From Theionarchaea archaeon (lineage in GTDB: Archaea; Methanobacteriota_B; Thermococci; Methanofastidiosales; SZ-28-30): a stretch of DNA of 64,000 bases. Numbering within the stretch: position 1 is the first letter of the stretch; the number at the start of each line of letters is the position of its first letter. A program made the position numbers and the translations under genes. The notes below the pieces were generated by a model. The model was not told the DNA's origin. It ran no database searches and saw only the letters and a list, made by a program, of their open reading frames with translations. The stretch lies in contig JACVGT010000019.1 in assembly GCA_018992685.1 (NCBI GenBank), positions 32,001 through 96,000 of the forward strand, given 5' to 3'. Of this stretch, positions 1 to 64,000 are shown one piece after another.

Positions 1-507
1 CAGAGCAATGATGAGTACCAGAACCCAGATACTCTGCTTGCCCACGGCTGCAGACACCACAATGATGAGGGGCAAGAAAGGCAGGGTCAGTACAATGTCC
101 ACTGTCCTCATCAGCAGCGTATCCGTCGTCCCTCCATAGTACCCAGAAACCAACCCTACGGTTGTCCCAATGGCAACTGCCACCACAGCTGCAGTCAGAC
201 CAATGAGAAATGCGATCTGTGCACCTGACATGAGCTGAGACATAATGTCCCTGCCCCAGAAATCAGTTCCCAGAAGATGGGTTATAGACGGGGGAGATTT
301 GGAAACAATGAAAGGATCAAATCCAGTCATGGGGTGATAAATAGGATCTATGTGGGGCATTACAAACCCCAAGACGGCAAACACGAAGAAGAAAACAAGG
401 AGTCCAATTCCCACCAGTCCAATCTTGTTCTCCTTGTACATTTCCCAGCTCTTCTTCCACTGCTGGATTCGCGCTTCCCACTTGGTTCTCGGTTTCTGTT
501 CTTCCAT
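1..507 (-). CDS. dppC: Peptide ABC transporter permease (DppC/OppC type), runs off the window edge
   Basis: Translated by hand, not in the ORF track: MEEQKPRTKWEARIQ...HLLGTDFWGRDIMSQLMSGAQIAFLIG...GYYGGTTDTLLMRTVD. GGTGA RBS upstream; follows dppB. Confidence 0.9.
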   Translation of the reverse strand, partial: MEEQKPRTKWEARIQQWKKSWEMYKENKIGLVGIGLLVFFFVFAVLGFVMPHIDPIYHPMTGFDPFIVSKSPPSITHLLGTDFWGRDIMSQLMSGAQIAFLIGLTAAVVAVAIGTTVGLVSGYYGGTTDTLLMRTVDIVLTLPFLPLIIVVSAAVGKQSIWVLVLIIAL

Positions 508-517
508 TTCTCATCAC

Positions 518-1495
518 CTAGTACACAATTCGTGGATCCAGATAGGCGTACAAAATATCCGCCACCAGGTTGGCCACCAGAACCAGTAAGGCGATAAACA
601 GAAACGAAGCCTGGGCCAGCGGATAGTCAAAAGTCAGGGTTGCATCGACGATCATCTTTCCCAACCCCGGGTACGAGAAGGTGGTTTCCGTCAGAACACC
701 CCCTCCCACAGATCCAGCAACCGCAATGGCGAACGTCGTTACCACCGGTAACATGGCATTGCGTGCAGCATGCCTATCTCTGATTGTCTTTTCCGGCAAT
801 CCCTTTGCTCTGGCTGTCATGATATAGTCTTCCCGGAGCGTCTCAAGCATACTGGTACGCATGACCAGCATACTCCCTGCAAAGAATGCCAGCGTCAAAA
901 CTGATAGAGGCAGAGTGACATGTTTCAGAACGTCATACGCCTTAAGCAGCATACCAGAAGAAGGATCAGACCAAACATCGGGGCCTTTCAGCCCTCCCAG
1001 AGGAAAAAACCCGAACTTGTAGGAAAATATCCACAGTGCAATGAGTCCCACCCAGAAAATCGGCATACAATAGAAGAACAGCCCAAACAGGGTAGACCCA
1101 AACTCAAGCTTTCCTCCCCTCCTCCATGCAATTATCTTCCCAAGTGTTATTCCCAAACTATACGAAATGATATACGCACCTGTCCACAGGAGAATGGTTG
1201 CAGGGAGTTTCTCCTTCACCAAATCGTAAACAGGTCTCGCATAGTAAAACGAACGCCCAAAATTCCCTCTGAAAAAGTTCCTCAGATAAAAGAGATACTG
1301 ATACCATATTGGCTTATCAAGACCAAACTGAGCACGAATTATAGCTTTATGCTCAGGCGTCATTCTGGTATCCAGCATAAAAGCAGTGGGATCGCCAGGC
1401 ATCATTCTAAAGAGAATGAACATAATGGTCATAATGATTATCAAGGTTAAGAATATCTGGAATATCCTTTTTACAATGTACTTTTGCATGCTCAC
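518..1495 (-). CDS. dppB: Peptide ABC transporter permease (DppB/OppB type)
   Basis: MPGDP, FGLDKP, EAA loop EDYIMTARAKGL, C-terminal YAYLDPRI. Confidence 0.93.
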   Translation of the reverse strand: MSMQKYIVKRIFQIFLTLIIIMTIMFILFRMMPGDPTAFMLDTRMTPEHKAIIRAQFGLDKPIWYQYLFYLRNFFRGNFGRSFYYARPVYDLVKEKLPATILLWTGAYIISYSLGITLGKIIAWRRGGKLEFGSTLFGLFFYCMPIFWVGLIALWIFSYKFGFFPLGGLKGPDVWSDPSSGMLLKAYDVLKHVTLPLSVLTLAFFAGSMLVMRTSMLETLREDYIMTARAKGLPEKTIRDRHAARNAMLPVVTTFAIAVAGSVGGGVLTETTFSYPGLGKMIVDATLTFDYPLAQASFLFIALLVLVANLVADILYAYLDPRIVY

Positions 1496-1540
1496 GTTAT
1501 CAACCTCCTCCTTTCAGCTTTCCTACTCTCGACTGGTTTC

Positions 1541-1563
1541 TAAAAAAAAATAAAAAAAAAGGG
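1541..1563 (-). terminator. Oligo-T terminator/attenuator after the SBP gene
   Basis: Two T9 runs on the minus strand directly after the stop codon. Confidence 0.55.
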
Positions 1564-3408
1564 TTAGTTTCTCCTCTTGAGATAGACAGTACTACCTCCA
1601 ATCACTGCAAGCACCACAAAGAGCGTTCCGAGACAGGGCCCGTCGCCTTCTGCTTCTTTCTCTTCGGCTGCTGGCGCTGGTGTCTCTTCTGGAGTTACGA
1701 CAGGTTTGATGTACACGATGGAGTCTGAGATTCCGTCAAGTTCGTCAAACCAGCCAGAAAAGTGGTCATTCCTGTAGGCTTCCACAGCTGCGGGAGCAAA
1801 CAGCGGAATGTAGGGCAGTTCGTTTGCCAGGTACTCCTGCAATCTGAAAGCTGCCTGGATCTTCTCACCACGAGGTCCACAGGTGACCAGATCATCAGCC
1901 AGTCTGTCAAACTCAGGGTTAGAATACTGAGGAATGTTGTACCCGTACTCCATGATCTGCGAAGAGTGGAAGAAGTCTCTCAGGTAGTCAGGATAGATTG
2001 TCAGAGACCACCCCAGAACGAACATGTCATAGTCACGCTCACCCATTGCCTTCTGGACAATTGTACCAAATGCAGTCGGTTGCGCTGTAACTGGCAGGCC
2101 AATCTGTTTCAACCACTCCTGAATCAGCATACCAGACATAGCACGCAGTGGGTCGTAATCAGCAGGCGGTGTCAAGATGACGAATGGTTTGATGTACTCT
2201 CCTTTGTACTTCATACCTTCTCCAGGAACAACGACTCCTTCTTCAACAGTGGGCTCCACATCCCAAGAGTAGTTGCCAGTTTGCTTGAGAATATTCACAG
2301 CTTCAGGGACCCTTTCTGTCATGGGCTGACCGTACCCCCACTTCTTGACCTCAGTGTTGTACCACTGACGGTTGCCTGGAGGCACGACAGAGTAGAGAGC
2401 TTCACCATAGTTCTGCAACACTCTCTCCTGGATGAAATCTCTGTCCACAAGAGTCGCTACAGCCTGCCTGAAAGCCACATCACTGAAGGGCTCTCGTGCA
2501 CAGTTAAATGCCATGTAACGCATTCCGTTCTCAGGGTTGTTGGTTACCGTGACATTGGGATCTGCCAGAAGGTCTGACACATATCCGGGCTGAATTGCCC
2601 ACCATATGTAGTCAATCTCACCCTTTTTCAATCCCAAAATAGCAGCGTCTGTAGTGTCATAAATCCTATACACAATATAGTCAAAGTAAGGACCGAGAAC
2701 CAACTGGGTCCCATCGTCATATACATGGGTGCGACCGGTGTCAAAGTAGTTAGGATTCTTCTTGCTCTTGACATAGGAACCTCTCTGCCATTCCATGAAG
2801 ATAAGAGGCCCACAGCTCAGAATCTCATCAGGTTCTACAGGTTGGTACTCCTGCACAGCCTTGGTGGGATTCTCTGCAGCCCTAAACTCAGCGAGCTTGG
2901 GTTCCCAGATGTGACTGGGGATTGGCAAGCTCATGAGAGTCCCTTCAATGAAGGTTACTCTACATTCTGAGAGCACGAAGTGCAAGGTATAGTCATCGAG
3001 AGCTTCCACCGTCTCCACAAATTCCCAGCTAGACAGGTAACGGCCAATCTGGAATTCCTTGACCATGTTTCCAAACAGTGCATAGTCATGAGCAGTCAGT
3101 GGTTTACCATCAGACCAGTAGACGTCATCTCTGAGCTTGACTGTGTAATCAAGTATGTCAGAGGAAACCTCTGGAACTTCAAGAGCCACATTGGGGACGA
3201 TCTTGAAGTCAATTGGTCTGTAAGTCACTAGTCCTTCATAGAAATAGGTCAAAACGTGCCAGTCCCATACATCCTGCGCTTGGAAAGGATTCATGGTCTT
3301 GGGCTCATCTTGCATTCCGACATTGAAAGTCACTCCACCCTGCGAATGTACCGGTACCATGCTTGCTACCAAAATAGCCACAACAGCGACTATAAAAAGT
3401 CTTTTCAT
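1564..3408 (-). CDS. Family-5 solute-binding protein (SBP0), canonical domain order, C-terminal CLGT tail
   Basis: Start reset to MKRLF (AAGGAGG RBS); signal peptide; motif LRDDVYWSDGKPLTAHD; tail GPCLGTLFVVLAVIGGSTVYLKRRN. Confidence 0.92.
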   Translation of the reverse strand: MKRLFIVAVVAILVASMVPVHSQGGVTFNVGMQDEPKTMNPFQAQDVWDWHVLTYFYEGLVTYRPIDFKIVPNVALEVPEVSSDILDYTVKLRDDVYWSDGKPLTAHDYALFGNMVKEFQIGRYLSSWEFVETVEALDDYTLHFVLSECRVTFIEGTLMSLPIPSHIWEPKLAEFRAAENPTKAVQEYQPVEPDEILSCGPLIFMEWQRGSYVKSKKNPNYFDTGRTHVYDDGTQLVLGPYFDYIVYRIYDTTDAAILGLKKGEIDYIWWAIQPGYVSDLLADPNVTVTNNPENGMRYMAFNCAREPFSDVAFRQAVATLVDRDFIQERVLQNYGEALYSVVPPGNRQWYNTEVKKWGYGQPMTERVPEAVNILKQTGNYSWDVEPTVEEGVVVPGEGMKYKGEYIKPFVILTPPADYDPLRAMSGMLIQEWLKQIGLPVTAQPTAFGTIVQKAMGERDYDMFVLGWSLTIYPDYLRDFFHSSQIMEYGYNIPQYSNPEFDRLADDLVTCGPRGEKIQAAFRLQEYLANELPYIPLFAPAAVEAYRNDHFSGWFDELDGISDSIVYIKPVVTPEETPAPAAEEKEAEGDGPCLGTLFVVLAVIGGSTVYLKRRN

Positions 3409-3468
3409 ACACGAACCTCCTTTTCTCTTTTGCCGACTCAGCCGGCTATTACTCCTTATAGCAACCCA

Positions 3469-3483
3469 CTTATAAAGTTTTCT
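3469..3483 (-). promoter_or_regulatory. BRE/TATA promoter of the SBP0 operon
   Basis: Minus strand reads agaaaacTTTATAAG about 60 nt upstream of the ATG. Confidence 0.6.
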
Positions 3484-3771
3484 GTCAAGGGTCAACAAGG
3501 TCTATACGGTAGCTAAGCGAACTTAAAGGATACTCTGTCCTTTTCTTGTCATGGGAAATCAGTATTCAACTGGAGCATTCTTTTCTGAGCGCAATTGTAC
3601 GTATATCTACATCTTCCAATGATACCTACAACCACGTAAGTCTCCGTCCATCATTCGTCGCAGAACGAGAAAAAGGGCTCGGGTATCCTACCTCTTTTTC
3701 TGCTGTGTCTACCTTCTCTTGAGGTTGCCTGTCCCCCTTCCATGGGGCTGCTCTGTGCAGCAGAAGAGGCT

Positions 3772-3921
3772 CTAAACCAGAAGCGAGAATATCACAGCCA
3801 ACACAAACAGAAAGACCAATACCAGAACGTACGGGAGAAAAATCTGCCAAAGAGCAATAGTAAAGGCCAGGACATCTTTCTTATCGGCCTTGAATTCCAG
3901 GTTGTTTTCCATGTCTTCCAT
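3772..3921 (-). CDS. Small single-pass membrane protein (49 aa), last gene of the second ABC operon
   Basis: Hand translation MEDMENNLEFKADKKDVLAFTIALWQIFLPYVLVLVFLFVLAVIFSLLV; AGGTG RBS overlaps the upstream stop; below the ORF-track cutoff. Confidence 0.7.
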   Translation of the reverse strand: MEDMENNLEFKADKKDVLAFTIALWQIFLPYVLVLVFLFVLAVIFSLLV

Positions 3922-3930
3922 TCCATACAC

Positions 3931-5391
3931 CTATTCTCCGTGTGAGTAAAGAGATAAAAAGGTTTCTTCTGCTGATTGTGAAAGGCGAGAAAAGTCTTTC
4001 GCAATTTCAGGAGATACCATACTACATAGCTTCAAGACCAGGACCAGCACAATGAATCCTCCAACATAGAAGAACACATCATGTGAGAAGACAGTGGGCA
4101 CATTTCCCCTGAGCAGAATGACCAATATAATCAGTCTCAATATGTTCCAGGCTGAGATCAATCCAAATCCCACGAAAGAGAGCAATACCTTCTTCTTAAG
4201 GGATATGGTGGTTGCAAAAACCACACCCAGAAAAACCGCTATGAAGAAGAGAGAAAGACAGGATTTCTCTATGGAACAGCCCTCCAGAAAGACGAAGTCA
4301 CTCCCTGCAACGTACGCGGTATAAAACCCAAACAGATCAAGAATCGCTTTTGTGACCAGAGCAACTGCCTTCCTGAACAGAAAATAGTCTGAAATATAGT
4401 AGATGATCACAGAGATAATGGTGGCTTTGACGAGAAATGCACTGAGCTCACTGGAGATGAAGAACGAATACAATTTCTCCAGCACGTTCTCCTTCCGGGG
4501 GTATTCCCGGGTCATCAGTTCGTCCAGGAATATGGGGAGCAGGAGGATGAGAACCATAATGATTGACCAGAAGGGGATGATCACGTTACTGGGTTCACGA
4601 ATATCACTGTACTGTGCCCTCTTGTCCAGGTTCACCTGAAATATCTCCCTCGTGGCCATACCAGTGATGAAGTAGGTGTTCTCTTCTCCAGCGGCAATCG
4701 CGCGGGGAAGACTGTCAGGAGCGTAGTACCATGAGGACGTCGTTTTACCCCTGGCATTAATGTGGAACACCTTCCTTGAGGTTACTCCAGTCACAATAAT
4801 TTCACCATTCTTGTATTCAATGTCTCCTGCAAAAGGAGCGGGTGACTCAAGAAAGTCCAGGATTTCTCCTGAATCGGGATTATACCGATAAATGATGGAA
4901 TTAGGGTATATGTTGGCAAAGAGATCCGGGTACTCTTCAAGCCCAAACACGTCCAGGATCCACAGGGCCTCTCCGTCCCAGGCCAGTCCGTATGGAGTGC
5001 TGTAAGGAGTCACATATGATCCTTTGACAGTTCCATCGATCGAAACCTTGTAGATGGTCCTTCTTGCATAATCAGCTACCCAGAAGTTCTCCCCATCAAA
5101 GGTGAGTCCAGCTGTCTCAAAACAGGGCACACTGATGGTCCGAATGACCTGGCTGGTTTTCAGATCAAACTCCAGGATTGCCTTGTCAAGACCAGACGAT
5201 ATCCAGAGGGAGCCATCCATGAAGTAAAGCCCATTGGTAGTGTAGGTGGGGCGCTGGTAGATTTCATCATTCTTGTATCTGTTGGGGATGTATTTTTCTC
5301 CTTTCCACTCCTGGTACTCACTATTGACGTAGAGAACAAATAAGAAAAAGAAGAAAACAACCGCAACCAATTTCTTGTTGTCGCTTTTCAT
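3931..5391 (-). CDS. Beta-propeller (glutaminyl cyclase/NHL-like repeats) fused to an exosortase/archaeosortase-like membrane domain
   Basis: N-terminal signal anchor; repeats GLYFMDGSLW, GLTFDGENFW, GLAWDGEALW; C-terminal multi-TM domain with IEKSC, WNILRL and FSHD (Cys/Arg/His triad spacing). Confidence 0.75.
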   Translation of the reverse strand: MKSDNKKLVAVVFFFFLFVLYVNSEYQEWKGEKYIPNRYKNDEIYQRPTYTTNGLYFMDGSLWISSGLDKAILEFDLKTSQVIRTISVPCFETAGLTFDGENFWVADYARRTIYKVSIDGTVKGSYVTPYSTPYGLAWDGEALWILDVFGLEEYPDLFANIYPNSIIYRYNPDSGEILDFLESPAPFAGDIEYKNGEIIVTGVTSRKVFHINARGKTTSSWYYAPDSLPRAIAAGEENTYFITGMATREIFQVNLDKRAQYSDIREPSNVIIPFWSIIMVLILLLPIFLDELMTREYPRKENVLEKLYSFFISSELSAFLVKATIISVIIYYISDYFLFRKAVALVTKAILDLFGFYTAYVAGSDFVFLEGCSIEKSCLSLFFIAVFLGVVFATTISLKKKVLLSFVGFGLISAWNILRLIILVILLRGNVPTVFSHDVFFYVGGFIVLVLVLKLCSMVSPEIAKDFSRLSQSAEETFLSLYSHGE

Positions 5392-5392
5392 T

Positions 5393-6361
5393 CTACATCA
5401 GAGGGTAGTGGCATGCCACGAAATGGCCATCTCCCATATCACGCAGCTGAGGGATTTCTGTGGCGCAGTTTTCTTTTGCATATCGACATCGGGGATGGAA
5501 CCGGCATCCCTGAGGAGGATTGGCTGGTGTCGGCACATCACCCGTGAGAATGATCCTCTTCCTCTTCTTTCGGGGATCGGCTATGGGTGCTGCCGAAAGG
5601 AGTGCCTCAGTATAGGGATGGTACATCTTCTCGAAGATCTGTTCTTCTGTACCCATCTCGACAATGACACCCACGTACATCACAGCCACTCTATCACTGA
5701 TGTGTCTGACGATGCTCAGATCGTGAGTAATGAACATCATAGTTAGCCCTTCCTCTTTCTGGATGTCAGACAGCAGATTCAAGATCTTTGACTGAACAGA
5801 CACATCCAGGGCAGATGTTGGTTCGTCTGCCACGATCAGCCTTGGCTTGAGCGCAATGGCTCGGGCTATGCCAATTCGCTGCCTCTGTCCTCCAGAAAAT
5901 TCATGAGGGTAACGGTATATGTGAAAGGGCGCCAACCCAACTTCATTCATGAGCCGCAGAACAACTTTCTTCTTCTCTCCTGATTTCAATTCCCCATGGA
6001 TTTCGAAGGGCTCTCCAATAATGTCATAGACAGTCATCCTGGGATCCAGTGATGAGTAGGGATCTTGGTATATCATCTGAGCTTCTTTCTTGAATTCCTT
6101 CAGTTCCCGGGATCCCAACTTACTAACATCTCTTCCTTCAAAGAGGATTTCTCCTGCTGTTGGTTCGATGAGCCTCAGGACAGTCTTTCCCAGCGTGGTC
6201 TTTCCACATCCAGACTCACCCACAATGCCCAGGATTTCCTTGGGGAAGACATCAAAACTCACATTATCCACTGCTCTGATATCTCCCACCTTTCGCCCAA
6301 AGAATCCCGCAGTTATGGGAAAGTACTTCTCCAGATTCCTAACCTGCATTAGCGGCTTCAT
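5393..6361 (-). CDS. dppF: Peptide ABC transporter ATPase (DppF/OppF)
   Basis: [17 protein letters not shown]-terminal CRFHPRC; ATG overlaps the dppD stop (ATGA). Confidence 0.95.
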
Positions 6362-7338
6362 AACTTGGTCCCCTCCCTTTTGTGCCAGCACTCAACATAG
6401 TGATCGCCAATCCACTCTCCGTTTGGCTGTTCCTTTTCACAAACCTCTGTTGCAAAGTCACACCGAGGATGGAACCGGCATCCAGATGGAGGATAGATTA
6501 GATTGGGGACAACACCCTTGATAACACCCAATTTCTGTTTCTTCTCTGTCACCTTGGGTATCGCCTCATGAAGTGCGATAGTATAGGGGTGAAGTGGGGC
6601 ATGAAAGACAATGTCAACTTCTCCATACTCAACCAGCCGCCCAGCGTACATCACTCCCACATGATCAGACATCTCGGCAATGACACCAAGGTTATGCGTG
6701 ATGAGCAAGACTGTTGTGCCTAGCTCTCTCTTGAGGTTGTTTATCATGTCCAAAACCTGTGCCTGAACTGTCACGTCGAGATTTGTCGTGGGCTCGTCTG
6801 CTACCAGCATTTTGGGATTACATGAGAGAGCCATTGCAATCATGACCCGCTGCTTCATTCCTCCACTAAACTGATGTGGAAAGTCATCAACACGGGCATC
6901 AGGGTCGGGGATACCCACGAGATCTAACATTTCAATTGCTTTCTGTCTAGCTTCTTTTTTCCCAAGACCCTGGTGAAGTTCAATCACTTCTCTCAATTGA
7001 TTGTCCACCGTATATACGGGGTTAAGTGCACTCTGAGGATCCTGGAATATCATTGAAATGTCATTCCCTCTGATTTGCCTCATGTCGCTCTCAGAAAGAG
7101 CCAGGAGGTTCACACCTTCAAAGAGAATCTCTCCATCAATAATCTTCCCCGGAGGATCGGGAACAAGTCTGAGGACAGACAGGGCAGTGACAGTCTTTCC
7201 ACAACCAGATTCACCGACCAGCCCTAAGGTCTCTCCCTGCTCAATGTGAATATCGATTCCTTCCAACGCTCTTACGATGCCATCCTCTGTATAAAAGTAC
7301 GTTCTCAGTCCTTTAATTTCCAGTAGATTATCAGCCAA
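6358..7338 (-). CDS. dppD: Peptide ABC transporter ATPase (DppD/OppD)
   Basis: [22 protein letters not shown]; TTG start with GGTGA RBS. Confidence 0.95.
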
Positions 7339-7342
7339 AATA

Positions 7343-8269
7343 TCACCTTTTCAGTCGAGGATCGAGTGAATCTCTGAGTCCATCACCCAGCAAATTGAAT
7401 CCCAAAACAGCAATGAAAATCATGATACCGGGCAGTACGGTAATCCACCAGGCTGACCTCATGACATCTCGTCCTTCAGCGCAAATTCGTCCCCATGAGG
7501 GAATCACAGGGTTCCCGAACCCCAGGAATGCAACACCTGCCTCTGTCAGAATTGCTGCAGCCATTCCAAACGTTGCTGCCACGATCACAGGTGCAATTGC
7601 ATTGGGGAGCATGTGCCTCCAGATGATACGAAAGTTGGATGCCCCGAGTCCCCGTGCTGCTTCTGTGAACTGCCTCTCCCTGAGAGACAAGATTTCGCTC
7701 CGGATTAATCGGGCATATCCTGTCCAGTTGATGAAAGCAATGGCCAACCCGATCATGATCAGACCGCCTTCAGGATACAAAGTCACGAGGATGACGACTA
7801 TTGGGATAAAGGGCAGTGCCAGGAAAACATCAACAATTCTCATCAGAAGAATGTCCAGTACTCCTCCATAGTACGCAGAGATGGCTCCATACAATGTACC
7901 GACTATTCCACCGATGCCAACAGCAACAATCCCCACCAGAAGGGATCTTTCTGCACCATACAGCAGGCGAGAGTACAGACACCTTCCAAGAGCGTCAGTG
8001 CCAAGTGGAAATTCAGGGTTTTCACCCGGTGCCAGGTAACTGTTCATCAGCGAAACAGTATTAGGGTCATTTGGTGCTATTTCTGGAGCAAAAATCGCCA
8101 TTAATACAACTACCAGGAATACGCCAAATCCTACAATACCAGCTTTGTTTCTGATGAAGCGCCGGAGGGTTGTCATGAGCATTCCTGCACTTCGTTCTGC
8201 CTCACGCAACTGCTGCTCCAGCTCCTTGTCCATTTCAGGTATCTCAGTCGTTTTCTTCTTTTCTGCCAT
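7343..8269 (-). CDS. dppC: Peptide ABC transporter permease (DppC/OppC)
   Basis: LGTDALGR, EAARGLGA, FNLLGDGLRDSLDPR. Confidence 0.95.
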   Translation of the reverse strand: MAEKKKTTEIPEMDKELEQQLREAERSAGMLMTTLRRFIRNKAGIVGFGVFLVVVLMAIFAPEIAPNDPNTVSLMNSYLAPGENPEFPLGTDALGRCLYSRLLYGAERSLLVGIVAVGIGGIVGTLYGAISAYYGGVLDILLMRIVDVFLALPFIPIVVILVTLYPEGGLIMIGLAIAFINWTGYARLIRSEILSLRERQFTEAARGLGASNFRIIWRHMLPNAIAPVIVAATFGMAAAILTEAGVAFLGFGNPVIPSWGRICAEGRDVMRSAWWITVLPGIMIFIAVLGFNLLGDGLRDSLDPRLKR

Positions 8270-8284
8270 GAAATCACCTTTAGA

Positions 8285-9268
8285 CTAAAACTCCACTCTT
8301 GGATCAAGCCATTTGTAGGAAATGTCAATCAAGACATTAGCCACTAGAATAAGAGTTCCAAGTACCACGGTAATCCCTACAATGACGAAATAGTCCCTGT
8401 GCTGAATTGCATACACAAAGTACTTCCCCAGGCCGGGCCATGAAAACACTGTCTCAGTAATAGGTGCTCCTCCCAGGGTAAGTGCAATCTGCATCCCTGT
8501 CACAGTTATCACTGGAAGCATTGCGTTTCTCAGTGCATGCTTGTAAATCACTATTCGTTCCTTGAGCCCCTTGGCCCTTGCTGTCATGATATAGTCTTCC
8601 CGCAGGACATTGAGCATTGAGGATCGGACCAACCGCGCATTGTATGCAGTCGATGCCAGACCCAGAGTCAATGTGGGCAGAGCCAGATGTTTCAGGTAAT
8701 CAAAGTAGTACGAAAAGTCATGGGGAATATCTTTTCCCAGAAACACCGTAGAATGGGCACCCCCACTGGGAAGCCATCCCAGTATCAGGGCAAATATGAA
8801 AATGTTCATCAACCCCAGGAAGAATATGGGGAACGAAACGCCCAGTAACGCCGCTGTCATGACCAGATTATCCGTCTTTGAATATTGTCTGACTGCAGAT
8901 ACAATTCCTGCTGGGATAGCAACACCTATCGAAAAGACAACGGCAAGCAGCTGGTATGATAGGGTGTTTACCACTCTGGCCCCGATTTCTTCGGAGACAT
9001 CTCTTCCAGATAGAAATGAAGATCCAAGATTAAAGGTTGCAAACTGTTTGAGCCAGTAAAAGTACTGGATATACCAAGGTTTATCCAGGCCGTAAATCGA
9101 TTTTATGTGTGCCACGTATGCAGGATCAGTGTCGGGCTGTAGTGCCAACATGAGATCAACAGCATCCCCTGGCATCAAGTACATTAGCATGAACACTATG
9201 AAAGAGATTCCCATGAGCATGGGAATAATCAGGATCACTCTTTTCAGGATATATTCTCTCATTCCCAT
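8285..9268 (-). CDS. dppB: Peptide ABC transporter permease (DppB/OppB)
   Basis: MPGDA, YGLDKP, EDYIMTARAKGL, WLDPRV; AAGGAGG RBS. Confidence 0.95.
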   Translation of the reverse strand: MGMREYILKRVILIIPMLMGISFIVFMLMYLMPGDAVDLMLALQPDTDPAYVAHIKSIYGLDKPWYIQYFYWLKQFATFNLGSSFLSGRDVSEEIGARVVNTLSYQLLAVVFSIGVAIPAGIVSAVRQYSKTDNLVMTAALLGVSFPIFFLGLMNIFIFALILGWLPSGGAHSTVFLGKDIPHDFSYYFDYLKHLALPTLTLGLASTAYNARLVRSSMLNVLREDYIMTARAKGLKERIVIYKHALRNAMLPVITVTGMQIALTLGGAPITETVFSWPGLGKYFVYAIQHRDYFVIVGITVVLGTLILVANVLIDISYKWLDPRVEF

Positions 9269-9394
9269 ATCGCACATCCTCCTTTGTTTTGTTTAGAGCA
9301 AGTCTCCTCATGTCGGGGCTGTTCTTTCTTGTCCTCAGTCATTTCAACTCTCCCTCTTCAAAAAAGGGAAAAAGAGGGAAAAAATTTTGTTCTT

Positions 9395-11314
9395 CTAGTC
9401 TTTCTTCTTTACCATGTACCCAATGGCAAGTCCGACTATCAGGGCAACTATTCCAATTACAATCAGTGTCGTGGTGGACGTACCACCAGCTCCAGCTTCT
9501 CCGCCTTCTACCGTTACCTGTTTCTCAATGATGTAGTAGCGGTATCCTGCCGTGTCCATCAATTCTCGTGCCTTGGCCAGGTCATACGGGTCTGGTGCAA
9601 TGTTGGTGTTGAAGGCCCATGAGGGAACAGCAACAGGGTTCCGTCCGGGTACACCGTAGCCACCCAACAGGTTGTCCACAATTCCCTGTCTGTCAATACA
9701 GGAGGAAATGGCCTGTCTCACGTACTTGTTGGCCAGGTATGGGTTGCGGCAGTTGAAGTGCAGGTGCTGGTAGCCGAACTGCTCTGAAGTCCACAACTTG
9801 ATGCCGGGAGTAGCTTCGAGATCCTCACCAATGGCTGTCAAGTTGTAGTAGGTGTCCATCATGTCGATTTCGCCAGTTTCCAGGGCAACACGGGCTGCCT
9901 CTCTCTCGGGTATCAATTTCAGCACAAAGAAGTCGCATCCTGCTTCTGGGAGACCATACTTTGAACCCCAGTAGTTGGGATTCTTCTTCAACTTCCAGTA
10001 CTGGTCAGCTTCCCACGAGTCAAAGATGAAGGGTCCAGAACCAATGACGGTTTCTCCCCTGTTGACGTCAGACTCCATCCACTTGGTAGCAGCTTCTGCT
10101 CCTGTTATAGGAATATCACCATAGAGGTGCTTGGGCAGAATGTTGGTGTCACAGTATCTGAGCCAGGCAGCGTGGGGCATTCCGACATACACTCTCAGTG
10201 TGTACTTGTCAACGATTTCTGATCCACCATAGACATCTCTGAATGTTCCATATCCCTGGAAGGCAGTATCTGGGCTGACACAGGCATCAAAGGACCACTT
10301 GATATCTTCGCTTGTCATTTCCACACCATCGTGGAACATGATGCCTTCTCTGATCTTAATGTCGAAGTATTCTGGGAAGACTACAGGTTCAGCGAGCTTG
10401 GAACTGACATTACACTTGTTGACATCAGGGGCCATAGCCTCAATTGAAGCATCGTCCAGCATGCTGGGGGCAAACACAATAGTAGGTCCTTCTGTTGTAG
10501 AATCTGCCAGCAAGGGTGACATGTTCAGGTTATCGTCGTTCTGCCACAGTGTCTGGAAAATCTGCTGGTTGCAGTAGTATCCATACACTGAGTTCCATCT
10601 CCAGACCAGCATTCCCTCAACAGCTGCAGGTGTACCATAGACAATGGTGTCTTTTCCAGGAATTGACCAGGACGCAGCATCATAGTTCTGTGTCCACAGC
10701 AATCCACTGAATCCTTCAAAGGTGTCTATTGAGGCCCACATGTTGAGTGGGATGTACACCACACAGTACGGCTGTTCATCTGCAACAATCTCCTGGAATC
10801 TCCACAGGTATTCCTTTCTCTTTGCCTGATCAATTTCGACTCGTGCTTTAGCCAGCATCTCGTCAGCTTCCGGGCAGTACCAGAATGTCACGTTGTTACC
10901 TATGGGGGTCATTGCAGAAGAGTGGAATATGTCAAAGGGATCAGGGTCTACGCCCACTGACCAGCCGAACGAAGAAATGTCGAATCCATCTTCAGAATAG
11001 GATTTTCCGTAGTAGTTGTTGAACTCCCTGTTGATCAGGTCTCCGAACTCCAGCAACTTGAAGTCAGCCTGAATGCCGATCTTGGGCATCTCAAGGTTGA
11101 CAGCCTGGGTGTACTGCTCTCTGACCTTGTTCCCGATAGGAGCAATCTGCGTAATCGAAAAGAACGGTGGGTACTTGGAATAATCCTCAGTAAAGGGAAC
11201 CTTCGTGATCTCCTGTTCCTGAGCAATCGCAGTAGTTCCGAATAAAGAAAGTACCAAAGAAGTCAAGAGAACAATCGACAGCACCATTGAGACTTTTCTT
11301 GTTTTTACATTCAT
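9395..11314 (-). CDS. Family-5 solute-binding protein SBP1, circularly permuted, plain C-terminal TM anchor; first gene of the ABC operon
   Basis: Start MNVKTRK after AAAGGAGG; motif IREGIMFHDGVEMTSEDI lies mid-protein; tail TTTLIVIGIVALIVGLAIGYMVKKKD has no Cys. Confidence 0.92.
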   Translation of the reverse strand: MNVKTRKVSMVLSIVLLTSLVLSLFGTTAIAQEQEITKVPFTEDYSKYPPFFSITQIAPIGNKVREQYTQAVNLEMPKIGIQADFKLLEFGDLINREFNNYYGKSYSEDGFDISSFGWSVGVDPDPFDIFHSSAMTPIGNNVTFWYCPEADEMLAKARVEIDQAKRKEYLWRFQEIVADEQPYCVVYIPLNMWASIDTFEGFSGLLWTQNYDAASWSIPGKDTIVYGTPAAVEGMLVWRWNSVYGYYCNQQIFQTLWQNDDNLNMSPLLADSTTEGPTIVFAPSMLDDASIEAMAPDVNKCNVSSKLAEPVVFPEYFDIKIREGIMFHDGVEMTSEDIKWSFDACVSPDTAFQGYGTFRDVYGGSEIVDKYTLRVYVGMPHAAWLRYCDTNILPKHLYGDIPITGAEAATKWMESDVNRGETVIGSGPFIFDSWEADQYWKLKKNPNYWGSKYGLPEAGCDFFVLKLIPEREAARVALETGEIDMMDTYYNLTAIGEDLEATPGIKLWTSEQFGYQHLHFNCRNPYLANKYVRQAISSCIDRQGIVDNLLGGYGVPGRNPVAVPSWAFNTNIAPDPYDLAKARELMDTAGYRYYIIEKQVTVEGGEAGAGGTSTTTLIVIGIVALIVGLAIGYMVKKKD

Positions 11315-11363
11315 ATCTTTTCTACCTCCTTTGATCGGTATTGTATCCACGTACAGGGAAAGG

Positions 11364-11379
11364 CTTATAAACCTTTCGG
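11364..11379 (-). promoter_or_regulatory. BRE/TATA promoter of the SBP1 operon
   Basis: Minus strand CCGAAAGG TTTATAAG; implies a 5'UTR of about 30 nt. Confidence 0.75.
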
Positions 11380-11464
11380 TTTCAGTAGTATATACTATCT
11401 TAAGTCGTAGCTAAAGCCAATAGTAGCATGCTACATTATATAATAGCTATTACCTTAAATAGTA
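11374..11464. promoter_or_regulatory. Array of operator-like inverted repeats upstream of and abutting the SBP1 BRE
   Basis: TACTAT-cttaa-GTCGTA (11393-11409), TGCTAC-attat-ATAATA (11429-11445), TATTAC-cttaa-ATAGTA (11448-11464), half-site GTAGTA (11385-11390). Confidence 0.65.
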
Positions 11465-11563
11465 AATTGAAGATTCTGGATTGGCTGCTTTTTACCTGGG
11501 CGGGCCGAACTCGGGCTTTTGCAGATAATCAAAAAAGAAACGCCGAAAAAATGAGAAACAAAG

Positions 11564-11752
11564 TCAGAATACGATGACAACTCCCATTTTCTCCAACAAG
11601 AAATATATACAGATCAGAAAGATAACAATCAGCCCCAAAATGAACAGCAGGGTGACTTTCTCTTTCGAATTCTTGTAATCTCTAGCGAAAATACCAATCA
11701 GTAGCACATCGCACACAATCGCTACCAGGAGTAGCAAAGCCTGTACATTCAT
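11564..11752 (-). CDS. Small two-TM hypothetical protein
   Basis: AGGAGG RBS, two hydrophobic helices, T-rich stretch after the stop. Confidence 0.7.
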   Translation of the reverse strand: MNVQALLLLVAIVCDVLLIGIFARDYKNSKEKVTLLFILGLIVIFLICIYFLLEKMGVVIVF

Positions 11753-11883
11753 CTAATTCCTCCTTTTCTAATCAGCATTTCGTAAGTTTTCAGATGTGGT
11801 GGTGTGTCCTCGTCACGTCGACATAAATACTTTTGGATAGGGTTCCTGTGTTACATAATCAAATCGTACTAATACATCATTTA

Positions 11884-11913
11884 CAGCATAGTAGGAATTT
11901 TCTTACTATGCTG
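11884..11913. repeat. 13-bp inverted repeat
   Basis: CAGCATAGTAGGA-attt-TCTTACTATGCTG, one G-T pair. Confidence 0.7.
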
Positions 11914-11990
11914 CAACTTCTATCTTGAAGAAATGATTATCATAAGAGGATTTCGTATGCTTTTCTTTCACTGCACTGCGTGTGCAATCA

Positions 11991-12073
11991 TCCATTGTCA
12001 AGCATAATTCTCCCTTTCTTACCAGCATCTTGTTATGTTCTTTCCAATTTCTGGTCATAAAACCATCTGGTTT
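11991..12073 (-). mobile_element. IS5-family (IS903-like) transposase 5' remnant, copy 1
   Basis: 80/83 nt identical to 13655-13737; encodes MTRNWKEHNKMLVRKGELCLTMD, then homology stops. Confidence 0.75.
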
Positions 12074-12197
12074 TCTACAGTGACAATTCCTGGATGGACC
12101 ATCTCACAGAACAGGAAGAAGACTTTCCATTTGCGAGGAATTCAAGAAATTCTCTGGAAAAGCAAATCTTACTCTCCCTGTAGGACATCTCTCAGAG

Positions 12198-13133
12198 TCA
12201 GTACTGCCTTTCCAGTCTCATTATCTGTACAAAGTGCACGGCTACTAAAGTCAGTAGAGAAAGAACAAACACGATGAAAGTGTCAGAAATGATGTCATGT
12301 ATGTGGACAAAATTTGTGTCAATGCCTGTGTAGAGAATTTCGCCCGAGAAACTCGCTCTATCCAGTACGTGGAGGGTATCATTGAGGGCATACACGACTT
12401 CAGCGTCCATGATTGCTCCTGCAAAATCCTTCTGACTCTTGCGCACCTGGTAGTTATGATACGCTGTCTCCGCCATGAATATGTAGGACTCCGACAGGAC
12501 TTCACTATACGTATTTCTCAATGCGGCTTTCTCTGCATGATCTATAGTATTCTGGTAGCACTTGTCAAGAGGCAGTTCCTCCATAGTTTCAATAGAGGAG
12601 AACAATTCATTCAAGAATGCTTCATAGTGATCTGATTTCACAAAGTCGTCCCAGGAACTGGAATTTTCGCCACCATAATATTTCTGCAGTATTCTGCAGT
12701 ATTCTCCAGCATGACCTGAAATTCCTATTGCGTCAGGACCACAGGCCCACTTGTCACACACACGAAAATAGGCACCCAGAATCTTTGACTTGACCTCCAA
12801 TAGTGTACACTCACGAGCCTGCGTTCGGATTGTTCCACTGAAGAGTTTTTCTTCACTTTGAAGGTATTCGTGAAAATCCAGAAGATAGATGGAGTAGAGG
12901 GCACTTGTCTCTTTCTGGAAGTAATCAGAGAGCTCTTCTGGGTCATTTTTGTCAAGGGCTTCCCAATCTCTCTCTAGAATGTCTGAATTTTCTCTGACTA
13001 TCTCTTTCAGGTCAGATATGTTTTCTTCAATCTGTCCTTCGAATTGTTTCTGTCTATAGTAAGAGGTAGCCACCAGCCCTACAAGAAAAAGAACAATCCA
13101 AAGATAAATCAGCTCTTTTCGATTTTCTTTCAT
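12198..13133 (-). CDS. Hypothetical membrane protein with N- and C-terminal TM helices
   Basis: Long ORF; start MKENRK after GGAGG; no family recognised. Confidence 0.75.
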   Translation of the reverse strand: MKENRKELIYLWIVLFLVGLVATSYYRQKQFEGQIEENISDLKEIVRENSDILERDWEALDKNDPEELSDYFQKETSALYSIYLLDFHEYLQSEEKLFSGTIRTQARECTLLEVKSKILGAYFRVCDKWACGPDAIGISGHAGEYCRILQKYYGGENSSSWDDFVKSDHYEAFLNELFSSIETMEELPLDKCYQNTIDHAEKAALRNTYSEVLSESYIFMAETAYHNYQVRKSQKDFAGAIMDAEVVYALNDTLHVLDRASFSGEILYTGIDTNFVHIHDIISDTFIVFVLSLLTLVAVHFVQIMRLERQY

Positions 13134-13134
13134 A

Positions 13135-13509
13135 TTAGAACGTCTTCCTCCATGCATCTTTAAATATGCCACGTATCAACGACTCTATGACTTCAGTACA
13201 CATGTCTTTCCATGCATCATTTCTGATGAAACTTTTGGTAATAGTCAAATAAGTCCGGTTCTCTTTTTGTGAAAGATAATCGCTTAGAGCATATCCCATA
13301 AGATATCCATTCCCCCAGTCTTTGGCCTCATCATCAGACATTTCAAGACTCCGTGTGAAGTTATAAGCCTCCTTATAGTCACGTAGTCGCGGTGTTTGCG
13401 AACCAAATGCTCCTAAAGTAACTGATGCTGGTTGGCTAAAATCAAAAAGAAATCCTACAGCAGAGACAGTCTGCTGAGGTAAGTCCCTCTGTATACTGCG
13501 ACAACTTTC
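13135..13509 (-). pseudogene. 3' remnant of a gene truncated at the IS remnant
   Basis: Frame stays open upstream of the ORF-track start (IQRDLPQQTVSAVGFLFDF...) up to the transposase-fragment stop; its own stop abuts the next ATG. Confidence 0.5.
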
Positions 13510-13737
13510 TCAAAGTGCCTTTAACTGTCTATAGGACACGCTGAACACTGTCTTCGTCAGGGCAGTATATGCTATGAATTGAGGAAATGCAAAAGGGCTA
13601 CCTCGCTTGTTCACATTCATCTGCTGAAGTTCTTCATTCCAATATTCAATGAAATCCATTGTCAAGCATAATTCTCCCCTTCTTACCAGCATCTTGTTAT
13701 ATTCTTTCCAATTTCTGGCCATAAAACCATCTGGTTT
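13510..13737 (-). mobile_element. IS5-family (IS903-like) transposase N-terminal fragment, copy 2
   Basis: MARNWKEYNKMLVRRGE...KRGSPFAF...SYRQL is the typical N-terminus; DDE core absent. Confidence 0.8.
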
Positions 13738-13759
13738 CCCTATAGTATCCTTCTATTGG

Positions 13760-13785
13760 TTTATGCGTCAAACAAGGTATTTGAA
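13760..13785. repeat. 26-bp dispersed repeat, copy 1
   Basis: tttatgcgtcaaacaaggtatttgaa; 24/26 identical to 14746-14771. Confidence 0.65.
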
Positions 13786-13902
13786 GGCTAAATTGTACAA
13801 CACAGCAGATAGGGTTGAACAGCTAGAGTATGACCATCAGATTGGGGTAATCTTTATAAGGTATTGATAACCAACTCCCATGGTGATCTCATAAAACAGA
13901 TT

Positions 13903-14322
13903 ATGGCTCTACTGTGTTGCTTTCTGGTACTCGGCTGTACCATTGGTGTGAACCTTGATACACCTGAAAACACAGTGAACACATGGGTTCGATCGTACAA
14001 CGATCGGGATGTTGAGGGTATATATATAACACTGTCAAGAGCATACATCATGGCCAATGGCGGCGAGGAACGAGTGAAATCGATCATCGGGACCATGCTG
14101 GAAGAGGCTGAGGAATCAGAAATTTCGTTTACTGTGAAGGGGATTGGATTGCTTGCTTTGTCGACGGAACAGCCGGGATTGTCATCAGGCAGAACCATAT
14201 ATCTCGCGAGAATGGACAGGAAGTTTACAGAGGAAGGGGAGAAAAGAGTCGAAGAAGTCTTCTGGAATTTCGCTGTAGTAAAAGAAGACGACAAGTACAA
14301 GATCGAAGATTTCTGGGACTGA
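13903..14322 (+). CDS. Putative lipoprotein, possibly NTF2-like fold
   Basis: Lipobox-like FLVLGC; TPENTVNTWVRSYND and VVKEDDKYKI patterns; start codon uncertain. Confidence 0.65.
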   Translation: MALLCCFLVLGCTIGVNLDTPENTVNTWVRSYNDRDVEGIYITLSRAYIMANGGEERVKSIIGTMLEEAEESEISFTVKGIGLLALSTEQPGLSSGRTIYLARMDRKFTEEGEKRVEEVFWNFAVVKEDDKYKIEDFWD

Positions 14323-14745
14323 AAAGAGACGGATTTCTTATTCTTTTTGCACTTTCTTTCGCTGCCGTTATACGTCTCTACGCTTTCCACACATGGCCCA
14401 TATAGCATTTTAGGCAAGGCTGGTGCAGGAATGGTAAGCACGCATTAGGATTGCTATGCAGGTTCTGGAACAGGAGGTGCCTCGTGGTGTTCACAGACAG
14501 AACGCACTCCTTGTGCTTCTAACAAGACTACCAGAATCCACAGAGAGTCATATTTCGCGTGAAGGAATGAAAATGTGAATTTGAACCCTCAGTTACCAGT
14601 ACTCTCTTTCTCAGGTTCTCTAACCTCATTGTTGAGTCAAATTCCCTAACAGCTTGCTTCTCCCGTTTGACGTCCTCTCACCACGGTGCCTTTCAGATTT
14701 CTGGTCACACTAGTCTGGGTTCTCCGTGTCTAATTTCCCGACCAT

Positions 14746-14771
14746 TTTATGCTTCAAATAAGGTATTTGAA
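14746..14771. repeat. 26-bp dispersed repeat, copy 2, containing a perfect palindrome
   Basis: TTCAAATA-agg-TATTTGAA at 14753-14771. Confidence 0.65.
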
Positions 14772-14807
14772 TGAAAAATCGCGTAGTACACCACCAGAGC
14801 ACAAACC

Positions 14808-14834
14808 TTTAAAAGCTTACGACAACAGGTAGTA
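14808..14834 (+). promoter_or_regulatory. TATA box plus putative autoregulatory operator of the blaI-like gene
   Basis: TTTAAAAG at 14808-14815; TACGAC-aacag-GTAGTA at 14818-14834; ATG at 14838 (leaderless spacing). Confidence 0.7.
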
Positions 14835-14837
14835 GTA

Positions 14838-15224
14838 ATGAATATCAAAAGACTTGGTCCTCTAGAACGAACAATAATGGAAGTCTTCTGGGAGAAGAAA
14901 AAAGCTGATGCACGGGAGGTCTATTCAGAACTCAACAGAGAAAAACAAATCGCCTACACCACCATCAATACTACTCTCACCCGTCTTCACAAGAAGAAAT
15001 TGCTCAACAGAAAGCTGGTGAAGGGAAGAGGAGGATACCGTTATGTGTACACCATTGCCAAGTCAAAACCAAAATACATTGATCAGGTCATACGCTCTAC
15101 CATAGATGATCTCCTGATGCGGTTCGGAAATCGAACCATAAGTTACTTCTCAGAAAGTCTCAACCTGAATGAAGAGGATGTGGAGAAGCTAAGAGTTCGT
15201 CTGAAGGAGTTGTCTCATGAATGA
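14838..15224 (+). CDS. BlaI/MecI/CopY-family transcriptional repressor
   Basis: LGPLERTIMEVFW...AYTTINTTLTRLHKKKLL...YVY winged-HTH signature; overlaps the M56 gene. Confidence 0.9.
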   Translation: MNIKRLGPLERTIMEVFWEKKKADAREVYSELNREKQIAYTTINTTLTRLHKKKLLNRKLVKGRGGYRYVYTIAKSKPKYIDQVIRSTIDDLLMRFGNRTISYFSESLNLNEEDVEKLRVRLKELSHE

Positions 15225-16554
15225 GTGGCAGAATTTTGCGCTTGCGATTGTATTGATTGTGGTGGTACAATTCACCAACGAGGGCATCATTGCGCTACTG
15301 AAAGTGAGGAATGCCACCACTCGATTCCGTATTAGGCTCATTTCTCTTGTCTCCTGTTTTTTCGTGTTTTTGATTGTTCCGTTCAAGATCGTGGAACTCA
15401 CCATCCTGTCGGGAGAGATTTTTGTCGGCAGCAGTGAATCTTCCCAGATTGATGGCTGGGTGGCCAGATCTGCCACAATGACGTCGACCTATTCTGGGTT
15501 TGCACGGGCCAGCGTTGTTCTCCTCTTGATAGCTGTGTGCTGCTTTGTTGTCATGGTTCTGTTCGGCAAGCACATAACTGGTAGAGTATTTGGATGTGAG
15601 CCAGCAACAGATTCGAGGCTTCTGACCATTGTGAATCAAGTCTCCTCTGAACTGGGACTGTCCATCAAGCAGGTGATGGTGTGCAGAAAGAAATGTGACG
15701 CCTTTGTATATGGATACCCTCCTTTCCTAGCAGTGGGAAGAGACCTCCTCACTATGCTGGATGACAGTGAGCTCCGGATAGTCATCAGGCATGAATTGTA
15801 CCATGTCAAAGGTAAGGACACACTCCTGAAGCCATTTCTTGCCGCTCTGTGCATTGTCTTCTTATACAACCCCATGAGCTGGTTCCTGTATAGAAAAGTG
15901 TTTAATGACAGGGAGTGCTGCGCTGATCAGGCTTCTATCACCTGTTCTCAGGACACCAGGACATTTCTTTCCCTGCTGCTGAAATTCCACAGCCTTGCAA
16001 GTGGCATGCCGCACACGTTTGCTGTTCACTGGACGGGAGCCACTAACAGAATTGACTCACTCCTCTTTGCAGAAAAGACCCGGAAGATCCCTGTCTTCTT
16101 GTGTTTGTTCTTTACGGTCTCATCGCTTTTTGTGGGAGGTACTCAGCTCTTTGAGAACCAATTTGTGGAAATCAACAGCTCTATTCCGTTTGATTCAGAA
16201 ACATATGGTCCGGAAGCTGATTTCTCAGACTATTTCTATGATATTCCTGTAGCAGAATGGTACAACAGAAAACGATCGGAAAATGAAGTGAGTATCCCAC
16301 TACAGGAAAGAGACCTCAGAAAACTCCTGTCTGCAGACGAACTTGCCAAGGGAGAAATCACCATAAGAATGGCCACGCTTCCCTTGGGAAGGAGACCTCA
16401 GTTGTTTGGCAGAAACGATATTGTGGATGGCAACTGTAACCTCATCATTGAAATAGAAGAGGGCAAACTATTCGTTTCCATAAGACAGAACAATGGACCT
16501 GGAACGTCCCAGAAGGAAGCCGTTCTCAGTGGAGGACCTGCCACAGCAATGTAG
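15217..16554 (+). CDS. M56-family (BlaR1/MecR1-like) membrane metallopeptidase with an unrecognised C-terminal domain
   Basis: TM helices, HELYH, NPMSW, RECCAD; no penicillin-binding domain recognised. Confidence 0.85.
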   Translation: MNEWQNFALAIVLIVVVQFTNEGIIALLKVRNATTRFRIRLISLVSCFFVFLIVPFKIVELTILSGEIFVGSSESSQIDGWVARSATMTSTYSGFARASVVLLLIAVCCFVVMVLFGKHITGRVFGCEPATDSRLLTIVNQVSSELGLSIKQVMVCRKKCDAFVYGYPPFLAVGRDLLTMLDDSELRIVIRHELYHVKGKDTLLKPFLAALCIVFLYNPMSWFLYRKVFNDRECCADQASITCSQDTRTFLSLLLKFHSLASGMPHTFAVHWTGATNRIDSLLFAEKTRKIPVFLCLFFTVSSLFVGGTQLFENQFVEINSSIPFDSETYGPEADFSDYFYDIPVAEWYNRKRSENEVSIPLQERDLRKLLSADELAKGEITIRMATLPLGRRPQLFGRNDIVDGNCNLIIEIEEGKLFVSIRQNNGPGTSQKEAVLSGGPATAM

Positions 16555-16758
16555 GACTGTACTGAACGTGCAGGGAGAGTCACGGTATTCTAAAGGTATC
16601 CAGGGGTGTCTCGCACGCTCATGTGGCAATCCAGCACCTGGAATTTTCCTTGAATATATTGTTATATGTGTCCTCAGTCAGTCCCTGTGTGCCTAAGACC
16701 TGACGGTGGGACCTTCTCAATCAAAAAGCATTTATGTGGAATTATGTGAGAGACCACA

Positions 16759-18465
16759 ATGATCAGTGTTGAAGATCTCTCCTTTCAATACAGCACGGGT
16801 GAATCTCCGGTGCTAAGTAAAGTCACCCTGGTTGTTCCTCAGGGCGGCTACCTCGCGCTGGTTGGCCCTTCAGGTTCAGGAAAGAGTACTCTCTGTTTCA
16901 CCATGAATGGGATCATCCCCCATTCCATTACGGGTATTCTGTCGGGAAATGTTGTTGTTGACAGGTTGAATACGCGAGAACACCATGTGCACGAGCTTGC
17001 TGAAAAAGTGGGCATTGTTCTTCAGAATCCTGAATCCCAGCTCTTTGCCATGAGTGTGGAGGAAGAACTGGCTTTTGGTCCCGAGAATCTGGGTCTGCCC
17101 CGAGAAGAAATACTGGCCCGCATTGAGGACGTCCTAACCATTATTGGAATTGCAGACAGGGGGCGGTTTCCTTTCTCTCTATCGGGAGGAGAGAAACAGA
17201 AGCTTGCAATTGCTTCTATTCTGACCATGAACCCCTCTCACCTTGTGTTAGACGAACCAACCTCTCAACTGGATCCCCGGGGAAGAAAGAGTGTGTATGA
17301 TGTCCTGGACAAGCTTCACGCTGGCGGAATGTCCATCATACTCATTGAACATAATACAGAGCACATTGCAGAGCGTGCCCAGCAGGTGCTGGTGATAAAA
17401 GATGGCTCTGTCGTTGCCTCGGGATCGCCAAGAGATGTATTTTCTCAGGTGGAGACCATGAAAGCTCTGGGCATACAGGTTCCTGGGGTTGCTGAAGTCA
17501 CCTATGAGCTTCACAGGAGAGGCATCATACAAAGAATAGCTGTGACCCTCGAAGATGCGGTGTCACTGCTTGAAAATCTCAGACCCAAGGAATTCACTTC
17601 TCAGAGCCTGAAGACAGAATCAACCCTCACGAGAGTGGGGAGTTCTTCACCATCTTCACGTACGGAACCTGCTGTTGAGGTGAAGAATCTGTCCTTTCAG
17701 TACGGCGATGTCCCCGTCCTCAATAATGTTTCTCTCACTATTGGACACGGAGAGATTGTAGCAATCATTGGACAAAATGGATCTGGAAAGACAACGCTGG
17801 TCAAGCATTTCAATGGATTGCTGCGTCCGAAGGAAGGAGACATTTTCATCTTTGGAGAATCTGTTAAGGACAAGAGTGTTGCTCAATTAGCCCGGAAGGT
17901 AGGATATGTTTTTCAGAACCCAGATCATCAGATCTTTGCAGATAGTGTGTTCGAAGAAGTGGAATTCGGCCTCAAGAACCTTAGTGTCCCTCTGGAAGAG
18001 AGAGCAGAACGCGTGGCTGCGGTTCTGAAGCAGACTGACCTTTTCAGATATAAGGATACACACCCTACCAGCCTGTCGGGTGGGGAAAAACAGCGGCTGG
18101 TCATCGCGTCTGTCCTGGTAATGAACCCCCAGATTCTCGTCCTGGATGAACCAACGACTGGCCTGGATCTCAAGAGCTCTCGCTCAATAATCGACCTGGT
18201 CAGAGCCCTTCACCAGCAGCATCGCACTGTAATCCTGGTGACTCATGACATGAACCTGGTGGCAGAGATGGCACACCGTATACTCATTCTCAAAGACGGG
18301 ACCCTGGCTGCTGAAGGAAGCCCGCATCAGATCTTTTCAGATGAAGGCCTGCTCAGTGATAACTTCCTGGAAGCACCGCAGATCGCCAGACTCAGCAGTC
18401 GTCTGGGATATGGAACGTGTCTGAACATAGAAGAGTTTCTCCACAAACTGGAGGGTACCCTATGA
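16759..18465 (+). CDS. ECF transporter tandem ATPase (fused EcfA-A')
   Basis: Two Walker A motifs, QNPESQ and QNPDHQ, two LSGGEKQ. Confidence 0.93.
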   Translation: MISVEDLSFQYSTGESPVLSKVTLVVPQGGYLALVGPSGSGKSTLCFTMNGIIPHSITGILSGNVVVDRLNTREHHVHELAEKVGIVLQNPESQLFAMSVEEELAFGPENLGLPREEILARIEDVLTIIGIADRGRFPFSLSGGEKQKLAIASILTMNPSHLVLDEPTSQLDPRGRKSVYDVLDKLHAGGMSIILIEHNTEHIAERAQQVLVIKDGSVVASGSPRDVFSQVETMKALGIQVPGVAEVTYELHRRGIIQRIAVTLEDAVSLLENLRPKEFTSQSLKTESTLTRVGSSSPSSRTEPAVEVKNLSFQYGDVPVLNNVSLTIGHGEIVAIIGQNGSGKTTLVKHFNGLLRPKEGDIFIFGESVKDKSVAQLARKVGYVFQNPDHQIFADSVFEEVEFGLKNLSVPLEERAERVAAVLKQTDLFRYKDTHPTSLSGGEKQRLVIASVLVMNPQILVLDEPTTGLDLKSSRSIIDLVRALHQQHRTVILVTHDMNLVAEMAHRILILKDGTLAAEGSPHQIFSDEGLLSDNFLEAPQIARLSSRLGYGTCLNIEEFLHKLEGTL

Positions 18466-19253
18466 TTCAGCAGACCATGTTTATTCGAAAAGAATCCTTT
18501 CTTCACTCTTTGGATCCCAGAACAAAGCTATTCTTATCCATTGGCCTGTTTCTCGTGGGTGTCCTGTTCACTGATTACAGAGTGCTGATGGCCCTCTTTG
18601 CAGGCGAGGTTATCATTCTCAGAGTGGCAGCCAGAATTCCTTTTTCGAAGTTATTCCCGTACCTGAAACTGATTCTTCCTCTTGTGGTTATGGCACTGCT
18701 GATATGGCCCCTCTTCCAGAGAACGGGGACAGTTCTGGTATCCTACTGGAAGGTTATCATCACGAAGGAGGGAATCCAGATGGGAATTGCCATGTCCTTG
18801 AGACTGCTGTCTTTGATCGTGGCTACGTATTTGCTCCTCATGACCACCGAGCAGAGAGATCTGGTTCTTGCTCTCGTTAAATCCGGATTGCGGTATGATT
18901 TCGGGTTAATGTTGGCCATTGCTCTGAGCAAGGTTCCTGCTCTGGCAGGGATTGCCTTGACCATCATGGATGCGCAGAAGGCACGAGGGCTCGAACTCGA
19001 AAAGGGAAATATCGTTGAAAAAGTGAGAAAGTACATACCTATTCTGATTCCATTGATTATTTCAGCTATAAGGCTGGCTGAAGCGTTGTCCATTGCAATT
19101 GATTCTCGAGCATTTGGGAGAGGGAGGCGCACCTACCTGAGAGAGCTTCACTTCACGATGAAAGATGCGCTGGTCACTGGTATGGCTGTGGTGGTGATTT
19201 CAGTATGTATGGGAATGCGTGCTGCAGGATATGGTGTTATGGAATTGCCGTGA
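18462..19253 (+). CDS. ecfT: ECF transporter T component
   Basis: LHSLDPRTK, AQKARG, AIDSRAF; ATG overlaps the upstream stop. Confidence 0.92.
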   Translation: MIQQTMFIRKESFLHSLDPRTKLFLSIGLFLVGVLFTDYRVLMALFAGEVIILRVAARIPFSKLFPYLKLILPLVVMALLIWPLFQRTGTVLVSYWKVIITKEGIQMGIAMSLRLLSLIVATYLLLMTTEQRDLVLALVKSGLRYDFGLMLAIALSKVPALAGIALTIMDAQKARGLELEKGNIVEKVRKYIPILIPLIISAIRLAEALSIAIDSRAFGRGRRTYLRELHFTMKDALVTGMAVVVISVCMGMRAAGYGVMELP

Positions 19254-20059
19254 TGGCTGTCGGAACCGTATTGATGTCGGCTGCACTGGAAAACCCGGTG
19301 GAGGGGTGGGCTGTCCTCATGGAAACCAATGATTTCCCTGGAGGGTACACTGATCTCCCTCTGGGCTTCGTGGATGTTGAACGAATGGAGACCCTGCTCC
19401 AGTACCACGGGTGGCAGAAATCACACATGCTACTAAGAAGAGATACTATTACGACGCAAGCAGTGAAGGAGGGTATTGCATACCTGCAGAAAGCAGATCA
19501 GAATGACATTGCTTTGTTCTACATTTGCTCTCACGGAGGATATCTGAGGCATGATCTCCAATGGAACAGTCTCATGCCTCCGCTCTGGGAGCGTGTTACC
19601 AGTGAAAAGAGAGTATTGATTATAGATTCCTGCTATGCAGGTTCCTTTCTGCCGGAAAGCGAGAGACCATACATCGGGATTGGCTCAGTTTCGGCTGACG
19701 AGCTTGGGTGGGCAGGCCTGCCAGAAGAGAACCTGCCTATTACCGGGTTCGTGTTCACCTACTACTTCTGCCAGTCCACCCTGGGAGTATCAGTTGAAGA
19801 GGGATTTGGAAGGGCCAGTCCCCAGGTACAGCAGTACATGCAGGATGTGGTCTATCCGGCTTTCAAGGAAGTCTATCCTCCCGAGCACTACAATGTCTAT
19901 GATCCTCATCCTGTGTTGAAGGATTCGTATCCAGGTGAGCTCTCCCTGTGGGTTGATGAGGGTGGAGTTTCTCTCTCTCAGGTTCTGGCTGTCCTGATGC
20001 TTCTCCTCCTGGGAATCATCCTTGCCCTGGATAGAAAAGGAATCTGTTCATGTGACTAG
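19205..20059 (+). CDS. Secreted/anchored caspase-like (clan CD, C14-like) peptidase
   Basis: His-Cys dyad motifs YICSHGG and IIDSCYAG; N-terminal hydrophobic segment and C-terminal TM. Confidence 0.75.
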   Translation: MYGNACCRIWCYGIAVMAVGTVLMSAALENPVEGWAVLMETNDFPGGYTDLPLGFVDVERMETLLQYHGWQKSHMLLRRDTITTQAVKEGIAYLQKADQNDIALFYICSHGGYLRHDLQWNSLMPPLWERVTSEKRVLIIDSCYAGSFLPESERPYIGIGSVSADELGWAGLPEENLPITGFVFTYYFCQSTLGVSVEEGFGRASPQVQQYMQDVVYPAFKEVYPPEHYNVYDPHPVLKDSYPGELSLWVDEGGVSLSQVLAVLMLLLLGIILALDRKGICSCD

Positions 20060-20166
20060 GAAATGTGTAATGAAAGGGACGCTATACGGGGAAGTGAAGG
20101 TTTTCATCCTTTGTTCCTCTGCGTGCCGGCCAAAAGCTTTATATTTCAACAGAAGCAATCTCTCCT

Positions 20167-21210
20167 GTGGAATCGACAACTGATATTCTGGAGAAACTCA
20201 TAGAAGAAGAACAGAGAATAAGGCAGAAAGCAGAAGAACTGGGACTCCATGTCGGAAAAGAGTCACTAGAAGAGGCTAAGAAGCCCTTCAGGGCCAAAGA
20301 AGGAATTCCCAGGACAGAACTCACTGAACGAGAGATGTCTCGGCTGCTGGCCGAAACGAGGGATATTCTTGACATCTACAGCTTGGATTATGTTTCTGAG
20401 CATTTTGATGAGGCTAAGAATCTGTATTACGCGCTGAAGGACAAACCCTTCTCGCCTGATTCTCTCATTGGATCACGAATCGTGCAGAATATCCAGGAGT
20501 TGAAGGAACGAATCGATGCAGTGGAAGAACAGGAATCTCCAACAAAACCACTGGAAGAACTGCTTTCTGATTCGAAGAGGCTTCTTGATTCTCTGGATTC
20601 ACTTGACGCAGTTCAGGCGAAACGGCGCTATGCTGATCTGCTGAAGAGACAGCAGGATGCGCCCAAGAATGTGGATCAGCCACTTGAAGTAGAAATCGAC
20701 GAGTACCTGCTGGAAATTGGGAAACGAATTCAGCGAACAGAAAAAAAGACATCTGAAGAAATTGGAGAAGAGCTTCTGGAAGAAATCAGCACGTTGATTG
20801 GATCCAAGAGTTTTGATCCTGAAGGATACAACAGGATTGCCAGAAAATTCCAGGAAATAGCAGATGATCTTCCTGAAGATCTCAAAGTGAAAATAAGAGA
20901 CCGCATACGCGAGTCCTTTGCCAAGATGAAGGATCTCGAACAAAAGGAACACGTTGAAGAACGAATACGGGAAGAACGTGCCAAGAAGTTCTACTGGGAT
21001 TCATTCGCTCAGGAGGTGGAACAACTGAAGGCCGATCTGGAGCGAGCAACACCTGGAGAGTTTTTCAGGCTCTACGATATCTACAATCAATTGCTGGACT
21101 CACTGGAACACGCAGATCTATCAGATGTTCATGCTGCCCAGATTGAGCGGGTAAAATCAATGATAGATCAGTGTTACTACATGCTGGAAGAACTCAGATC
21201 ACGAGCATGA
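20167..21210 (+). CDS. Acidic alpha-helical/coiled-coil hypothetical protein
   Basis: 347-aa E/K/L-rich ORF; TATA-like TTTATAT about 25 nt upstream. Confidence 0.75.
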   Translation: MESTTDILEKLIEEEQRIRQKAEELGLHVGKESLEEAKKPFRAKEGIPRTELTEREMSRLLAETRDILDIYSLDYVSEHFDEAKNLYYALKDKPFSPDSLIGSRIVQNIQELKERIDAVEEQESPTKPLEELLSDSKRLLDSLDSLDAVQAKRRYADLLKRQQDAPKNVDQPLEVEIDEYLLEIGKRIQRTEKKTSEEIGEELLEEISTLIGSKSFDPEGYNRIARKFQEIADDLPEDLKVKIRDRIRESFAKMKDLEQKEHVEERIREERAKKFYWDSFAQEVEQLKADLERATPGEFFRLYDIYNQLLDSLEHADLSDVHAAQIERVKSMIDQCYYMLEELRSRA

Positions 21211-21214
21211 TACC

Positions 21215-21997
21215 CTATTTGGGGAGTCGTCCCAGTTCCACCACTCCTTTGGAAACAATGCGCTGTACCGTTGTTCTGGATCCGATCTTCAGGCTGCCAT
21301 CACACATGACTTTCTGAAGAACGCTGTCAGATCCCACGTAGATATCTCCTTTACAGTATACATCTTCTTTTACTTCACAGAAATTCCCTATTTCCAGCTG
21401 GACTTCTATGTTCACCGGCGAATTCATAATATTTCTGTCTCCAAGAGATGCATCCTTACCTTTTATAGAACCCTTGAACTCACACTCGGCTTTGCTCTTC
21501 ACCGTTGAAGCCACCACATCCCCATACACCATATTTTTGCTACCAAGGTGGACTTCTTCTCCTGCTTCAATATTCCCTTTTATAATGACTCCATCTCCGA
21601 GGTGGATGCTGCGGCTGGTTTTCAGCCCTCCTGTAAGAACCAGATCATCAGAGAGGCTAATGTCTGAGTCTCTGGCCACAATGGCAAAGGTTTTCAGGGA
21701 AATCTCATCCTTTTTCTGCTGTATTACCTGTTGAAGTTCGGATATTTCAAGATTCTTTTCTTCAATAATCTGTTTCAGCTGGCGTTCAGTTTCTGCAAAA
21801 TTTTCCACCTTGTCCAGGAGAGCCTGGTTATCCTCAGTCAGCCTTTCGGCTACCTCTCGTAACTTGGACACTCCGCCGTATTCCTTCCTGTAGGTTTCCA
21901 ACTCCCTGGTGATACGGGAGTTTTCGTCCCGCAATTCGGTGGCCATCCGTCTTAGAGATTCTATAACCTCATCTTTTCCTTTGTCAAAGAGCCCCAT
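21215..21997 (-). CDS. Coiled-coil plus bactofilin-like beta-helix protein
   Basis: Start MGLFDKGK after GGAGG; heptad region, then repeats IKGNIEA, VYGDVVA, FKGSIKG, VKEDVYC. Confidence 0.7.
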   Translation of the reverse strand: MGLFDKGKDEVIESLRRMATELRDENSRITRELETYRKEYGGVSKLREVAERLTEDNQALLDKVENFAETERQLKQIIEEKNLEISELQQVIQQKKDEISLKTFAIVARDSDISLSDDLVLTGGLKTSRSIHLGDGVIIKGNIEAGEEVHLGSKNMVYGDVVASTVKSKAECEFKGSIKGKDASLGDRNIMNSPVNIEVQLEIGNFCEVKEDVYCKGDIYVGSDSVLQKVMCDGSLKIGSRTTVQRIVSKGVVELGRLPK

Positions 21998-22157
21998 GCT
22001 GTTCAACCTCCATTCTTTTTTTCTACAGCATATATATAGCTTTTTCCATTGCCATTGCCGGACTGGTGAAGACCACATCCATTGTCAAGTCAGGCTCTGT
22101 TCTTCATACGTGGCTGAGCAGAAAAGTCGTTTTCTTTCGCCAATGCGAAAATAAAGT

Positions 22158-22619
22158 TCACATTGAGGATTTTCTCTCAGTCAGCTCGAACAAGCAGTAG
22201 CTATCTCCGGCAGCCTGACAGGAGGTCTCCCTGTACATGATGTCTTCTTTACTGTAATATCTGGAAACCAGCCCCTCGAAAAACCCAGCCAGAAAATGAC
22301 ACACGGGGTCATTACTTTCCGCATAGCCAGAAGCAATCGGAGAATCAGTAACCTGGAACTGAAATTCTTCAGGATGAAAGGTAGCCCTCACAAAGCCAGT
22401 GGCTTCCAGCTCGGCCAAAAGATCCTGGATGGTGGCGCCTTCATCTTCTGATTGCATGATTTCCATGTACTTGTCGCCAAATTCCTTTCCTGCAGAGTAG
22501 AGAACTTTGGCCGCAGAGGGCCCAATGGAATCCTCCAGCGTTTTCTGGATTTTCATGAAAATGCTGTTAAGCACCACTAGCTTCCTCTTTTTTTCCACCG
22601 GCAGCAATTCTTTCATCAT
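22158..22619 (-). CDS. V4R-domain protein
   Basis: LYSAGKEFG, PVCHFLAGFFEG, ETSCQAAGDSYCLF. Confidence 0.88.
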   Translation of the reverse strand: MMKELLPVEKKRKLVVLNSIFMKIQKTLEDSIGPSAAKVLYSAGKEFGDKYMEIMQSEDEGATIQDLLAELEATGFVRATFHPEEFQFQVTDSPIASGYAESNDPVCHFLAGFFEGLVSRYYSKEDIMYRETSCQAAGDSYCLFELTERKSSM

Positions 22620-22742
22620 ATATCCTTTCAATCAGGACTTTATAAAGGTATAGGAGGCGAGCAAAGAGGTAGTAGACCTGCCTTCTTGCTGACATTTCAA
22701 GATCTGCTGCTCCGGTGTCTGCCATCACGCTGAGGAGCCACA

Positions 22743-23537
22743 CTACGAGCCAAACCAGGCATCTAGCCTCCTCTGCCCAGGCTGGGCCTTCCTGTACGGG
22801 ATGTTCAGAAGGTCCTTCAACATTCGTGCGTTGCTGATTGCCTGCCCTCGGGGGTGATTATTGAACTGGAGATACAAAGTCTCGGTTGAGAGACGTATTT
22901 CTTGCACTTTGGGTACCCACTCCTTCAATTCTTCTTCTGAGTATTGATAGTCATACCAATGCGATGGGTTCCTTCCATGCCATCTAACATATCCAAGATC
23001 TGATGTGATTCGTACGAGAGGTTCCATTTTCACAGAATCTGTCACAACAAAGGCGGCGTGGTCATCTCTGAGAAAGGAAACGTCAATTCTCGAGTCCCAG
23101 GAGGTGTGGCGGAACTCTACCGCAAACCGCACATTGTCAGGTAGAAAGTCCAAGAACTCCTTCAGGTTATCTTCATACTCTGTAGAGAACTTTGGAGGCA
23201 ATTGAATGAGGAAACAGCCCAGCTTTCCTGAATCTATGAGAGGAAACATCAAAGAATAGAATTCCTTGAACACCGGTTCTGAATTCTTGAGAAATCTCTT
23301 GTGAGTAATCTCTTTGGGGATCTTTGCGGTGAAGACAAAATCATCAGGTACCTTCTTGTTCCAGGAAATGACCGCGTACTTATTGGGTAGGGCATAGAAA
23401 GTGGAGTTAATCTCTACCAGATTGAATTCCCTTGCATAAAACTCTAACATCTTTCCCTTCTCAATGCCTTCAGGGTAAAACGGGCCAATCCAATCATCAT
23501 AGCTCCAGCCACTCGTTCCTATGTATAAGGTTCCCAT
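22743..23537 (-). CDS. DUF72 (YecE-like) TIM-barrel protein
   Basis: IGTSGWSY, VEINSTFY, AVEFRH, YVRWHGR, FNNH. Confidence 0.92.
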   Translation of the reverse strand: MGTLYIGTSGWSYDDWIGPFYPEGIEKGKMLEFYAREFNLVEINSTFYALPNKYAVISWNKKVPDDFVFTAKIPKEITHKRFLKNSEPVFKEFYSLMFPLIDSGKLGCFLIQLPPKFSTEYEDNLKEFLDFLPDNVRFAVEFRHTSWDSRIDVSFLRDDHAAFVVTDSVKMEPLVRITSDLGYVRWHGRNPSHWYDYQYSEEELKEWVPKVQEIRLSTETLYLQFNNHPRGQAISNARMLKDLLNIPYRKAQPGQRRLDAWFGS

Positions 23538-23720
23538 AGTAGGAGTTCTTCTGATACCAAAAAAATGTTACGGTTCCTGTGCTGTAATGAGCCCCTGTGA
23601 TACTTCTGCTCCTGTTCTGCTGAGCCCCCATATCGATGCAAGGCCTCACATCACACATCTTTTGTTCCCACATCGAAGGGACGTACTTCCAGCATCCGAG
23701 CTCAATCATCCACGTGTCAA

Positions 23721-23798
23721 CCGAAAGTCTTATAAGTAGTAGTTATTATAATAACAAGTAGCTACTACTAAAAGTAGTATCTACTACGGAAAATCGGA
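23721..23798 (+). promoter_or_regulatory. BRE/TATA promoter of SBP2 followed by tandem operator-like repeats
   Basis: CCGAAAGT CTTATAAG; TACTAC-taaaa-GTAGTA (23763-23779); TACTAC-ggaaa-ATCGGA (23782-23798). Confidence 0.72.
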
Positions 23799-23799
23799 A

Positions 23800-23903
23800 C
23801 TCCAATACCGTCTGCTGGTTGAAGATGTCGGCCTCCTTGGATCGGTATTGCAGACACTGAACCCGATCAACATCACCTCCAGCAGATGGTATACAGAATG
23901 GAG
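23800..23903 (+). ncRNA. Structured 5' leader RNA of SBP2 with a bulged anti-SD/antisense segment
   Basis: Stems 23805-23818/23879-23892, 23824-23828/23870-23874, 23840-23845/23863-23868; homologous to the SBP3 leader with compensatory changes. Confidence 0.7.
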
Positions 23904-23921
23904 ACCAAAGGAGGAAGAAAA

Positions 23922-25811
23922 ATGAACACAAGAAAGATCTCAGTCGTATTGTCTGCCGTGTTACTTGCTTCTTTAACTCTATCCCTATTCGGAACCAGTA
24001 CTGTTGCACAAGAACAGCAGTGGAAAAAAGTGCCAACTACTGAAGACTATTCCAATTACCCCGCATTCTTTTCGATCACGCAGATTGCCCCCATTGGGAA
24101 CAAGGTTAGGGAACAGTATACACAGGCAGCCAACCTCGAAATGAGAAAAATCGGCATAGGGGCTGACTTCAGAATGCTGGAGTTCGGAGACCTGATCAAC
24201 AGGGAATTCAACAACTACTATGGCAGCACATTTGCTGAAGATGGATTCGACATTTCTTCATTCGGCTGGTCAGTGGGAGTAGACCCCGATCCCTTTGACA
24301 GTTTCCACTCTTCTGCAATGACCCCCATAGGTAACAACATTACATTCTGGTACTGCCCGGAAGCTGATGAGATGCTCTCTCTCGCACGAGTTGAACTTGA
24401 CCAGCAAGCCAGAAAGGAATACCTGTGGAGATTCCAGGAGATTGTTGCGGATGAAAAGCCCTACTGTGTGGTGTATGTGCCACTGCTCATCTGGGCCTCC
24501 ACAGATCAACTGGAAGGCTTTAATTCACTGATGTGGCAGCAGAACTTTGATGCTGTAACCTGGTCAATTCCAGGAAAAGACACCGTTGTCTATGGTACAC
24601 CCGCAGCTGTCGAGGGTATGCTGCCCTGGAGATGGAACTCAGTGTATGGACACTATCTTCACAACCAGATATTTGAGACATTGTGGACCGTTGCTCCAGA
24701 CCTCACCATTGAATCAAGAATTGCTGACTCTGCAACAGAAGGACCTTCAATCGTATTTGCCCCTAGCACTCTTGATGATGCTTCAATTGAGGCTCTCGGA
24801 CCTGATGTCAAGAAGTGTGTGGTGAACACCAAACTCGCAGGTCCTGTTGTGTTCCCCGAATACTACGACATCAAAATCAAAGAAGGCATCATGTTCCACG
24901 ATGGCGTGGAGATGACCAGTGAAGATGTCAAGTGGTCAATGGATGCCTGTGTCAGCGCAGACACCGCCTTCCAGGGATGGGGTACCTTCAGAGATGTATA
25001 TTCCAGCTCAGAAATCCTTGACAAGTACACACTGAGAGTGTATGTCGGGATGCCCCACGCAGCATGGGTACAGTATTGTAATCCATATGTATTGCCCAAG
25101 CATATCTATGGTGGCATTCCTATAACAGGAGCAGAAGCTGCCACCAGCTGGATGGAATCTGACATCAACAGAGGAGACACTGTCATTGGTTCAGGACCCT
25201 TCATGTTTGATTCCTGGGAAGCTGACCAGTTCTGGAAGATGAAGAAGACACCTGACTACTGGGGTTCTGCATATGGATATCTTGAAGCAGGATGCGACTT
25301 CCTGATACTGAAATTGATACCCGAGAGAGAGGCAGCCCGTGTTGCCCTGGAAACTGGAGAAATTGACATCATGTGCTGCTACTACCAGCTCGGAGCAATT
25401 GCTCAGGACCTGGAAGCTACCCCCGGCCTAGTGTTGTGGACCACAGAAGACTTCGGCTACCAGCACCTGCACTTCAACTGCCGCAACCCGTACCTTGCCA
25501 ACAAGTACGTGAGACAGGCCATTTCCTCCTGTATTGACAGACAGGGAATTGTGGACAAGTTGCTGGGTGGTTATGGTGTGCCTGGTGCCAACCCTGTTGC
25601 CGTTCCCTCGTGGGCCTTCAACACCAACATTGCACCAGACCCATACGATCTGGACAAGGCACGAGAGTTGATGGACACGGCAGGATATCGCTACTACGTC
25701 CTAGAAAAGACGGTGAGCACAGGCGGAGAAGAGGAAGCTGGAGGCGGATTCTGTCTGGGAACCCTGTTTATAGCCCTTATGAAGACTAATCATCTATTCA
25801 GGAGAGAGTGA
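23922..25811 (+). CDS. Orphan family-5 solute-binding protein SBP2, circularly permuted, CLGT tail with shortened hydrophobic segment
   Basis: Start MNTRK after AAAGGAGG; close paralog of SBP1 and SBP3; ends GGFCLGTLFIALMKTNHLFRRE. Confidence 0.92.
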   Translation: MNTRKISVVLSAVLLASLTLSLFGTSTVAQEQQWKKVPTTEDYSNYPAFFSITQIAPIGNKVREQYTQAANLEMRKIGIGADFRMLEFGDLINREFNNYYGSTFAEDGFDISSFGWSVGVDPDPFDSFHSSAMTPIGNNITFWYCPEADEMLSLARVELDQQARKEYLWRFQEIVADEKPYCVVYVPLLIWASTDQLEGFNSLMWQQNFDAVTWSIPGKDTVVYGTPAAVEGMLPWRWNSVYGHYLHNQIFETLWTVAPDLTIESRIADSATEGPSIVFAPSTLDDASIEALGPDVKKCVVNTKLAGPVVFPEYYDIKIKEGIMFHDGVEMTSEDVKWSMDACVSADTAFQGWGTFRDVYSSSEILDKYTLRVYVGMPHAAWVQYCNPYVLPKHIYGGIPITGAEAATSWMESDINRGDTVIGSGPFMFDSWEADQFWKMKKTPDYWGSAYGYLEAGCDFLILKLIPEREAARVALETGEIDIMCCYYQLGAIAQDLEATPGLVLWTTEDFGYQHLHFNCRNPYLANKYVRQAISSCIDRQGIVDKLLGGYGVPGANPVAVPSWAFNTNIAPDPYDLDKARELMDTAGYRYYVLEKTVSTGGEEEAGGGFCLGTLFIALMKTNHLFRRE

Positions 25812-25988
25812 CACTATTTGAAATCTCCTGATTGAGCCAAAAATCCCATAAAGATTTTATCCTTCAACCTAAGAACTCAACCTGTCAACATTTCTTATCC
25901 AGTATTACCAATAGTGTCATGACATATGCACCTTTCATCCCACTACCATAGCAGCAAGTAGCTCCGGGAGAAAGAACATTAATTCCAA

Positions 25989-26056
25989 GCGAAAGTTTTA
26001 TAAAGCACAGTAACTACTAAATTCAAGTAGTTACTATTTTAAATAGTATCTACAAC
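25989..26056 (+). promoter_or_regulatory. BRE/TATA promoter of SBP3 followed by operator-like repeats
   Basis: GCGAAAGT TTTATAAA; TACTAT-tttaa-ATAGTA (26032-26048); half-site TACAAC (26051-26056); also AGTAACTACT-N7-AGTAGTTACT (26009-26035). Confidence 0.72.
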
Positions 26057-26064
26057 TGAGACAA

Positions 26065-26153
26065 TCCCGGACCGTTCACTGGATGAAGATGTCACCTCCT
26101 TTGATCGGTACTCTACATTCGATCCGACATCTCATCTGGTGGATGGTGCGGGA
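26065..26153 (+). ncRNA. Structured 5' leader RNA of SBP3 with a bulged anti-SD/antisense segment
   Basis: Stems 26065-26069/26149-26153, 26071-26086/26132-26147 (4 G-U pairs), 26088-26093/26126-26131, 26103-26107/26120-26124; bulge ACCUCCUUU. Confidence 0.72.
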
Positions 26154-26178
26154 AATGGAGACTAAAGGAGGATAAAAA

Positions 26179-28080
26179 ATGAATACGAAAAAGATTTCGG
26201 CAATCCTGTCAGTTGTGCTCGTTGCTTCTCTTGTGATATCCCTTTTCGGGACAACTACTGTCGCTCAAGAGGAAACCATGACACAAGTACCGTTCACCGA
26301 GGACTATTCCAAGTACCAGCCATTCTTTTCGATTACGCAGATTGCTCCCATCGGGAACAAGGTCAGAGAACAGTACACCCAGGCCGTCAACCTTGATATG
26401 CCAAAGATCGGCATTAAGGCTGACTTCAAGCTGCTGGAGTTTGGAGACCTGATCAACAGGGAGTTCAACAACTACTATGGTAGTACATTCGCTGAAGACG
26501 GATTCGACATCTCTTCATTCGGCTGGTCGGTGGGTGTAGACCCCGATCCCTTTGACATATTCCACTCTTCTGCAATGACCCCCATAGGTAACAATGTGAC
26601 GTTCTGGTACTGCCCTGAGTCTGACGAGATGCTGGCCAAGGCACGAGTCGAATCAAATCAGGAAACCAGAAAGGAATACCTGTGGAGATGGCAGGAAATT
26701 ATTGCAGATGAACAGCCCTACTGTGTGGTGTATGTGCCACTGCTCATCTGGGGCTCAACAGATCAGCTGGAAGGCTTTGACCCACTGTTGTGGCTGCAGA
26801 ACTATTCTCTGGAAACATGGGAAATTCCAGGAAAGGATACCATTGTCTATGGATCACCTGCGGCTGTCGAGGGTATGCTGCCCTGGAGATGGAACTCAGT
26901 GTATGGTCGTTATCTGCATTCACAGATCTTTGAGAGTCTGTGGCTTGTGGATAACAACCTGGTGATTTCACCCCGACTTGCAGAATCAGCAACAGCAGGG
27001 CCTACCATTGTGTTCGCCCCCAGCGCTATTGATGATGCTTCAATTGAGGCTCTGGCCCCTGATGTCAAAAAGTGCAAGGTGAATGACAAGCTCGCAGAGC
27101 CTGTCGTATTCCCCGAGTACTATGACCTCAAGATCAGGCAGGGCATCATGTTCCACGATGGCGTGGAGATGACCAGTGAAGATGTCAAGTGGTCAATGGA
27201 TGCTGTCATCAGTGCAGACACTGCCTTCCAGGGATGGGGTACCTTCAGAGACATATATGACAGCTCTGAGATTATTGACAAGTACACGGTAAGAGTATAT
27301 GTCGGAATGCCCCACGCAGCATGGGTTCTGTACTGCAACCCAACTGTACTGCCCAAGCATGTCTATGGTACTATCCCCATAACAGGAGCAGAAGCTGCCA
27401 CTAGCTGGATGGAGTCTGACATCAACAGGGGAGAGAACGTCATTGGTTCTGGACCCTTCATGTTTGATTCCTGGGAAGCTGACCAGTTCTGGAAGATGAA
27501 GAAGACACCCAACTACTGGGGTGTCAAGTATGGTGTTCCCGACCCACAATTCGAATACTTCCTCATCAAGCTGATACCCGAGAGAGAAGCTGCACGTGTC
27601 GCTCTGGAAACTGGAGAAATTGACATCATGGACACGTACTACCAGCTCGGAGCAATTGCTCAGGATCTGGAAGCTACTCCTGGGTTGAAGCTGTGGACCA
27701 CAGAAGACTTCGGCTACCAGCACCTGCACTTCAACTGCCGCAACCCGTACCTGGCCAACAAGTACGTGAGACAGGCCATTTCCCACTGTATTGACAGACA
27801 GGGAATTGTGGACAACCTGTTGGGTGGCTACGGTGTACCCGGTGCTAACCCTGTTGCCGTCCCGTCATGGGCCTTCAACACCAACATTGCACCAGATGCA
27901 TATGACCTGGTCAAGGCTCGGGAAATGATGGACAAGGCAGGATACCGCTACTTCATCGTTGAGAAAGCAGGCGCAGCTGGTGGAGAAGAGGAAGCCGGAG
28001 GCGGACTCTGTCTAGGAACCATGTTCATAGCCCTTATGGTCTTGGGCGGAAATCTGCTCTATCTCAAGAAGAAAGAGTAA
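26179..28080 (+). CDS. Orphan family-5 solute-binding protein SBP3, circularly permuted, intact CLGT tail
   Basis: Close paralog of SBP1 and SBP2; ends GGLCLGTMFIALMVLGGNLLYLKKKE. Confidence 0.93.
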   Translation: MNTKKISAILSVVLVASLVISLFGTTTVAQEETMTQVPFTEDYSKYQPFFSITQIAPIGNKVREQYTQAVNLDMPKIGIKADFKLLEFGDLINREFNNYYGSTFAEDGFDISSFGWSVGVDPDPFDIFHSSAMTPIGNNVTFWYCPESDEMLAKARVESNQETRKEYLWRWQEIIADEQPYCVVYVPLLIWGSTDQLEGFDPLLWLQNYSLETWEIPGKDTIVYGSPAAVEGMLPWRWNSVYGRYLHSQIFESLWLVDNNLVISPRLAESATAGPTIVFAPSAIDDASIEALAPDVKKCKVNDKLAEPVVFPEYYDLKIRQGIMFHDGVEMTSEDVKWSMDAVISADTAFQGWGTFRDIYDSSEIIDKYTVRVYVGMPHAAWVLYCNPTVLPKHVYGTIPITGAEAATSWMESDINRGENVIGSGPFMFDSWEADQFWKMKKTPNYWGVKYGVPDPQFEYFLIKLIPEREAARVALETGEIDIMDTYYQLGAIAQDLEATPGLKLWTTEDFGYQHLHFNCRNPYLANKYVRQAISHCIDRQGIVDNLLGGYGVPGANPVAVPSWAFNTNIAPDAYDLVKAREMMDKAGYRYFIVEKAGAAGGEEEAGGGLCLGTMFIALMVLGGNLLYLKKKE

Positions 28081-28121
28081 TCCTTTTTTCCTTTTTTTCT
28101 TTGCATTTTCTCTTTTTATTT
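28081..28121 (+). terminator. Oligo-T terminator
   Basis: Several T5-T7 runs directly after the SBP3 stop. Confidence 0.65.
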
Positions 28122-28246
28122 GGAATTAAACCACTGAATCAGAAATCATTTTCTCACACACTCCACCCAATACCTGAGGAATCCTTTGCCTTGCTTTCCT
28201 TCTTGTCTCACTCAGGAATTTCTGTGTCCAGAAATCACTCACCAGA

Positions 28247-29047
28247 CTACGTCCCGTCCACTATGTGTATCACTCTCTGAGGAAAGGGTATGTGTATGCC
28301 TGCTTTTTCCAGCTCTACTTTCATTTTCCATAGCAACTCCATCTGTACTGTATACCACACCTGTGAAGGGGCCCATACCCGTATGCTCAGGCGGACACTG
28401 CTGTCCCCCAGGTCGTCCACATAAACAGCTGGTCTAGGATTGACCAGTACAAAAGGGTGTTCTTCCAGCACCTTCTTTATGACCTGTATAGCCTCCTCCG
28501 CATCATCCTCGTATCCAATTCCTATGGAATACTCAAACCGTCTGGCAGGGTATTTCACATAGTTCGTAATGTTTGACGAAAACACCTTCTCGTTCGGTAT
28601 CCTCATATACGTGCCATCAAATGTCCTCACTACTGTAGAAAGTACCCGTATATCCTCTACAACACCTGAAATATCTCCTATCTGAATCTGATCTCCGATC
28701 CTGATTGGTCTTTCAACAATCAAGAAGAGTCCTGAGATCAAATTCGAGACAACACTCTGGCTGGCAAACCCCAGCACAACACCCGCGAATCCTCCAGCAA
28801 CCAAGAGTCCAGTGAGATGAAGACCAAGTTGAGGGAGGGCAATGACAACTCCCACAGCAATTATGCCATAGTATATGAGTCTCTCCGCGATGCTGAGGAC
28901 ATGTTCAGCAACCCGTTCTTTCAGGGCTGTTCTCACATTTGTCCTCACTAATCTGGCAACGATCACAGAGATGACAACAGTTAAAAGAAACACCGCAATG
29001 TCGCGCAGAGTAACGTCGCCAAATACTGAAAGAGATTGATCCATCAT
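28247..29047 (-). CDS. mscS: Small-conductance mechanosensitive channel
   Basis: GFASQSVVSNLISG, RPIRIGD, IPNEKV, IPFPQR. Confidence 0.93.
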   Translation of the reverse strand: MMDQSLSVFGDVTLRDIAVFLLTVVISVIVARLVRTNVRTALKERVAEHVLSIAERLIYYGIIAVGVVIALPQLGLHLTGLLVAGGFAGVVLGFASQSVVSNLISGLFLIVERPIRIGDQIQIGDISGVVEDIRVLSTVVRTFDGTYMRIPNEKVFSSNITNYVKYPARRFEYSIGIGYEDDAEEAIQVIKKVLEEHPFVLVNPRPAVYVDDLGDSSVRLSIRVWAPSQVWYTVQMELLWKMKVELEKAGIHIPFPQRVIHIVDGT

Positions 29048-29781
29048 AACCCCCGCTCCATCAAAAATGATTCCTTCTCCATTACCGCCCCCTTACTTGA
29101 ATTGAAAAGTGTAGCCGCCTTCTTCATACCCACTAGGGGAGGTTCTTCCAGAAATGAGGTTTCAGCGCTGCCAGTACTGTTGACTTTCATGACAGCATTT
29201 GCCATGGCCAGCCCATCATAGAATATTCTCATGTAGCGCACGTCGAACACAAGGTTAGTTATTTCTTTGCGCTGAGGAGCAAGGTTCTCGATTTCCACGT
29301 TCGCAATACCCTCAGAAAGTGGGTCGACTTGAGGAACTTGAGTATAAACATCACTTCTCCACATCTTACAAATGACGCCATTGTCAGGATCTCCGTACAG
29401 TGTGTATTTCGGGCTCGTTACAGTAAAAAGATCTATGGGTTCTTCTTCCTTTCGTGTACTGCTGAAGAACCCCATATTCAAAGACTCTTCTGTTTCGGGG
29501 AAAACACCAATCTCAATGGGAAAGGTCACAACCACAGTAATCTTACTCCTGGAGGGCACCAACACGGGGAAGGCCGTTCTGATCAGCAGATAATGGGTTA
29601 TCATTTCCGGCTGAGTAACTGGTTCCACAGGGGTCACCAGCAAATTGAAAGGAGATGGCATAATTTTTTTGAGTTCGCTATCAGATTTCCGATGGTAGAC
29701 ATATAGTCCTTTTTCCTGATATGTTTCTATCGTAGAGGAACCGAGGCTGACTGGTTTCCCGAATTGATAGGAACCGAACAT
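29044..29781 (-). CDS. DUF432-like archaeal protein
   Basis: MFGSY start, PVEPV, TFPIEIGVF, KYTLYG; translationally coupled to mscS. Confidence 0.78.
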   Translation of the reverse strand: MFGSYQFGKPVSLGSSTIETYQEKGLYVYHRKSDSELKKIMPSPFNLLVTPVEPVTQPEMITHYLLIRTAFPVLVPSRSKITVVVTFPIEIGVFPETEESLNMGFFSSTRKEEEPIDLFTVTSPKYTLYGDPDNGVICKMWRSDVYTQVPQVDPLSEGIANVEIENLAPQRKEITNLVFDVRYMRIFYDGLAMANAVMKVNSTGSAETSFLEEPPLVGMKKAATLFNSSKGAVMEKESFLMERGL

Positions 29782-29961
29782 GTCCCCTTTTCTTTCTCGA
29801 GATTTATAAAGGTTGCAGTGTGGTTACAGGCCAGGATGGGGCCAATTCAGGTGCCCTGACATGTCTGTCCTGCAGTCTTTCCAGTGCTGCTGTATCGCTC
29901 CCCGAAGAAAAAGAAAAGTTTAAGTAGACTCTTGTCGATCAACATCTATGGAGGAACAATC

Positions 29962-30360
29962 ATGATTGGAACATTACCTGACTTGCTCTTGCATGCACTT
30001 CTGGAAACAATTCCCATAGAGTTCTCAGTGCTGGACACAGATGATAGAGTGCTGGCCTGGAACAAACATGACACACGAATCTTCAGAAGGCCTTCGGGAG
30101 AGGTGGGAAGGAATGTCCGTGACTGTCACCCAAAGAAGAGCCTGCATAAGGTTGAGCAGATTCTGAAGGAAATGAAGGAAGGAAAAAGAGATAAAGCCAC
30201 GTTCTGGATTGACCTGGAGAGGAATGGAAAAATCTCAAAAATCCTCATCGAATATTACGCTCTACGGGACGAGGAAGGGACCTACCTGGGCTGTCTGGAA
30301 GCCAGTCAAGACATCACGGACATGAGAGAGCTGGAAGGCGAAAGACGGTTGCTTGAATAA
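29962..30360 (+). CDS. Stand-alone PAS-domain protein
   Basis: IFRRPSGEVGRNVRDCHP, YLGCLEASQDIT; GGAGG RBS. Confidence 0.85.
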   Translation: MIGTLPDLLLHALLETIPIEFSVLDTDDRVLAWNKHDTRIFRRPSGEVGRNVRDCHPKKSLHKVEQILKEMKEGKRDKATFWIDLERNGKISKILIEYYALRDEEGTYLGCLEASQDITDMRELEGERRLLE

Positions 30361-30433
30361 GGATTGACACAGTGGTTCCCCTTTTTTATGTCTCTCTCAT
30401 GCCGGTATTCTAGACGTTCTCTGTGAGGTGGGT

Positions 30434-31315
30434 TTACAGGTCAATGTTGAAGAACATCCTCATAAAAATTCCTATCACAAAGGTTATTCCTGCAATACCC
30501 AGGCTGATAAGAGCCATCTCCAAGAATCGTTTCCTGAAGGACACATCCTGCACCACGGAAATGTAGAACGTGAACACCATAATCACTGTGACTGCAATGA
30601 GCAGGGCAGCCCCCAGGCAGACAAAATATGAATCAAAAAGCACGTATGGAAAAATCAACAACAGGACTGTTCCCACATATGTGATACCCGTGTAAACAGA
30701 TGCTTTCACTGCATTCTGATCGATCCTCTGGGACTTGGTGGACAAGTACTCTGAAGCTGCCATGGACAGAGAAGCAGCAATCCCTGTTATCAACCCCACC
30801 ATGGCGATAAGGTCAGTTCGTTGTAGTGTCAGGGTAAACCCCGCAAGAGCCCCCAATAACTCCACCAGCGCATCATTCAACCCAAGGACAATTGAACCCA
30901 CGTATCGGAGCTTTTCCTCGTCCAGCAGTGCTATGAGCTCGTGCTCATGAACATCCTCATCTTTCTGAATTTCATTGGCCTCGGGAATGGATTCAGAGAC
31001 TTTCTCGTATACGTGCTGTGCCTTCTCTTCTCCTCTTTCCATCAGCTTGATTCCGAAGGTCAATCCCAGCACTTTCGAGACTGCGCAGTAATAGCCGATT
31101 TTCAGTCGGGAGGGCTTCACCTCTTCCCTGGTAAACTTTTTCCAGAAATCATAGTGAGTTAATTCATCCTGGGAGATACGCTGCAGTATCTCTTTGTTGT
31201 GAGGATTCTTCACCCACCGGGCGAGATTGCTGTATATGTGGTGCTCTGTTATTTCAGTCCTCTGCACGTTCAACAAGATATTTCTGATCCTTTTGCCGAG
31301 GGGTTCGTGCACCAT
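30434..31315 (-). CDS. Rubrerythrin-like/VIT1-CCC1 family iron transporter
   Basis: ExxH motifs (DELTH, DEDVH) then VLGLNDALVE and SMAASEYLS. Confidence 0.88.
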   Translation of the reverse strand: MVHEPLGKRIRNILLNVQRTEITEHHIYSNLARWVKNPHNKEILQRISQDELTHYDFWKKFTREEVKPSRLKIGYYCAVSKVLGLTFGIKLMERGEEKAQHVYEKVSESIPEANEIQKDEDVHEHELIALLDEEKLRYVGSIVLGLNDALVELLGALAGFTLTLQRTDLIAMVGLITGIAASLSMAASEYLSTKSQRIDQNAVKASVYTGITYVGTVLLLIFPYVLFDSYFVCLGAALLIAVTVIMVFTFYISVVQDVSFRKRFLEMALISLGIAGITFVIGIFMRMFFNIDL

Positions 31316-31457
31316 GAGGAAGAATGGTTTTTTTCATATATAAGGGTTTGTAACTCCCGAATTACCACAGAATCTGTTCTTACTGCTTTGGAACCTGGTT
31401 TTCCGCAAGATTTAAAAGGTTGCACCCTCATAGAAGTAGATCAATGGAGAAGACGTC

Positions 31458-33920
31458 ATGATGAAAAAGAAAGCACTCGGTTGCCTTGTCATCTTCATGG
31501 TCATGAGTGTGTTTATCCCCCCCGCCAGCTGTCAGTCCAGCTGGACGGTCATGGTCTACATGGACGGGGACAACAACCTGGAAGCTGCTGCCATTGATGA
31601 CCTGAATGAACTGGAAGCTATTGGATCATCAACTGAGGTGAATATTCTGGTGCAGCTCGATCGAATCGAGGGCTGGGACAGTTCAAATGGCGACTGGACG
31701 AGCACCCGAAGGTACTTTGTCCCTCAGGATCTTAATGGATATGATAGCCTCATTGTTTCTACACTGATTGCGGACCTCGGTGAGTTGAATATGGGTGACC
31801 CCACCACCCTGACGAATTTTGTCGATTGGGCACGTACGAATTATCCTGCAGATAACTATCTTCTTGTGTTGTGGGATCATGGTGATGGCTGGAAAACACG
31901 GCTAACCCAGATTACCACGAAAGGAAAAATCACCAGTATACAGAAAAAAGAGCCTCTAAAAGGCGTGTGTCTTGATGATACCAGTGGTGATTATTTGACC
32001 ATGCCTGATCTGAGGACCGCACTCAATGCTGCTACAAGCGGAGGAACGGATCCTCTTGATATCATTGGATTTGATGCGTGTCTCATGGCCATGCTGGAGG
32101 TGGAATATGAAGTCATGCCCTACTGTTCATACATGGTGGGGTCAGAGGAATCTGTACCCTTTGACGGGTGGGATTATCTCACCACCACCAACTGGCTGGT
32201 CACAAACTTTGCCTGCACGCCTGATCAGCTTGCTTCCCGGATTGTCACAGACTATATGAACTTCTATGGATTCCTGGGATTTGAAACCCATTCTGCAGTA
32301 GATTTGTCGCTCACCTCTGCTCTGGCAACTGCAGTCAGTACCATGGCAACTGATCTGGCCAATGGACTCCCCGGGTACTTTTCGGGAATTCAAGCTGCCC
32401 GGGACCAGGTAGAAGTCTATATGGATTATGATTTCATCGATTTATACCATTTTGCTCAGTTGCTTCAGGCTGAGATACCTGATGCTCAGATCCAGATTGA
32501 TACCCAGAACGTGATGAATGCTGTCACCGCTGCAGTAATCCAGGAAGGACATGGTGTATCCAACTCCGATTCCCACGGCGTCTCCATTTACTTTCCCTAT
32601 GGATTTTGTAGCTACCTCTCCTCATACTCTCTGGAAACGAGCTTTGCTGCTTCAACAGCATGGGATGAGTTCCTGATATCGTACTATACCACTGTTCCTC
32701 CGCCCACCCACTCTGTGGCTGTCATTGATGATGATAACGGAGGATGCGGAACCCTGACTAACGTTGAATCCTTCTACACCACCGTCCTGGATGCCTTGAG
32801 TATCCCCTATGATTACTATAACGCTGCCATCCATGGCACTCCGAGCCTGAGTTACCTGCAGTCTCATGCGTTTGTAATCTGGTTCACAGGGTCAGATTTT
32901 TCTACGACCCTGTCGCCTGCAGACGAGAATGTACTCATCCAGTACCTGATAGGAGGAGGGAAGCTCTTCTTTTCCAGCCAGGACTATGTATGGGACATAA
33001 AAAATGACGGCCGGTATCCCACCACGTTTCTGAGAACCTATCTGCACACAGAAACTGAAGGTGAAGACACGGGAGTGAACTACCTCACGGGAGAAGGAGG
33101 TAACGAAGTGGGGGATGGGTTCGCTTCTCTCCCCATGTGCTGGACCCCTCCTGCTTCCTGTGGATTCATGGACTATGCCGACAGAATAGATAAAGATGCT
33201 GCGTCAGAGTATGCTTTCCGTAATGAGGCAGGGGAATATGTGGCCCTGACCTTTTCGGGAACCTACGAAGTGGTGTTTTTTGCATTCAGGTTCGAAGGCA
33301 TCAGTTACGCAGATAGAGTCCTTATCATGCAGCGAATCTTTGATTTCCTTGGTCCTCTTCCCACCCTGGGCTCCCTCGCTGAACTGTTCAGCACGAATAC
33401 GTTCCTGGTCTCAGGAGACACAGCCTACGCCACTGATGTTCTGGGAGCCAGTAATATTGCTTTTGCCCTGGGACTTGCAGGTGCCTTGGAAAATCCAGAA
33501 GGAAGGACTGATCTCACCCTAACTACATGGGAGCACGACAACGGCAATTTGATTCCTGTCGGGGGACCTGCTGTTAACCCCATAGCCACTGAATTTAGTC
33601 TCTACTTCAACGTTACATACAACTACGTGCCGGGAGTGAGCTTTGAGATCTTTGCAGATGCCCAGTCAGCCTACCTGGATTTGACTCAGTATCCTCTGGA
33701 GGATATCGCAATGATCTATGTGGGTGAACAGAATAACCGGTACATTCTGCTGGTTTGGGGGTATGGGTGGCAGGGCACCTATGCGGCATCAGTATTCCTT
33801 GAAGATATTACCAACTGGAACCTGTATCAGGGAGCGCATATGATCATAGTGAGGTGGAATGATTTGAATATTGATGGGTTGGTGCAGGCTGGTGAAATTG
33901 TGGTGGAAGCATATGCATAA
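31458..33920 (+). CDS. Secreted clostripain-family (C11) cysteine peptidase with C-terminal surface domains
   Basis: WTVMVYMDGDNNLE, LWDHGDGW, GFDACLM; C-terminal VGGPAVN motif. Confidence 0.9.
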   Translation: MMKKKALGCLVIFMVMSVFIPPASCQSSWTVMVYMDGDNNLEAAAIDDLNELEAIGSSTEVNILVQLDRIEGWDSSNGDWTSTRRYFVPQDLNGYDSLIVSTLIADLGELNMGDPTTLTNFVDWARTNYPADNYLLVLWDHGDGWKTRLTQITTKGKITSIQKKEPLKGVCLDDTSGDYLTMPDLRTALNAATSGGTDPLDIIGFDACLMAMLEVEYEVMPYCSYMVGSEESVPFDGWDYLTTTNWLVTNFACTPDQLASRIVTDYMNFYGFLGFETHSAVDLSLTSALATAVSTMATDLANGLPGYFSGIQAARDQVEVYMDYDFIDLYHFAQLLQAEIPDAQIQIDTQNVMNAVTAAVIQEGHGVSNSDSHGVSIYFPYGFCSYLSSYSLETSFAASTAWDEFLISYYTTVPPPTHSVAVIDDDNGGCGTLTNVESFYTTVLDALSIPYDYYNAAIHGTPSLSYLQSHAFVIWFTGSDFSTTLSPADENVLIQYLIGGGKLFFSSQDYVWDIKNDGRYPTTFLRTYLHTETEGEDTGVNYLTGEGGNEVGDGFASLPMCWTPPASCGFMDYADRIDKDAASEYAFRNEAGEYVALTFSGTYEVVFFAFRFEGISYADRVLIMQRIFDFLGPLPTLGSLAELFSTNTFLVSGDTAYATDVLGASNIAFALGLAGALENPEGRTDLTLTTWEHDNGNLIPVGGPAVNPIATEFSLYFNVTYNYVPGVSFEIFADAQSAYLDLTQYPLEDIAMIYVGEQNNRYILLVWGYGWQGTYAASVFLEDITNWNLYQGAHMIIVRWNDLNIDGLVQAGEIVVEAYA

Positions 33921-33921
33921 G

Positions 33922-34938
33922 ATGCATGTGATGAAGGTAGCCATTCTTGGGCTCCTGATGGCTGGAATGATCTTCCCGGCATCCTGCTGCCTGTCAGATC
34001 CCACTGTGACGGTAATCTACAACCTGGATGTGAACATGGAATTGCTGAAACTCTTGAGTAAAGAAGGGTTTTCATTTCAACTGGTGGAGGACATTGTTCC
34101 TTCTTTTGGTGCTCCGGGCAGACGAGAATTCGCTGTGTACAGGGCGCATTACGGATTGGCCACGGCCATGGTCGCCTCTGACATGGTGGCCCTGAAGGCT
34201 CATGAAGAAAAGTACGACTGGGAAACCGGAGTAAAGACAGAACTGCTCTTTCTTCAGACAATTGGAGTCATTGGATACATCGATGTGGGAACAATCGCTC
34301 AGGTAGCTTCCTGGGACACTGCCTCTGGTAGGAATCTGTTTCTGGTTCCCGAAGGTGTGGACACCGTTGTGTTGGGGGATGACCAGTATCCTGCAGGACA
34401 ATCAGTGACAACTGACTACCTGTGCATCAAGAATGAGTGGCTTGCTGTTCCTGGAAATGCAACTGTCTCTGCACAGGGAAATGTTCTCACGGTGACCCTG
34501 TTGCGGTGCGGAGGAGAGATTATAGCAGACACGAGCAAACTGTCGCTATTTGGTCCCTTCAGAGAGGTAATTCTGGTGTGCAACTCAATAGACTATGAGA
34601 TGACTGGCAAAGAGCTGAGAACTATCCTCACTGAAAAAGGATACAGGGTAAGAAGGTTATCTCCCGATGAATTCAACGTATATCGGTGGTTTTCACCGAG
34701 AGTCGTCCTCCTGGGCGGTCATGAGGCGCCAGAAGGCATGGGAGATATTGTCGCGGCTCTCCTCAGTCAATCCGAAAAACAGATGATCGAAAAAACGGGT
34801 CCGTATCTCTTTGCCGTAGACGGCAGAGATTTCAGGAAGCAGTCCATGATTATTCTTGCTGGAAAAGATAGGGAGGGCACTCATGAAATTACACTGAGCA
34901 GAATCGATGATATTGTTATGTGGATTGAAGCATATTAG
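33922..34938 (+). CDS. Secreted hypothetical protein with an S-layer-like C-terminal domain
   Basis: Signal peptide; NSIDY, LLGGHEAPEG, ILAGKDREGT; start codon uncertain. Confidence 0.65.
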   Translation: MHVMKVAILGLLMAGMIFPASCCLSDPTVTVIYNLDVNMELLKLLSKEGFSFQLVEDIVPSFGAPGRREFAVYRAHYGLATAMVASDMVALKAHEEKYDWETGVKTELLFLQTIGVIGYIDVGTIAQVASWDTASGRNLFLVPEGVDTVVLGDDQYPAGQSVTTDYLCIKNEWLAVPGNATVSAQGNVLTVTLLRCGGEIIADTSKLSLFGPFREVILVCNSIDYEMTGKELRTILTEKGYRVRRLSPDEFNVYRWFSPRVVLLGGHEAPEGMGDIVAALLSQSEKQMIEKTGPYLFAVDGRDFRKQSMIILAGKDREGTHEITLSRIDDIVMWIEAY

Positions 34939-35248
34939 GAATGGACTTCATTCGCGGCCCGACTGGAAATCATCTTTCGAACTATTCCTGAAAATAAATG
35001 TAATCTGAAATATACAGTGCAAAAAAGCCCCCCACCTGTGAAGTGAGGAATTGACTGATATTCAGAATATCGCTGGACCCGTGTACAGAAATGAGGCAAA
35101 AACCAATATTCTCCTGTAACCTGCTACTCTTTTTTAGAATATTCGCAATTCATACACTTCATATTGTGTTTTTTACAATTTCCTGCCCATATTACTCAAA
35201 AAGCTTATAAGTCCAAATGGCAAAAAAGGGCAAAGAGGGAGACTTCCC

Positions 35249-36289
35249 ATGAAGAACCTTCATAGCCTAGTCCATAGCGTAGCAAAAGCCAAATACAGGC
35301 ATCAACCATACAAGATGACGTATGCGGTAACCTACCAGTGTAACGCACGGTGTAGAATCTGTAATATCTGGAAAGAATACGTGCAATTCCCCCAGAAGAT
35401 AGCAGAAGAATTGACTCTGCGGGAAATCAATGCCATTTTCTCGCAGTTCGATCTTTCATGGATTTCTCTGACCGGCGGGGAACCGTTTCTTCGGAATGAT
35501 CTTCTTGACGTTGTAACTACAATAGACGACTGCAGCCCCCGGTTGACCCTGCTGACTGTTCCCACCAATGGATCACTCCCTGAGACTACCCTTACCACGG
35601 TAGAGTCGATTCTGGAAGAGACTCACATTCCCAACGTTATTATCACCGTGAGTTTAGATGGGGATACGCTCCTCCATGACAGGCTGAGAGATGTACCCGG
35701 ATTGTGGAAAAAAGCCCGCACCACGTACGAACTTCTTTCAGCCATAGAAAATGACAGATTCAGTGTTTTGCTGGAGTTTACCGTCTCCAAGCACAACGCC
35801 GGCCATCTTGACAGAGCCATTAAATCCTTTGGCGCAGACTACTCAAAAGTGGTGATCACTGCTGCCCATTCGTCTTACTTCTACCGAACAGAACCTCACA
35901 GTCTCCATAATTCAGGTTCGGCCCTGCAGGTAGGCCAGTTCAATACTTCATGTCCAAAATATGATCCACAAAGTATTCTTTCTCTTCTTTATACCAAGAT
36001 ACTGGAAAAATATCTGATGGGAACTCCTATTTCTTTCCGCTGTGTTTCAGGTCGTTCATCCTTCTTTTTGGATCCTTATGGGGTCTTGTACCCGTGTATT
36101 ACCATGGATGCACCTTTTGGCAGCCTGCGTGAGGATTCGGTACAGGACATACTGGGCGGAGAACATGCTTCATCTATTGTCCATCGCATTAGAGAGGGTA
36201 AATGCCCAGGATGCTGGACTCCCTGCGAAGCATACCAGACAATAGTTGAGAACCTCCCGCAAGCAGTCATTGCAGCCTACATGAAGTGA
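35249..36289 (+). CDS. Radical SAM protein with SPASM/twitch domain
   Basis: CNARCRIC, LTGGEPF, C-terminal CVSG...YPC...CPGCWTPC. Confidence 0.92.
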   Translation: MKNLHSLVHSVAKAKYRHQPYKMTYAVTYQCNARCRICNIWKEYVQFPQKIAEELTLREINAIFSQFDLSWISLTGGEPFLRNDLLDVVTTIDDCSPRLTLLTVPTNGSLPETTLTTVESILEETHIPNVIITVSLDGDTLLHDRLRDVPGLWKKARTTYELLSAIENDRFSVLLEFTVSKHNAGHLDRAIKSFGADYSKVVITAAHSSYFYRTEPHSLHNSGSALQVGQFNTSCPKYDPQSILSLLYTKILEKYLMGTPISFRCVSGRSSFFLDPYGVLYPCITMDAPFGSLREDSVQDILGGEHASSIVHRIREGKCPGCWTPCEAYQTIVENLPQAVIAAYMK

Positions 36290-36357
36290 CACGCAGTTCT
36301 GGTACAGCTTGTCCGTGACGAGGGAACATATTTAAGTTGTGGAATTCTGCTTGTCAA

Positions 36358-36759
36358 ATGCTGAAAGGAATGCTTATCCAGTTCGTCAAATTCTGCCTGG
36401 TAGGGAGCACCGGAGCTTTGATCAACCTGGGACTGCTCTACCTCCTTACTGAATTCTGTCACATGTGGTATATCCTTTCTGCTGCTGTGGGGTTCACGGT
36501 GGCTGTTCTAAACAACTTTGTGTGGAACAGATCGTGGACCTTCAAGAACAAAAGTCCCCGCATTCCCAGACAACTCCTCCTCTTCTTCATCATTAATGTC
36601 ATTTCTCTGTGTATCAACCTGTCTGTATTGTACATGCTCACTGAATACGCGGGGATGTGGTATATGAAAGCCCAGATTGTGGCTATTCTTGTGGCAGTCA
36701 GCAACAACTTCCTTGGAAACAGAAGGTTCACCTTCTCCCTTCTCGTCCTTAACTTTTGA
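36358..36759 (+). CDS. GtrA-family membrane protein
   Basis: QFVKFCLVG, NFVWNRSWTF, NFLGNRRFTF. Confidence 0.88.
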   Translation: MLKGMLIQFVKFCLVGSTGALINLGLLYLLTEFCHMWYILSAAVGFTVAVLNNFVWNRSWTFKNKSPRIPRQLLLFFIINVISLCINLSVLYMLTEYAGMWYMKAQIVAILVAVSNNFLGNRRFTFSLLVLNF

Positions 36760-36845
36760 TGGTCTTCAATTCCGGACATACCCTCCCTGTCTGATATGGT
36801 TCCTGCCACATTCAGAGCCCGCTTACCAACCCTTAAAAGGAGTAC

Positions 36846-37595
36846 ATGGCTAGTACATCTGGTGATTTGTTGAACGCTCCATGCTTCAAAATCGAGGACA
36901 TTGAGCTGCCCACCATGATATGTGGATCAGCTCCTTTCATAGGACTTGGATACTTCGGATTCTCGGCTTTTAACTACAGAGTGAAATTCTACAATCATCC
37001 AGATAGTATGGCAGATATATTCGCCCATTTTGTCAGGCAGGGATGCAAGGGTGCACATGTCCTCTGCTATGACAATATTATCAAGGCGATAGAGATTGCA
37101 TATGAGGTAGAAAAATTCCCCATCATGGCGTCTCTGATTTCTGCAAAACCTGTAGCTTCTCAGCTCAAAGCCCTTTCTCGTCTGAAGACTGTCCTGGTCT
37201 TTGTGGATCCTTTACAGAGCGATGCCCTCGACGCGTCTGCGCTTCAGAATTCTGTCAAGTCCATACGAGATGCAGGAATGATTCCGGGTTTGGCAACGTA
37301 TACACCTGGTCACACAATCCCTGCAACTGAGAAAATGGGGCTGGATATTGCAGCATACCTCGTTCCGGTTAATAAAGAGGGGAGATACATGCACCCCACA
37401 AAAGAAAAGACGCTGGCTGCCATAGTCAGCACAGACAGGAAAATCGTCGCCATGAAGCCCCTGGCCATAGGGAAGATATCCCCTCGAGAAGGGTTCCCCT
37501 TCGTTCTGGATTACTGTGATGGATTCTGCGTGGGGTTCACCAGCAAGGAACAAGTTGACGAGGCGTATCAGGTTCTCAAAGAGATTACCCGCTAG
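36846..37595 (+). CDS. Aldo/keto-reductase-like TIM-barrel protein
   Basis: LVPVNKEG, IVAMKPLAIG; function unassigned. Confidence 0.6.
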   Translation: MASTSGDLLNAPCFKIEDIELPTMICGSAPFIGLGYFGFSAFNYRVKFYNHPDSMADIFAHFVRQGCKGAHVLCYDNIIKAIEIAYEVEKFPIMASLISAKPVASQLKALSRLKTVLVFVDPLQSDALDASALQNSVKSIRDAGMIPGLATYTPGHTIPATEKMGLDIAAYLVPVNKEGRYMHPTKEKTLAAIVSTDRKIVAMKPLAIGKISPREGFPFVLDYCDGFCVGFTSKEQVDEAYQVLKEITR

Positions 37596-37634
37596 TCTTG
37601 GATTCCTGGATTGGCAATCGAACCTTGCTGTTGG

Positions 37635-38615
37635 CTAGGTCTGAGATCTGAGAACCTCATCAATGAGTGGTGTGCAGTCCAGTGCCAGCTCAGGGTACTC
37701 TTCAATAAATGTCTTTGAGGGAACAGTATTGGTCACCAGTAAGTCCTCTCCCAGAATCCCTACGAGTCTTCTCAGATTGTCTTCTCCAGTCATTAGCGGG
37801 AGAGCATGTGTCGCAGCAAAGGCAAACCGGCTGGCACCCTTTTTCAATGTGTGTTCTCTGGTCTTCAAGAGCGTCCCTCCTGTAAGAATAAGATCATCCA
37901 CAAAGGCCAGGGCTTTCCCTTCTACAGGAACGTCTCCCAGTAGTGTACTCTCAACTGAACTCGTCCTCTTCTTCCCAAATCCATCCAGTCCCAGACGGAC
38001 CTGCGCCCCCTCATCAGGAGCCACGAGTTCAGACCCGGGAAATCTCCTCCCGATCTCTTCAAGGAGGCGAGGCACCATTGACAGATCAATGACCTTCCCC
38101 GTGGCTTTCAGCGTGTTGAACCACTCCACGTTCCAGGGGTGGGGATCTATGATGCCCACTCGAGGACAGTAGTTCAGGAACAGGTCAAGGGCATTCCGTG
38201 CTGAATTACACTCACCTGTTCTCACTGCATGATCCTGCTTTCCTGAAGGCATGCAGGTAAGAAGCAGAAAGACGTCCCTGGGATTCTCAAGGGGAGTATT
38301 CACATACCGCTTGTGACCCACTTCTTCTACTGAATGTGGATCGTTCAGCAGATGCAGGATCTGGAGGACTTCGAAGATTCGATCCTGAGTCGTGAATTTC
38401 TCCTGCTCCAATTCACCTGAATAGCTCCCTGACTGGATGACACACACGTTCTCGCCCTGAAGCTTTTCAATTTCCTCTATGCGTGTGTACAGATCACCAT
38501 TGTAAAAGAATCGTTTTCCATCATAGTTCAGCCCTGAAGTGAACACCTGATACCCCTTCTTTTCGAGGGGCGCTTTCAGATGCTCAGCCCCTGAAGCCAG
38601 AATGAGCTTCCACAT
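37635..38615 (-). CDS. Divergent PRPP-synthetase-like phosphoribosyltransferase
   Basis: VAPDEGA, FVDDLILTGGTL, ATHAL, VTNTV; start MWKLIL after an AGGTGA RBS. Confidence 0.75.
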   Translation of the reverse strand: MWKLILASGAEHLKAPLEKKGYQVFTSGLNYDGKRFFYNGDLYTRIEEIEKLQGENVCVIQSGSYSGELEQEKFTTQDRIFEVLQILHLLNDPHSVEEVGHKRYVNTPLENPRDVFLLLTCMPSGKQDHAVRTGECNSARNALDLFLNYCPRVGIIDPHPWNVEWFNTLKATGKVIDLSMVPRLLEEIGRRFPGSELVAPDEGAQVRLGLDGFGKKRTSSVESTLLGDVPVEGKALAFVDDLILTGGTLLKTREHTLKKGASRFAFAATHALPLMTGEDNLRRLVGILGEDLLVTNTVPSKTFIEEYPELALDCTPLIDEVLRSQT

Positions 38616-38619
38616 TTTC

Positions 38620-40566
38620 TCACCTTTTGAGCTCCAGGAGGCCATGCTCTTCCAGGAAGCTAAAATACCATTTCAGGAATTCCAGGGAGTTCTGCCCTGT
38701 TTCAAAGATGAGCAGCTCATTTATTTCTGAAAGTGTCCTCCTGCCATCGCTCCAGTAGACAGCCAGCGTTTCCAGAAGCCGGGATGTTTCAATTTCCCCC
38801 TGTTTTTTCTCGAACGCCTTTCGTTCTTCTAAGGACATGTCCAGGAGAACTCTGCGGGTGGAGATTGGCCCAGGGTATGTCCTCACAGGAACCCAGGTGC
38901 ATTCTTCTTGTTTCTTTTTCTCAGGAACCGTCTTATATGCTAACAATTTCTCTTTTTCAGAAGACACTACCTGATTCAGCTCCTTTTCAAGGGGCTCTGT
39001 AGAAAGTGTTGTAAGGGCCTTCACAGAACGTATGGCATGAATCTCCCTATCCAGGAGATAATCCATCTGTCCCAAGAAGTTCTGGGTCCCGTGGGGTTCT
39101 TTTTCCTTGTCTCCTTCTTTTCCCTTTTCCTTATCCTTTCCCCTTTTCCCGAGTTCATTTTCAGCCAGTATGGTAACAGCTTTCTGCACTCTATTGATGA
39201 CCCGTTCCTTGGCCTTTTCCAGGACAGTAAATGCCATCCACTGTGCTTCCTCTTCTCCTGCTGTAGCTATGAAATACGCATAGGTGGCTGTGAGAACGCC
39301 AACTCGTTTCATTGCGTCAGGATCGATCTTGTCCACTGTGTCCAGCGAAGAATGGTAAAACATGTCGGGCCATTGAATTATCATGGGGCAGGGAATCCCA
39401 ACAGAAGGATCTGATAGGACAAAGTGGTCACTTCCCCCAGAAAAAGGAGTTATCGCATGCCTGAATGTTGCGTACTTTGTGCTGTCAGAGAAATTGCCGA
39501 CCTCCTGGGTGAGCTCTCCGAATATCACCTCGGCCAGATCATTTGTGAAGGAAGGCATAGCATGAGGAGTTCTCTCCAGGAGCAGAGAAGACTTGCACAG
39601 GTCCTGGTTTTCCCCTACCATGTCCAGGTTAAGTGCTGCCACCATCCTGGGCAAGTCTTTCTCACGAGATGCAAGATACGCTACTGTACCATGGATTTCA
39701 GGCACCAGGAGAAATCGGATGCCTCTCCTTGGTTTTTTCAGCTTTCCGTCATTAATGAGATGGTTCAAACCCCTGGCCACCTCCATGAGTACACCATCTC
39801 CAGACGCATTGTCATTGGCGCTGGGCTGGGGATGGCAGAGGTGTGCTACCACTAAGACTTCCTCATCAGTCTCGCCAGGGATGAATGCATTCACGACTTC
39901 CATGTGCCCGGGGTATAATGATGACTTGATAGTTATTCTTCCTTTCACCTTCCTGTCTTGTGCCAGCAATTTCTTCAGATTCTCTCCTTGCCGGGGAGAG
40001 AGCACAAACCCAGATCCTCTCTCACCCCAGAATGAGAAGTAGTGAACAGCATCAGGAACATCAATCCGGGTTCTTCCACTGATTTCCCTGATTCCAGATG
40101 TCAGTATGGCTGCAGCCCCATAATGCAGGGCCAGATCTTTGATCTTTTCCAGAGGCAATGGTGAATGAACAATCTTCCCTTCGATATTCTGAAAATCCTT
40201 TTCATCGTCACCCTCAATATGGACGATTTCTGCTTCAACGCTCGCAGGATGACTTCTCTGTATCACTGAGGTTTTCTCATCTCTAAAATCTGCCCAGATT
40301 TTCCCATCAATTTCCAGGACAGCTGATTCAACTTTCCACTCATCGGGAAGCTGATACGACCAGTACATTGTCGTACCGTCTGCAGGAAACTCGTGCAGGT
40401 CACATTGAAGACCCCACTCCTTCATCCGGTTGCAGCACCACTGGGCTGCCTCCCTGAAATGTGGTGAAACCTGTATACGATGGAACCTCGCCACTTCGCT
40501 GGCCAGATTCTTTGCATTCCGGCCCGAAATCTCTTTCTCCACTGCGTGAAAGATGTAGTCAAACAT
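38620..40566 (-). CDS. M28-family aminopeptidase-like protein (DUF4910 type)
   Basis: AHLCHP, ANDNASG, LNLDMVG, GGSDH, YHSSLD; C-terminal winged helix. Confidence 0.85.
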   Translation of the reverse strand: MFDYIFHAVEKEISGRNAKNLASEVARFHRIQVSPHFREAAQWCCNRMKEWGLQCDLHEFPADGTTMYWSYQLPDEWKVESAVLEIDGKIWADFRDEKTSVIQRSHPASVEAEIVHIEGDDEKDFQNIEGKIVHSPLPLEKIKDLALHYGAAAILTSGIREISGRTRIDVPDAVHYFSFWGERGSGFVLSPRQGENLKKLLAQDRKVKGRITIKSSLYPGHMEVVNAFIPGETDEEVLVVAHLCHPQPSANDNASGDGVLMEVARGLNHLINDGKLKKPRRGIRFLLVPEIHGTVAYLASREKDLPRMVAALNLDMVGENQDLCKSSLLLERTPHAMPSFTNDLAEVIFGELTQEVGNFSDSTKYATFRHAITPFSGGSDHFVLSDPSVGIPCPMIIQWPDMFYHSSLDTVDKIDPDAMKRVGVLTATYAYFIATAGEEEAQWMAFTVLEKAKERVINRVQKAVTILAENELGKRGKDKEKGKEGDKEKEPHGTQNFLGQMDYLLDREIHAIRSVKALTTLSTEPLEKELNQVVSSEKEKLLAYKTVPEKKKQEECTWVPVRTYPGPISTRRVLLDMSLEERKAFEKKQGEIETSRLLETLAVYWSDGRRTLSEINELLIFETGQNSLEFLKWYFSFLEEHGLLELKR

Positions 40567-40855
40567 AAAAAAAAATGAGGACTATGGCTTATAATCGTTG
40601 CGGTTTAAGCTGTGCAATAGCAGGAGCAGGAAATATGGTATTCCGGGAATCCCTGCCCTCAGAGATACTGTCTTTTCCTGGTAAGGAGATAGCACCATAG
40701 GCTACAGGGATGTGCTGCACGAAGGCAACTCCTTCCAGGCAGTGATACAGAAAAGAACCTGCTACTTTCCCTGCCTTGGAGAAAATAAAAGTAAAAATCG
40801 TTCCAGAATGGAACAATCGTCAGGTATCTTGTGCGAGTCTTTCGGTTCATCTCTC

Positions 40856-41650
40856 CTACGTGAGTGTTATCAGCCGTCCAATCCGTCCCACGCTGAGCTG
40901 GAGTACACCTCCATATGAATCCACGTACCCATTCTCGATTCGTACCCTGTCTCCAACTCCTGCCCAGCCTACCTGCTCATTCCAGAGGACGAGTACCACT
41001 CGGCCTGTATCATCCTTGAGAGCAGCATTACTGACACTGAGCGGTTCACCCCTCCGAGAACGTACAGGGCGAGGTTCTGACTTTTCCACGATCTCACCTT
41101 CAATTGTGACATTTTTCATGCCGACCCGTAGGTCCTGCACCTTTGTCATATCATACTGGTCGGATGGGTCCCTAACTAACTGATACCAGCGCCCCCTCCA
41201 TCCAGGCTCTCCGAATTCCCAGCCTATCTGGGTGAACCCCTGCTTCTCATAAAAGTTGGAGGTCCTCACATTCCACTCAGGAGTTCCCAACGTCCACAAT
41301 TTTACGTCAGGATGGATTTCCCAGAGAATCTCACATGCTCGCGTTCCTATACCCTGTCTGTGAACCTGGGGATCCACAAAGATGCGCTCCAGCACCCTGT
41401 GCGTTTTCCCCACAACACCCACCATGATGCCTCCCACGATAGTCTCATCCATCACGATCTTGAAGTAGTCTAGAAAACTCATGAACCGTACCTGCGCCTC
41501 CGGCGAATCGTAACCCGGAGGACCTCCCGGTTCAGGGCCTGGAGATCCCACTTCAATGTCTGTATGAAATGCTCTCTTACAGATATCTGCCAGAACAGCT
41601 GCATCTTCTTCCTGCGCCAATTCCAGCCGGACAGCCTTTTCTATCTCCAT
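40856..41650 (-). CDS. GNAT acetyltransferase fused to a single OB-fold SSB/RPA-like domain
   Basis: IFVDPQVHRQGIG, NFYEKQGF; then KVQDLRVGMKNVTIEG...LKDDTGRVVLVLWNEQ...IENGYV. Confidence 0.82.
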   Translation of the reverse strand: MEIEKAVRLELAQEEDAAVLADICKRAFHTDIEVGSPGPEPGGPPGYDSPEAQVRFMSFLDYFKIVMDETIVGGIMVGVVGKTHRVLERIFVDPQVHRQGIGTRACEILWEIHPDVKLWTLGTPEWNVRTSNFYEKQGFTQIGWEFGEPGWRGRWYQLVRDPSDQYDMTKVQDLRVGMKNVTIEGEIVEKSEPRPVRSRRGEPLSVSNAALKDDTGRVVLVLWNEQVGWAGVGDRVRIENGYVDSYGGVLQLSVGRIGRLITLT

Positions 41651-41847
41651 ACTTCTCTCCCTCCTTGAAGGTGCTGTTAAGAGATATTGTCTCATCTGGA
41701 TATCTCTTGCTGCATCCTATGTCTTCCTTCATCATCTTCTGCATGAAGAGATTCTTATAAAACTTGAGGTATTCCCTTCCGCGGCCAGTCCCTGTTCTCA
41801 GTCCCTTTTCCGCAACACAGACTCTCCTGCATGAAGGGTCCATACAT

Positions 41848-42960
41848 TCACGAACTGTCACCAGGTGGCTGCTTGTTACTGACGAGATACAACCCTGCGA
41901 AAATCAACAATAATATAGAAGGGAAAAATGACACATCAATGCACATGACAAAAACTGCCAGGACAATCGCATAGTACGGGAGGTTGCGTTGGTCTTTGAG
42001 AGCCTTCCTGTATAGGGTATTCAGCCCGGCACCAAAGAACCCCATCACTCCCAGTTCAAGAATGCCACCATCGAAAATCAGAGGCCCCATAATGGTGGAA
42101 GTGATATTACATGGATACCCAAACAGAAAAGGACCAATCACACTGGAAGAACTGAAATTCGACCATAACCCACCATGTGCAATGCCCCACCATCCTGCTT
42201 CGTGCACAATAGAATGTACGACGCCACAGGTGAAAGCTGAACGGTACAGGAGCAATTCCAGAGCATTGAATTTCCAGTCCTGGTACATCACACCGAGATA
42301 TCCCATGCCCACCACCAGCAGGAACAGGGGGACTGCTGAAACAACCATGTGACGAATCCTGATCTTGTCCAGCATATACAGAGATACAAAGACCACAAGT
42401 ATCAATTCCAGAATGTAAGCTCTGTAGGTAAATAATGATAGCAGAGCCAGAGCAGCCACAAAAGATAATCCTACCCTTTTCAGATCCCACTCTCTGGTCA
42501 TGAATGCCAGTCCCAGAAACACAAAAACATATCCTGCAATAAACACGATATTGACATTTGCCTGTCTCAATTCCGGGTCAAGAGCAGGGACTCCTTTCAG
42601 TACCAGCTGGGTCAAGATCAACACGATTCCAAGGGGAAAAAACCATTTCTTATCCAGACTCTGAATTGCTGCAAGAGAACCAATTGTCACAAAGGGCAAA
42701 ATGAGTCCGGGGAGGTGATATTCCTGATACGCGTAGAAGGTGGCCAGTACCACTGTTATGGCATAGTACAGGGTTCTGCTGTCTGGAAGGACTATCTGGC
42801 ATCCTGCTATATACCAAATGAGTCCCACGCCAACAAAGAGCACGGTCCGGGGATATAAGAAGAACCTGTCAGAAACATAGGAAAAACTCAGAACTCCAAT
42901 GACCGTGTACGCCACAAATCCAACGACAAAAATGTAGGGAGACACCAGCTTGTACTGCAT
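41848..42960 (-). CDS. Multi-pass membrane protein, archaeal oligosaccharide-repeat polymerase-like
   Basis: About 10 TM segments; ITSTIMGPLIFDGG motif. Confidence 0.55.
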   Translation of the reverse strand: MQYKLVSPYIFVVGFVAYTVIGVLSFSYVSDRFFLYPRTVLFVGVGLIWYIAGCQIVLPDSRTLYYAITVVLATFYAYQEYHLPGLILPFVTIGSLAAIQSLDKKWFFPLGIVLILTQLVLKGVPALDPELRQANVNIVFIAGYVFVFLGLAFMTREWDLKRVGLSFVAALALLSLFTYRAYILELILVVFVSLYMLDKIRIRHMVVSAVPLFLLVVGMGYLGVMYQDWKFNALELLLYRSAFTCGVVHSIVHEAGWWGIAHGGLWSNFSSSSVIGPFLFGYPCNITSTIMGPLIFDGGILELGVMGFFGAGLNTLYRKALKDQRNLPYYAIVLAVFVMCIDVSFFPSILLLIFAGLYLVSNKQPPGDSS

Positions 42961-42990
42961 GCACCATCACAGGGAGTACCTTTAAAATCT

Positions 42991-44073
42991 TTACGGCAGG
43001 AAGTCCTTGTGCTCGATCTTCTCAGGAAGATACTCCTTTGCCACAAATTCAAGGCTCTTATTGGCCAGAGCCTGCTGCTCAATTCTCACTCCCAATTTCA
43101 AGCACAATTCCAGCTCTTTCTGCCATTTCTTATGTCTGAACCATTCGTAGGACTTCAGTTCCTTTATCCGTGACTTGTCAGTGTTTTTCAATTTCTCTGT
43201 CACTGAATGCAGCCCATACTGTTCAATGTCTCTCATGGTCATGCCCACGAATTTGGCATCCGGCACACTCAGTCGTTTGGAAAGGTATGCCAGATTCATA
43301 GACCCTTGTTTAATGGTGGAATAGATGTACCATCCATACGGGTCGCCATCAGTAAAGATGATAACAGGTAAGGTCCTCTCATAGTGTAATCGGTGTATCA
43401 GCCGTCTCACGCCCCGGGGAGCCTGACCCTGACAGGCAATGATGATTGCGCCATTATTCTGAGCGAATTTTTCCTCAATCAGTCGATCTGCCATGGCAGC
43501 AGTCTCTACCACCAGAATGTACTCTGCACTGACCTCAGGGAACTCAATATCTTCCACAGTACCAGGAACGGCCCATCCTCCCCTCCCCAGTCTGCTGGCA
43601 TTGAATTCATCACCATCATCTCGTATCACAATATCACCGTACATGTACCCGCGCCTGTCAGCCGTTAGATTGAGTTGCTCTCTCAGGAGATCAAGGGAGA
43701 CTTCAATGTCCTCAGCAATGGCATTGCTCTCGGTCTGATCATCAAACGTGTTCTCTCTCGATCCTGAAATACTGTGTTTCAGGGCATAGTACAGTTCACG
43801 AATGCCGGCATGCTTTCCTTCCTCCACCAGCCTCCTGCAGTAGCTGGCCACTAGCAACGTCTGCATGAACTTTCGTGTATGAGCCACATTCATGTAGTAT
43901 CTCTTGGAATGCTTGTCTCCCAGGACCAGCATTCTGCTGCTCTCGTCGAAACTGACATTACCCAATCCCCGTTGGGGAATCTTCATATAGGGACTTCTTC
44001 CCTTGTCAATCTGATCGTATACTGATAGCCCGAATTGTTCAAGGCTTTCTTCAATTTTCTTCATGATAATCAC
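42991..44073 (-). CDS. top6A: DNA topoisomerase VI subunit A
   Basis: IRELYY catalytic Tyr region, [18 protein letters not shown] motif, EQQAL. Confidence 0.96.
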
Positions 44074-45626
44074 TCCGCCTGTTCACCATATTTCTTGGCA
44101 ATGACTGCATACAGCTTCTCTTCCACAGAAGAGTTCTTTTCCATCTTGATAAGGTTGCTCAGAGCGCGTGCAGTCTCTGGAGCATACTTACGGAGAGTAT
44201 CCCGTTTCTTCTTCTTCTCGTGAGCCCGTCTCTTTCCTCTGAGAAAACTCTTCAGGGATCTGCCTGCATCCATGACTCCATTCCTGATTTCAGAGTAGAT
44301 CTCCTCTTCCATGGCGACGGCCTGCTTCCCTGCAGACGTGTAGGGGATGTGTGTGGAAACCAGGTTAATAAAGAGGGTCAGAGGTGTCTTGTCCTCTTCT
44401 TTCACTCCATACCGCTTCCATTCTACAGAGTTTACTGCTTCAGTAATAGCACAGCCTCCCTGGTCAAAAATGAGAGGTGCGCTATTGGCGTAGCGAATAA
44501 TGTCGATACCATTGGTGGAGTTGTGGTTTCCCCCATATGCAACGCCCACTTCTACAATAAAGGGAATTCCTCCTTTGTAGGTGACTGCAGAGCGGGTGGT
44601 GGCATACACAAACTCTGGGTCTATGGTGGATTCCAGGCCCTTCCTCACATTCTCATCTCCTATGGCGATCAGTCCTTCTGTAGGTGGTGCCATGAATTTC
44701 ACCTGACTGAAGGCCTGCACCAGCTCTTCTGCTTCCTTCCAGGTCAGCTTGCCGGGATTCTTGCCCAGAGAAAAGGAAATCAACTTCTCTATATCTCTCA
44801 GGCGAGTCTTACTTATGCGAACGAAATCATTGAGGAGAAATGAGGAAACGGTTCTCTTATCCGTATGCCTGGCCATCAAGAGCATGTCATGAGGAGAAAT
44901 TCCCTGCGGGTGGGGTTTGATCTCCTTGGGAGATTTAGGAATTGTGGTGATGCTGCGCTCGAAGAGGAGCTTTGAGCCATCGGGCTCGACAAACGTGATG
45001 GTAGCATGAGGGTTGGAAATGGATGTCATCCGCAAGTAATTGTACGGGCTATACCGGGATTTGTTGTACAGCACTTTCTTGGCCTCAACCAAGAGCTTTG
45101 TCCCCCTCCACTTCTCGTCATTCTTCCGTTTTTTCTTGTGGACAATTCTCCCGATGTTGTGTTCCACATCAATCTGTACTTCGCATTTTACGATATGTGA
45201 ATCGCCGGTAGAAGTAATGACAACTGAGGGTTTCCCAGTGGTAACCTGAGAGTACATGACTGCGCCCGAAATGCCGATTCCCTGCTGGCCCCGGGACTGG
45301 ATATTACGGTGGGCTTTACTTCCTGCCAGCATGCGTCCAAAGACCTCCGGAATATAACCCAAGGGAATGCCTGATGCATTATCCTCAATGGCAACCCTGT
45401 AGTGCTCGCTACCCAGTTCCTCAATTTCAACTCTGATATCGGGGAGAATTCGTGCATCTTCGCACGCATCCAGTGCATTGGTTACTCCTTCGTGGATCAA
45501 GGTGGTCAACGAGCGAATCTTCCCCGTGTAGCCCAGCATGGCTGCATTCTTCCTGAAGAATTCGGAAACACTCTGCACCCTGAAATCCTTGAAGATGTCA
45601 TTAGCGTGACGGCTTTCCTGATTCAT
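44070..45626 (-). CDS. top6B: DNA topoisomerase VI subunit B
   Basis: [29 protein letters not shown] (GHKL ATPase). Confidence 0.96.
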
Positions 45627-45783
45627 GAAGATACCTCATTTGTAGTAATTCCGATCTTTTCATGGTTTACGTAATATTCTACTGTTTCATCTTTTCGGGC
45701 ATACCTTATAAAATTTGCGGTAGTGCAGGAGAAAAGTGAAAATCGCAGAGAGTGCACCGTCGGAAGGCGATGACAAGACGTTC

Positions 45784-46155
45784 TCAACCCTTCCTGGTAA
45801 CCAGCACATCTTCCTTTTCTAACAAATAGTAAATCGTTCTCCTGGGAATTCTTAATCTCCTGGAGATTTCAGTTATTGGCGTACCTTCCTTCAAAAGCCT
45901 GGAAATCTCCTTGATATCCTGTTCTGTGTAGCGAGGGGGTCTTCCCACTGGAATATCTCCTTTCTGTAGGGAGACACGGGCTTTCTCCAGGTAGGCCCTG
46001 ACTCGCTGAGAAGTCTGGACAAAAATGCTGGGAGGCAGGATGACGACCTTGAGGTTTTCTCCATGCTCCAGGAGGGCCAAAAGCACATCCATACCCAGAA
46101 TACGTGGAACATATACCCTTCTTTCTGAGAATCCTTCCTTGATCTCAGCGATCAA
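45784..46155 (-). CDS. Small protein with C-terminal resolvase-type HTH (DUF1699-like)
   Basis: VGRPPRY...PITEISRRLRIPRRTIYYLL. Confidence 0.65.
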   Translation of the reverse strand: MIAEIKEGFSERRVYVPRILGMDVLLALLEHGENLKVVILPPSIFVQTSQRVRAYLEKARVSLQKGDIPVGRPPRYTEQDIKEISRLLKEGTPITEISRRLRIPRRTIYYLLEKEDVLVTRKG

Positions 46156-46188
46156 TGCCTCCTTATTTCTGGACTCAAAGACTTTAAT

Positions 46189-46944
46189 TCAGGATTCCCC
46201 CTTGATTGCTCTTACTATGGGAGACAATACACGTTCAATGTTCTCTGCCTTCTCTATGATGGTGCCTGTCACCACAATATCTGCCCCTGCTTTTACCACC
46301 CGGGAGGCCTGTTCTGGGGTGCGAATTCCTCCTCCCACCACAATAGGAATATCCACCATCATCCGCACCATGGAAATCATGCTGTCAGGTACTGGCTCTG
46401 AAGCACCCGACCCTGCCTCCAGATAGATCAGGTCCATGCCCATGAACTGAGCAGCTAGGGCATAGGCAGCTGCTATCTTGGGTTTCCTCCGTGGGATAGC
46501 ATCGGCCTCAGCTACCCATCCCACTGTTTCCCCGGGCTCCACCACAAGGTACCCCATGGGCAGTGGTTCCAACTGGAACATTTTCACAGAATATGCCCCC
46601 AGGGCCTGGGCCTTCGTGATGAAGTAGGGATTTCTAGAGTTCAGAATACTCATGAAGAAGATGGCATCTGCATACGAAGAAACTGCAGACCAATTACCGG
46701 GGAAAATGATCACTGGCAGGGTACAGCCCTTCTTGATGCCCTTAATGGTGAGATCATTAATCTGCCCTACTGCAGAGCTAGAACCCCCCACCATGATGGC
46801 GTCACATCCTGCCTTTTCAATGGCAGCAGCCATTTTGTCAACAGTTTCAATATCCACTCCATCGGGGTCAATCAGGGCAAAATGAAGCTTTTCCGTGGCA
46901 AGCTTCCTGGCAATGTAGTCAGAGACCTTTCCCATGACCTTCAC
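46189..46944 (-). CDS. Geranylgeranylglyceryl phosphate synthase
   Basis: [33 protein letters not shown]. Confidence 0.93.
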
Positions 46945-47084
46945 GCCCTGCGTTCTTTTGCCTTGGGCCTGAGTTTATCATATCCACATTTTCTGCATCG
47001 CTTCGCCCGCCAGGCGTTTCTGGCATTGCACTTCATACAGATTCTCACGTTGAACAGTCTTTTCTGAGCTTCAGGTGATTTCAA
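46941..47084 (-). CDS. rpl40e: 50S ribosomal protein L40e
   Basis: Hand translation, TTG start: [47 protein letters not shown]; not in the ORF track. Confidence 0.93.
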
Positions 47085-47088
47085 ATTC

Positions 47089-47580
47089 TCACTCTCCTAA
47101 GTATGTTTGCTGAATACTGATGACTTCCTTGCTGGATTGAGCTTGGGCATACGATTCAAGCAATTCTTGGTTCAGACGCATAAAAGTCTTTCCCCACCTG
47201 AACTTCGAGAGGATACTTAAAGCTTTCGACTTTTCCTCCAGAATGTACAGAGCAGCAGCGAGAGCTTCCGCTGTAGACAGCTTGGTGGGCTTGCCGAAGT
47301 TCACAGGGTTTGCTGCCACAAGGTAAGGGAGGGCTCTCCTGTGTCTGAACTTCTTGGTGAACTGGGGTTTCCTATTCCAGGAATAGTCCAGGGCTGTCAA
47401 AGAAGAGTACATGGCATCTTCAGGGGAGAGGGCTCTGATACTGAATGGATCCAAGACAAGGGTGGAATAGGGGATCTCCCGGAATGAATGAACAATAGTA
47501 ACTAGGTTGAATTTAGCAAGCCGAAGAGCGGTGCATTTCTTTGGGTCGCAGTGTCCAGCGTGATAAACATAAATATTCAC
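47089..47580 (-). CDS. tsr3: 16S rRNA aminocarboxypropyltransferase
   Basis: [36 protein letters not shown]. Confidence 0.93.
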
Positions 47581-47904
47581 AGATTCACAAAAGAAGGAAC
47601 CTTTTTAAAGTTCACCGTTCTCCATCTCGGAAGAACGTGGACTGTGAGTGTGGGATTTTGAATACCTTCACTCTGTGTACGCCGGCCAGCTGATTATCTC
47701 CATATGTTGTTTCTTCTCCCAGGTGCGAGAAGCTCTCCACAATAGTTCCTGGTGGAAGCAATGCCCAGAACGGTGCAACCCCCTGGAATGACCACAGTGC
47801 TCATGATGTGTGAGAGCCCATACCGAGGCTGCCCAGTCCAGGAATCAGCCAAAAGATATATATTACTTAAACGCAGGATGAAGAGGTAGAAAAGAACCGT
47901 CGAA

Positions 47905-48144
47905 TTGGAGATGTACATCATGAACTGGCTCGGCAAAATTGGGGTTACGCTTTTCCTGGCAGGGTGGACGTGCTTCTTCAGTATGTTTGTTGCTGCATTC
48001 CTGGGAGGTCCGAAGTTTCTGTTCCAGATTCTCCTCATGGGATTTTCCTTGGATGCCTTTCTGGGATTTGTTCTTATGTTCATATCGGTCTTGTATGATC
48101 GGTACAGGCAGTTGAAAACCGAAGAGATTCACCCCCGGATCTAG
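47905..48144 (+). CDS. Small two-TM hypothetical protein
   Basis: Two hydrophobic helices and a charged tail; start may be a few codons later. Confidence 0.6.
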   Translation: MEMYIMNWLGKIGVTLFLAGWTCFFSMFVAAFLGGPKFLFQILLMGFSLDAFLGFVLMFISVLYDRYRQLKTEEIHPRI

Positions 48145-48238
48145 GGATGATGCTGAAGGTGTGAGAACACGTTCTCAATGGCGCTCCTGGGTGCAGAGAG
48201 GAGAACAACCTTTTTAACATTTGACAAAACACTGTTTC

Positions 48239-49306
48239 ATGGTATGGCGCTACCTTGAAGTCAGAGAACGTGATGTGCCCAGATGCAATGCAATCCATGC
48301 TGTTCTGGCAAAGGGCATCAATCAGGGAATAACCCCCAATACTGTCTTTCTGGAGGAATGTCCAGACTATGTTCTATCTCTGGGAAGAAACCAATGTCCT
48401 GAGGAGGAAATACACATTGAAGCATGCAGAGCCCTGAATGTGAAGATTGAGCGCAGGGACACAGGAGGAGGAGCAGGGCTCATGGTCCCCGGTTCTACCT
48501 CATGGGGAGTCTGTGTTGATATTGCAGATCCTCTGGTCTCCCATGACATGAATGAAAACATGAGAAGGTTTTCTGAAGGAGTTGTGAGAGGTCTTCAGAT
48601 TTTAGGACTGAACGCCTACTTTTCCCCTGTCAATGATATTGACGTTGATGGAAAAAAAATAGGGGGAATCACTGCCCTGGTGAGAGGGAAGGCTCTCCTG
48701 ATTTATGGATCAGTGATTGCAGATTTTGACGCAGAGAAGTGGACACACGTCTCAAGGGCCCCGCCCATAAAGCTAGAGAAAAAGGGCGTTTCCTCAATAA
48801 GAAAGAGAATGACCACCCTCACGCAAGAACTGGGTGGAACGACCCCCCCTTCACAGGTTCGGGAAGCTCTTGTCAAGGGATATGAAGAAAGTCTTCATGT
48901 CACCCTGGAGAAGAAAGGGCTGTCTCCCGCTGAACTGGAGATTTGGGAAAAAGAAATCAAGCGGTTTTCTTCGCCAGATTTCGTCTTGAGACCCCGACAT
49001 CCATGTAGGCTGCGGCTGGGAAAATACGTACATCCTGCAGAAAAAGGGATTATCATTGTTTCTGTGTACCTGCTCGAGGGGAAGATAGCTGATCTCGGCA
49101 TATCGGGAGATTTCATGCAGATTTCTGATTTCGACTTTGAAGAACTGACAGGCCACCTCTTTGGCCTCCCCGCAGAAAAGGAGTGTATTTACACGGCAGT
49201 TACAAATTTCTTCCAAAAGAAGAACGCAACTCTCCTGGGAGTCACCCCGGAAGACTTTGCACAGGCAATCACTGGTGCTGTATCATCGTTTCAAGAAGAT
49301 GAGTGA
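48239..49306 (+). CDS. lplA: Lipoate-protein ligase A
   Basis: LSLGRNQ, RRDTGGGA, NDIDVDGKKIGG, C-terminal ISGDF. Confidence 0.9.
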   Translation: MVWRYLEVRERDVPRCNAIHAVLAKGINQGITPNTVFLEECPDYVLSLGRNQCPEEEIHIEACRALNVKIERRDTGGGAGLMVPGSTSWGVCVDIADPLVSHDMNENMRRFSEGVVRGLQILGLNAYFSPVNDIDVDGKKIGGITALVRGKALLIYGSVIADFDAEKWTHVSRAPPIKLEKKGVSSIRKRMTTLTQELGGTTPPSQVREALVKGYEESLHVTLEKKGLSPAELEIWEKEIKRFSSPDFVLRPRHPCRLRLGKYVHPAEKGIIIVSVYLLEGKIADLGISGDFMQISDFDFEELTGHLFGLPAEKECIYTAVTNFFQKKNATLLGVTPEDFAQAITGAVSSFQEDE

Positions 49307-49727
49307 TCAGACGTGCAGCCTCAGGAATCGCCTTCTGGACGGGTTCTGTCGGTGACTCAGAAAAGGTCTCTGTGTCCTGAACCTCAATTCCCACCACGAC
49401 GATGCGAGAAGGCATTTCCCCAGGAAAGAGGGTCTTCCCCAGGTTGATGGCTTCAGAGAACGACACATCATGGCTGGAAGACGTGTGAAGCGCCCCTGAG
49501 ATCTGTGATTCATTCAGAACAGAAATAGTCCCTGGAGGGTTACCAAGCTTTACTGCATCCACTACGATCACCACGTCATATCCCAGAATGTGGTCCAGCA
49601 AGGAAAATCCACCAACAGACGCCTCCACCACATTTGCCGGGACATCCTCCAGTTCTCTCACGGTAAGAATCCCCACGGCATCATCACTCAAAATGGGATT
49701 TCCAATGCCCATAACAAGTATTTTCAT
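49269..49727 (-). CDS. Hydrogenase maturation protease (HycI/HyaD family)
   Basis: GIGNPILSDDAVG, VVDAV, SSHD. Confidence 0.9.
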   Translation of the reverse strand: MKILVMGIGNPILSDDAVGILTVRELEDVPANVVEASVGGFSLLDHILGYDVVIVVDAVKLGNPPGTISVLNESQISGALHTSSSHDVSFSEAINLGKTLFPGEMPSRIVVVGIEVQDTETFSESPTEPVQKAIPEAARLITHLLETMIQHQ

Positions 49728-50152
49728 TTTTTGTCCTTTTGCACAGCTTTGATTTCTGCGTCCAGCCAGTGATGTATCTCATCTCGCTCTGACATCAGGT
49801 GAGCCAGGTCATCCATAGAATCTGGTTTCACCAGAATGAGCCATCCATCACCGTACGGATCATCATGTACGGGGGAGGGAGCATCCAGGAGAGGGGCATT
49901 CGTGTCCACCACCTCTCCAGATACCGGCATGACCATTTCTCCAACCCATTTCCCCGATTCCACAGTGCCAAAGATGTCATCTCTTTCAAAGTGTGTCCCC
50001 TTTGGAGGAAGATCTACATATTCGATCTTTCCAGCCAGTTTCACTGCAAAATCGATGACACCTATCCTGAGAACATCTCCTTCACGACGTACCCATGCAT
50101 ACTCTCTGGAATAGAACAGGTCGTCAGGCATGTCGTAGTCTCCAACCTTCAT
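49724..50152 (-). CDS. gcvH: Glycine cleavage H-like lipoyl carrier protein
   Basis: Start MKVGDY; VESGKWV lipoyl-Lys, PVSGEV, DPYGDGWL. Confidence 0.88.
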   Translation of the reverse strand: MKVGDYDMPDDLFYSREYAWVRREGDVLRIGVIDFAVKLAGKIEYVDLPPKGTHFERDDIFGTVESGKWVGEMVMPVSGEVVDTNAPLLDAPSPVHDDPYGDGWLILVKPDSMDDLAHLMSERDEIHHWLDAEIKAVQKDKK

Positions 50153-50882
50153 GAAAGAAGGTACGAGACAGTCTATAAAAAGATGCTGGTACTGGGAAAG
50201 AAGGTATCTCCCGCCAGTGTGCCTGTTGGACACTCCACAAGGGCTCAGCCATCCACATGGGATAGCATGGCGCGTGAGAACCCGGGGACGTCTTCCTGGC
50301 CCCGTCCCTCTCCGGACAGCAAGCACCATTACACAGGTACCCATCAGCTACTCTCTGATCCCTTCCTGCCTCATCTTTTGTGCATGGGAAGCTGTATTTG
50401 TTGTATCATTGCGAAAGAAACCACACGGAAAGAGGAAAATCAACTTCTCGGTATTTTCAGCGGGCTCTCAGCTAAAAAGAATATCTCAAAAACACAGAAC
50501 ATAAGAAAGATCGAATTACGCATTTAAGAAACCCAAAGATTTATAAAGTAAATGATACCCATTGTAGATGATTGGGAGGGTAAATCCCCCAGAGGCTCAA
50601 CAAACTATTGCCCCCATATTCTCCTTCTTAAACACGAGGCCTCTCAAGTGGAGAGCCCATATCCCAATCAATATTGTGAGTCCATGGTCTTACTTTTTCA
50701 CCTCTCTCGCATCAGAAGGGTTCGCAGTCCCACTATATGGATTCTCCAAGCACCAGAAAGAGGCATGACAGGATCTTTGCGGGGATTCTCCTCTTGAAGT
50801 GCATCAGGTCGCATCGCATGAATTCCAGCATCAGAAGGTGAGAACCGTAATCTATAAATATTGTCATTTGGAAAGAGAGAAC

Positions 50883-51587
50883 ATGAAAAAGGTGAAAACA
50901 GGTGTTGCTGGATTGGACAAGATGCTAAACGGCGGTCTCATTGCAGAACGACCCTATCTTGTTTCAGGTGTCCCGGGTGCAGGAAAATCTATATTCGGGA
51001 TGCAATTTCTCATGCAGGCTGTCCAGGAAGGCAAGAGTGGTATCTACATTACCATGGAAGAAAGGAAAAGGGGATTGAAGCAGAACTTCGAGGTCTTTGG
51101 CTGGGATATTGACAAAGTCCGCGTGGTGGAAGCTACGCCTGAGCTGGGCAACAACATGTGGGAAATCCGGGCTGAAGCATCCTTCATTAACATGACTCTT
51201 AACATGAACAATCTTACTGACACCATTCGACAGCATCTGGTTTCAGGCGTTGATCGGATTGTACTGGATTCAATCACCACGCTCAAGATGCTGTATCCGT
51301 CCCAGGTAGATGCCAGAAGGGAAATTCTCTCCATGATTCACTTTCTGACCGATACAGGCTGCACATCCTTGCTGCTGGCAGAGAAGTGGGATGATGGAAG
51401 ATCAATGGAAAGCTTCCTGGCAGAGGGATCAATTGAACTACGGATCATTGAAGAAAAAGGAATAAAGAAAAGGGCTATTGAAATAAAGAAAATGCGAGGG
51501 ACTGACTTCGACGAGCAGTGGAGGCCCATGAAGATCACCAGACAGGGAATCATTGTCTACGCAGATGAAGCGCTGTTCAAGCCGTGA
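50883..51587 (+). CDS. KaiC/RAD55-family single-domain ATPase
   Basis: KTGVAGLDKMLNGG, GVPGAGKS, VLDSIT, KKMRGT. Confidence 0.9.
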   Translation: MKKVKTGVAGLDKMLNGGLIAERPYLVSGVPGAGKSIFGMQFLMQAVQEGKSGIYITMEERKRGLKQNFEVFGWDIDKVRVVEATPELGNNMWEIRAEASFINMTLNMNNLTDTIRQHLVSGVDRIVLDSITTLKMLYPSQVDARREILSMIHFLTDTGCTSLLLAEKWDDGRSMESFLAEGSIELRIIEEKGIKKRAIEIKKMRGTDFDEQWRPMKITRQGIIVYADEALFKP

Positions 51588-51591
51588 TACC

Positions 51592-52023
51592 ATGTTTGAA
51601 GTGGCCATTTCTTTGAACAGCAAAGAGGCCAGTTCACGACTTTTGGCGTTGCTAGAAGAACAGAAATTCGATTATCAGATCATCAGAGGAATCCGTGACC
51701 CAGAAGGATACAGGGAGCTGGAAGTGAGAGTGCTCTATCCCTCGATTTTCTGGGTTACCATTACACCCTCGAAAGACAAGAAATTCAAGGTTGCATCATT
51801 ATTCAGTGTACATGGGTTAGAAAGCAAATTCGAGCAACAGGGAGAAACGTACGAGCTGGGACCTCAACTGGCCCGTCAGCACATGGAAAGTCTGCTCTTC
51901 AAGTTCATTTACGCAGGGGAAAGACCTTGGAGTTTTGAGAAGGGCTCCTTCTTCTCTCGGGTGGAGCCAGAAAAAGTAGCCGCCAAGCAGAAATGGGAAA
52001 AATTTTTGGGAGAGGAACTGTAG
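51592..52023 (+). CDS. Hypothetical protein in an operon with the KaiC-like ATPase
   Basis: ATG 4 nt after the upstream stop. Confidence 0.7.
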   Translation: MFEVAISLNSKEASSRLLALLEEQKFDYQIIRGIRDPEGYRELEVRVLYPSIFWVTITPSKDKKFKVASLFSVHGLESKFEQQGETYELGPQLARQHMESLLFKFIYAGERPWSFEKGSFFSRVEPEKVAAKQKWEKFLGEEL

Positions 52024-52031
52024 AACCAGAA

Positions 52032-52229
52032 CTATCCTCCCTGAGTAAAAGCCATGAGCAAGAACCAGCCGATGATTACTGCAAAAGACCCGTAGAACAG
52101 CAATTGAGTCCTTCGAGCTTTCTTTCTCCTCTCTTCGTAGATACTTTCACATCGATCCGAGCAGAACTTTTCATCTGTCGGAATTGCTTTTTCGCAAATA
52201 ATGCAGTGTCTGTGTTGCTGAATTGCCAT
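52032..52229 (-). CDS. DUF2116-family Zn-ribbon membrane protein
   Basis: HRHCIICEKAIP...FCSDRC plus C-terminal TM. Confidence 0.85.
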   Translation of the reverse strand: MAIQQHRHCIICEKAIPTDEKFCSDRCESIYEERRKKARRTQLLFYGSFAVIIGWFLLMAFTQGG

Positions 52230-52341
52230 GTCATCACCTACACCGGTTTCAAGAGCACACTTATAAGGGTTTGCATGATCATTATCATCTTCAAAATGCA
52301 GAAAACCTCACCAGAAGCTGCAGGATTTGTCACAACCATCG

Positions 52342-52716
52342 TCACGTCTCGAGGTATCCCTCATCATCAACCTCTCCGAACAGGCTTTGCATCATTTCCT
52401 CCATGAATTCTCTTCCCTTGTTGAACAATTCCCTGCCCCTGTCAGTAATAGCGTAGTATTTCCGATTGGGTCTTCCTTCTTTGCTTTCCACCCATTCCGT
52501 AGTTACATACCCTTCCTTTTTCAGGTTGTAAAAGACCACATAGCTGGTAACAGTGGCAGCCTCCCACTCAAACCGGTTCCTTATCTGTTTTTTTATCTCA
52601 TATGCATACATCGGTCGCTCCATCAGCAGGCGTAGCACGTACAGCCACATGACTTCTTTGGTCATCTTGGTTTTCAGTCGCTCCAGTGGCACTATATCAC
52701 CATCATTTCTAATCAT
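52342..52716 (-). CDS. PadR-family transcriptional regulator
   Basis: PMYAYEI, LKKEGYV, GRPNRKYYAITDRG. Confidence 0.9.
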   Translation of the reverse strand: MIRNDGDIVPLERLKTKMTKEVMWLYVLRLLMERPMYAYEIKKQIRNRFEWEAATVTSYVVFYNLKKEGYVTTEWVESKEGRPNRKYYAITDRGRELFNKGREFMEEMMQSLFGEVDDEGYLET

Positions 52717-52794
52717 TGATTCCTTTAAAACATTTTTGCCGGTGCACTATTTTCTAACCATAAAATATATAAAGCATATGTCAGTACTAGTTCC

Positions 52795-53886
52795 ATGGCG
52801 AAAATCAAGATCGCAATAGCAGGAGTAGGGAATTGTGCCTCCTCTCTCATACAAGGACTGGAATACTACAAGAATGCAGAACCTGAACAAGTGATCGGAT
52901 TAATGCATCATGATGTGAATGGGTATGAACTCTCAGATGTTGAAGTAGTTTGTGCTTTTGATATCGATGAACGGAAAGTGGGGAAGGACGTGTCCCAGGC
53001 CATTTTTGCTCCCCCCAACTGCACGGTAGTGTTTTCGGAGGTTCCCTATCGTGGAATAGAGGTTAAGATGGGCCCCGTTCTGGATGGAGTTGCCCCTCAC
53101 ATGGCACAATACGATGAAGACAAGACCTTCAAACCAAAGAATTCCGAGCCCTGCGATGTAGTGGAAGAGCTCAAGAAGAGCAAGGCTGATATGCTGATCA
53201 ACTATGTTCCTGTGGGATCCGAGCAGGCTGCCCAATTCTATGCTCAGGCCTGTCTGGACGCAGGATGTGGATTCGTTAACTGTATGCCCGTGTTCATTGC
53301 ATCTAATCTAGCATGGGGAAAGAAATTTGAGAAAGCAGGAATACCAGTTGTGGGAGATGACATCAAATCCCAGCTGGGAGCTACTATTGTTCACAGAGTC
53401 CTTACCAAATTATTCAACGATAGAGGGATTAAACTGGATCGGACGTACCAGCTCAATACTGGAGGAAATACAGATTTCTTGAACATGCTAGCCATGGATC
53501 GATTGAAGTCCAAGAAGATCTCCAAGACTGAGGCAGTGCAGTCCCAGCTCGATACACCACTCAACCCAGACAACATCCATATTGGACCTTCCGATTATGT
53601 GCCCTGGCAGAAAGACAATAAGATCTGTTTTCTGCACATGGGGGGACGGATGTTTGGAAGTGTTCCTCTTGAATTGGAGCTCCGGTTGTCAGTAATTGAT
53701 TCTCCGAATTCGGGAGGATGTGCCATTGATGCCATCAGGTGCCTTAAATTAGCTCTTGACCGAGGAATTTCAGGCCCGCTGCTGTCCATCTCATCGTATA
53801 CAATGAAACATCCGCCTGTTCAGTACTCAGATTCGGAAGCCCGAATCTTCGTAGAAGAGTACATCAAAGGAACAAGAGAGCGCTAA
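52795..53886 (+). CDS. ino1: myo-Inositol-1-phosphate synthase
   Basis: GVGNCASSL, NYVPVGS, GDDIKSQLGAT, QLNTGGNTDF, DSPNSGG. Confidence 0.95.
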   Translation: MAKIKIAIAGVGNCASSLIQGLEYYKNAEPEQVIGLMHHDVNGYELSDVEVVCAFDIDERKVGKDVSQAIFAPPNCTVVFSEVPYRGIEVKMGPVLDGVAPHMAQYDEDKTFKPKNSEPCDVVEELKKSKADMLINYVPVGSEQAAQFYAQACLDAGCGFVNCMPVFIASNLAWGKKFEKAGIPVVGDDIKSQLGATIVHRVLTKLFNDRGIKLDRTYQLNTGGNTDFLNMLAMDRLKSKKISKTEAVQSQLDTPLNPDNIHIGPSDYVPWQKDNKICFLHMGGRMFGSVPLELELRLSVIDSPNSGGCAIDAIRCLKLALDRGISGPLLSISSYTMKHPPVQYSDSEARIFVEEYIKGTRER

Positions 53887-54006
53887 CACTGCAACACGGA
53901 ATTGCGGGGATTCTCTTTTCTTCTTCTGCCCGCCTGCAATGGTACGCTGTAATTCCCTCTGCCGTCACAATCTCTTTGAGGGTCCTGTGTCACACTGCGG
54001 GAAATG

Positions 54007-54747
54007 CTACAGTTCCATGGGGGCCAGGTAGAAGGTCAGCCTGAGCCCTTCCACAGGAAAGCTTATTCGTAAGGGAAGGTTCTTGTTTCCCATGTTGATG
54101 CGCACTCTGTCTGAAATATAGGAAGAATGGAGAAAACTGATGAGGTAACCCAAATTAAATCTGGAACAACACTTCTCTTTAACTTCAAATTGCTTTATTG
54201 ATTCACTACTCCTCTCAATGCAGATTCTTGCTCTTTCTGTGTCCCCTTCGGCAGATATGACCAGTGCTTCAGGTGTAGCCTCAAACAAGACAGAATTAGC
54301 AACTATGGCAGCGTCACCAATCCCTTCCTTGAACACAGAAACATCCATCTCTATGGAAACGGGATAATCCACATCAATGGACGGCAAAACCTCCACCTGG
54401 GGTTCCAGCAGCAGGCACTGGAACTGACGTTCGATGGAACTCTTCAGGATAAAATCCATGGTTCCCCCATTCAATTCCATGAACATGCCATCCCCCATAT
54501 GAATTCTCCTGGATACTTTCCTAAGCGCATTCATGGAAAGGCCAATAGTCTGCTCGTCCGTAGAAGAATATTCATTGAAGAACGAGCTGTACAAATCTAA
54601 TTCCACCTTGCACACGAGTGAAGGATCACAGGCTTCCATGCTCAGTTGGTTCTCCCTCAAAAAGAAGATGGCCTCATCTACAAGGTCAGACATTGATTCT
54701 ATAATGTATTTCAAGTTCTTGGCGTCACTGAGGAAAGCCCTGAACAT
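54007..54747 (-). CDS. pcn: DNA polymerase sliding clamp (PCNA), divergent
   Basis: MFRA...LVDEA, ACDPSLV, AEGD, LPLRISF, FYLAP. Confidence 0.88.
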   Translation of the reverse strand: MFRAFLSDAKNLKYIIESMSDLVDEAIFFLRENQLSMEACDPSLVCKVELDLYSSFFNEYSSTDEQTIGLSMNALRKVSRRIHMGDGMFMELNGGTMDFILKSSIERQFQCLLLEPQVEVLPSIDVDYPVSIEMDVSVFKEGIGDAAIVANSVLFEATPEALVISAEGDTERARICIERSSESIKQFEVKEKCCSRFNLGYLISFLHSSYISDRVRINMGNKNLPLRISFPVEGLRLTFYLAPMEL

Positions 54748-55081
54748 AGTGATTTTCTTCTTTCTAGGCTATTAAAGCTTTCGCTCAATCGGGTGTGTTC
54801 AATGAGGAAGCGATTTTTCTGTTACATACAGATGGAACCAGGTATTCCTATTTTGGAGACTATCCCGAGATTAAATGATTTTTAGAAAAATATGAGTACT
54901 CTAGTTACTATGCAAAGGAAGAATATGCTGCTTCTGAAGAATGATCACAAAATGCAGAATATCTTGCTGGAAAAGAATTGACCAGGACAATGGAGAATTG
55001 GGAGGTACCTTCCTACAAAAACCAGCAAAATAGTAAGGCTGCAATAACCTTAAATGGAAAGAAAAAGAAAAGAAAGAAGGA

Positions 55082-57430
55082 TTATCTTCTTATTCTTACG
55101 GCAGCACCTAACAGCATAAGCAGTCCAACCAGGGTCGTTCCCAGACAGCTGCTGGCGTTGCTGACCTCGCACGTGACAGAGTCTTCAGTCTCGTACACAC
55201 CATCAACGTATCCCTCGGCCTTTACAGTGTGGTCACCATCGGAGTATGCGGTGGTATCCCAGCTGTACTGGAAGGGTGCTGATGTGTCTTCTGCCTTGTA
55301 CGTACCATCAATGTACCACTTGACAGAGTCGCAGTTACTGGATGCAGTACAGGTAACAGTGTCAGAGACTGTCTCTCCTGACGTTGGGTCGGTGACAGTT
55401 ACGTAGTACTCCACTTCATTGTCCACCGTGACGGTGACTGAGTCACTGTCTTTCAGTGAGCCAGACACGTAGCCCTCGGCAAGTACGGTGTGGCTGCCCT
55501 CAGAGTATGAGGTAGTATCCCAGGTGTAGTCGAAGGGTGATGCTGTGTCATCCTTTACCAGTGAGCCATCGATGTAGAACTTGACTTCGTCGATTGATCC
55601 AGTAATGGATGTGGTAACGCCCACAGTTCCAGAAACGGTTGATCCGTTGGACGGGTTGGTAATAGTCACTGAGTCAGGTGGCGGAGTTGTTCCTCTCTGG
55701 GTAAGGCAGGGTGACTCGGGGTCTCCTACCAGATTTCTCTCGTAGAAGCACCATCTGTAGGTGGTGTTGCTGCTGGCGGAAGATGCTAGGTAGCTTCTTG
55801 CCTTGTTCAGCATATCACCGAGCTTCTCCTGACCATCACTCCAGCAGGCTCTGAACTCAGCAATACAGAACTCACCAGAGTATGTACATGCATTCAGAGT
55901 GGAGAACCAGCCATAGTTGTCATTGTAGATTGCTGCAATTGCACCATTGTTGGCGTCCATGACGTATGCTTCTGCTAGGCAGTCGTCAGCCTCAATCTGT
56001 CCTGTAATACAGGCAACACTGGTGGTCCAGGGCCAGAAGGTGTTGGTCATGCTGGCGACATTTGAGTTGTACCAGCTTACCGTACCGCCAACCTCGTAGT
56101 TGAGATAGTAGACGTTGGTATTTCCGTGTCCAATATGGGCCACTGCAATGGTGTCCTGAGCCCAGTGGGAGATCCACGCTGAGGTGGTAACAGTACCATC
56201 CTCTTCGAAGAGGTAGTCAATGTAGTAACCAGATGGAATGTAGTTGTCACACCCGTAGGCCAGGCATGTGGAATCGGGGCTGTTGTTAGCCTGCACTCTG
56301 GACTGGTGGAGCAAGACTCTCTCAGGCTTGGCAGCCTGTTCATAGGCGATTACCTTGTTGACAAAGTTCGAGGCCTCTGTTACACTCTGACAGGGTGCTC
56401 TTCCGACAGCAACCTCTGCACCGAAGTCGACCCCATCGCCAGTCTCACCATATGTGCTGTCACCATCTGAGTTGTGGGAACCATCCAGGTGCCCGAAGTA
56501 CATGTCAGCCAGCATATCAGAATCAGTGTATCCACCAGTGGACACGTAGAATCCTCTGTAGGGGACAGCAGAAACGTCTCCACCAAGCAGGACGTACTTT
56601 GTACCATTGTTGGTGTACTTGTCAATGATGAAGTTTCTCATCTTCATCGGTGTGTCTGTACCGCTGTAGTTTGAACTGATCCAGCTCACTGTGTAGACAG
56701 TTGCTCCGTTGACAAATCCGGCCTTGTGGGTAGCCAGGGTCTGGAATGTTGACTGCATGGTATCGTTGGTGATGATGATGTACTCTTCTGTTGCCAGGGG
56801 GACTGCGCCATCTTCGTATGTTACCAGGACTTCAGGGTTGTCCACGAGAGCCGAAACATCTGCCTTGTCAGCAGCCAGTCCTCTGTACAGCTTGTTCTTC
56901 ATACCCTTTCCGAACTGTACTTCTACAGTCATCTTTGGATAGAACTTCACTGTTCCAGACTTTGGCATGTACTGAACAGGGAACAGGTTCACCTTCAATA
57001 TGGCAAATCCCTTGACGTAATCTACACCGACAACCTGGAATACCTCGCTGGGGTACATGTTGTTGGAGCCGTAGATTGCCTCGTTCCTGCCAATAGTCAC
57101 GGGGGTGTCACTGTATGTGCAGGGCAGCTGAGCCCATGGGAGTTCGATTCCCTTCTGCACAATTGGCTGTCCGTGCTTTACCTTGACGTCCTTTAATTCT
57201 GCACCCTGTGGAAGCAGGATGCTCACTGCTCTGTAAGGTACCAAAGGCGCTCCGGGTTCCTCCCAAATCTGAGTGTCAGCTACCATGTAATCACCGCATG
57301 TTGGGCAGGCACTCATCTGGACCACTTCAAATGTGTAGTCCGCACCGAAATTGTCGTTCGTAGAAAAAGCTGCAGGCAAACTCAGACTTAGCATTATCAC
57401 GAGCGCTATCGTTATAGTTTTACCTTTCAT
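55082..57430 (-). CDS. Secreted gingipain-family (C25) cysteine peptidase with propeptide, two Ig-like repeats and CLGT tail
   Basis: YVLLGGD, VAVGRAP, HIGHG, SVACITG, NLVGDP; tandem APF.Y.WDTT.YS.G.HT repeats; tail SSCLGTTLVGLLMLLGAAVRIRR. Confidence 0.9.
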   Translation of the reverse strand: MKGKTITIALVIMLSLSLPAAFSTNDNFGADYTFEVVQMSACPTCGDYMVADTQIWEEPGAPLVPYRAVSILLPQGAELKDVKVKHGQPIVQKGIELPWAQLPCTYSDTPVTIGRNEAIYGSNNMYPSEVFQVVGVDYVKGFAILKVNLFPVQYMPKSGTVKFYPKMTVEVQFGKGMKNKLYRGLAADKADVSALVDNPEVLVTYEDGAVPLATEEYIIITNDTMQSTFQTLATHKAGFVNGATVYTVSWISSNYSGTDTPMKMRNFIIDKYTNNGTKYVLLGGDVSAVPYRGFYVSTGGYTDSDMLADMYFGHLDGSHNSDGDSTYGETGDGVDFGAEVAVGRAPCQSVTEASNFVNKVIAYEQAAKPERVLLHQSRVQANNSPDSTCLAYGCDNYIPSGYYIDYLFEEDGTVTTSAWISHWAQDTIAVAHIGHGNTNVYYLNYEVGGTVSWYNSNVASMTNTFWPWTTSVACITGQIEADDCLAEAYVMDANNGAIAAIYNDNYGWFSTLNACTYSGEFCIAEFRACWSDGQEKLGDMLNKARSYLASSASSNTTYRWCFYERNLVGDPESPCLTQRGTTPPPDSVTITNPSNGSTVSGTVGVTTSITGSIDEVKFYIDGSLVKDDTASPFDYTWDTTSYSEGSHTVLAEGYVSGSLKDSDSVTVTVDNEVEYYVTVTDPTSGETVSDTVTCTASSNCDSVKWYIDGTYKAEDTSAPFQYSWDTTAYSDGDHTVKAEGYVDGVYETEDSVTCEVSNASSCLGTTLVGLLMLLGAAVRIRR

Positions 57431-57830
57431 GTATCTTTCACCTCCTATGAGATGTGTGTGTACTTTATCCCCTTTGTCTTTATAAACTTTTCGGTTTTAA
57501 TTACGTGTGTGAATAAATCTCTCCGATTCTGCATACCAAAATCTAAACATATACATGTAGAGATCATCTGTTGACACAAAAGTCCGAATTTTGTTACATT
57601 AGGAAACTTCATCCTAATTCGAATAAAAGGAATTCTTTCATATTCCCTCTTTTTCTAAAGATGTCTGACACTGGTTCAAAGATCAGATTTGGGCTACCGA
57701 ATAGAACTTCTATTTTGAATAGAATTCCGAAATGTCTCCGTGACTCTGGAGCGAATTCTGGAAAATCCTCAAATACTCACTGTCGGACAGAGAGCAGTAT
57801 GAATGTGGAGTGTCTGACTGCACGATAAGT

Positions 57831-59810
57831 CTACGAACTGAAGTTCTCGAGTATTTTTCCATAGATGGCCTTCTCTTTCCCCGAGCTCTTCTTGAACAAT
57901 TTTTCCACAATGAGCTCCGGTGTTGACTTTCCCACCGTTCCAAACACAGGTTGTCTGTCAACCACCAATTCTAACCGTTCATCCAGCCCTGTGGCTTCAA
58001 TGCCGTCGATGCGTGCTGTGGTCAATTCCGAGATCTCTTTCCCCAGGTGGGTAACCAGAGTGCACAACGCATGTTCGTTTTGAGCCAGAAATGTCAGGAA
58101 AGATGCGATGATTTTAGCCGCAGAGCCGGGTTCAGTTATCGCCTCCAGCTCATCAATGAGCACCAACTTTTTGGTTATTGACAAGGCCAGGGGAATCAAG
58201 CTTCTGATGGTGCTTTCAAAGGCGCCTGCATCCTGGCTCTTGGGCTTCCTCAGATAGATGATCTCTTCACAGATCGGGCAAAAACACTCCTCAGCAGGGA
58301 CAAAGAACCCCATCTGAGCCAGGATCTGGATATACAGTATAGTCTCCAGCAACGTGGTCTTTCCTCCAGAATTGGCACCTGTCAGGACCACCGTGCGATC
58401 CGAGGTTGCAAATTCATGGGGAGTCTTCCCAATCTTGTAGGAAACAGGCTGCGCATTCTTAATGGTGATGCTTGTCCCGCCTGTGAAGCTCAATCCAGTC
58501 TCCACAAAAGAGGGAGCAGTCATCTTATATTCAGAAAAGAACCTCCCGACAGCTAGCTTGAAGTCCAGTTCGTGCATGTCCCTCTCTTTTTCTAGGAGGT
58601 ATTCCCAGTTCTTGCCAACGCGGGCAGCATTTCGTGATGCTTTGAACTCCTTCAAGGCCTGACCTTTTCTGATGTCATCTTTCAGTTCCTCAATTCCATC
58701 CCTGTCAGCTTCAACAGGGTACGTCAGTTCGAGAGAGAATGGTTCTGCACGTATGCCAACCTTCTCAGTAACCTCCCTGTTGGCTTCACCTACCAGTCGA
58801 CCATACAGTGAAACAACAGAATCCGGGATGGATTTCCTCAGAGCCAGCACAGGGTCTGTCCGCATCTGCTGCATCATGGACAGGATCTCTTTTCCCTTGA
58901 GCTCAATCTGCTCCTGCTGCATAGCCTCATCAAATTGCCTGTTTATTCTGTCTTCCAGTTCAGCCACCAGAGCTTCAATATCGTACTCTTTGAATGAAGT
59001 TTTCTCCTTCAATGTTTCCAGAGCGGATCGAACCTCCTTTAATCGAAGATCCTCCTGGTGAAGGATCTCACTGATTTCACACATCAAAGAGATTGTTCTC
59101 TCATTCTCAGCGAATTTTTCAACCTCAAGTTCGGGAATAACTTCTTCAAGTGCAAAGTCGTCATACAGAAACTGCACATCAGAGCATTCCAGCAAGTGTT
59201 CATACAGGGCTGATTCTGCAGTATAAACATAAAACACCAGAGGGTACTGCTCTACGGCAGAAATATCTGCAGGGTCTTCCACAAGCAGTACATCACAATA
59301 TTCATTTTTCAGGTCTGCGTATACCTCAACCGAATCAACGACAATGACCCGATCCCTGTACTTCTTCTTTCTGGGTACTGTAAGAGGACTGAGGCGACGC
59401 AGGTTCTCCAGTAGCTGAGACACAGCTTCATCGGTGAGAAGCCTGACAAACTCAGCTGCCTCTTTCGAGTATTGAAGTCTCTTCTTAATGATATCTTCAC
59501 TGGTAACGGGGTAGTAGACCAGGATCCTGTTTTTTCCGTTCTGCGTACAGGGGTATTCCTGCAGTCTCTCCAGAAGATCCTCATAGACGTCTGAGGCATC
59601 GCCACACAGAATGTCCTGGAATTTCTCCCCTGTCTGTACCTCGTAGGCCTGACGCAGTATGCTGAGAGCTGTCTTCCTGCCCAGCCCGGGAACCTCCATC
59701 AACTTTTCGATCTCCAGATTCTCAACAATCTGTTCAGCAGAAGAGCCGTAGTACTCTCTGATCTTTCTGGCTATTCCGGGAGTAGTTACCTTGTCCAGCA
59801 TAATCATCAA
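57831..59810 (-). CDS. Archaeal MutS-family ATPase (MutS2/MutS5-like) with N-terminal HhH
   Basis: VPGLGRKTA HhH; LTGANSGGKT, AGAFE, LIDELEAITEPG, VTHL. Confidence 0.88.
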   Translation of the reverse strand: MMIMLDKVTTPGIARKIREYYGSSAEQIVENLEIEKLMEVPGLGRKTALSILRQAYEVQTGEKFQDILCGDASDVYEDLLERLQEYPCTQNGKNRILVYYPVTSEDIIKKRLQYSKEAAEFVRLLTDEAVSQLLENLRRLSPLTVPRKKKYRDRVIVVDSVEVYADLKNEYCDVLLVEDPADISAVEQYPLVFYVYTAESALYEHLLECSDVQFLYDDFALEEVIPELEVEKFAENERTISLMCEISEILHQEDLRLKEVRSALETLKEKTSFKEYDIEALVAELEDRINRQFDEAMQQEQIELKGKEILSMMQQMRTDPVLALRKSIPDSVVSLYGRLVGEANREVTEKVGIRAEPFSLELTYPVEADRDGIEELKDDIRKGQALKEFKASRNAARVGKNWEYLLEKERDMHELDFKLAVGRFFSEYKMTAPSFVETGLSFTGGTSITIKNAQPVSYKIGKTPHEFATSDRTVVLTGANSGGKTTLLETILYIQILAQMGFFVPAEECFCPICEEIIYLRKPKSQDAGAFESTIRSLIPLALSITKKLVLIDELEAITEPGSAAKIIASFLTFLAQNEHALCTLVTHLGKEISELTTARIDGIEATGLDERLELVVDRQPVFGTVGKSTPELIVEKLFKKSSGKEKAIYGKILENFSS

Positions 59811-60121
59811 ACCGGTCTCAAGTCGATAATGGTGGAGTCTATCCGGGCTTTCAGCCCATGAACAATCAGGAGATTGCCTTCCACCGTGGCAAGTTCTGCA
59901 ATGTCAACGCCCAGGGGATTCGGTCTTCCTGTGTATTCTGTTGCAAAGACTCCTCGCTGCTCGTAGAAGGGCTTGTTCTCAGGATTCTGAACCCAGTATA
60001 TGACCATGACTTTGTGATGGCTATCCAATCCAGCGAGCTGTTCTTCATATTCTTTATCTATGAGCAATTTGAAGGTATCTCCTTCGATTTCGATGATTTT
60101 TCCAATGGATTTCAGCTGCAT
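59807..60121 (-). CDS. TsaA/TrmO-like SAM-binding protein (short)
   Basis: LKSIGKI, RGVFAT...RPNPLG, IIDLRP. Confidence 0.78.
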   Translation of the reverse strand: MQLKSIGKIIEIEGDTFKLLIDKEYEEQLAGLDSHHKVMVIYWVQNPENKPFYEQRGVFATEYTGRPNPLGVDIAELATVEGNLLIVHGLKARIDSTIIDLRPV

Positions 60122-60125
60122 TCTG

Positions 60126-61760
60126 TCACTCTCCTAAGATCTCATGCAGTCGGTCTATGTCATCTGCTTCTTCCGGACTCTTGTCTTCTCTCATCCTGAC
60201 CACCCGCGGAAATCGAAGTGCATAGCCCGATTCATAGTTGGGTGATTTTTGGACTTCTTCATACGCCACTTCCACCACCAGGTAGGGTATTAACTTAACG
60301 GTCTTCCCCTTCTGTTCTATGATGTACGGGGTGAGCTTATCGGTCAATTCCTTGAACAGTTCATCAGTGATGCCTGTACCCACCTTGCCAATTTCCATGA
60401 AGGTGCCCTGCTCATCCCTGATCCCCAGGAGGAAAGAGGCCAGCCAGTGGGCCCTCCGTCCTTCTCCCCATTCAGCTCCAATGATGGCCAGATCCAGAGT
60501 CTCCATGGTCTCTTTAATTTTCAGCCATTTCTTCCCCCGAGCACCCGGCTGGTACACAGATTCCACATCTTTAATCATCAATCCCTCATGCCCCATCTTG
60601 ATTGACTGGTTGAAGAACTCCTGAGCCTCTTCAACATCCTCTGTAACCAGAACGGTAGATATCTGAGCTGATGCTCCTTCCCTGACGAGAGCCTCCAGGA
60701 CTTCGCGTCTCTTTCTGAAAGGAAAATCAAGGAGGGGACCATCTTTGTACAGCACGTCAAAGACATACAGGCTCAACGGGATCTTCTCCATCATCTCCTG
60801 TATATCATATTTTCGTCTCAGTCTCCTCAGAACGTACTGGAAAGGACGGGGGTGATCATGTTCCATGGCCACAATCTCTCCTTCGACAATGGCATCTTCC
60901 ACAATACTCTTTCTCACGGCTCCCACCACATCGGGGAGGGCAGAGGTGATGTCCTCCAGCCTCCGGGAAAAAATTTTTATCTTCTTTCCCTTCTTGTGAA
61001 TCTGTGCCCTTGATCCATCATACTTTATCTCGCAGGATAAGAGATGCATGCGCTCTTTTGCCTCCTGGAGGGTGGCTACCTGGGCAAGCATGAACTTGAT
61101 GGGCCTGAAAAATGTTATGTCCAGCTTATCCAAATCTGCCACATTCTTCCTGGCTGTCTTTGCCACCAACCCGAAATCATTGGTCAGCATGTATGCTCTC
61201 TCCACCTGAGAGGGATCGCAGCCGAACCCCCGGGCTACAGCATCCCGCACAGTCCCTTCTCCAATGCCTGTGCGCATGGTGCCCAGAACAATCCGTACCA
61301 GGTACCGAGCTTCCTTTCCTGTAGCTGAGGAAAACAGATTAGACAAATACTTGAGCTTTTTCTCCTGAGAACGTGCTCCAGAAAACTCACTGAGCTTAGT
61401 CAATATTTCATATACATATTCAACAGATAACTCTTCTGAAAATAGAATGACCTGTTTTTTCTCATTGATGGCTCTTTCACAGGCTTTCCCCATGTCCCCT
61501 TCTTCTCTGACATATTCTTCGATCATAGATTCAGGGACACCTGACACGGTGGAAACTACACGGATTACCAGTTTGGTGCCTACCCCGAGTTCTGCATCCA
61601 TCCAATCAGGAAACACTTTCCCCAGGAGGAAGTAAACCACAACATCTAGGACATCTTCTGGACTCTCCTTCAAGAACTGGGAGACAATGTCTGTCATTTC
61701 CAACCTCTTTGTCGTGTCCTCCAGAGATTCATATACACTGATGAGTGTGGAAAACTTCAT
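60126..61760 (-). CDS. lig: ATP-dependent DNA ligase
   Basis: EIKYDG adenylation motif, EGEIV, FDVLY, EGLMIK, WLKIK, LRFPR. Confidence 0.96.
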   Translation of the reverse strand: MKFSTLISVYESLEDTTKRLEMTDIVSQFLKESPEDVLDVVVYFLLGKVFPDWMDAELGVGTKLVIRVVSTVSGVPESMIEEYVREEGDMGKACERAINEKKQVILFSEELSVEYVYEILTKLSEFSGARSQEKKLKYLSNLFSSATGKEARYLVRIVLGTMRTGIGEGTVRDAVARGFGCDPSQVERAYMLTNDFGLVAKTARKNVADLDKLDITFFRPIKFMLAQVATLQEAKERMHLLSCEIKYDGSRAQIHKKGKKIKIFSRRLEDITSALPDVVGAVRKSIVEDAIVEGEIVAMEHDHPRPFQYVLRRLRRKYDIQEMMEKIPLSLYVFDVLYKDGPLLDFPFRKRREVLEALVREGASAQISTVLVTEDVEEAQEFFNQSIKMGHEGLMIKDVESVYQPGARGKKWLKIKETMETLDLAIIGAEWGEGRRAHWLASFLLGIRDEQGTFMEIGKVGTGITDELFKELTDKLTPYIIEQKGKTVKLIPYLVVEVAYEEVQKSPNYESGYALRFPRVVRMREDKSPEEADDIDRLHEILGE

Positions 61761-61902
61761 GGGAAACGGTAGAAAACGATTCATATAAAGGTTATGTGCA
61801 TGGGGATGGGGATTGCAGGTGGAATATTCTATATCTTCTCCTGGTGTCTTCTGTCTCGGGGTGTTTCTGAACCATGACGATCCGGCCTTGCCACTGGTTC
61901 AC

Positions 61903-62328
61903 TCATCCTGAGTAGGATTCAAGTGTTCTCCTATTCCTGAACCTGAAATAGAGAAGAAGGCACACGGTAGTATTTCCTACCAGGAGGAGGAAAAGTCTCT
62001 GTACGTCCGACGGTGCCACAAAAATAGCAAGATACACGCAAAAAACGATGACACAAAAAATGTCTACGTAGAATTCCAAAATGGCACCGAACCACAAAGG
62101 GTATCCTCCCCCGACTTTTCTCTTCCAAAAGTCATAGGAGAGTCCAAATTTCGTTCCCGTCATCATGAAAAATCCATTAATTATGCCGAAAATCGCCAAA
62201 GGAATCCCCGCAAGGAAAGGGCGGATTACTCTGCCCGTATAGAACTGAAGGTACAGAAAGATTACTAGAAGGCCAAATGAGAGACAGAGCGAGGCAAACC
62301 CAAATAACTTCCTGATTTCTGGCTCCAT
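61903..62328 (-). CDS. Four-TM hypothetical protein, tandem paralog 1
   Basis: Shares MMTG.K.GLSYDF and VQRLF.LL.GNT.VC.LLY.RF.N with 62654-63079. Confidence 0.75.
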   Translation of the reverse strand: MEPEIRKLFGFASLCLSFGLLVIFLYLQFYTGRVIRPFLAGIPLAIFGIINGFFMMTGTKFGLSYDFWKRKVGGGYPLWFGAILEFYVDIFCVIVFCVYLAIFVAPSDVQRLFLLLVGNTTVCLLLYFRFRNRRTLESYSG

Positions 62329-62653
62329 GAGGTAGGTTGATGAGTGAGAATAAAAGTGTTTCTATCCCCTCTTGTCTCCTTTTCTTGAAGAGACACATGG
62401 GGTGCTTGTTGGCTCAAGACGAGATATTCATCTCTCTCTGATTTGTGGTGGTAATGTGGCTCAAAGCCTTCAACTGAGTGAGTGTACTGAAATCCTGAAC
62501 ATTTAGATGGGCACCTGCCATAAAAGCACATTGAAATGTCAGACCTTTAGGTCAGACTATACGAGTTTACAGGTTTTCAGATTCGCCAAAATTCTTGAAT
62601 GAATTCCATTCTCAATCTCAAAAGGAGAAATCTTGCAGCCCATCTCGTTCTTT

Positions 62654-63079
62654 TCACCGTGAGTCAATGTAGGGCCTCTCATTGTCAAACCTCAGATAAA
62701 GAAGAACACACACAATAGTATTTCCCGCCAGCAACACGAATAGTCGCTGTACGATTGAATGTGTAACAAAGACGGCAAGAAAAACACAGAAAATGATAAT
62801 ACTCCCTATGACAACATACGACGTAAGAAGTGGTCCCAGCCATTGAGGCCACTTCAACCGGGACCTTGGTTTTCCGAAATCGTACGAGAGGCCCGGTTTC
62901 TTTCCAGTCATCATGTGGAGTCCCCTGATCATGACTGTGACACAAAGCAGGAGCAGGGGAGCAAGAAGTCGAAGACTCCATATCCCTGTATAGGCCTGAA
63001 GTAGCAGGACTCCTATGAGGAATGCGAAGGAAAAACACACAGCAGCAAACCCTGTTATCCTGGTGACCTGGGGTTGCAT
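62654..63079 (-). CDS. Four-TM hypothetical protein, tandem paralog 2
   Basis: Same length (141 aa) and motifs as 61903-62328. Confidence 0.75.
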   Translation of the reverse strand: MQPQVTRITGFAAVCFSFAFLIGVLLLQAYTGIWSLRLLAPLLLLCVTVMIRGLHMMTGKKPGLSYDFGKPRSRLKWPQWLGPLLTSYVVIGSIIIFCVFLAVFVTHSIVQRLFVLLAGNTIVCVLLYLRFDNERPYIDSR

Positions 63080-63327
63080 GAGTCATGTTACCAAGTATTC
63101 TTAAAAGAGTTTCTATTCCTATGTTGTGAGTTTCCTCCATGAACAAAGGTATTCGTCAGTCTATCAAGAAATTCAGAATCTCTATTGTCTGAAATTCTAG
63201 AAAAGGATTTACCTCCCAACACAAGGAGTTTACTTACATGAATATAGAATCAATAGTCACTCCAGAATATATAGAATGTATAGGCAAGCCTTTTATATAG
63301 GGTATCCCTTACCACTCAGGTGACATT

Positions 63328-64000
63328 ATGAAGGGTCCTTTAAGTATTGGAATTGGATTTAGTGACACTGGCGATGCTGAAAAAGCAGCAAAAGACGCAC
63401 AAGAGATGGCAGGAACGAAAATTGGCTTTGCTATTCTGTTCTCCTCCTCTCACTATGATCCCACCAAGGTATATGAGGACACATCCTCAGTGTTCAAAGA
63501 CGCAAACATCATTGGGTGTACGACAGCAGGCGAACTGTGCAACCTGGCAAAGAATACTACCACAGATTCTGTGGCTGTTCTGGGCATCGGTGGAGCTCGT
63601 ATGCGAACAGCAGTGGGTGTGGGAACTGGTCTCTCACAACGAGGAGAGCAGGCAGGTGCAGAGGCTGCTACTTCAGCGTATCAATCTTTGAATTTTGATC
63701 CTTATACCATGTTTGTGGGAATGATGCATAAGACGCCTCTTGACCTGGTTAAGATGAAGATGTTCTTGAATGTCATCATACCAGACGGTCTTTCTGCAGG
63801 GGAAGAGAATTTTCTGAGAGGACTGGTAACAGTGACAGGACGAAATTCTCCCATAATTGGCGGTTCTGCTGGAGACGATCTCGACCTGAAGAAGACATAC
63901 CAATTCGGCAATGGAGTGTACAGTGATGCAGGAGTCCTGGGAGTTATTACCGGGGGCATCAAGCTGGGAACTGCTATCGGAAACAGTTATGTCCCTGTCT
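63328..64000 (+). CDS. FIST-domain signal-sensing protein, runs off the window edge
   Basis: Hand translation MKGPLSIGIGFS...IIGCTTAGEL...IPDGL...IIGGSAGDD; AGGTGA RBS. Confidence 0.88.
   Translation, partial: MKGPLSIGIGFSDTGDAEKAAKDAQEMAGTKIGFAILFSSSHYDPTKVYEDTSSVFKDANIIGCTTAGELCNLAKNTTTDSVAVLGIGGARMRTAVGVGTGLSQRGEQAGAEAATSAYQSLNFDPYTMFVGMMHKTPLDLVKMKMFLNVIIPDGLSAGEENFLRGLVTVTGRNSPIIGGSAGDDLDLKKTYQFGNGVYSDAGVLGVITGGIKLGTAIGNSYVPV

Follow-up and report, generated by a model that had tools for sequence, protein, structure and literature searches.

We report that the mRNA leaders of two orphan genes for solute-binding proteins (SBP2 and SBP3), in a Theionarchaea archaeon of an uncultured lineage, contain a conserved hairpin whose exposed loop core is complementary over 17 to 22 nt to the ribosome-binding site (RBS) region of their operon-linked paralog, SBP1. 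The analysis directly supports a unique complementarity, a conserved hairpin structure with an accessible seed and a conserved core, and the presence of the element in transcripts. Based on these features we propose that the orphan leaders mask the SBP1 RBS in trans, a reading to which we give slightly less than an even chance and in which one mRNA may silence another.

The sequence analysed is a stretch of 64,000 nt (the window) corresponding to positions 32,001-96,000 of the forward strand of contig JACVGT010000019.1 (GCA_018992685.1), and all positions are given as window coordinates (Table 1). The genome searched comprises 3,026,495 bases (3.03 Mb). The comparison covered 34 genomes of the order, and the sister genome referred to below is the second carrier of the leader system. 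The start sites of the SBP1, SBP2 and SBP3 mRNAs are predictions from TATA spacing.

Table 1. Window coordinates of the SBP genes, their promoters and the predicted leader elements
Feature	Position	Strand	Remarks
SBP1	9395..11314	-	639-aa family-5 solute-binding protein; opens the operon; PF00496 E 7.7e-60; ATG at 11314
Permease genes (two)	8285-9277, 7343-8269	-	downstream of SBP1; BPD_transp_1 and OppC_N domains
ATPase genes (two)	6358-7338, 5393-6391	-	downstream of SBP1; ABC_tran and oligo_HPY domains
Proposed target, SBP1 5'UTR	11322..11345	-	begins near the predicted start site and ends shortly beyond the SD (GGAGG, 11329-11325)
SBP1 proximal BRE/TATA CGAAAGGTTTATAAG	11364..11378	-	spacing puts start site near 11341; 5'UTR ~27 nt
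SBP2 BRE/TATA CGAAAGTCTTATAAG	23722..23736	+	predicted start site near 23759
SBP2 leader hairpin	23796..23906	+	MFE -42.6 kcal/mol, z -3.66, 0/200 shuffles as good; covariance model E 1.3e-29
SBP2 loop core GCCTCCTTGGATCGGTATTGCA	23831..23852	+	anti-SD seed and extension; seed opening 1.2 kcal/mol
SBP2	23922..25811	+	orphan family-5 binding protein, 629 aa; PF00496 E 1.5e-56
SBP3 BRE/TATA CGAAAGTTTTATAAA	25990..26004	+	predicted start site near 26027; identical in sister genome
SBP3 leader hairpin	26065..26153	+	MFE -47.7 kcal/mol, z -4.08; covariance model E 1.5e-35
SBP3 loop core ACCTCCTTTGATCGGTACTCTA	26094..26115	+	first 17 nt perfectly complement the SBP1 5'UTR; seed opening 0.0 kcal/mol
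SBP3	26179..28080	+	orphan family-5 binding protein, 633 aa; PF00496 E 1.1e-60

The three proteins are family-5 solute-binding proteins (PF00496) of Opp/Dpp/Nik-type ABC importers, each with an SBP_bac_5 domain above the Pfam cut-off (E 1e-56 to 1e-60), and SBP2 shares 77% identity with SBP1. Permease and ATPase genes (OppB/C-type and OppD/F-type; together 5393..9277 on the minus strand) adjoin SBP1 alone, with 117 nt between its stop codon and the first permease ATG; SBP2 and SBP3 are without such partners, and the genes after SBP3 (MscS, DUF432) are on the opposite strand. The subfamily is present in five of the 34 genomes of the order, and the long leader in two. The orphan genes form a single clade (support 99/98), and SBP1 retains the ancestral operon context. 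Solitary OppB-like permease paralogs are also present in the genome, and the orphan SBPs could serve these instead.

The SBP1 leader reads ...TACAATACCGATCAAAGGAGGTAGAAAAGAT-ATG on the minus strand, and its BRE/TATA consensus is also found upstream of all homologues. The plus-strand sequence ACCTCCTTTGATCGGTA at 26094-26110, in the SBP3 leader, is identical to plus-strand positions 11324-11340 and is therefore a 17/17 complement of the SBP1 mRNA, while CCTCCTTGGATCGGTATTGCA at 23832-23852, in the SBP2 leader, has two mismatches in 21 positions relative to plus-strand 11325-11345 (a 19/21 complement). The coordinates, letters and both matches are thereby as given in the preliminary description of this DNA. 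The motif CCTCCTT[TG]GATCGGTA occurs at three sites in the whole genome, each just upstream of one paralogous family-5 SBP gene, and sites of the same three kinds are present in the sister genome. With up to two mismatches the 17-mer had three matches in the window compared to a mean of 0.01 in 100 shuffled sequences, none of which had three; chance does not explain the complementarity. Allowing up to three mismatches for a 19-mer gave further matches of a chance-like kind only: one extra match in each genome, at corresponding places, lies inside a long open reading frame, and the surroundings of the other two read as coding sequence (judged by eye). The SBP1 target is the sole complement of the loops in the genome. 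The RBS block of the orphans themselves, GA[CU][CU]AAAGGAGG, is homologous to that of SBP1, GAUCAAAGGAGG, so shared descent by itself would account for some of the complementarity.

The loops also fit SBP1 better than the RBS of their own genes, as had been claimed. Specifically, hybrids of the loops with the SBP1 start region had energies of -30.7 to -36.9 kcal/mol in eight comparisons (four loops, two genomes; the additional loops are described below), while each loop with its own start region gave -16.2 to -20.7 kcal/mol; the values were -32.2 and -18.1 for the SBP2 loop, and -34.0 and -20.7 for the SBP3 loop. When opening energies were added and 11,571 SD-led candidate start regions were ranked, SBP1 came first for both loops (-16.7 with the next at -13.6, and -19.0 with the next at -16.1), as the preliminary description had predicted, although the runner-up trails by only ~3 kcal/mol. 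In a less refined duplex scan of the whole genome that leaves accessibility aside, SBP1 was the fifth entry for the SBP3 loop; two entries for the antisense strand of the loop itself and two for other sites stood ahead of it. For the SBP2 loop, SBP1 was not among the 12 matches listed. By the matches, their uniqueness in the genome and the ranking of start regions, both loops have a specific, extended complementarity to the initiation region of an mRNA encoded elsewhere.

Counted from the consensus BRE/TATA, the SBP2 and SBP3 leaders are ~155-165 nt long, and the hairpin they contain (~90-110 nt) is very stable and conserved in the orphan leaders. The CCUCCUU(U) anti-SD seed is exposed in an asymmetric internal loop, in keeping with the earlier claim that it sits in a bulge, and the complementarity extends along the 5' arm of a small apical hairpin and into its loop (GAUCGGUA(UUG)). 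Two further leaders of this type, those of SBP3 and of a fourth paralog, SBP4, occur in the sister genome, which makes four in total. Across these, nine of the 23 consensus stem pairs show compensatory changes and the 22-nt loop core is conserved. The cost of opening the seed is 0.0-1.6 kcal/mol in all four leaders (5.3-9.2 for opening 17 nt). A covariance model searched against the 34 genomes identified exactly these four leaders (E 1e-25 to 1e-36); the next matches were the antisense of the two SBP1 leaders (E 0.015), followed by noise. Rfam gave no match at E up to 1 on either strand of 9000-29000. The SBP1 target alone is predicted to be unstructured (-2.9 kcal/mol, z 0.28).

Structured 5' leaders that sequester an SD in cis are well known as translational riboswitches, RNA thermometers and pseudoknot operators, and the orphan leaders resemble them in having an anti-SD upstream of their gene. 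In one rival reading the loop is a cis regulator only: CCUCCUU(U) would pair with the orphan's own SD in a pseudoknot between loop and tail, which a protein, a ligand or temperature might stabilise, and would control orphan translation. The anti-SD would then derive from an inverted duplicate, formed locally, of the RBS region of an SBP1-like ancestor, a region in which the orphans have since changed 4-5 positions, and the longer match to SBP1 would be a leftover. Anti-SD and SD are on one RNA, ~70 nt apart, and can form ~9 bp plus 2 (by eye), with a hybrid energy of -16 to -21 kcal/mol for the own start region. Moreover, the RBS blocks are positionally homologous in all paralogs, GCCUCC precedes GGAGGC, a possible cis pair, in an outgroup leader (L003), and a local inverted duplication would be a simpler origin of a hairpin arm than a copy from a gene 12 kb away. 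However, in nested folds, which leave pseudoknots unscored, the anti-SD is mostly unpaired (P 0.86-1.0) and its own SD is not its partner in either the MFE structure or the ensemble; own-SD pairing would need a pseudoknot across a ~20 bp stem with a linker of ~13 nt. The leaders further differ from the known cis systems in that the extension fits the UTR of another gene and in that they match no Rfam family.

The SBP4 leader also bears on this question: its own SD region has drifted uncompensated (AAGUGGAGG / AAGTGGAGG) while its loop stayed ancestral and SBP1-like. By eye its core forms 20 Watson-Crick pairs and one G-U with the SBP1 UTR over 22 positions, and because of the drift its cis pairing is weak (-16.2 kcal/mol with its own start region, compared to -33.2 with SBP1), so that anti-SD and own SD have not evolved together here. 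The CUA of the SBP4 core faces the UAG that follows the SBP1 SD, a UAG that the SBP4 RBS itself is without; likewise the A (or CUA) 5' of CCUCC in the loops fits the U (or UAG) after the SBP1 SD and not the GGAGGA of the orphans. In the apical hairpin the 5' arm is conserved and the 3' arm has been replaced in SBP4, which points to constraint on the sequence and not on structure alone. A cis anti-SD from an old inverted duplication, named as the alternative in the preliminary description, is thus weakened by the unpaired anti-SD and the drift in SBP4; with leftover complementarity to SBP1 it is a serious rival to trans masking, and as the sole role of the loop we consider it unlikely.

Conservation also bears on whether the element functions at present. 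The hairpin could merely stabilise the orphan mRNAs or be tolerated, with a relic match to SBP1 that is decaying. Consistent with decay, three of four adjacent positions in the distal extension of SBP3 in genome G000 have recently changed relative to the orthologue (TTGC to CTCT), which shortened the match from 20 to 17 nt and indicates that the distal extension is not tightly constrained, and SBP2 and SBP4 each have one mismatch and one wobble in the first 17 nt. Between SBP4 and the SBP3 orthologues, on the other hand, only 8-19 of 39-41 stem positions are identical, a divergence at which a neutral 22-mer should be randomised, while 16-18 of the 22 core positions are identical; the core is kept across three orphan paralog lineages whose stems, and whose proteins (72-77% identity among SBP paralogs), have diverged, and the seed is single-stranded in all four folds. 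We find decay of a functionless relic quite improbable.

Between the two genomes, the regions with the SBP1 target and the SBP3 core hold the longest or second-longest identical runs (32 and 39 nt), the overall identity around them being 82% (274/334 upstream of SBP1) and 78%, respectively; the target lies inside the 32-nt block, and the SBP3 core closes the 39-nt run, the longest identical between the two genomes. The changes seen in the loops are two that preserve a wobble pair and two mismatches. As the SBP1 target is identical in the only two carrier genomes, no covariation between loop and target is seen that would support the pairing.

The same 17-22 bp are present as DNA near all of these promoters, which share other elements resembling protein sites (TAGTA/TACTA palindromes are 30-60x enriched), and the shared 20-mer might be the binding site of a protein, for example an SBP-regulon regulator, that reads it as double-stranded DNA or as RNA; its strand would then not matter, and RNA-RNA pairing would play no part. 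Yet the 20-mer is not palindromic, it includes the SD or anti-SD, and it lies at very different distances from the promoter (~+1 to +20 in SBP1, ~+70 to +90 in the orphans); it also coincides with the loop that an RNA hairpin with covarying stems exposes, which is an RNA-level context. A protein site therefore appears to us a very unlikely explanation.

The preliminary description would be in difficulty if the orphan transcripts started downstream of the element, but metatranscriptome contigs hold the element joined to the CDS both for SBP3 (X3 record 21, 26049-26231) and for SBP2 (X2 record 11, 23833-24204). Contigs of this kind, from RNA libraries, show neither RNA ends nor strand; long neighbouring stretches had zero RNA-library cover, which argues against DNA carry-over. 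Together with the low cost of opening the seed, these contigs indicate that the antisense element is both transcribed and accessible. RNA from SBP1 and SBP3 was present in the same samples, which is neutral with respect to translational control.

In the proposed trans mechanism, the orphan mRNAs (SBP2 and SBP3, and SBP3 and SBP4 in the sister genome) would start with a hairpin that acts as a built-in antisense regulator. Pairing would nucleate between the seed and the SD of SBP1, whose 5'UTR is short (~27 nt) and unstructured, and the duplex would zip over 17-22 nt and cover the UTR from ~+1 to just past the SD, which would block ribosome binding on SBP1, the first cistron, and leave the permease and ATPase cistrons with their own start sites. 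Transcription of an orphan gene would in this way replace SBP1 with another binding protein; here we infer a duplex in the cell, repression of SBP1, and one transporter shared by three SBPs. The SBP4 loop also complements the RBS block of other orphans (12 perfect pairs), and a wider version, which we regard as rather doubtful, is an RNA network among the paralogous SBP mRNAs, in which the orphan hairpin would be a sensor that pairs with the SBP1 5'UTR (for the SBP4 loop also with the RBS of other orphans), and pairing would both stop SBP1 translation and free the orphan SD. Orphan protein would then take the place of SBP1, and its synthesis would require the mRNA of the transporter operon. 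Substrate specificity would be switched by RNA alone, in what would be the first case from Archaea of a full-length mRNA whose leader works in trans.

Masking of an RBS by trans-encoded small RNAs is described for sRNA41 and sRNA154 of Methanosarcina mazei (PMC5867862, PMC12612679). These archaeal RNAs resemble the proposed system in that a loop within a stable fold displays an anti-RBS, which base-pairs at the RBS of target mRNAs, cistrons of polycistronic mRNAs included, and is proposed to prevent initiation of translation. Both are, however, free-standing intergenic small RNAs with several targets, whereas the putative module here is the 5' leader of a full-length mRNA and would target a paralog through a far longer match (17-22 nt). 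In bacteria, the Listeria riboswitches SreA/SreB act in trans on prfA (PMC12612679), and Rli51 in the mpl 5'UTR and the hly-prsA2 mRNA-mRNA interaction (PMC11394854, PMC8722363) are likewise cases where a leader attached to or derived from an mRNA pairs with another mRNA and alters its expression. The targets there are not paralogs of the host gene, and the riboswitches work via terminated leader fragments. Similarly, the bacterial small RNAs GcvB and AbcR1 repress binding-protein cistrons of ABC transporters (PMC9988348, PMC4152367), with the shared logic that post-transcriptional control is directed at the start region of the periplasmic SBP gene of an ABC importer, of Opp/Dpp type or for amino acids. 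They are Hfq-dependent, have many targets and short seeds, and are neither mRNA leaders nor paralog-specific. RBS masking by archaeal small RNAs and trans-acting bacterial 5'UTRs are already known, and the mRNA-leader form between paralogs would be new; literature searches for an archaeal mRNA leader acting in trans found none, in line with the preliminary description.

If the pairing is functional, this archaeon would pick the SBP of an ABC importer without a dedicated small-RNA gene, the mRNA of one paralog acting directly as antisense to that of another. The small set of RBS-masking RNAs known from Archaea would then include mRNA leaders, and a concrete, mutable duplex of 17-22 nt would be available for the study of trans-acting archaeal 5'UTRs. 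Finally, the arrangement suggests a route by which such regulators originate, namely gene duplication followed by a local inverted copy of the RBS region.

The genome of the studied Theionarchaea archaeon, G000 (3.03 Mb in 45 contigs, 46.7% G+C), in which an SSU rRNA was looked for and not found, carries in the window, which corresponds to G000:C15:32001-96000, one operon-linked binding-protein gene, SBP1, and two orphan paralogs, SBP2 and SBP3, and the three proteins are mutually 76-81% identical (see the table). In each of them PF00496 spans only residues ~315-590; the N-terminal ~310 residues (SBP3 1-314, corresponding to 26179-27120, and likewise in SBP1 and SBP2) have no Pfam match and are highly conserved among the paralogs. 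All three proteins also have a hydrophobic signal-like N-terminal segment and a hydrophobic C-terminal tail.

Binding-protein genes of the window and the leader segments discussed (window coordinates)
Feature	Coordinates	Strand	Description
SBP1	9395-11314	minus	PF00496 family-5 solute-binding protein
SBP1 downstream genes		minus	two OppB/C-type permeases, then two OppD/F-type ATPases
SBP2	23922-25811	plus	SBP1 paralog, no adjoining transporter genes
SBP3	26179-28080	plus	SBP1 paralog, no adjoining transporter genes
SBP2 core	23831-23852	plus	22-nt loop core of the leader
SBP3 core	26094-26115	plus	22-nt loop core of the leader
SBP1 5'UTR/SD	11322-11345	minus	putative target of the cores

A BRE/TATA element, CGAAAG-N-TTATAA, is near-identical in all homologues. 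It lies ~190 nt 5' of the ATG of SBP2 and SBP3, which gives predicted leaders of ~155-165 nt, and at 11378-11364 for SBP1, where the predicted start is ~11341 and the predicted 5'UTR, ~27 nt, is almost exactly the complementary stretch; the start sites of all three genes are predictions from TATA spacing. The orphan leaders are predicted to fold into hairpins of -42.6 kcal/mol (SBP2, z -3.66) and -47.7 kcal/mol (SBP3, z -4.08), with 0 of 200 shuffles as good, and the SBP1 leader lacks structure (-2.9 kcal/mol, z 0.28). The preliminary description had placed the seed CCUCCUU(U) in a bulge, and in the predicted fold it indeed sits in an asymmetric internal loop, the GAUCGG 3' of it forming the 5' arm of a small apical hairpin. 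The cost of opening would be 0.0-1.6 kcal/mol for the 7-nt seed and 5.3-9.2 kcal/mol for 17 nt. The Rfam search over 9000-29000 gave no match at E up to 1. Short ATG frames run through both cores (SBP3, within 26083-26175, 30 codons with a TAA between SD and ATG; SBP2, within 23825-23860, 11 codons); an upstream ORF in the leader is probably not real, as neither frame nor length is conserved, the frame of the SBP3 orthologue in the sister genome G001 (same genus) entering the CDS and that of SBP4, the fourth paralog present there, being without an ATG.

On re-reading, the letters and coordinates given earlier for the complementarity between leaders and SBP1 were exact. The 17-mer matches at 11324, 23831 (2 mismatches) and 26094, against a shuffle mean of 0.01, and the pattern CCTCCTT[TG]GATCGGTA occurs in the whole G000 genome only at these three sites; G001 likewise carries three. 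Allowing 3 mismatches gave four looser matches, two of them within a long ORF at equivalent positions of G000 and G001; these, and the other two as judged by eye, look like chance. A scan of a wider contig collection with a degenerate 19-mer returned 78 stretches, three of which are on two Theionarchaea archaeon records. One match (L051) sits in a tight ORF cluster and likewise looks like chance, and 74 further stretches, left unopened, were taken for chance because that collection was estimated to yield ~280 chance matches to 16 fixed bases. That the shared stretch is a site for a protein we consider very improbable.

The pairing energies bear on whether the loop acts in cis or in trans. In line with the earlier claim that the loop fits SBP1 better than its own RBS, hybrids with SBP1 (eight comparisons: four loops by two genomes) range from -30.7 to -36.9 kcal/mol vs -16.2 to -20.7 kcal/mol for each loop with its own start region. 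Read by eye, the SBP4 core forms 20 Watson-Crick pairs and one G-U pair with the SBP1 UTR over its 22 nt, with CUA opposite the UAG 3' of the SBP1 SD; the own SD region of SBP4 has drifted, so that its cis pairing is the weakest of all. Over 12 nt the SBP4 loop also complements the GACCAAAGGAGG block in SBP2 and the G001 SBP3 without a mismatch, and cross-talk among the orphans is therefore possible. For a genome-wide comparison, 11,571 candidate start regions (an SD-like motif and a start codon opening a frame of 80 codons or more) were scanned and opening energies added for the best 60 hybrids. SBP1 ranked first for both loops, as had been anticipated, by a modest margin (-16.7 vs -13.6 and -19.0 vs -16.1); in a cruder seeded genome-wide duplex scan that took no account of accessibility SBP1 was not first.

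Comparison of the four leaders by RNAalifold gave 23 consensus pairs, 9 of which have pair-keeping changes on both sides. When SBP4 is compared with the SBP3 orthologues, the stems are near random (8-19 of 39-41 positions identical) and the 22-nt core retains 16-18 of 22. In the apical hairpin of SBP4 the 3' arm is entirely different and the 5' arm has 2 positions changed, which points to the 5' arm being constrained in its own sequence. The regions upstream of SBP1 in G000 and G001 are identical at 274 of 334 positions, the second-longest identical run (32 nt) being the 5'UTR; those upstream of SBP3 are identical at 260 of 334, and there the longest identical run, 39 nt, stops exactly at the 3' limit of the 17-nt core. 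These comparisons are evidence that the structure of the leader and the sequence of its loop are both under selection. That the stretch is a relic without function appears to us very unlikely.

Of the 34 species genomes of the order, 5 were found to contain the SBP subfamily, as was one metagenome contig; a scan of metagenomes with the SBP alignment gave a single locus, L010, whose leader is short and lacks the motif. The upstream regions of more distant homologues (L003, L004, L005 and L010) all have shorter leaders that lack the motif, and the long structured leader is present only in G000 (SBP2 and SBP3) and G001 (the SBP3 orthologue and SBP4). A covariance model of these four leaders, run over the 34 genomes, recovered only its sources (E 1e-25 to 1e-36), next to which came the antisense of both SBP1 leaders (E 0.015) and, at E 0.026 or worse, noise. 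The orphans group together in a maximum-likelihood tree as (SBP4,(SBP2,SBP3)), with support 99/98, and outside this clade SBP1 branches with the operon-linked outgroups in unresolved order. Since the orphans are one clade and the long leader is confined to them, it had a single origin, in their ancestor. SBP2 is absent from the syntenic place in G001, and SBP4 is on another G001 contig, with genes for an MFS transporter and a TPR protein after it. In G001 the DUF72 gene directly precedes the SBP3 orthologue (locus L022 on contig C116, 16954-18490; the corresponding stretch of the window is 22743-26179).

The RBS blocks of the orphans and of SBP1 are homologous by position and differ at 4-5 nucleotides; the loop could therefore plausibly derive from an SBP1-like RBS copied locally in inverted orientation. 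Such an origin does not explain how the partners stayed matched while stems and orphan RBS diverged. Derivation of the leader from a deleted long SBP1 leader was also considered, but the SBP1 UTR aligns with the orphan RBS block and not with the apical hairpin. Recombination between the repeats to swap promoters was rejected, since the three DNA copies are plus-strand direct repeats and recombination would delete the intervening DNA. We tentatively prefer the reading in which the leaders would pair in trans with SBP1 and mask its RBS. It has against it that 3 positions of the distal extension were recently lost in the G000 SBP3 and that the start sites are predicted only. A purely cis-acting anti-SD, its complementarity to SBP1 being a relic, we regard as unlikely.

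The preliminary description supposed that the binding proteins would be exchanged on one permease/ATPase set, and a single complete set of close relatives is encoded in the genome. There are besides two solitary paralogs of the operon's first permease: an OppB-like gene (G000:C1:298186-299163, L113 7163-8173; 69% identical), with neighbours on the opposite strand, and a gene (G000:C4:1298-4132, L114) whose 944-aa product joins an OppB-like permease to a beta-propeller-like N-terminal part (weak Vgb_lyase/SGL hits). That propeller resembles a 486-aa protein encoded at 3931-5391, just 3' of the SBP1 operon.

Four metatranscriptome runs from one study cover parts of the region with contigs that are silent on RNA ends, strand and level. 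One contig, 26049-26231, comprises leader and 53 nt of CDS with 13 differences from the window, so it comes from a related strain; a second spans 23833-24204, and others lie on the SBP1 and SBP3 coding regions. Stretches with zero RNA cover, such as 11604-14858, argue against DNA carry-over. These data show that transcripts joining the element to the CDS exist. At 26049-26231, 27349-27746 and 9674-9868 the runs contain two variants, one near-identical and one ~90-93% identical to the window, the latter often at greater contig depth; the leader is therefore also present in a related strain that co-occurs.

Among bacteria, Rli51 and hly-prsA2 are reportedly leaders or mRNAs acting in trans, and GcvB and AbcR1 are said to be small RNAs aimed at binding-protein cistrons. 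The literature searched, which leaves out most subscription journals, contained no case from archaea of an mRNA leader that acts in trans on a paralog. Such a leader, if real, would be a variation on the RBS masking already known. Loops of the archaeal small RNAs sRNA154 and sRNA41 of M. mazei are described as masking an RBS (PMC5867862, PMC12612679) and SreA/SreB as bacterial leaders acting in trans (PMC12612679).

The promoter regions also contain clusters of short TAGTA/TACTA palindromes, e.g. GTAGTA-TC-TACTAC and TAGTATATACTA, at 11385-11470 (minus), 23737-23790 (plus) and 26010-26060 (plus), as well as upstream in L003, L004, L005 and L010. Their density in the clusters is 2.9-6.2 per 100 nt vs 0.10 genome-wide, and the SBP2 promoter is the sole 80-nt window of the genome with at least 5. 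In the orphans and the outgroup genera they lie 3' of the TATA box, and in SBP1 5' of the proximal TATA, which suggests either that a single transcription factor exerts opposite effects or that SBP1 has a distal second promoter.

Finally, a second, more distant Opp-type set lies at 524-3204 (minus; G000:C15:32524-35204), its permease 38% identical to that of the SBP1 operon and adjoined by a PF00496 protein. Between the operon and the orphans, 14838-20059 (plus) encodes a BlaI-like repressor (Penicillinase_R) and BlaR1/M56-M48 peptidase pair, here in an archaeon, followed by a double ABC ATPase, a CbiQ-type ECF component and a caspase-domain protein.

Follow-up and report, generated by a model that had tools for sequence, protein, structure and literature searches.

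A 64,000-nucleotide stretch of contig JACVGT010000019.1 of a Theionarchaea archaeon, the window below, carries the same short inverted repeat ahead of a blaI-like gene and of three paralogous solute-binding protein genes, and at one of the latter the repeat lies on the other side of the promoter. This raises the question of which protein binds these sites and what the reversed position does to the gene. The source genome is designated G000 and the families compared with it f1–f6. Promoter elements were placed by eye from the BRE/TATA consensus.

The genes concerned encode family-5 solute-binding proteins (SBP5), a group whose members also bind nickel and sugars. The operon-linked SBP1 (9395..11314, minus strand, ATG at 11314; PF00496) is followed downstream by two permeases and two oligopeptide/dipeptide ABC ATPases (5393..9277, minus strand; PF00528, PF12911, PF08352). 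According to domain searches and sequence identities, SBP2 (23922..25811, plus strand) and SBP3 (26179..28080, plus strand) are orphan paralogues, 77% and 76% identical to SBP1, which probably rely on the permeases of the SBP1 operon. A distant SBP5, SBP0 (1564..3408, minus strand; PF00496, start assigned from the SD), heads a second ABC operon and is 24–26% identical to SBP1–3.

As the initial annotation had it, the 6-5-6 repeat is present at 11393 (TACTAT-N5-GTCGTA, SBP1), 14818 (TACGAC-N5-GTAGTA, blaI), 23763 (TACTAC-N5-GTAGTA, SBP2), and 26032 (TACTAT-N5-ATAGTA, SBP3), downstream of TATA at blaI, SBP2, and SBP3 and upstream of it at SBP1, with neighboring sites or half-sites spaced in tandem by 19 bp. 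These four matches in the window compare with 0.09 expected, and none of 100 shuffles reached four. Genome-wide (3.03 Mb), the consensus TACKAY-N5-RTMGTA gave 10 matches vs. 1.3 expected, eight of them outside coding cores; the motif is thus rare, yet not limited to the four window promoters. The four window repeats are part of a wider regulon, as more perfect sites were found ahead of a permease fusion and of two genes for DUF885 proteins. A common AT-rich intergenic word was rejected, as spacers other than 4 or 5 bp gave 0–4 perfect matches each across the genome.

At SBP2, three sites spaced by 19 bp (at 23744, 23763, which is perfect, and 23782) lie downstream of the BRE/TATA (23720-23736; whole region 23720..23798, plus strand). 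At SBP3 (25989..26056, plus strand), the BRE/TATA (to 26004) precedes an imperfect site (26012-26029), the perfect site (26032-26048), and a half-site (26051-26056), an arrangement kept in the related genome G001. No site had been seen at SBP0; a degenerate operator with two mismatches, TGCTAT-N5-GTAATA, does lie just downstream of its TATA (3447..3463, minus strand). G001 keeps it, and G002 has CACTAT-N5-GTAATA at that position. Such a match is weak alone, since 156 of 2689 ORF upstream regions hold one with at most two mismatches, compared to 24 of 2689 at no more than one.

The blaI-like gene (14838..15224, plus strand) encodes BlaI-A, a winged-helix repressor of the Penicillinase_R family (PF03965, E 1.6e-22 over residues 6-123), as assigned also from PDB alignments and a tree. 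It matches 1sd4, 1okr, and 2g9w, and both the winged helix and the C-terminal dimerization part are present. Its recognition helix is IAYTTINTTLTRL; this AYTT helix aligns with that of 2g9w and not with the staphylococcal SDKT/SPKT helix. The promoter region (14808..14834, plus strand) consists of a TATA (14808-14815) and a self-operator located by site scan (14818-14834), 3 bp before the ATG. One-mismatch variants of this operator occur in G001 and G002, so that 3 of 10 A-type blaI promoters (G000, G001, and G002) hold an N5 site with at most one mismatch. The site is not clean in the other seven, with three mismatches in G003 and two to five in six f2 genes; G016 and G013 show a form whose spacer is 6 bp long. 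In G002 and G003, the blaI gene and an SBP5 gene diverge. Next to it in the window lies a gene for a 445-aa M56 membrane metalloprotease (15217..16554, plus strand; PF05569) with four hydrophobic segments and an intact active site (HExxH 192-196, E233, and D237 invariant in 5/5 aligned proteins). Its C-terminal region of about 130 aa falls outside known families. The Pfam domain search gave no transpeptidase family match on this protease, which sets the pair apart from the canonical beta-lactam-sensing BlaI-BlaR1, and an ESM Atlas search with the tail found no known look-alike (best 0.81, a lead only).

Comparison with mycobacteria supports the motif as a putative BlaI-type operator. The form of the mycobacterial site given in the initial annotation was borne out by the ChIP-seq consensus of Rv1846c, tctACGACaccgtGTAGTAGac, whose motif TACGAC-N5-GTAGTA was present in 14/14 peaks with E 3.8e-32 (PMC4301838, supplementary file 5). 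The BlaI-A self-operator is identical to this motif, and BlaI-A combines both marks of the mycobacterial type, the AYTT recognition helix and a TACKAC-N5-GTMGTA operator. A-type BlaI is encoded in 4/4 f1 and 6/6 f2 genomes and was not found in f3–f6; tree support of the A clade including f2 was only 87/82. A site with at most one mismatch was detected in 9 of 20 SBP5 upstream regions in f1, or 6 of 14 when G000 is left aside, and in f2 in 5 of 13, that is, at 11 of 27 SBP5 promoters outside the source genome in the two BlaI-A-encoding families, and in 0 of 17 SBP5 upstream regions in f3–f5, which lack BlaI-A, even at two mismatches; the genomes are related, and these counts are in effect one clade contrast. 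A perfect N5 match is present in 13/17 BlaI-less f3 genomes. Seven of the eight inspected fall inside ORFs (six in ORF cores and one in the first codons) and one is non-coding, and an N5 regulon in f3 was not supported.

Taken together, BlaI-A is quite probably the protein that binds the N5 sites. Three further BlaI paralogues in the source genome had been overlooked. All three YTT/YST-helix paralogues of G000 have a self-site built of the same half-site; the RRST-helix paralogue has none in 6/6 genomes. BlaI-B (helix TTYSTINTT), with a site directly upstream of a weak BRE in its promoter in 2/3 genomes, could bind the same site in G000–G002. BlaI-D was rejected as the binder: its helix differs, it occurs in Thermococcaceae, and it has no self-site.

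The promoter assigned to SBP1 from the consensus (11364..11379, minus strand) comprises a TATA (11364-11371) and a BRE, CCGAAA (11374-11379). The operator array (11385..11464, no strand assigned) consists of a half-site at 11385-11390 and dyads at 11393-11409 (no mismatches), 11412-11428, 11429-11445, and 11448-11464 (one mismatch). The site had been described as upstream of and abutting the BRE; it is upstream, but the neighbor of the BRE is the lone half-site, 5 bp away, and the full site at 11393 opens the series of four dyads. In G000 and G001 alike, the 19-bp register of the terminal half-site coincides exactly with the BRE, which a further dimer bound in this register would cover. The BRE (ACCGAAAGG) matches the consensus as closely as those of SBP2/3, and the TATA region is nearly palindromic, reading as BRE-TATA on both strands in the same two genomes. 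Since the sites are downstream of TATA in 4/4 outgroup SBP1 orthologues (G003, G004, G016, and L133), the upstream array is derived, the old promoter having decayed and a new one having formed beyond the operators. The array half-sites are identical in G001 at 50/54 bases (93%) vs. 65% at fourfold sites (327/503) and 73% in flanking DNA (p 0.003), and a relic was rejected; half-sites and spacers within the array (50/54 vs. 21/26 kept) did not differ significantly (p 0.14). Judging from these alignments, SBP1 does have its operators in the opposite position, a derived state that is under selection. A small 62-aa gene (11564-11752) lies upstream of the array on the strand of SBP1.

The upstream array was found only in the two genomes that also have orphans with antisense leaders. 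The SBP1 5′ leader (11321..11345, minus strand) contains the SD and is complementary to 23832-23850 in the SBP2 leader (23800..23905, plus strand; fold z -3.7) and 26094-26110 in the SBP3 leader (26065..26154, plus strand; fold z -5.4), both predicted hairpins with a bulged anti-SD. The complement to the SBP1 SD region is kept in 4/4 orphan leaders of the two genomes. For these segments, pairing with the SBP1 leader comes to -32 to -37 kcal/mol and pairing with their own SD to -18 to -20; net binding after unfolding was -4.4 to -7.2 kcal/mol and did not improve on the SBP0 control (-6.0, -7.9). An Rfam scan of 1-30000, including the SBP2 and SBP3 leaders, gave no match up to E 1. One more match to the antisense pattern in G000, the fourth (C8:31366), is inside a coding sequence and was taken as chance. 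RNA-library contigs span the SBP3 leader and CDS, and SBP1 and SBP3 are both covered in runs X1 and X2 by contigs at least 99% like the window; these are bulk samples, which would not reveal switching between cells. These metatranscriptomes are assembled contigs whose depth cannot rank genes; the cover of SBP2 is thin, 11604-14858 and 17463-20066 are uncovered, and such gaps carry no weight.

The model that we slightly favor as a whole starts from what was directly observed: the sites, their positions, conservation and co-occurrence, and the identity of motif and helix with those of a tested family member. A BlaI-A dimer would bind TACKAY-N5-RTMGTA, cooperatively on 19-bp tandem arrays, and repress genes for uptake and breakdown of nutrients, presumably peptide-like, namely its own operon, the SBP5 genes, those of two DUF885 proteins, and the permease fusion. 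The co-transcribed M56 protease, lacking a beta-lactam domain, would cut BlaI-A upon an outside signal, probably peptide-related, with derepression as the result. Duplication of SBP1 within this genus would have left the orphans SBP2/3 with the ancestral tight-repression layout with sites across the start site, while the operon-linked SBP1 would have acquired a promoter beyond the operators, so that only the array end touches the BRE. This shift may have loosened or even reversed control. The likeliest outcome would be leaky repression, with basal SBP1 and shared permeases and with SBP2/3 added upon induction; the SBP2/3 leaders may then damp SBP1 translation.

Reversal in the full sense spells out the toggle of the initial annotation, in which one regulator represses SBP2/3 while permitting or activating SBP1: BlaI-A would repress SBP2/3 and activate SBP1 from the upstream array by TFB/TBP recruitment, and its cleavage would turn SBP1 down and SBP2/3 up while the leaders silence leftover SBP1 message. 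PMC4158304 gives upstream-of-BRE sites as marks of activation for TrmBL1/Tgr, Ptr2, and TFB-RF1, and the restricted, conserved SBP1 array, the strong gross pairing of the leaders, and the blaI-B site all fit. However, the SBP1 BRE is already near consensus and is itself the partner position of the terminal half-site, without activation SBP2/3 would be deprived of the permeases on which they probably depend, the net leader energies stay at control level, SBP1 and SBP3 are covered in the same bulk runs, and no BlaI-family activator was found in a literature search. Neither SBP1 activation nor the two-layer toggle is supported to date. The idea of BlaI as the shared regulator survives, as the best candidate binder and with SBP2/3 repression fitting the site geometry. 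We regard the toggle as unlikely and leaky repression of SBP1 as likelier. Its widest version seems just as unlikely, in which the promoter shift turned a BlaI repressor into a position-dependent archaeal activator, a protease-triggered switch with silencing leaders swaps the binding protein of an ABC transporter, and a sister BlaI pair is insulated only by a one-base-shorter spacer.

It is improbable that a TrmB-family or other global regulator owns the sites and controls the blaI operon too, BlaI-A being a target. According to PMC4158304, Halobacterium TrmB binds TACT-N7-8-GAGTA, a geometry equal to the N4 and N5 forms, and activates or represses by position. This protein and TrmBL1/Tgr of Thermococcales share with our system 6-5-6 or TACT...AGTA palindromes, ABC binding-protein targets, and a control sign that depends on where the site lies with respect to BRE/TATA. 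In G010/G013, a perfect N5 site follows the TATA of a trmB-sugar-SBP promoter, and the f2 blaI promoters are without a clean one. Yet these regulators belong to another protein family and are released by sugar rather than proteolysed, the TGM sequence is TATCAC-N5-GTGATA, and the exact motif match is to BlaI. G000 has no sugar-TrmB with a full effector domain (best PF11495 match E 1e-5, partial), and its two best TrmB matches lack a close orthologue in G004 or G016. Among the genomes compared, an effector-domain TrmB did not accompany the motif: strong PF11495 matches occur in 0/4 f1 and 2/6 f2 genomes but in 6/7 of f5, whose SBP5 promoters have no site. An upstream N5 site at one mismatch or less is missing from all 15 TrmB-like helix-turn-helix loci of G000.

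BlaI-A could also bind everywhere while SBP1 is constitutive, the array serving as a roadblock to read-through from the 62-aa gene, blocking divergent transcription at the palindromic TATA, or titrating repressor. The array does lie between that gene and the new promoter, and the TATA region reads both ways, but no divergent transcript or gene is evident and the half-site keeps its exact register with the BRE in both genomes, so we hold this to be quite improbable. A factor binding the junction palindrome is unlikely from its distribution, as RTMGTA-N2-TACKAY occurs three times in the genome, two of them within these arrays, and the blaI site and two G004 sites have no junction.

Mycobacterial BlaI (Rv1846c) and its M56 partner resemble the favored BlaI-A system in operator (PMC4301838), AYTT helix (2g9w), and adjoining M56 protease, and in the autoregulation predicted here. 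They differ in targets, which are blaC and ATP synthase there and SBP5s and peptidase-like genes here, one with sites upstream of the promoter. The archaeal host has TBP/TFB promoters and, unlike mycobacteria, no peptidoglycan. Staphylococcal BlaI/MecI-BlaR1 and CopY share the fold and Pfam family, and BlaI-A keeps an aromatic residue at the staphylococcal NF position, the cleavage site. These repressors differ in recognition helix, and their operator, TACA-NN-TGTA, is not the motif found here; the window system has no beta-lactam sensor domain. BlaI_0696 and BlaI_1845 of C. thermocellum recognize inverted hexamer repeats with a 5-bp spacer, arranged as tandem pairs (PMC8457756). Together with CenIR of C. 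difficile (PMC13492132) they are non-canonical BlaIR systems, which resemble ours in such sites, an M56 sensor without a transpeptidase domain, small regulons, and several paralogous pairs per genome, but are bacterial, are described as repressors only, and have half-sites GTCTAT and GACTAT and envelope targets.

We found no archaeal BlaI-BlaR regulon described in the open-access literature, the P. furiosus factor inventory included; a named operator and named targets are given here for a probable one. Because the operator is identical to the tested bacterial one, binding by BlaI-A is directly testable. The data point to regulated intramembrane signaling in nutrient uptake by uncultured sediment archaea and, for M56 sensors that lack a beta-lactam domain, provide a lead on what they detect, a question that PMC13492132 leaves open. 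The promoter of SBP1 represents a natural rewiring experiment, in which the operators are kept and the promoter switches sides. If control is indeed reversed in sign by this switch, the BlaI family would have a first activator role, as far as literature searches reach.

The window carries four family-5 solute-binding protein (SBP5) genes (SBP0–SBP3), two oligopeptide-type ABC operons, and a Penicillinase_R repressor gene (BlaI-A, 14838-15224) overlapping an M56 protease gene (15217-16554). SBP1–3 were 76–81% identical to each other and 24–26% identical to SBP0. SBP1 is the first gene of an operon that also encodes permeases; SBP2 and SBP3 are orphan genes. The ~2-kb interval between SBP1 and blaI (11565-13750) is missing from the related genome G001 and also entirely from G003, in which blaI and SBP1 adjoin; in the window it contains an ORF without a Pfam match (12198-13172) and a sequence repeated near 11990-12080 and 13660-13745. 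Upstream of SBP1, an unlisted hydrophobic ORF of 62 aa (11564-11752, minus strand) gave no match in a Pfam search; by eye, a similar sequence also precedes SBP1 in G001 and in outgroups G004 and L133.

All four inverted repeats reported in the initial annotation (TACKAY-N5-RTMGTA, hereafter N5 sites) were found at 11393 (SBP1), 14818 (blaI), 23763 (SBP2), and 26032 (SBP3), vs. 0.09 expected in the window. The source genome contained 10 perfect N5 sites vs. 1.3 expected, eight of them outside coding cores (taken from a crude ORF set). The worry that the motif is common in AT-rich DNA was not borne out: spacers other than 4 and 5 bp gave just 0–4 perfect matches, and the 4-bp form gave 13. Beyond the window, perfect non-coding sites lie upstream of two DUF885 genes and a 944-aa permease fusion (contig C4, 1298-4132), each 3′ of a TATA-like word as judged by eye, and in the stretch separating a peptidase-MA gene from the divergent gene next to it; a one-mismatch site precedes a second blaI-M56 pair. 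SBP0, where no site was seen in the initial annotation, has a two-mismatch site directly after TATA, kept in G001 and G002. The window sites are therefore part of a wider regulon. A Pfam-less 347-aa ORF (20167-21210) resembles the permease fusion at its N-terminus (by eye). Two perfect non-coding N5 sites of G004 (contig C3; L074:1507 and L075:2015) have similar flanks with GATCGG/CCGATC words; instead of plain operators, they could represent a short repeat element or an RNA.

The source genome encodes four BlaI-family proteins; BlaI-B and BlaI-C are each paired with an M56/M48 protease, and BlaI-D also occurs in Thermococcaceae. BlaI-A is probably the protein binding the N5 sites. Its recognition helix, IAYTTINTTLTRL, aligns with that of mycobacterial Rv1846c (LAYTTVMAVLQRL; structure 2g9w) and not with that of staphylococcal BlaI. 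The Rv1846c ChIP-seq consensus in supplementary file 5 of PMC4301838 is tctACGACaccgtGTAGTAGac, or TACtACacngtGTaGTA when a palindrome is forced; it is the same as the window blaI self-operator and agrees with the mycobacterial site form given in the initial annotation. Two BlaI proteins of C. thermocellum are described as binding inverted hexamers 5 bases apart in tandem pairs (PMC8457756), a layout matched by the 19-bp arrays in the window. In G002 and G003, blaI-A and an SBP5 gene are divergently oriented.

Promoters were surveyed by scoring the 230-base upstream regions of 50 SBP5 genes, omitting promoterless fragments, duplicate loci, and divergent 820–940-aa matches; among the scored regions, one from f2 was truncated and one from f5 had a miscalled start. 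At ≤1 mismatch, a site was present in 9/20 regions of the source family f1 (6/14 without the source genome) and 5/13 of f2, against a background of 24/2689 ORF upstream regions. None was found in 17 regions of f3–f5, even at two mismatches, a set covering 3/17 f3, 5/7 f4, and 2/97 f5 genomes. Control spacers of 3, 4, 6, and 7 bp gave at most one per family; 2 and 8 bp gave 2/20 and 4/13 as by-products of tandem sites. A-type BlaI was present in 4/4 f1 and 6/6 f2 genomes (tree support 87/82) and was not found in f3–f6; since the f1 and f2 genomes are kin, this co-occurrence amounts to about one independent contrast. Against BlaI-A, just 3 of 10 A-type blaI promoters have a clean N5 self-site. 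The f2 promoters resemble a 6-bp-spacer form more. Perfect N5 matches occur in 13/17 f3 genomes without BlaI, 7/8 of those checked being inside ORFs.

Binding by a TrmB-like or other factor is improbable. Halobacterium TrmB is reported to bind TACT-N7-8-GAGTA (PMC4158304), and in G010 and G013 (L177:1361-1485 and L178) a sugar-binding-like lipoprotein gene comes directly after trmB; its promoter combines a perfect N5 site with a second word, TACT-N9-AGTA. However, full sugar-TrmB is absent from 4/4 f1 and 4/6 f2 genomes, yet present in 6/7 f5 genomes; not one of 15 TrmB-like loci in the source genome carries an N5 site (≤1 mismatch), and G004 and G016 lack close orthologues of the two best-matching loci. 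On these grounds, a TrmB regulon was set aside. The remaining probability falls to BlaI-B or shared binding; searches found no BlaI-B in G003 or f2 and no BlaI-C in f2, and the SBP sites persist there.

The opposite site position at SBP1 is real and represents a derived rewiring. In all four readable outgroup SBP1 orthologues (G003, G004, G016, and L133), the sites lie 3′ of BRE/TATA, as at SBP2 and SBP3. In the alignment, uncertain at a mean column identity of just 46%, the outgroup BRE/TATA faces decayed sequence lying 5′ of the array in G000 and G001, and a new BRE/TATA lies between array and ribosome site (SD). Between these two genomes, identity was 50/54 in half-sites, 72/99 in the flank (p 0.003), 21/26 in spacers (p 0.14 vs. 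half-sites), and 327/503 at fourfold sites; the array is under selection. It was found solely in these two genomes, which also have antisense-leader orphans. The SBP1 TATA region (11357-11376) is nearly palindromic, with BRE-TATA on both strands in both genomes, and a divergent transcript through the array is possible.

Leaky repression is favored as the mode of SBP1 control. The SBP1 BRE is consensus-strong and sits exactly at the partner position of the last perfect half-site (11385-11390), so that cooperative occupancy of the array would tend to mask it. Activation by BlaI-A from the array is unlikely: TrmBL1/Tgr, Ptr2, and TFB-RF1 are described in PMC4158304 as activating from upstream sites, but strict activation would take away the permeases upon SBP2/3 induction, and the SBP0 transporter serves a protein just 25% alike. 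No BlaI-family activator was found in the open-access literature. A roadblock or titration role is less likely still.

Good folds were obtained for the leaders of SBP2 (z −3.7) and SBP3 (z −5.4), which matched no Rfam family and expose an anti-SD bulge within 17–19 bases complementary to the SBP1 leader; in G001, a paralogue leader keeps this complementarity with different stems. Isolated duplexes reached −32 to −37 kcal/mol with the SBP1 leader, compared with −18 to −20 for pairing to their own SD (three leaders). Net energy after unfolding was −4.4 to −7.2 kcal/mol, no better than the SBP0 control, in a model leaving out kissing and co-transcriptional pairing. A two-layer toggle is doubtful. 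RNA-library contigs from two studies bridge SBP3 leader and CDS in relatives ~89% alike; in two runs of one study (X1 and X2), near-identical contigs cover both SBP1 and SBP3, bulk contig-level data that fit the presence and the absence of a switch alike. The single-copy SBP1 leader of outgroup G004 (L128:6140-6260) folds into a long hairpin. It contains a GCCTCC word that is the complement of the SD in the same leader, and it may be a cis forerunner of the antisense leaders.

The half-sites of the N5 motif also define a second regulon, in which the spacer is 4 bp (6–11 perfect sites per f1 genome vs. 0–2 in the other 37; 1–5 in f1 with the motif read backward); these sites precede genes for large surface proteins and for a pilus ATPase. 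The shorter paralogue BlaI-C (contig C16, 59790-61066, L058; orthologues L117–L119 in G001–G003), found in f1 alone, has the self-site TACGGT-N4-ATAGTA in 4/4 f1 genomes. In both G000 and G001, the N5 site at blaI-B (contig C15, 133796-135512, L056) ends 8 bp upstream of TATA, next to a weak BRE. This layout fits an activator better than that of SBP1, and a cascade from BlaI-A to BlaI-B is possible.

The window pair is, judging from its sequence, a BlaI/M56 family member of the mycobacterial-type specificity class. It is not a beta-lactam sensor. The protease has intact zinc ligands and no transpeptidase domain; most BlaR homologues covered in PMC13492132 likewise have none. No archaeal BlaI regulon was found among open-access titles and listings. 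Spacer length may be all that insulates the two paralogous BlaI pairs A and C from each other. By analogy, the window pair would work like a non-canonical BlaIR system: basal SBP1 and its transporter would be made with SBP2 and SBP3 tightly off, until the M56 protease cuts the repressor and SBP2 and SBP3 are released.

Follow-up and report, generated by a model that had tools for sequence, protein, structure and literature searches.

RESULTS

Orphan solute-binding protein genes and the SBP1 operon

The window analyzed here, a 64,000-nucleotide stretch of a Theionarchaea contig, carries on its plus strand two orphan genes for family-5 solute-binding proteins, SBP2 (23922..25811; 629 amino acids; PF00496, E 1.5e-56) and SBP3 (26179..28080; 633 amino acids; PF00496, E 1.1e-60). 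SBP2 has no adjacent permease gene, and the gene after SBP3 encodes an MscS channel on the opposite strand. The only adjacent permease/ATPase operon is the one headed by the paralog SBP1 on the minus strand (5393..11314; Pfam SBP_bac_5, BPD_transp_1 twice, and ABC_tran plus oligo_HPY twice), which consists of SBP1 (9395-11314), two permease genes (8285-9277 and 7343-8269), and two ATPase genes (6358-7338 and 5393-6391).

Both orphan genes are preceded by a predicted plus-strand promoter: at SBP2 (23721..23736), a BRE-like CCGAAAG followed by a TATA-like box, with a predicted start at about 23758, and at SBP3 (25990..26005), CGAAAG with TTTTATAAAG in a conserved block, with a predicted start at about 26027. 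A block of CGAAAG and a TTTATAA-like sequence lies upstream of SBP1, SBP2, SBP3, and homologs in G001, G003, G004, G016, and L025. From the TATA box to the leader hairpin described below, SBP2 carries an array of overlapping AGTAG..CTACT-type palindromes (23735..23787; inverted repeats of 11-27 nt, 70-92% complementary), which by its sequence resembles the operator of a DNA-binding protein. The operator-like array of SBP3 (26009..26053; a 10-nt perfect and a 13-nt, 92% inverted repeat) is kept, except for its spacer, in the sister genome G001, and a related array is also found upstream of the SBP1 TATA box. Given the predicted promoters, some 35-40 nt would precede the hairpin, which is therefore not at the predicted 5' end. 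Metatranscriptome contigs were found at 26051-26249 (depth 126.6), 26081-26249, and 23833-24204, those of SBP3 running into the coding sequence, although such RNA-library contigs may contain DNA and give neither RNA ends nor levels. The SBP3 contigs from RNA libraries begin at 26051 and 26081 and DNA contigs extend further upstream, a weak hint as to the transcription start.

A common three-stem hairpin in the SBP2 and SBP3 leaders

The leaders of SBP2 and SBP3 share an unbranched three-stem hairpin with no branch points, in which CCTCC lies in an asymmetric internal loop. The SBP2 hairpin (23800..23903, plus strand), supported by MFE folding, covariation with three other copies, and a CM, comprises P0 (23800-23804/23899-23903), P1 (23805-23818/23879-23892), P2 (23824-23828/23870-23874), the CCTCC motif (23832-23836), and P3 (23840-23845/23863-23868). 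The SBP3 hairpin (26065..26153, plus strand), supported by MFE folding, strand comparison, the G001 ortholog, and metatranscriptome contigs, likewise comprises P0 (26065-26069/26149-26153), P1 (26071-26086/26132-26147), P2 (26088-26093/26126-26131), CCTCC (26095-26099), and P3 (26103-26108/26119-26124). In each leader, this hairpin is the MFE fold, at -42.6 kcal/mol for SBP2 (z -3.3; 1 of 200 shuffles equally good) and -47.7 kcal/mol for SBP3 (z -4.65; 0 of 200), and CM bit scores of the SBP2 hairpin were 69.9 (R1) and 111.8 (R2). The first-pass annotation of this DNA had described one long interrupted hairpin common to both leaders, and the MFE folds and RNAalifold agree with it; the stems that it quoted were all found in place. 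It had also listed in SBP2 a competing pairing of 23803-23810 with 23843-23850 and a second anti-SD, of which the two complementary segments and the CCTCC (23876-23880) are present in the sequence, but neither feature is kept in the other three copies.

Distribution of the element

Four copies of the element were found: SBP2 and SBP3 in the genome of the window (G000) and, in G001, SBP3 together with SBP4, which is a fourth paralog. All four genes with the hairpin fall into a single clade (support 97/97), and none has an adjacent ABC permease gene, SBP4 being followed by an MFS gene. The element is present in 4 of the 10 homologous SBP genes with readable upstream DNA and, by CM search, in 2 of 133 genomes of the class; metagenome runs that hold it, among the subset of runs examined, come from sediment, mangrove, and soil. 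A BLAST search of the SBP3 leader against its own genome returned only itself and short matches, and CM searches of 36 and 133 genomes returned SBP leaders only. When window positions 15000-35000 were scanned on both strands with cmscan against Rfam 15 (E up to 1), neither leader matched a known family, as the proposal of a new archaeal RNA family would have it. A match to Xist_exon1 at 34013-34088 in the same scan was rejected as chance (19.1 bits versus a gathering score of 50). The word family is nonetheless generous for four copies in three lineages, two genomes, and one genus, and because there are only four sequences, whose RNA ends we infer, the element is better called a lead than a family.

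Paired stems are maintained at the RNA level

Compensatory base changes had been noted between the two leaders, and RNAalifold of the SBP2 and SBP3 copies gave 27 pairs, of which 3 changed on both sides, C-G to U-A and A-U to G-C swaps among them. When all four copies were aligned, 82.1% of the 112 cells paired, versus 35.7-42.7% with slid partners. Both sides changed in 9 of the 28 pairs, and the observed score was reached by 0 of 500 shuffles, a test that overstates significance for related sequences, here four copies from three lineages and two genomes. Fold z-scores of the four copies were -3.3, -4.65, -2.9, and -2.6. The SBP3 leader differs from its G001 ortholog at 10 of 118 positions, compared to 90 of 274 4-fold sites (0.328; P 3.9e-10). 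The P0/P1 arms have diverged between paralogs to a neutral-like extent (7-15 of 22 positions), with pairing kept.

A long inverted repeat near a promoter might also act as DNA, that is, as a protein-site palindrome, a cruciform, or a miniature inverted-repeat mobile element, and the minus strand of the SBP2 repeat folds as well as the plus strand (-44.7 versus -42.6 kcal/mol). Against this, the four copies hold 13 G-U and 4 A-C cells (4 and 0, respectively, among the 28 pairs of SBP3), and the minus strand of SBP3 is 14.7 kcal/mol worse than the plus strand (-33.0 kcal/mol, z -0.9). Neither BLAST in the own genome nor the CM searches revealed dispersed copies, and arms that diverge with pairing kept are incompatible with sequence-specific DNA binding; we therefore consider a DNA-level role very improbable. 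The G-U excess over A-C, the compensatory changes, and the strand asymmetry of SBP3 bear out the RNA-level pairing originally proposed. Altogether, the 5' leaders contain a sense-strand RNA structure under purifying selection, whose pairing is kept by compensatory change.

An exposed internal loop of conserved sequence

The loop evolves differently from the arms. We define the SBP2 anti-RBS element as 23832..23850 (plus strand), which runs from the internal-loop CCTCC through the 5' strand of P3 into the beginning of the P3 loop; the SBP3 element (26094..26110, plus strand; 17 nt) is a perfect complement of the SBP1 RBS. Over its 19 nt, the loop element shows only 1-4 differences among copies (P 0.00025-0.08), and that of SBP2 differs from the others at 1-3 positions, with neutral divergence at 0.33-0.57. 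Within hairpins of -42 to -48 kcal/mol, CCTCC is predicted to be unpaired at 0.73-1.0 at 37 C; the placement of an anti-SD in a bulge is upheld, CCTCC being conserved across copies and lying in the internal loop. Conservation continues for about 14 bases 3' of CCTCC, including TATTG within the P3 loop, while the bases 5' of it vary among copies (TCA, CGG, CTA). Because the partner strand of P3 in SBP4 differs from that in the other copies, P3 pairing alone cannot account for the sequence constraint on the loop element. In this design, the long outer stem P0/P1, whose sequence may vary provided that it stays paired, holds P2 and P3, and the loop between them exposes the anti-RBS element.

These features bear on two further explanations. 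In one, the leader is purely structural, a 5' hairpin that stabilizes the mRNAs of highly expressed binding-protein genes or a processing signal, and the anti-RBS is a relic of the inverted duplication from which the hairpin arose: the element resembles an SBP1-type leader copied in inverted orientation, the sense form (CCGATCAA) recurs in the 3' strand of the SBP2 P3, the SBP3 and SBP4 hairpins are bordered by direct repeats of the AGAC type in an insertion-like manner, and the SD is predicted to be free, so that the default state would be "on." However, a relic would be expected to erode as the P0/P1 arms have done, where SBP4 differs from the other copies at 13-15 of 22 positions, and the SBP4 loop differs at only 2-4 of 19; a stabilizer requires pairing and no fixed unpaired sequence, and the predicted 5' end lies upstream of the hairpin. 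We regard this explanation as unlikely. In the other, the TCACCTCCTT loop between its stems would imitate the 16S rRNA 3' tail and serve as the site of a protein that normally recognizes this tail or of a dedicated regulator. An exposed loop with sequence-specific conservation would suit a protein site, and the SBP3 loop presumably reads like the 16S rRNA 3' end; an rRNA-like context for the tail motif was not found in this assembly. Such an operator seems highly doubtful, as the loci show no link to any candidate protein, the sequence 5' of CCTCC is variable, and the conserved bases 3' of it are unlike the rRNA tail.

The Shine-Dalgarno sequence lies outside the hairpin

The ribosome-binding region of SBP2 (23900..23924, plus strand) contains GGAGAC, the SD GGAGG at 23910-23914, and the ATG at 23922; that of SBP3 (26154..26181, plus strand) contains GGAGAC, the SD at 26167-26171, and the ATG at 26179. 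The four copies show 0-3 differences from one another over the 16 positions of the block with GGAGAC, a conservation equal to that of the loop element. The SD, outside the hairpin, is predicted to be unpaired with a probability of 0.56-0.88 at 37 C (SBP2, 0.57; SBP3, 0.88), and the AUG at 0.93-0.99. From 15 to 65 C, predicted SD accessibility goes from 0.55-0.65 to 0.55-0.94, and the hairpin remains the MFE fold.

The first-pass annotation had suggested a riboswitch-like or thermosensor-like switch. A long, structured, conserved leader before transporter genes, with an anti-SD and matching no known family, could be a new class of ligand-sensing riboswitch or RNA thermometer. The hairpin, however, is unbranched and has no aptamer-type junction or pocket, its only conserved unpaired bases are those of the anti-RBS element, and the spread is narrow at 2 of 133 genomes; as for a thermosensor, the SD outside the hairpin is predicted to be largely unpaired throughout and to change little with temperature. 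We thus consider either kind of switch most unlikely; what the element suggests is a narrow control of translation specific to this lineage, not a riboswitch.

The loop complements the SBP1 ribosome-binding site better than its own

The loop elements complement the RBS of SBP1 over 17-23 nt, the site being 23 nt on the minus strand (11321..11343) that end 6 nt before the ATG at 11314. The SBP3 element has a 17-nt identity to 11324-11340 by BLAST, and the SBP2 element is complementary over 11 + 7 nt with one mismatch. In all four leaders, the duplex with the SBP1 RBS is stronger than that with the own RBS (-32.1 to -36.5 versus -16.7 to -20.0 kcal/mol; for SBP3, -32.1 versus -16.7). We ranked targets by energies corrected for opening, an approximation of our own in which G001 leaders were scored against G000 gene starts, and among 811 SD-led gene starts, each of the four leaders had the SBP1 RBS as its top target (-17.3 to -22.8 kcal/mol; SBP2, -17.3; SBP3, -17.9; background mean of about -1 to +0.4, standard deviation of about 4.6-5.1), with the own RBSs at ranks 16, 141, 9, and 17. 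The SBP1 leader itself is short and lacks the hairpin, and its G001 ortholog (L011) shows no structure (z +0.25); these two genomes, the only ones with the element, have the same SBP1 RBS sequence. What is new here, and was missed by the first-pass annotation, is that the loop is a far better complement to the RBS of SBP1, the paralog at the head of the operon, than to the RBS of its own gene.

A cis switch is a possible but less than probable explanation for the element. The loop anti-SD would pair with the SD of its own gene and block initiation, and the hairpin, or a factor acting on it, would decide between the two states; a protein, a small RNA, a helicase, or folding kinetics are conceivable factors. 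Apart from a specific ligand, this is what the first-pass annotation essentially had in mind. In agreement with the suggestion that the bulge could pair with the gene's own SD, CCTCC and its flanks form 7-9 bp with the own AAAGGAGG in 4 of 4 leaders. The local concentration of a cis partner is very high, the RBS block with GGAGAC is conserved like the loop element, and in SBP2, with one base bulged, a T-to-G change in the element might allow pairing to the CC in the RBS of that gene. Nevertheless, enforcing anti-SD:SD pairing costs 8.6-17.8 kcal/mol relative to the hairpin fold in each of the four leaders, among nested folds only, and the SD is predicted to be mostly open. Pairing with the own RBS is about average for GGAGG sites (means of -16.8 and -19.5 kcal/mol over 8347 sites), and the own RBS ranks only 9-141 of 811 after accessibility correction. 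By geometric estimate, reach is strained, the hairpin base being 9-17 nt from the SD and the loop some 21-27 bp up the stem. The own RBS of SBP4 has drifted (AAGTGGAGG) with no matching change in the loop, and masking an SD needs no conservation of the 14 nt past CCTCC.

A further leader bears on cis action. The leader of an operon-heading SBP homolog in G004 (L013) resembles those described here in gene family, promoter block, palindromes, and an anti-SD (GCCTCC) upstream of the SD; unlike them, it is short and lacks P0-P3, and predictions at all temperatures tried have its anti-SD base-paired with the SD of this same leader (P = 1.0; P unpaired 0.0). Its CM score was only 13.8 bits, and homology to the hairpin element is uncertain.

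The mechanism that we prefer, still tentatively and somewhat short of an even chance, is masking of the SBP1 RBS in trans by the leaders of the orphan genes. The exposed loop would seed the pairing to the SBP1 mRNA at its RBS, and the duplex would extend from there along the 5' strand of P3, to 17-23 nt in total, and cover the SBP1 SD. The SBP4 loop element, despite its drifted own RBS, still matches the SBP1 site by eye at 22 of 23 positions with one G-U. By duplex energy alone, the SBP3 element ranks the SBP1 site first among 8347 GGAGG sites, but for the SBP2 element this site falls outside the top 8. RNAcofold ranks it 550 and 342 of 811, with no advantage; this program cannot pair the internal loop of an intact hairpin and therefore tests a different model. 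Other points weigh against trans pairing: the complementarity may simply descend from an ancestral leader that was copied in inverted orientation, no separate leader-derived RNA or T-tract terminator after the hairpin is known, the anti-SD:SD pairing in the short G004 leader favors cis action in this gene family, and the trans model gives no reason for the conservation of GGAGAC immediately before the SD. In a mixed model, the SBP1 RBS and the own RBS may compete for the loop.

DISCUSSION

Leaders that sequester the SD are well known from the expression platforms of translational riboswitches and from RNA thermometers such as ROSE and fourU. The leaders studied here share with them an anti-SD upstream of the SD in the same leader, a stable hairpin, and a gene with a strong SD, but differ in that the SD is outside the hairpin and predicted to be open, the anti-SD is unpaired in an internal loop, and there is no aptamer-like junction. 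The Escherichia coli rpoS leader is a long interrupted hairpin with an internal antisense element, in which the RBS is inside the inhibitory stem and is opened by small RNAs, and the bacterial pairing is Hfq dependent. The SBP2 and SBP3 leaders likewise carry an internal antisense element within a long interrupted hairpin; here, in contrast, the RBS is outside the stem and the host is an archaeon. mRNA leaders or riboswitch-derived RNAs can also act in trans, e.g., Listeria SreA, and our proposal resembles this case in that an mRNA leader would double as a regulator of another mRNA. To our knowledge, Archaea have few described RNA controls of the cis or leader-borne kind, this uncultured sediment lineage has none, and a full-text literature search found no archaeal anti-SD leader of this kind.

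Archaeal small RNAs that mask RBSs do exist, e.g., sRNA41 of Methanosarcina mazei (reviewed in PMC5867862). The leaders share with such small RNAs a structured RNA exposing an anti-RBS with extended complementarity to the RBS of another mRNA, and the proposed effect, translational repression, is alike. Compared to these small RNAs, the anti-RBS here lies in an mRNA 5' leader rather than in a small-RNA gene, and the target would be a paralog of the carrier gene.

Whatever its mode of action, the element is a small, clean example of a stem whose sequence evolves neutrally with pairing kept, beside a loop of frozen sequence. If it acts in cis only, it would be another SD-masking leader, of local interest. 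If it does mask the RBS of SBP1, this would be a simple archaeal mRNA-mRNA interaction that is testable. Transcription of the orphan genes would then lead to replacement of SBP1 by their products at the shared transporter. Such an mRNA-to-mRNA circuit, which we put forward as a conjecture with roughly one chance in three, would have the transcription of accessory binding proteins silence the resident SBP1 posttranscriptionally and thereby reprogram the specificity of the ABC transporter; in that case, the competition of extra substrate-binding proteins for a single ABC permease would be played out between their RNAs.

Results

Two orphan solute-binding-protein genes share a hairpin leader

The genome under study (G000) is a 3.0-Mb metagenome-assembled genome that is 91% complete, and the window holds three paralogous family-5 solute-binding-protein genes with PF00496 matches: SBP1 (9395-11314, minus strand), SBP2 (23922-25811, plus strand) and SBP3 (26179-28080, plus strand). 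SBP1 heads a complete SBP-permease-permease-ATPase-ATPase operon; SBP2 and SBP3 are stand-alone genes. All three have a common promoter block (CGAAAG plus a TTTATAA-like element), which is separated from the ATG by approximately 190 nt in SBP2 and 180 nt in SBP3 but by only 57 nt or so in SBP1, leaving the latter a short, unstructured leader. Downstream of the operon is a fourth, more distant family-5 gene (1564-3498, minus strand); it carries a separate TATA-like box, and its leader is ordinary and lacks CCTCC. The interval from an ECF-type transporter module to the SBP2 promoter includes a caspase-domain (Peptidase_C14) ORF (19205-20059) and a V4R-domain ORF (22158-22631), for which no link to the hairpin was seen.

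Arrays of AGTAG..CTACT-type palindromes were located at 23735-23787, 26009-26053 and 11385-11467, as well as in the upstream regions of six other loci read (L010, L011, L013, L019, L020 and L025). They accompany the promoter block of this SBP family in every genome seen and are probably the operator of one transcription factor; in SBP2 and SBP3 the TATA box precedes the array, and in SBP1 it follows the array, an opposite placement that suggests opposite control.

In SBP2 and SBP3, the hairpin follows the palindrome array. Every stem that the first-pass annotation had quoted for these leaders was found in place, and the minimum free energy (MFE) folds of both are the same unbranched hairpin, composed of a basal stem P0, P1 of 14-16 bp, P2 of 5-6 bp and a 6-bp hairpin P3, with CCTCC on the 5' side of an asymmetric internal loop. 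The Shine-Dalgarno sequence (SD) and start codon lie outside, 9-17 nt past the hairpin base. Compared to dinucleotide shuffles, the SBP2 leader (MFE of -42.6 kcal/mol) has a z of -3.3 and the SBP3 leader (-47.7 kcal/mol) a z of -4.65. RNAalifold on the pair returned 27 base pairs, 3 of them changed on both sides, in agreement with the compensatory changes reported earlier. A terminator or attenuator was rejected because no T-tract follows the hairpin; no K-turn or bulge-helix-bulge motif was seen in it by eye. In SBP3 (26056-26060 and 26157-26161) and in SBP4, a further paralog in the sister genome G001, the hairpin is flanked by GAGAC/AGAC direct repeats, which have an insertion-like look; none were seen in SBP2.

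The hairpin is confined to one clade in two genomes

Homologs were gathered from a back-translated scan across genomes, one per species (6 loci, 4 relevant), a protein search of 61 related genomes (homologs in 5) and a metagenome scan (1 locus, without the hairpin), and 10 homologous genes in all had readable upstream DNA. The hairpin is present in four of these, i.e., SBP2 and SBP3 of G000 and the SBP3 ortholog and SBP4 of G001, and absent from five, i.e., SBP1 of both genomes and the homologs in G016, L025 and G003; the remaining gene heads an operon in G004, and its short leader contains an anti-SD. All four genes with the hairpin are orphans, and they group in a single clade (support 97/97). 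SBP4 is the informative copy: its outer stem is a perfect 15-bp helix unrelated in sequence to the others, and it keeps the ribosome-binding-site (RBS) block and the loop element, i.e., CCTCC with approximately 14 following nt. The number of orphan copies differs between the two genomes: G001 lacks SBP2 at the syntenic place, which is taken directly by DUF72-like ORFs, and its SBP4 is on another contig adjoining an MFS transporter gene, with no SBP4 in the 91% complete G000.

A covariance model built from two sequences (R1) gave no further copies over 36 genomes, and its search listing did not include SBP4 of G001, though R1 scores that copy 23.3 bits. A model from four sequences (R2), run over 133 genomes of the class, gave 4 matches of at least 93 bits in two genomes, followed by a next best of 23.5 bits. 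Among the 11 weak matches at or below that score, 7 were read and none was arranged like the hairpin; another two correspond to the SBP1 RBS in antisense. BLAST of the own genome for other copies returned none. CCTCC occurs within 160 nt upstream of 113 of 812 SD-led ORFs of G000, the six most similar of these leaders being unlike the hairpin on reading, and the leaders of the three other SBP_bac_5 genes of this genome are without CCTCC. Since the leaders had no Rfam match, identity with a known RNA family was rejected, as the proposal of a new family had anticipated.

The stems and the loop element are constrained differently

With P0-P1-P2 taken as the structure, 82.1% of the 112 cells of the four-sequence alignment pair, versus 35.7-42.7% when partners were slid by 1-3 columns; both sides changed in 9 of 28 pairs, and none of 500 column shuffles reached the observed covariation score, these figures being indicative for four related sequences rather than a significance test. 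The alignment has 13 G-U cells and 4 A-C cells, and the fold of SBP3 is 14.7 kcal/mol worse on the minus strand than on the plus strand, which together point to pairing in the sense RNA; SBP2 has no such asymmetry. A feature acting at the DNA level is given very little weight.

Selection on the hairpin leader is clear from the following comparisons. Between the SBP3 orthologs, 32.8% of 4-fold sites differ, compared to 10 of 118 hairpin-plus-RBS positions (P = 3.9e-10). When paralogs are compared, 7-15 of 22 positions differ in the P0/P1 arms, a level expected of neutral sequence, whereas only 1-4 of the 19 nt from CCTCC onward and 0-3 of 16 in the RBS block differ; for the two comparisons with G001 SBP3, neutral rates were borrowed from the corresponding SBP3 comparisons. 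In the four sequences compared, which come from three lineages in two genomes, the outer stem is thus constrained only in its structure and the loop element in its sequence. That the hairpin has a purely structural role or is a relic is improbable; that the conserved loop element is a protein operator is more so. A leader peptide was rejected, as reading frames are not conserved across the four leaders and none is preceded by an SD: that of SBP3 (26083-26175, 30 codons) runs through the hairpin and stops 3 nt before the ATG, that of SBP2 has 11 codons, that of G001 SBP3 continues into the gene, and that of SBP4 is without a start. The divergence of SBP2 from SBP3 at 4-fold sites is 33%, equal to that between the SBP3 orthologs of G000 and G001, and yet the protein identities are 81% and 95%, respectively, a contrast that would reflect either fast evolution of the SBP2 protein or sequence exchange between SBP2 and SBP3.

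Contigs from two metatranscriptome runs cover 26051-26249 (depth of 126.6), 26081-26249 and 23833-24204, each running into the coding region, and DNA contigs of the same study extend upstream beyond 26051. Stretches without cover by RNA-run contigs, e.g., 23650-23823, carry no information. The data fit a long 5' leader holding the hairpin, contigs being silent on ends, strand and level and RNA libraries being able to hold DNA.

The SD is predicted to be open

In the four leaders, the predicted P(unpaired) at 37°C is 0.56-0.88 for the SD, varying little between 15 and 65°C, and 0.73-1.0 for the anti-SD. In energy models without pseudoknots, forcing the anti-SD onto the SD in a nested fold costs 8.6-17.8 kcal/mol. 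An open SD and this cost are at odds with a thermometer and with a simple masking hairpin, and the thermosensor-like behavior suggested initially found no backing; nor did its riboswitch-like counterpart, the hairpin holding nothing aptamer-like. A ligand or temperature sensor is therefore highly unlikely. The main rival to the reading we prefer is that the loop masks the SD of its own gene in cis, in response to some factor opening or bending the hairpin. The forced-fold penalty counts against it. In its favor, the GCCTCC of the G004 leader (L013, approximately 2430-2487) is predicted to pair with its own GGAGGC, with P(unpaired) of 0.0 at every temperature tried; G004 is of another family and has just this one, operon-heading homolog, whose leader appears to represent plain SD masking within the gene family. 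We consider cis masking somewhat less likely than the preferred reading. A pattern search of the G000 assembly did not return the 3' end of 16S rRNA, which would carry the organism's own anti-SD sequence.

The loop element is complementary to the SBP1 RBS

By BLAST, 17 nt of the SBP3 loop match the SBP1 start region. At the mRNA level, the loop element complements the ribosome-binding region of SBP1 (11321-11343): 17 nt perfectly in SBP3, 20 nt perfectly in G001 SBP3, 22 of 23 in SBP4 with one G-U pair counted, and 11 plus 7 nt with one mismatch in SBP2. Duplexes with the SBP1 site have energies of -32.1 to -36.5 kcal/mol, versus -16.7 to -20.0 kcal/mol for the own RBS, the latter only average for any GGAGG site in the genome. 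When the cost of opening both partners was added, by which we approximated an accessibility-based score ourselves, the SBP1 site took first rank among 811 SD-led gene starts with each of the four leaders, and the own RBS ranked 16, 141, 9 and 17, the G001 leaders being ranked against G000 gene starts. Furthermore, a conserved TATTG lies within the P3 loop, the conserved strand of SBP4 pairs with a different partner, and the own RBS of SBP4 has drifted with no matching loop change. These observations are in keeping with a conserved external partner as the source of the constraint, rather than P3 pairing or the own SD.

Discussion

We tentatively favor masking of the SBP1 RBS in trans by the loop element, a reading to which we give somewhat less than even chances for several reasons. 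The complementarity may simply go back to an ancestral leader that was copied in inverted orientation; the SBP1 target is identical in both genomes, leaving no coevolution to compare; for the SBP2 element, SBP1 does not stand out on duplex energy alone; no leader-derived RNA is known; and the G004 prediction places cis masking within this gene family. RNAcofold likewise gives SBP1 no advantage (ranks of 550 and 342 of 811); it is unable to pair the internal loop of a closed hairpin and was set aside for that, yet it still does not support the trans model.

The hairpin fails those defining features of riboswitches and RNA thermometers that could be tested, and it works like an anti-SD leader or an RBS-masking antisense RNA. 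Archaeal sRNAs that mask RBSs have been described, such as sRNA41 of M. mazei (PMC5867862). Searches of open full text on archaeal anti-SD leaders and on Theionarchaea turned up nothing that describes such an element. We would place the hairpin within a known type of control, as a narrowly distributed variant with the unusual twist of a leader that may be aimed at the RBS of a paralog. The orphan binding proteins would have to use the permease encoded behind SBP1; by masking the RBS of the SBP1 mRNA, the exposed loop would let them take over the transporter.
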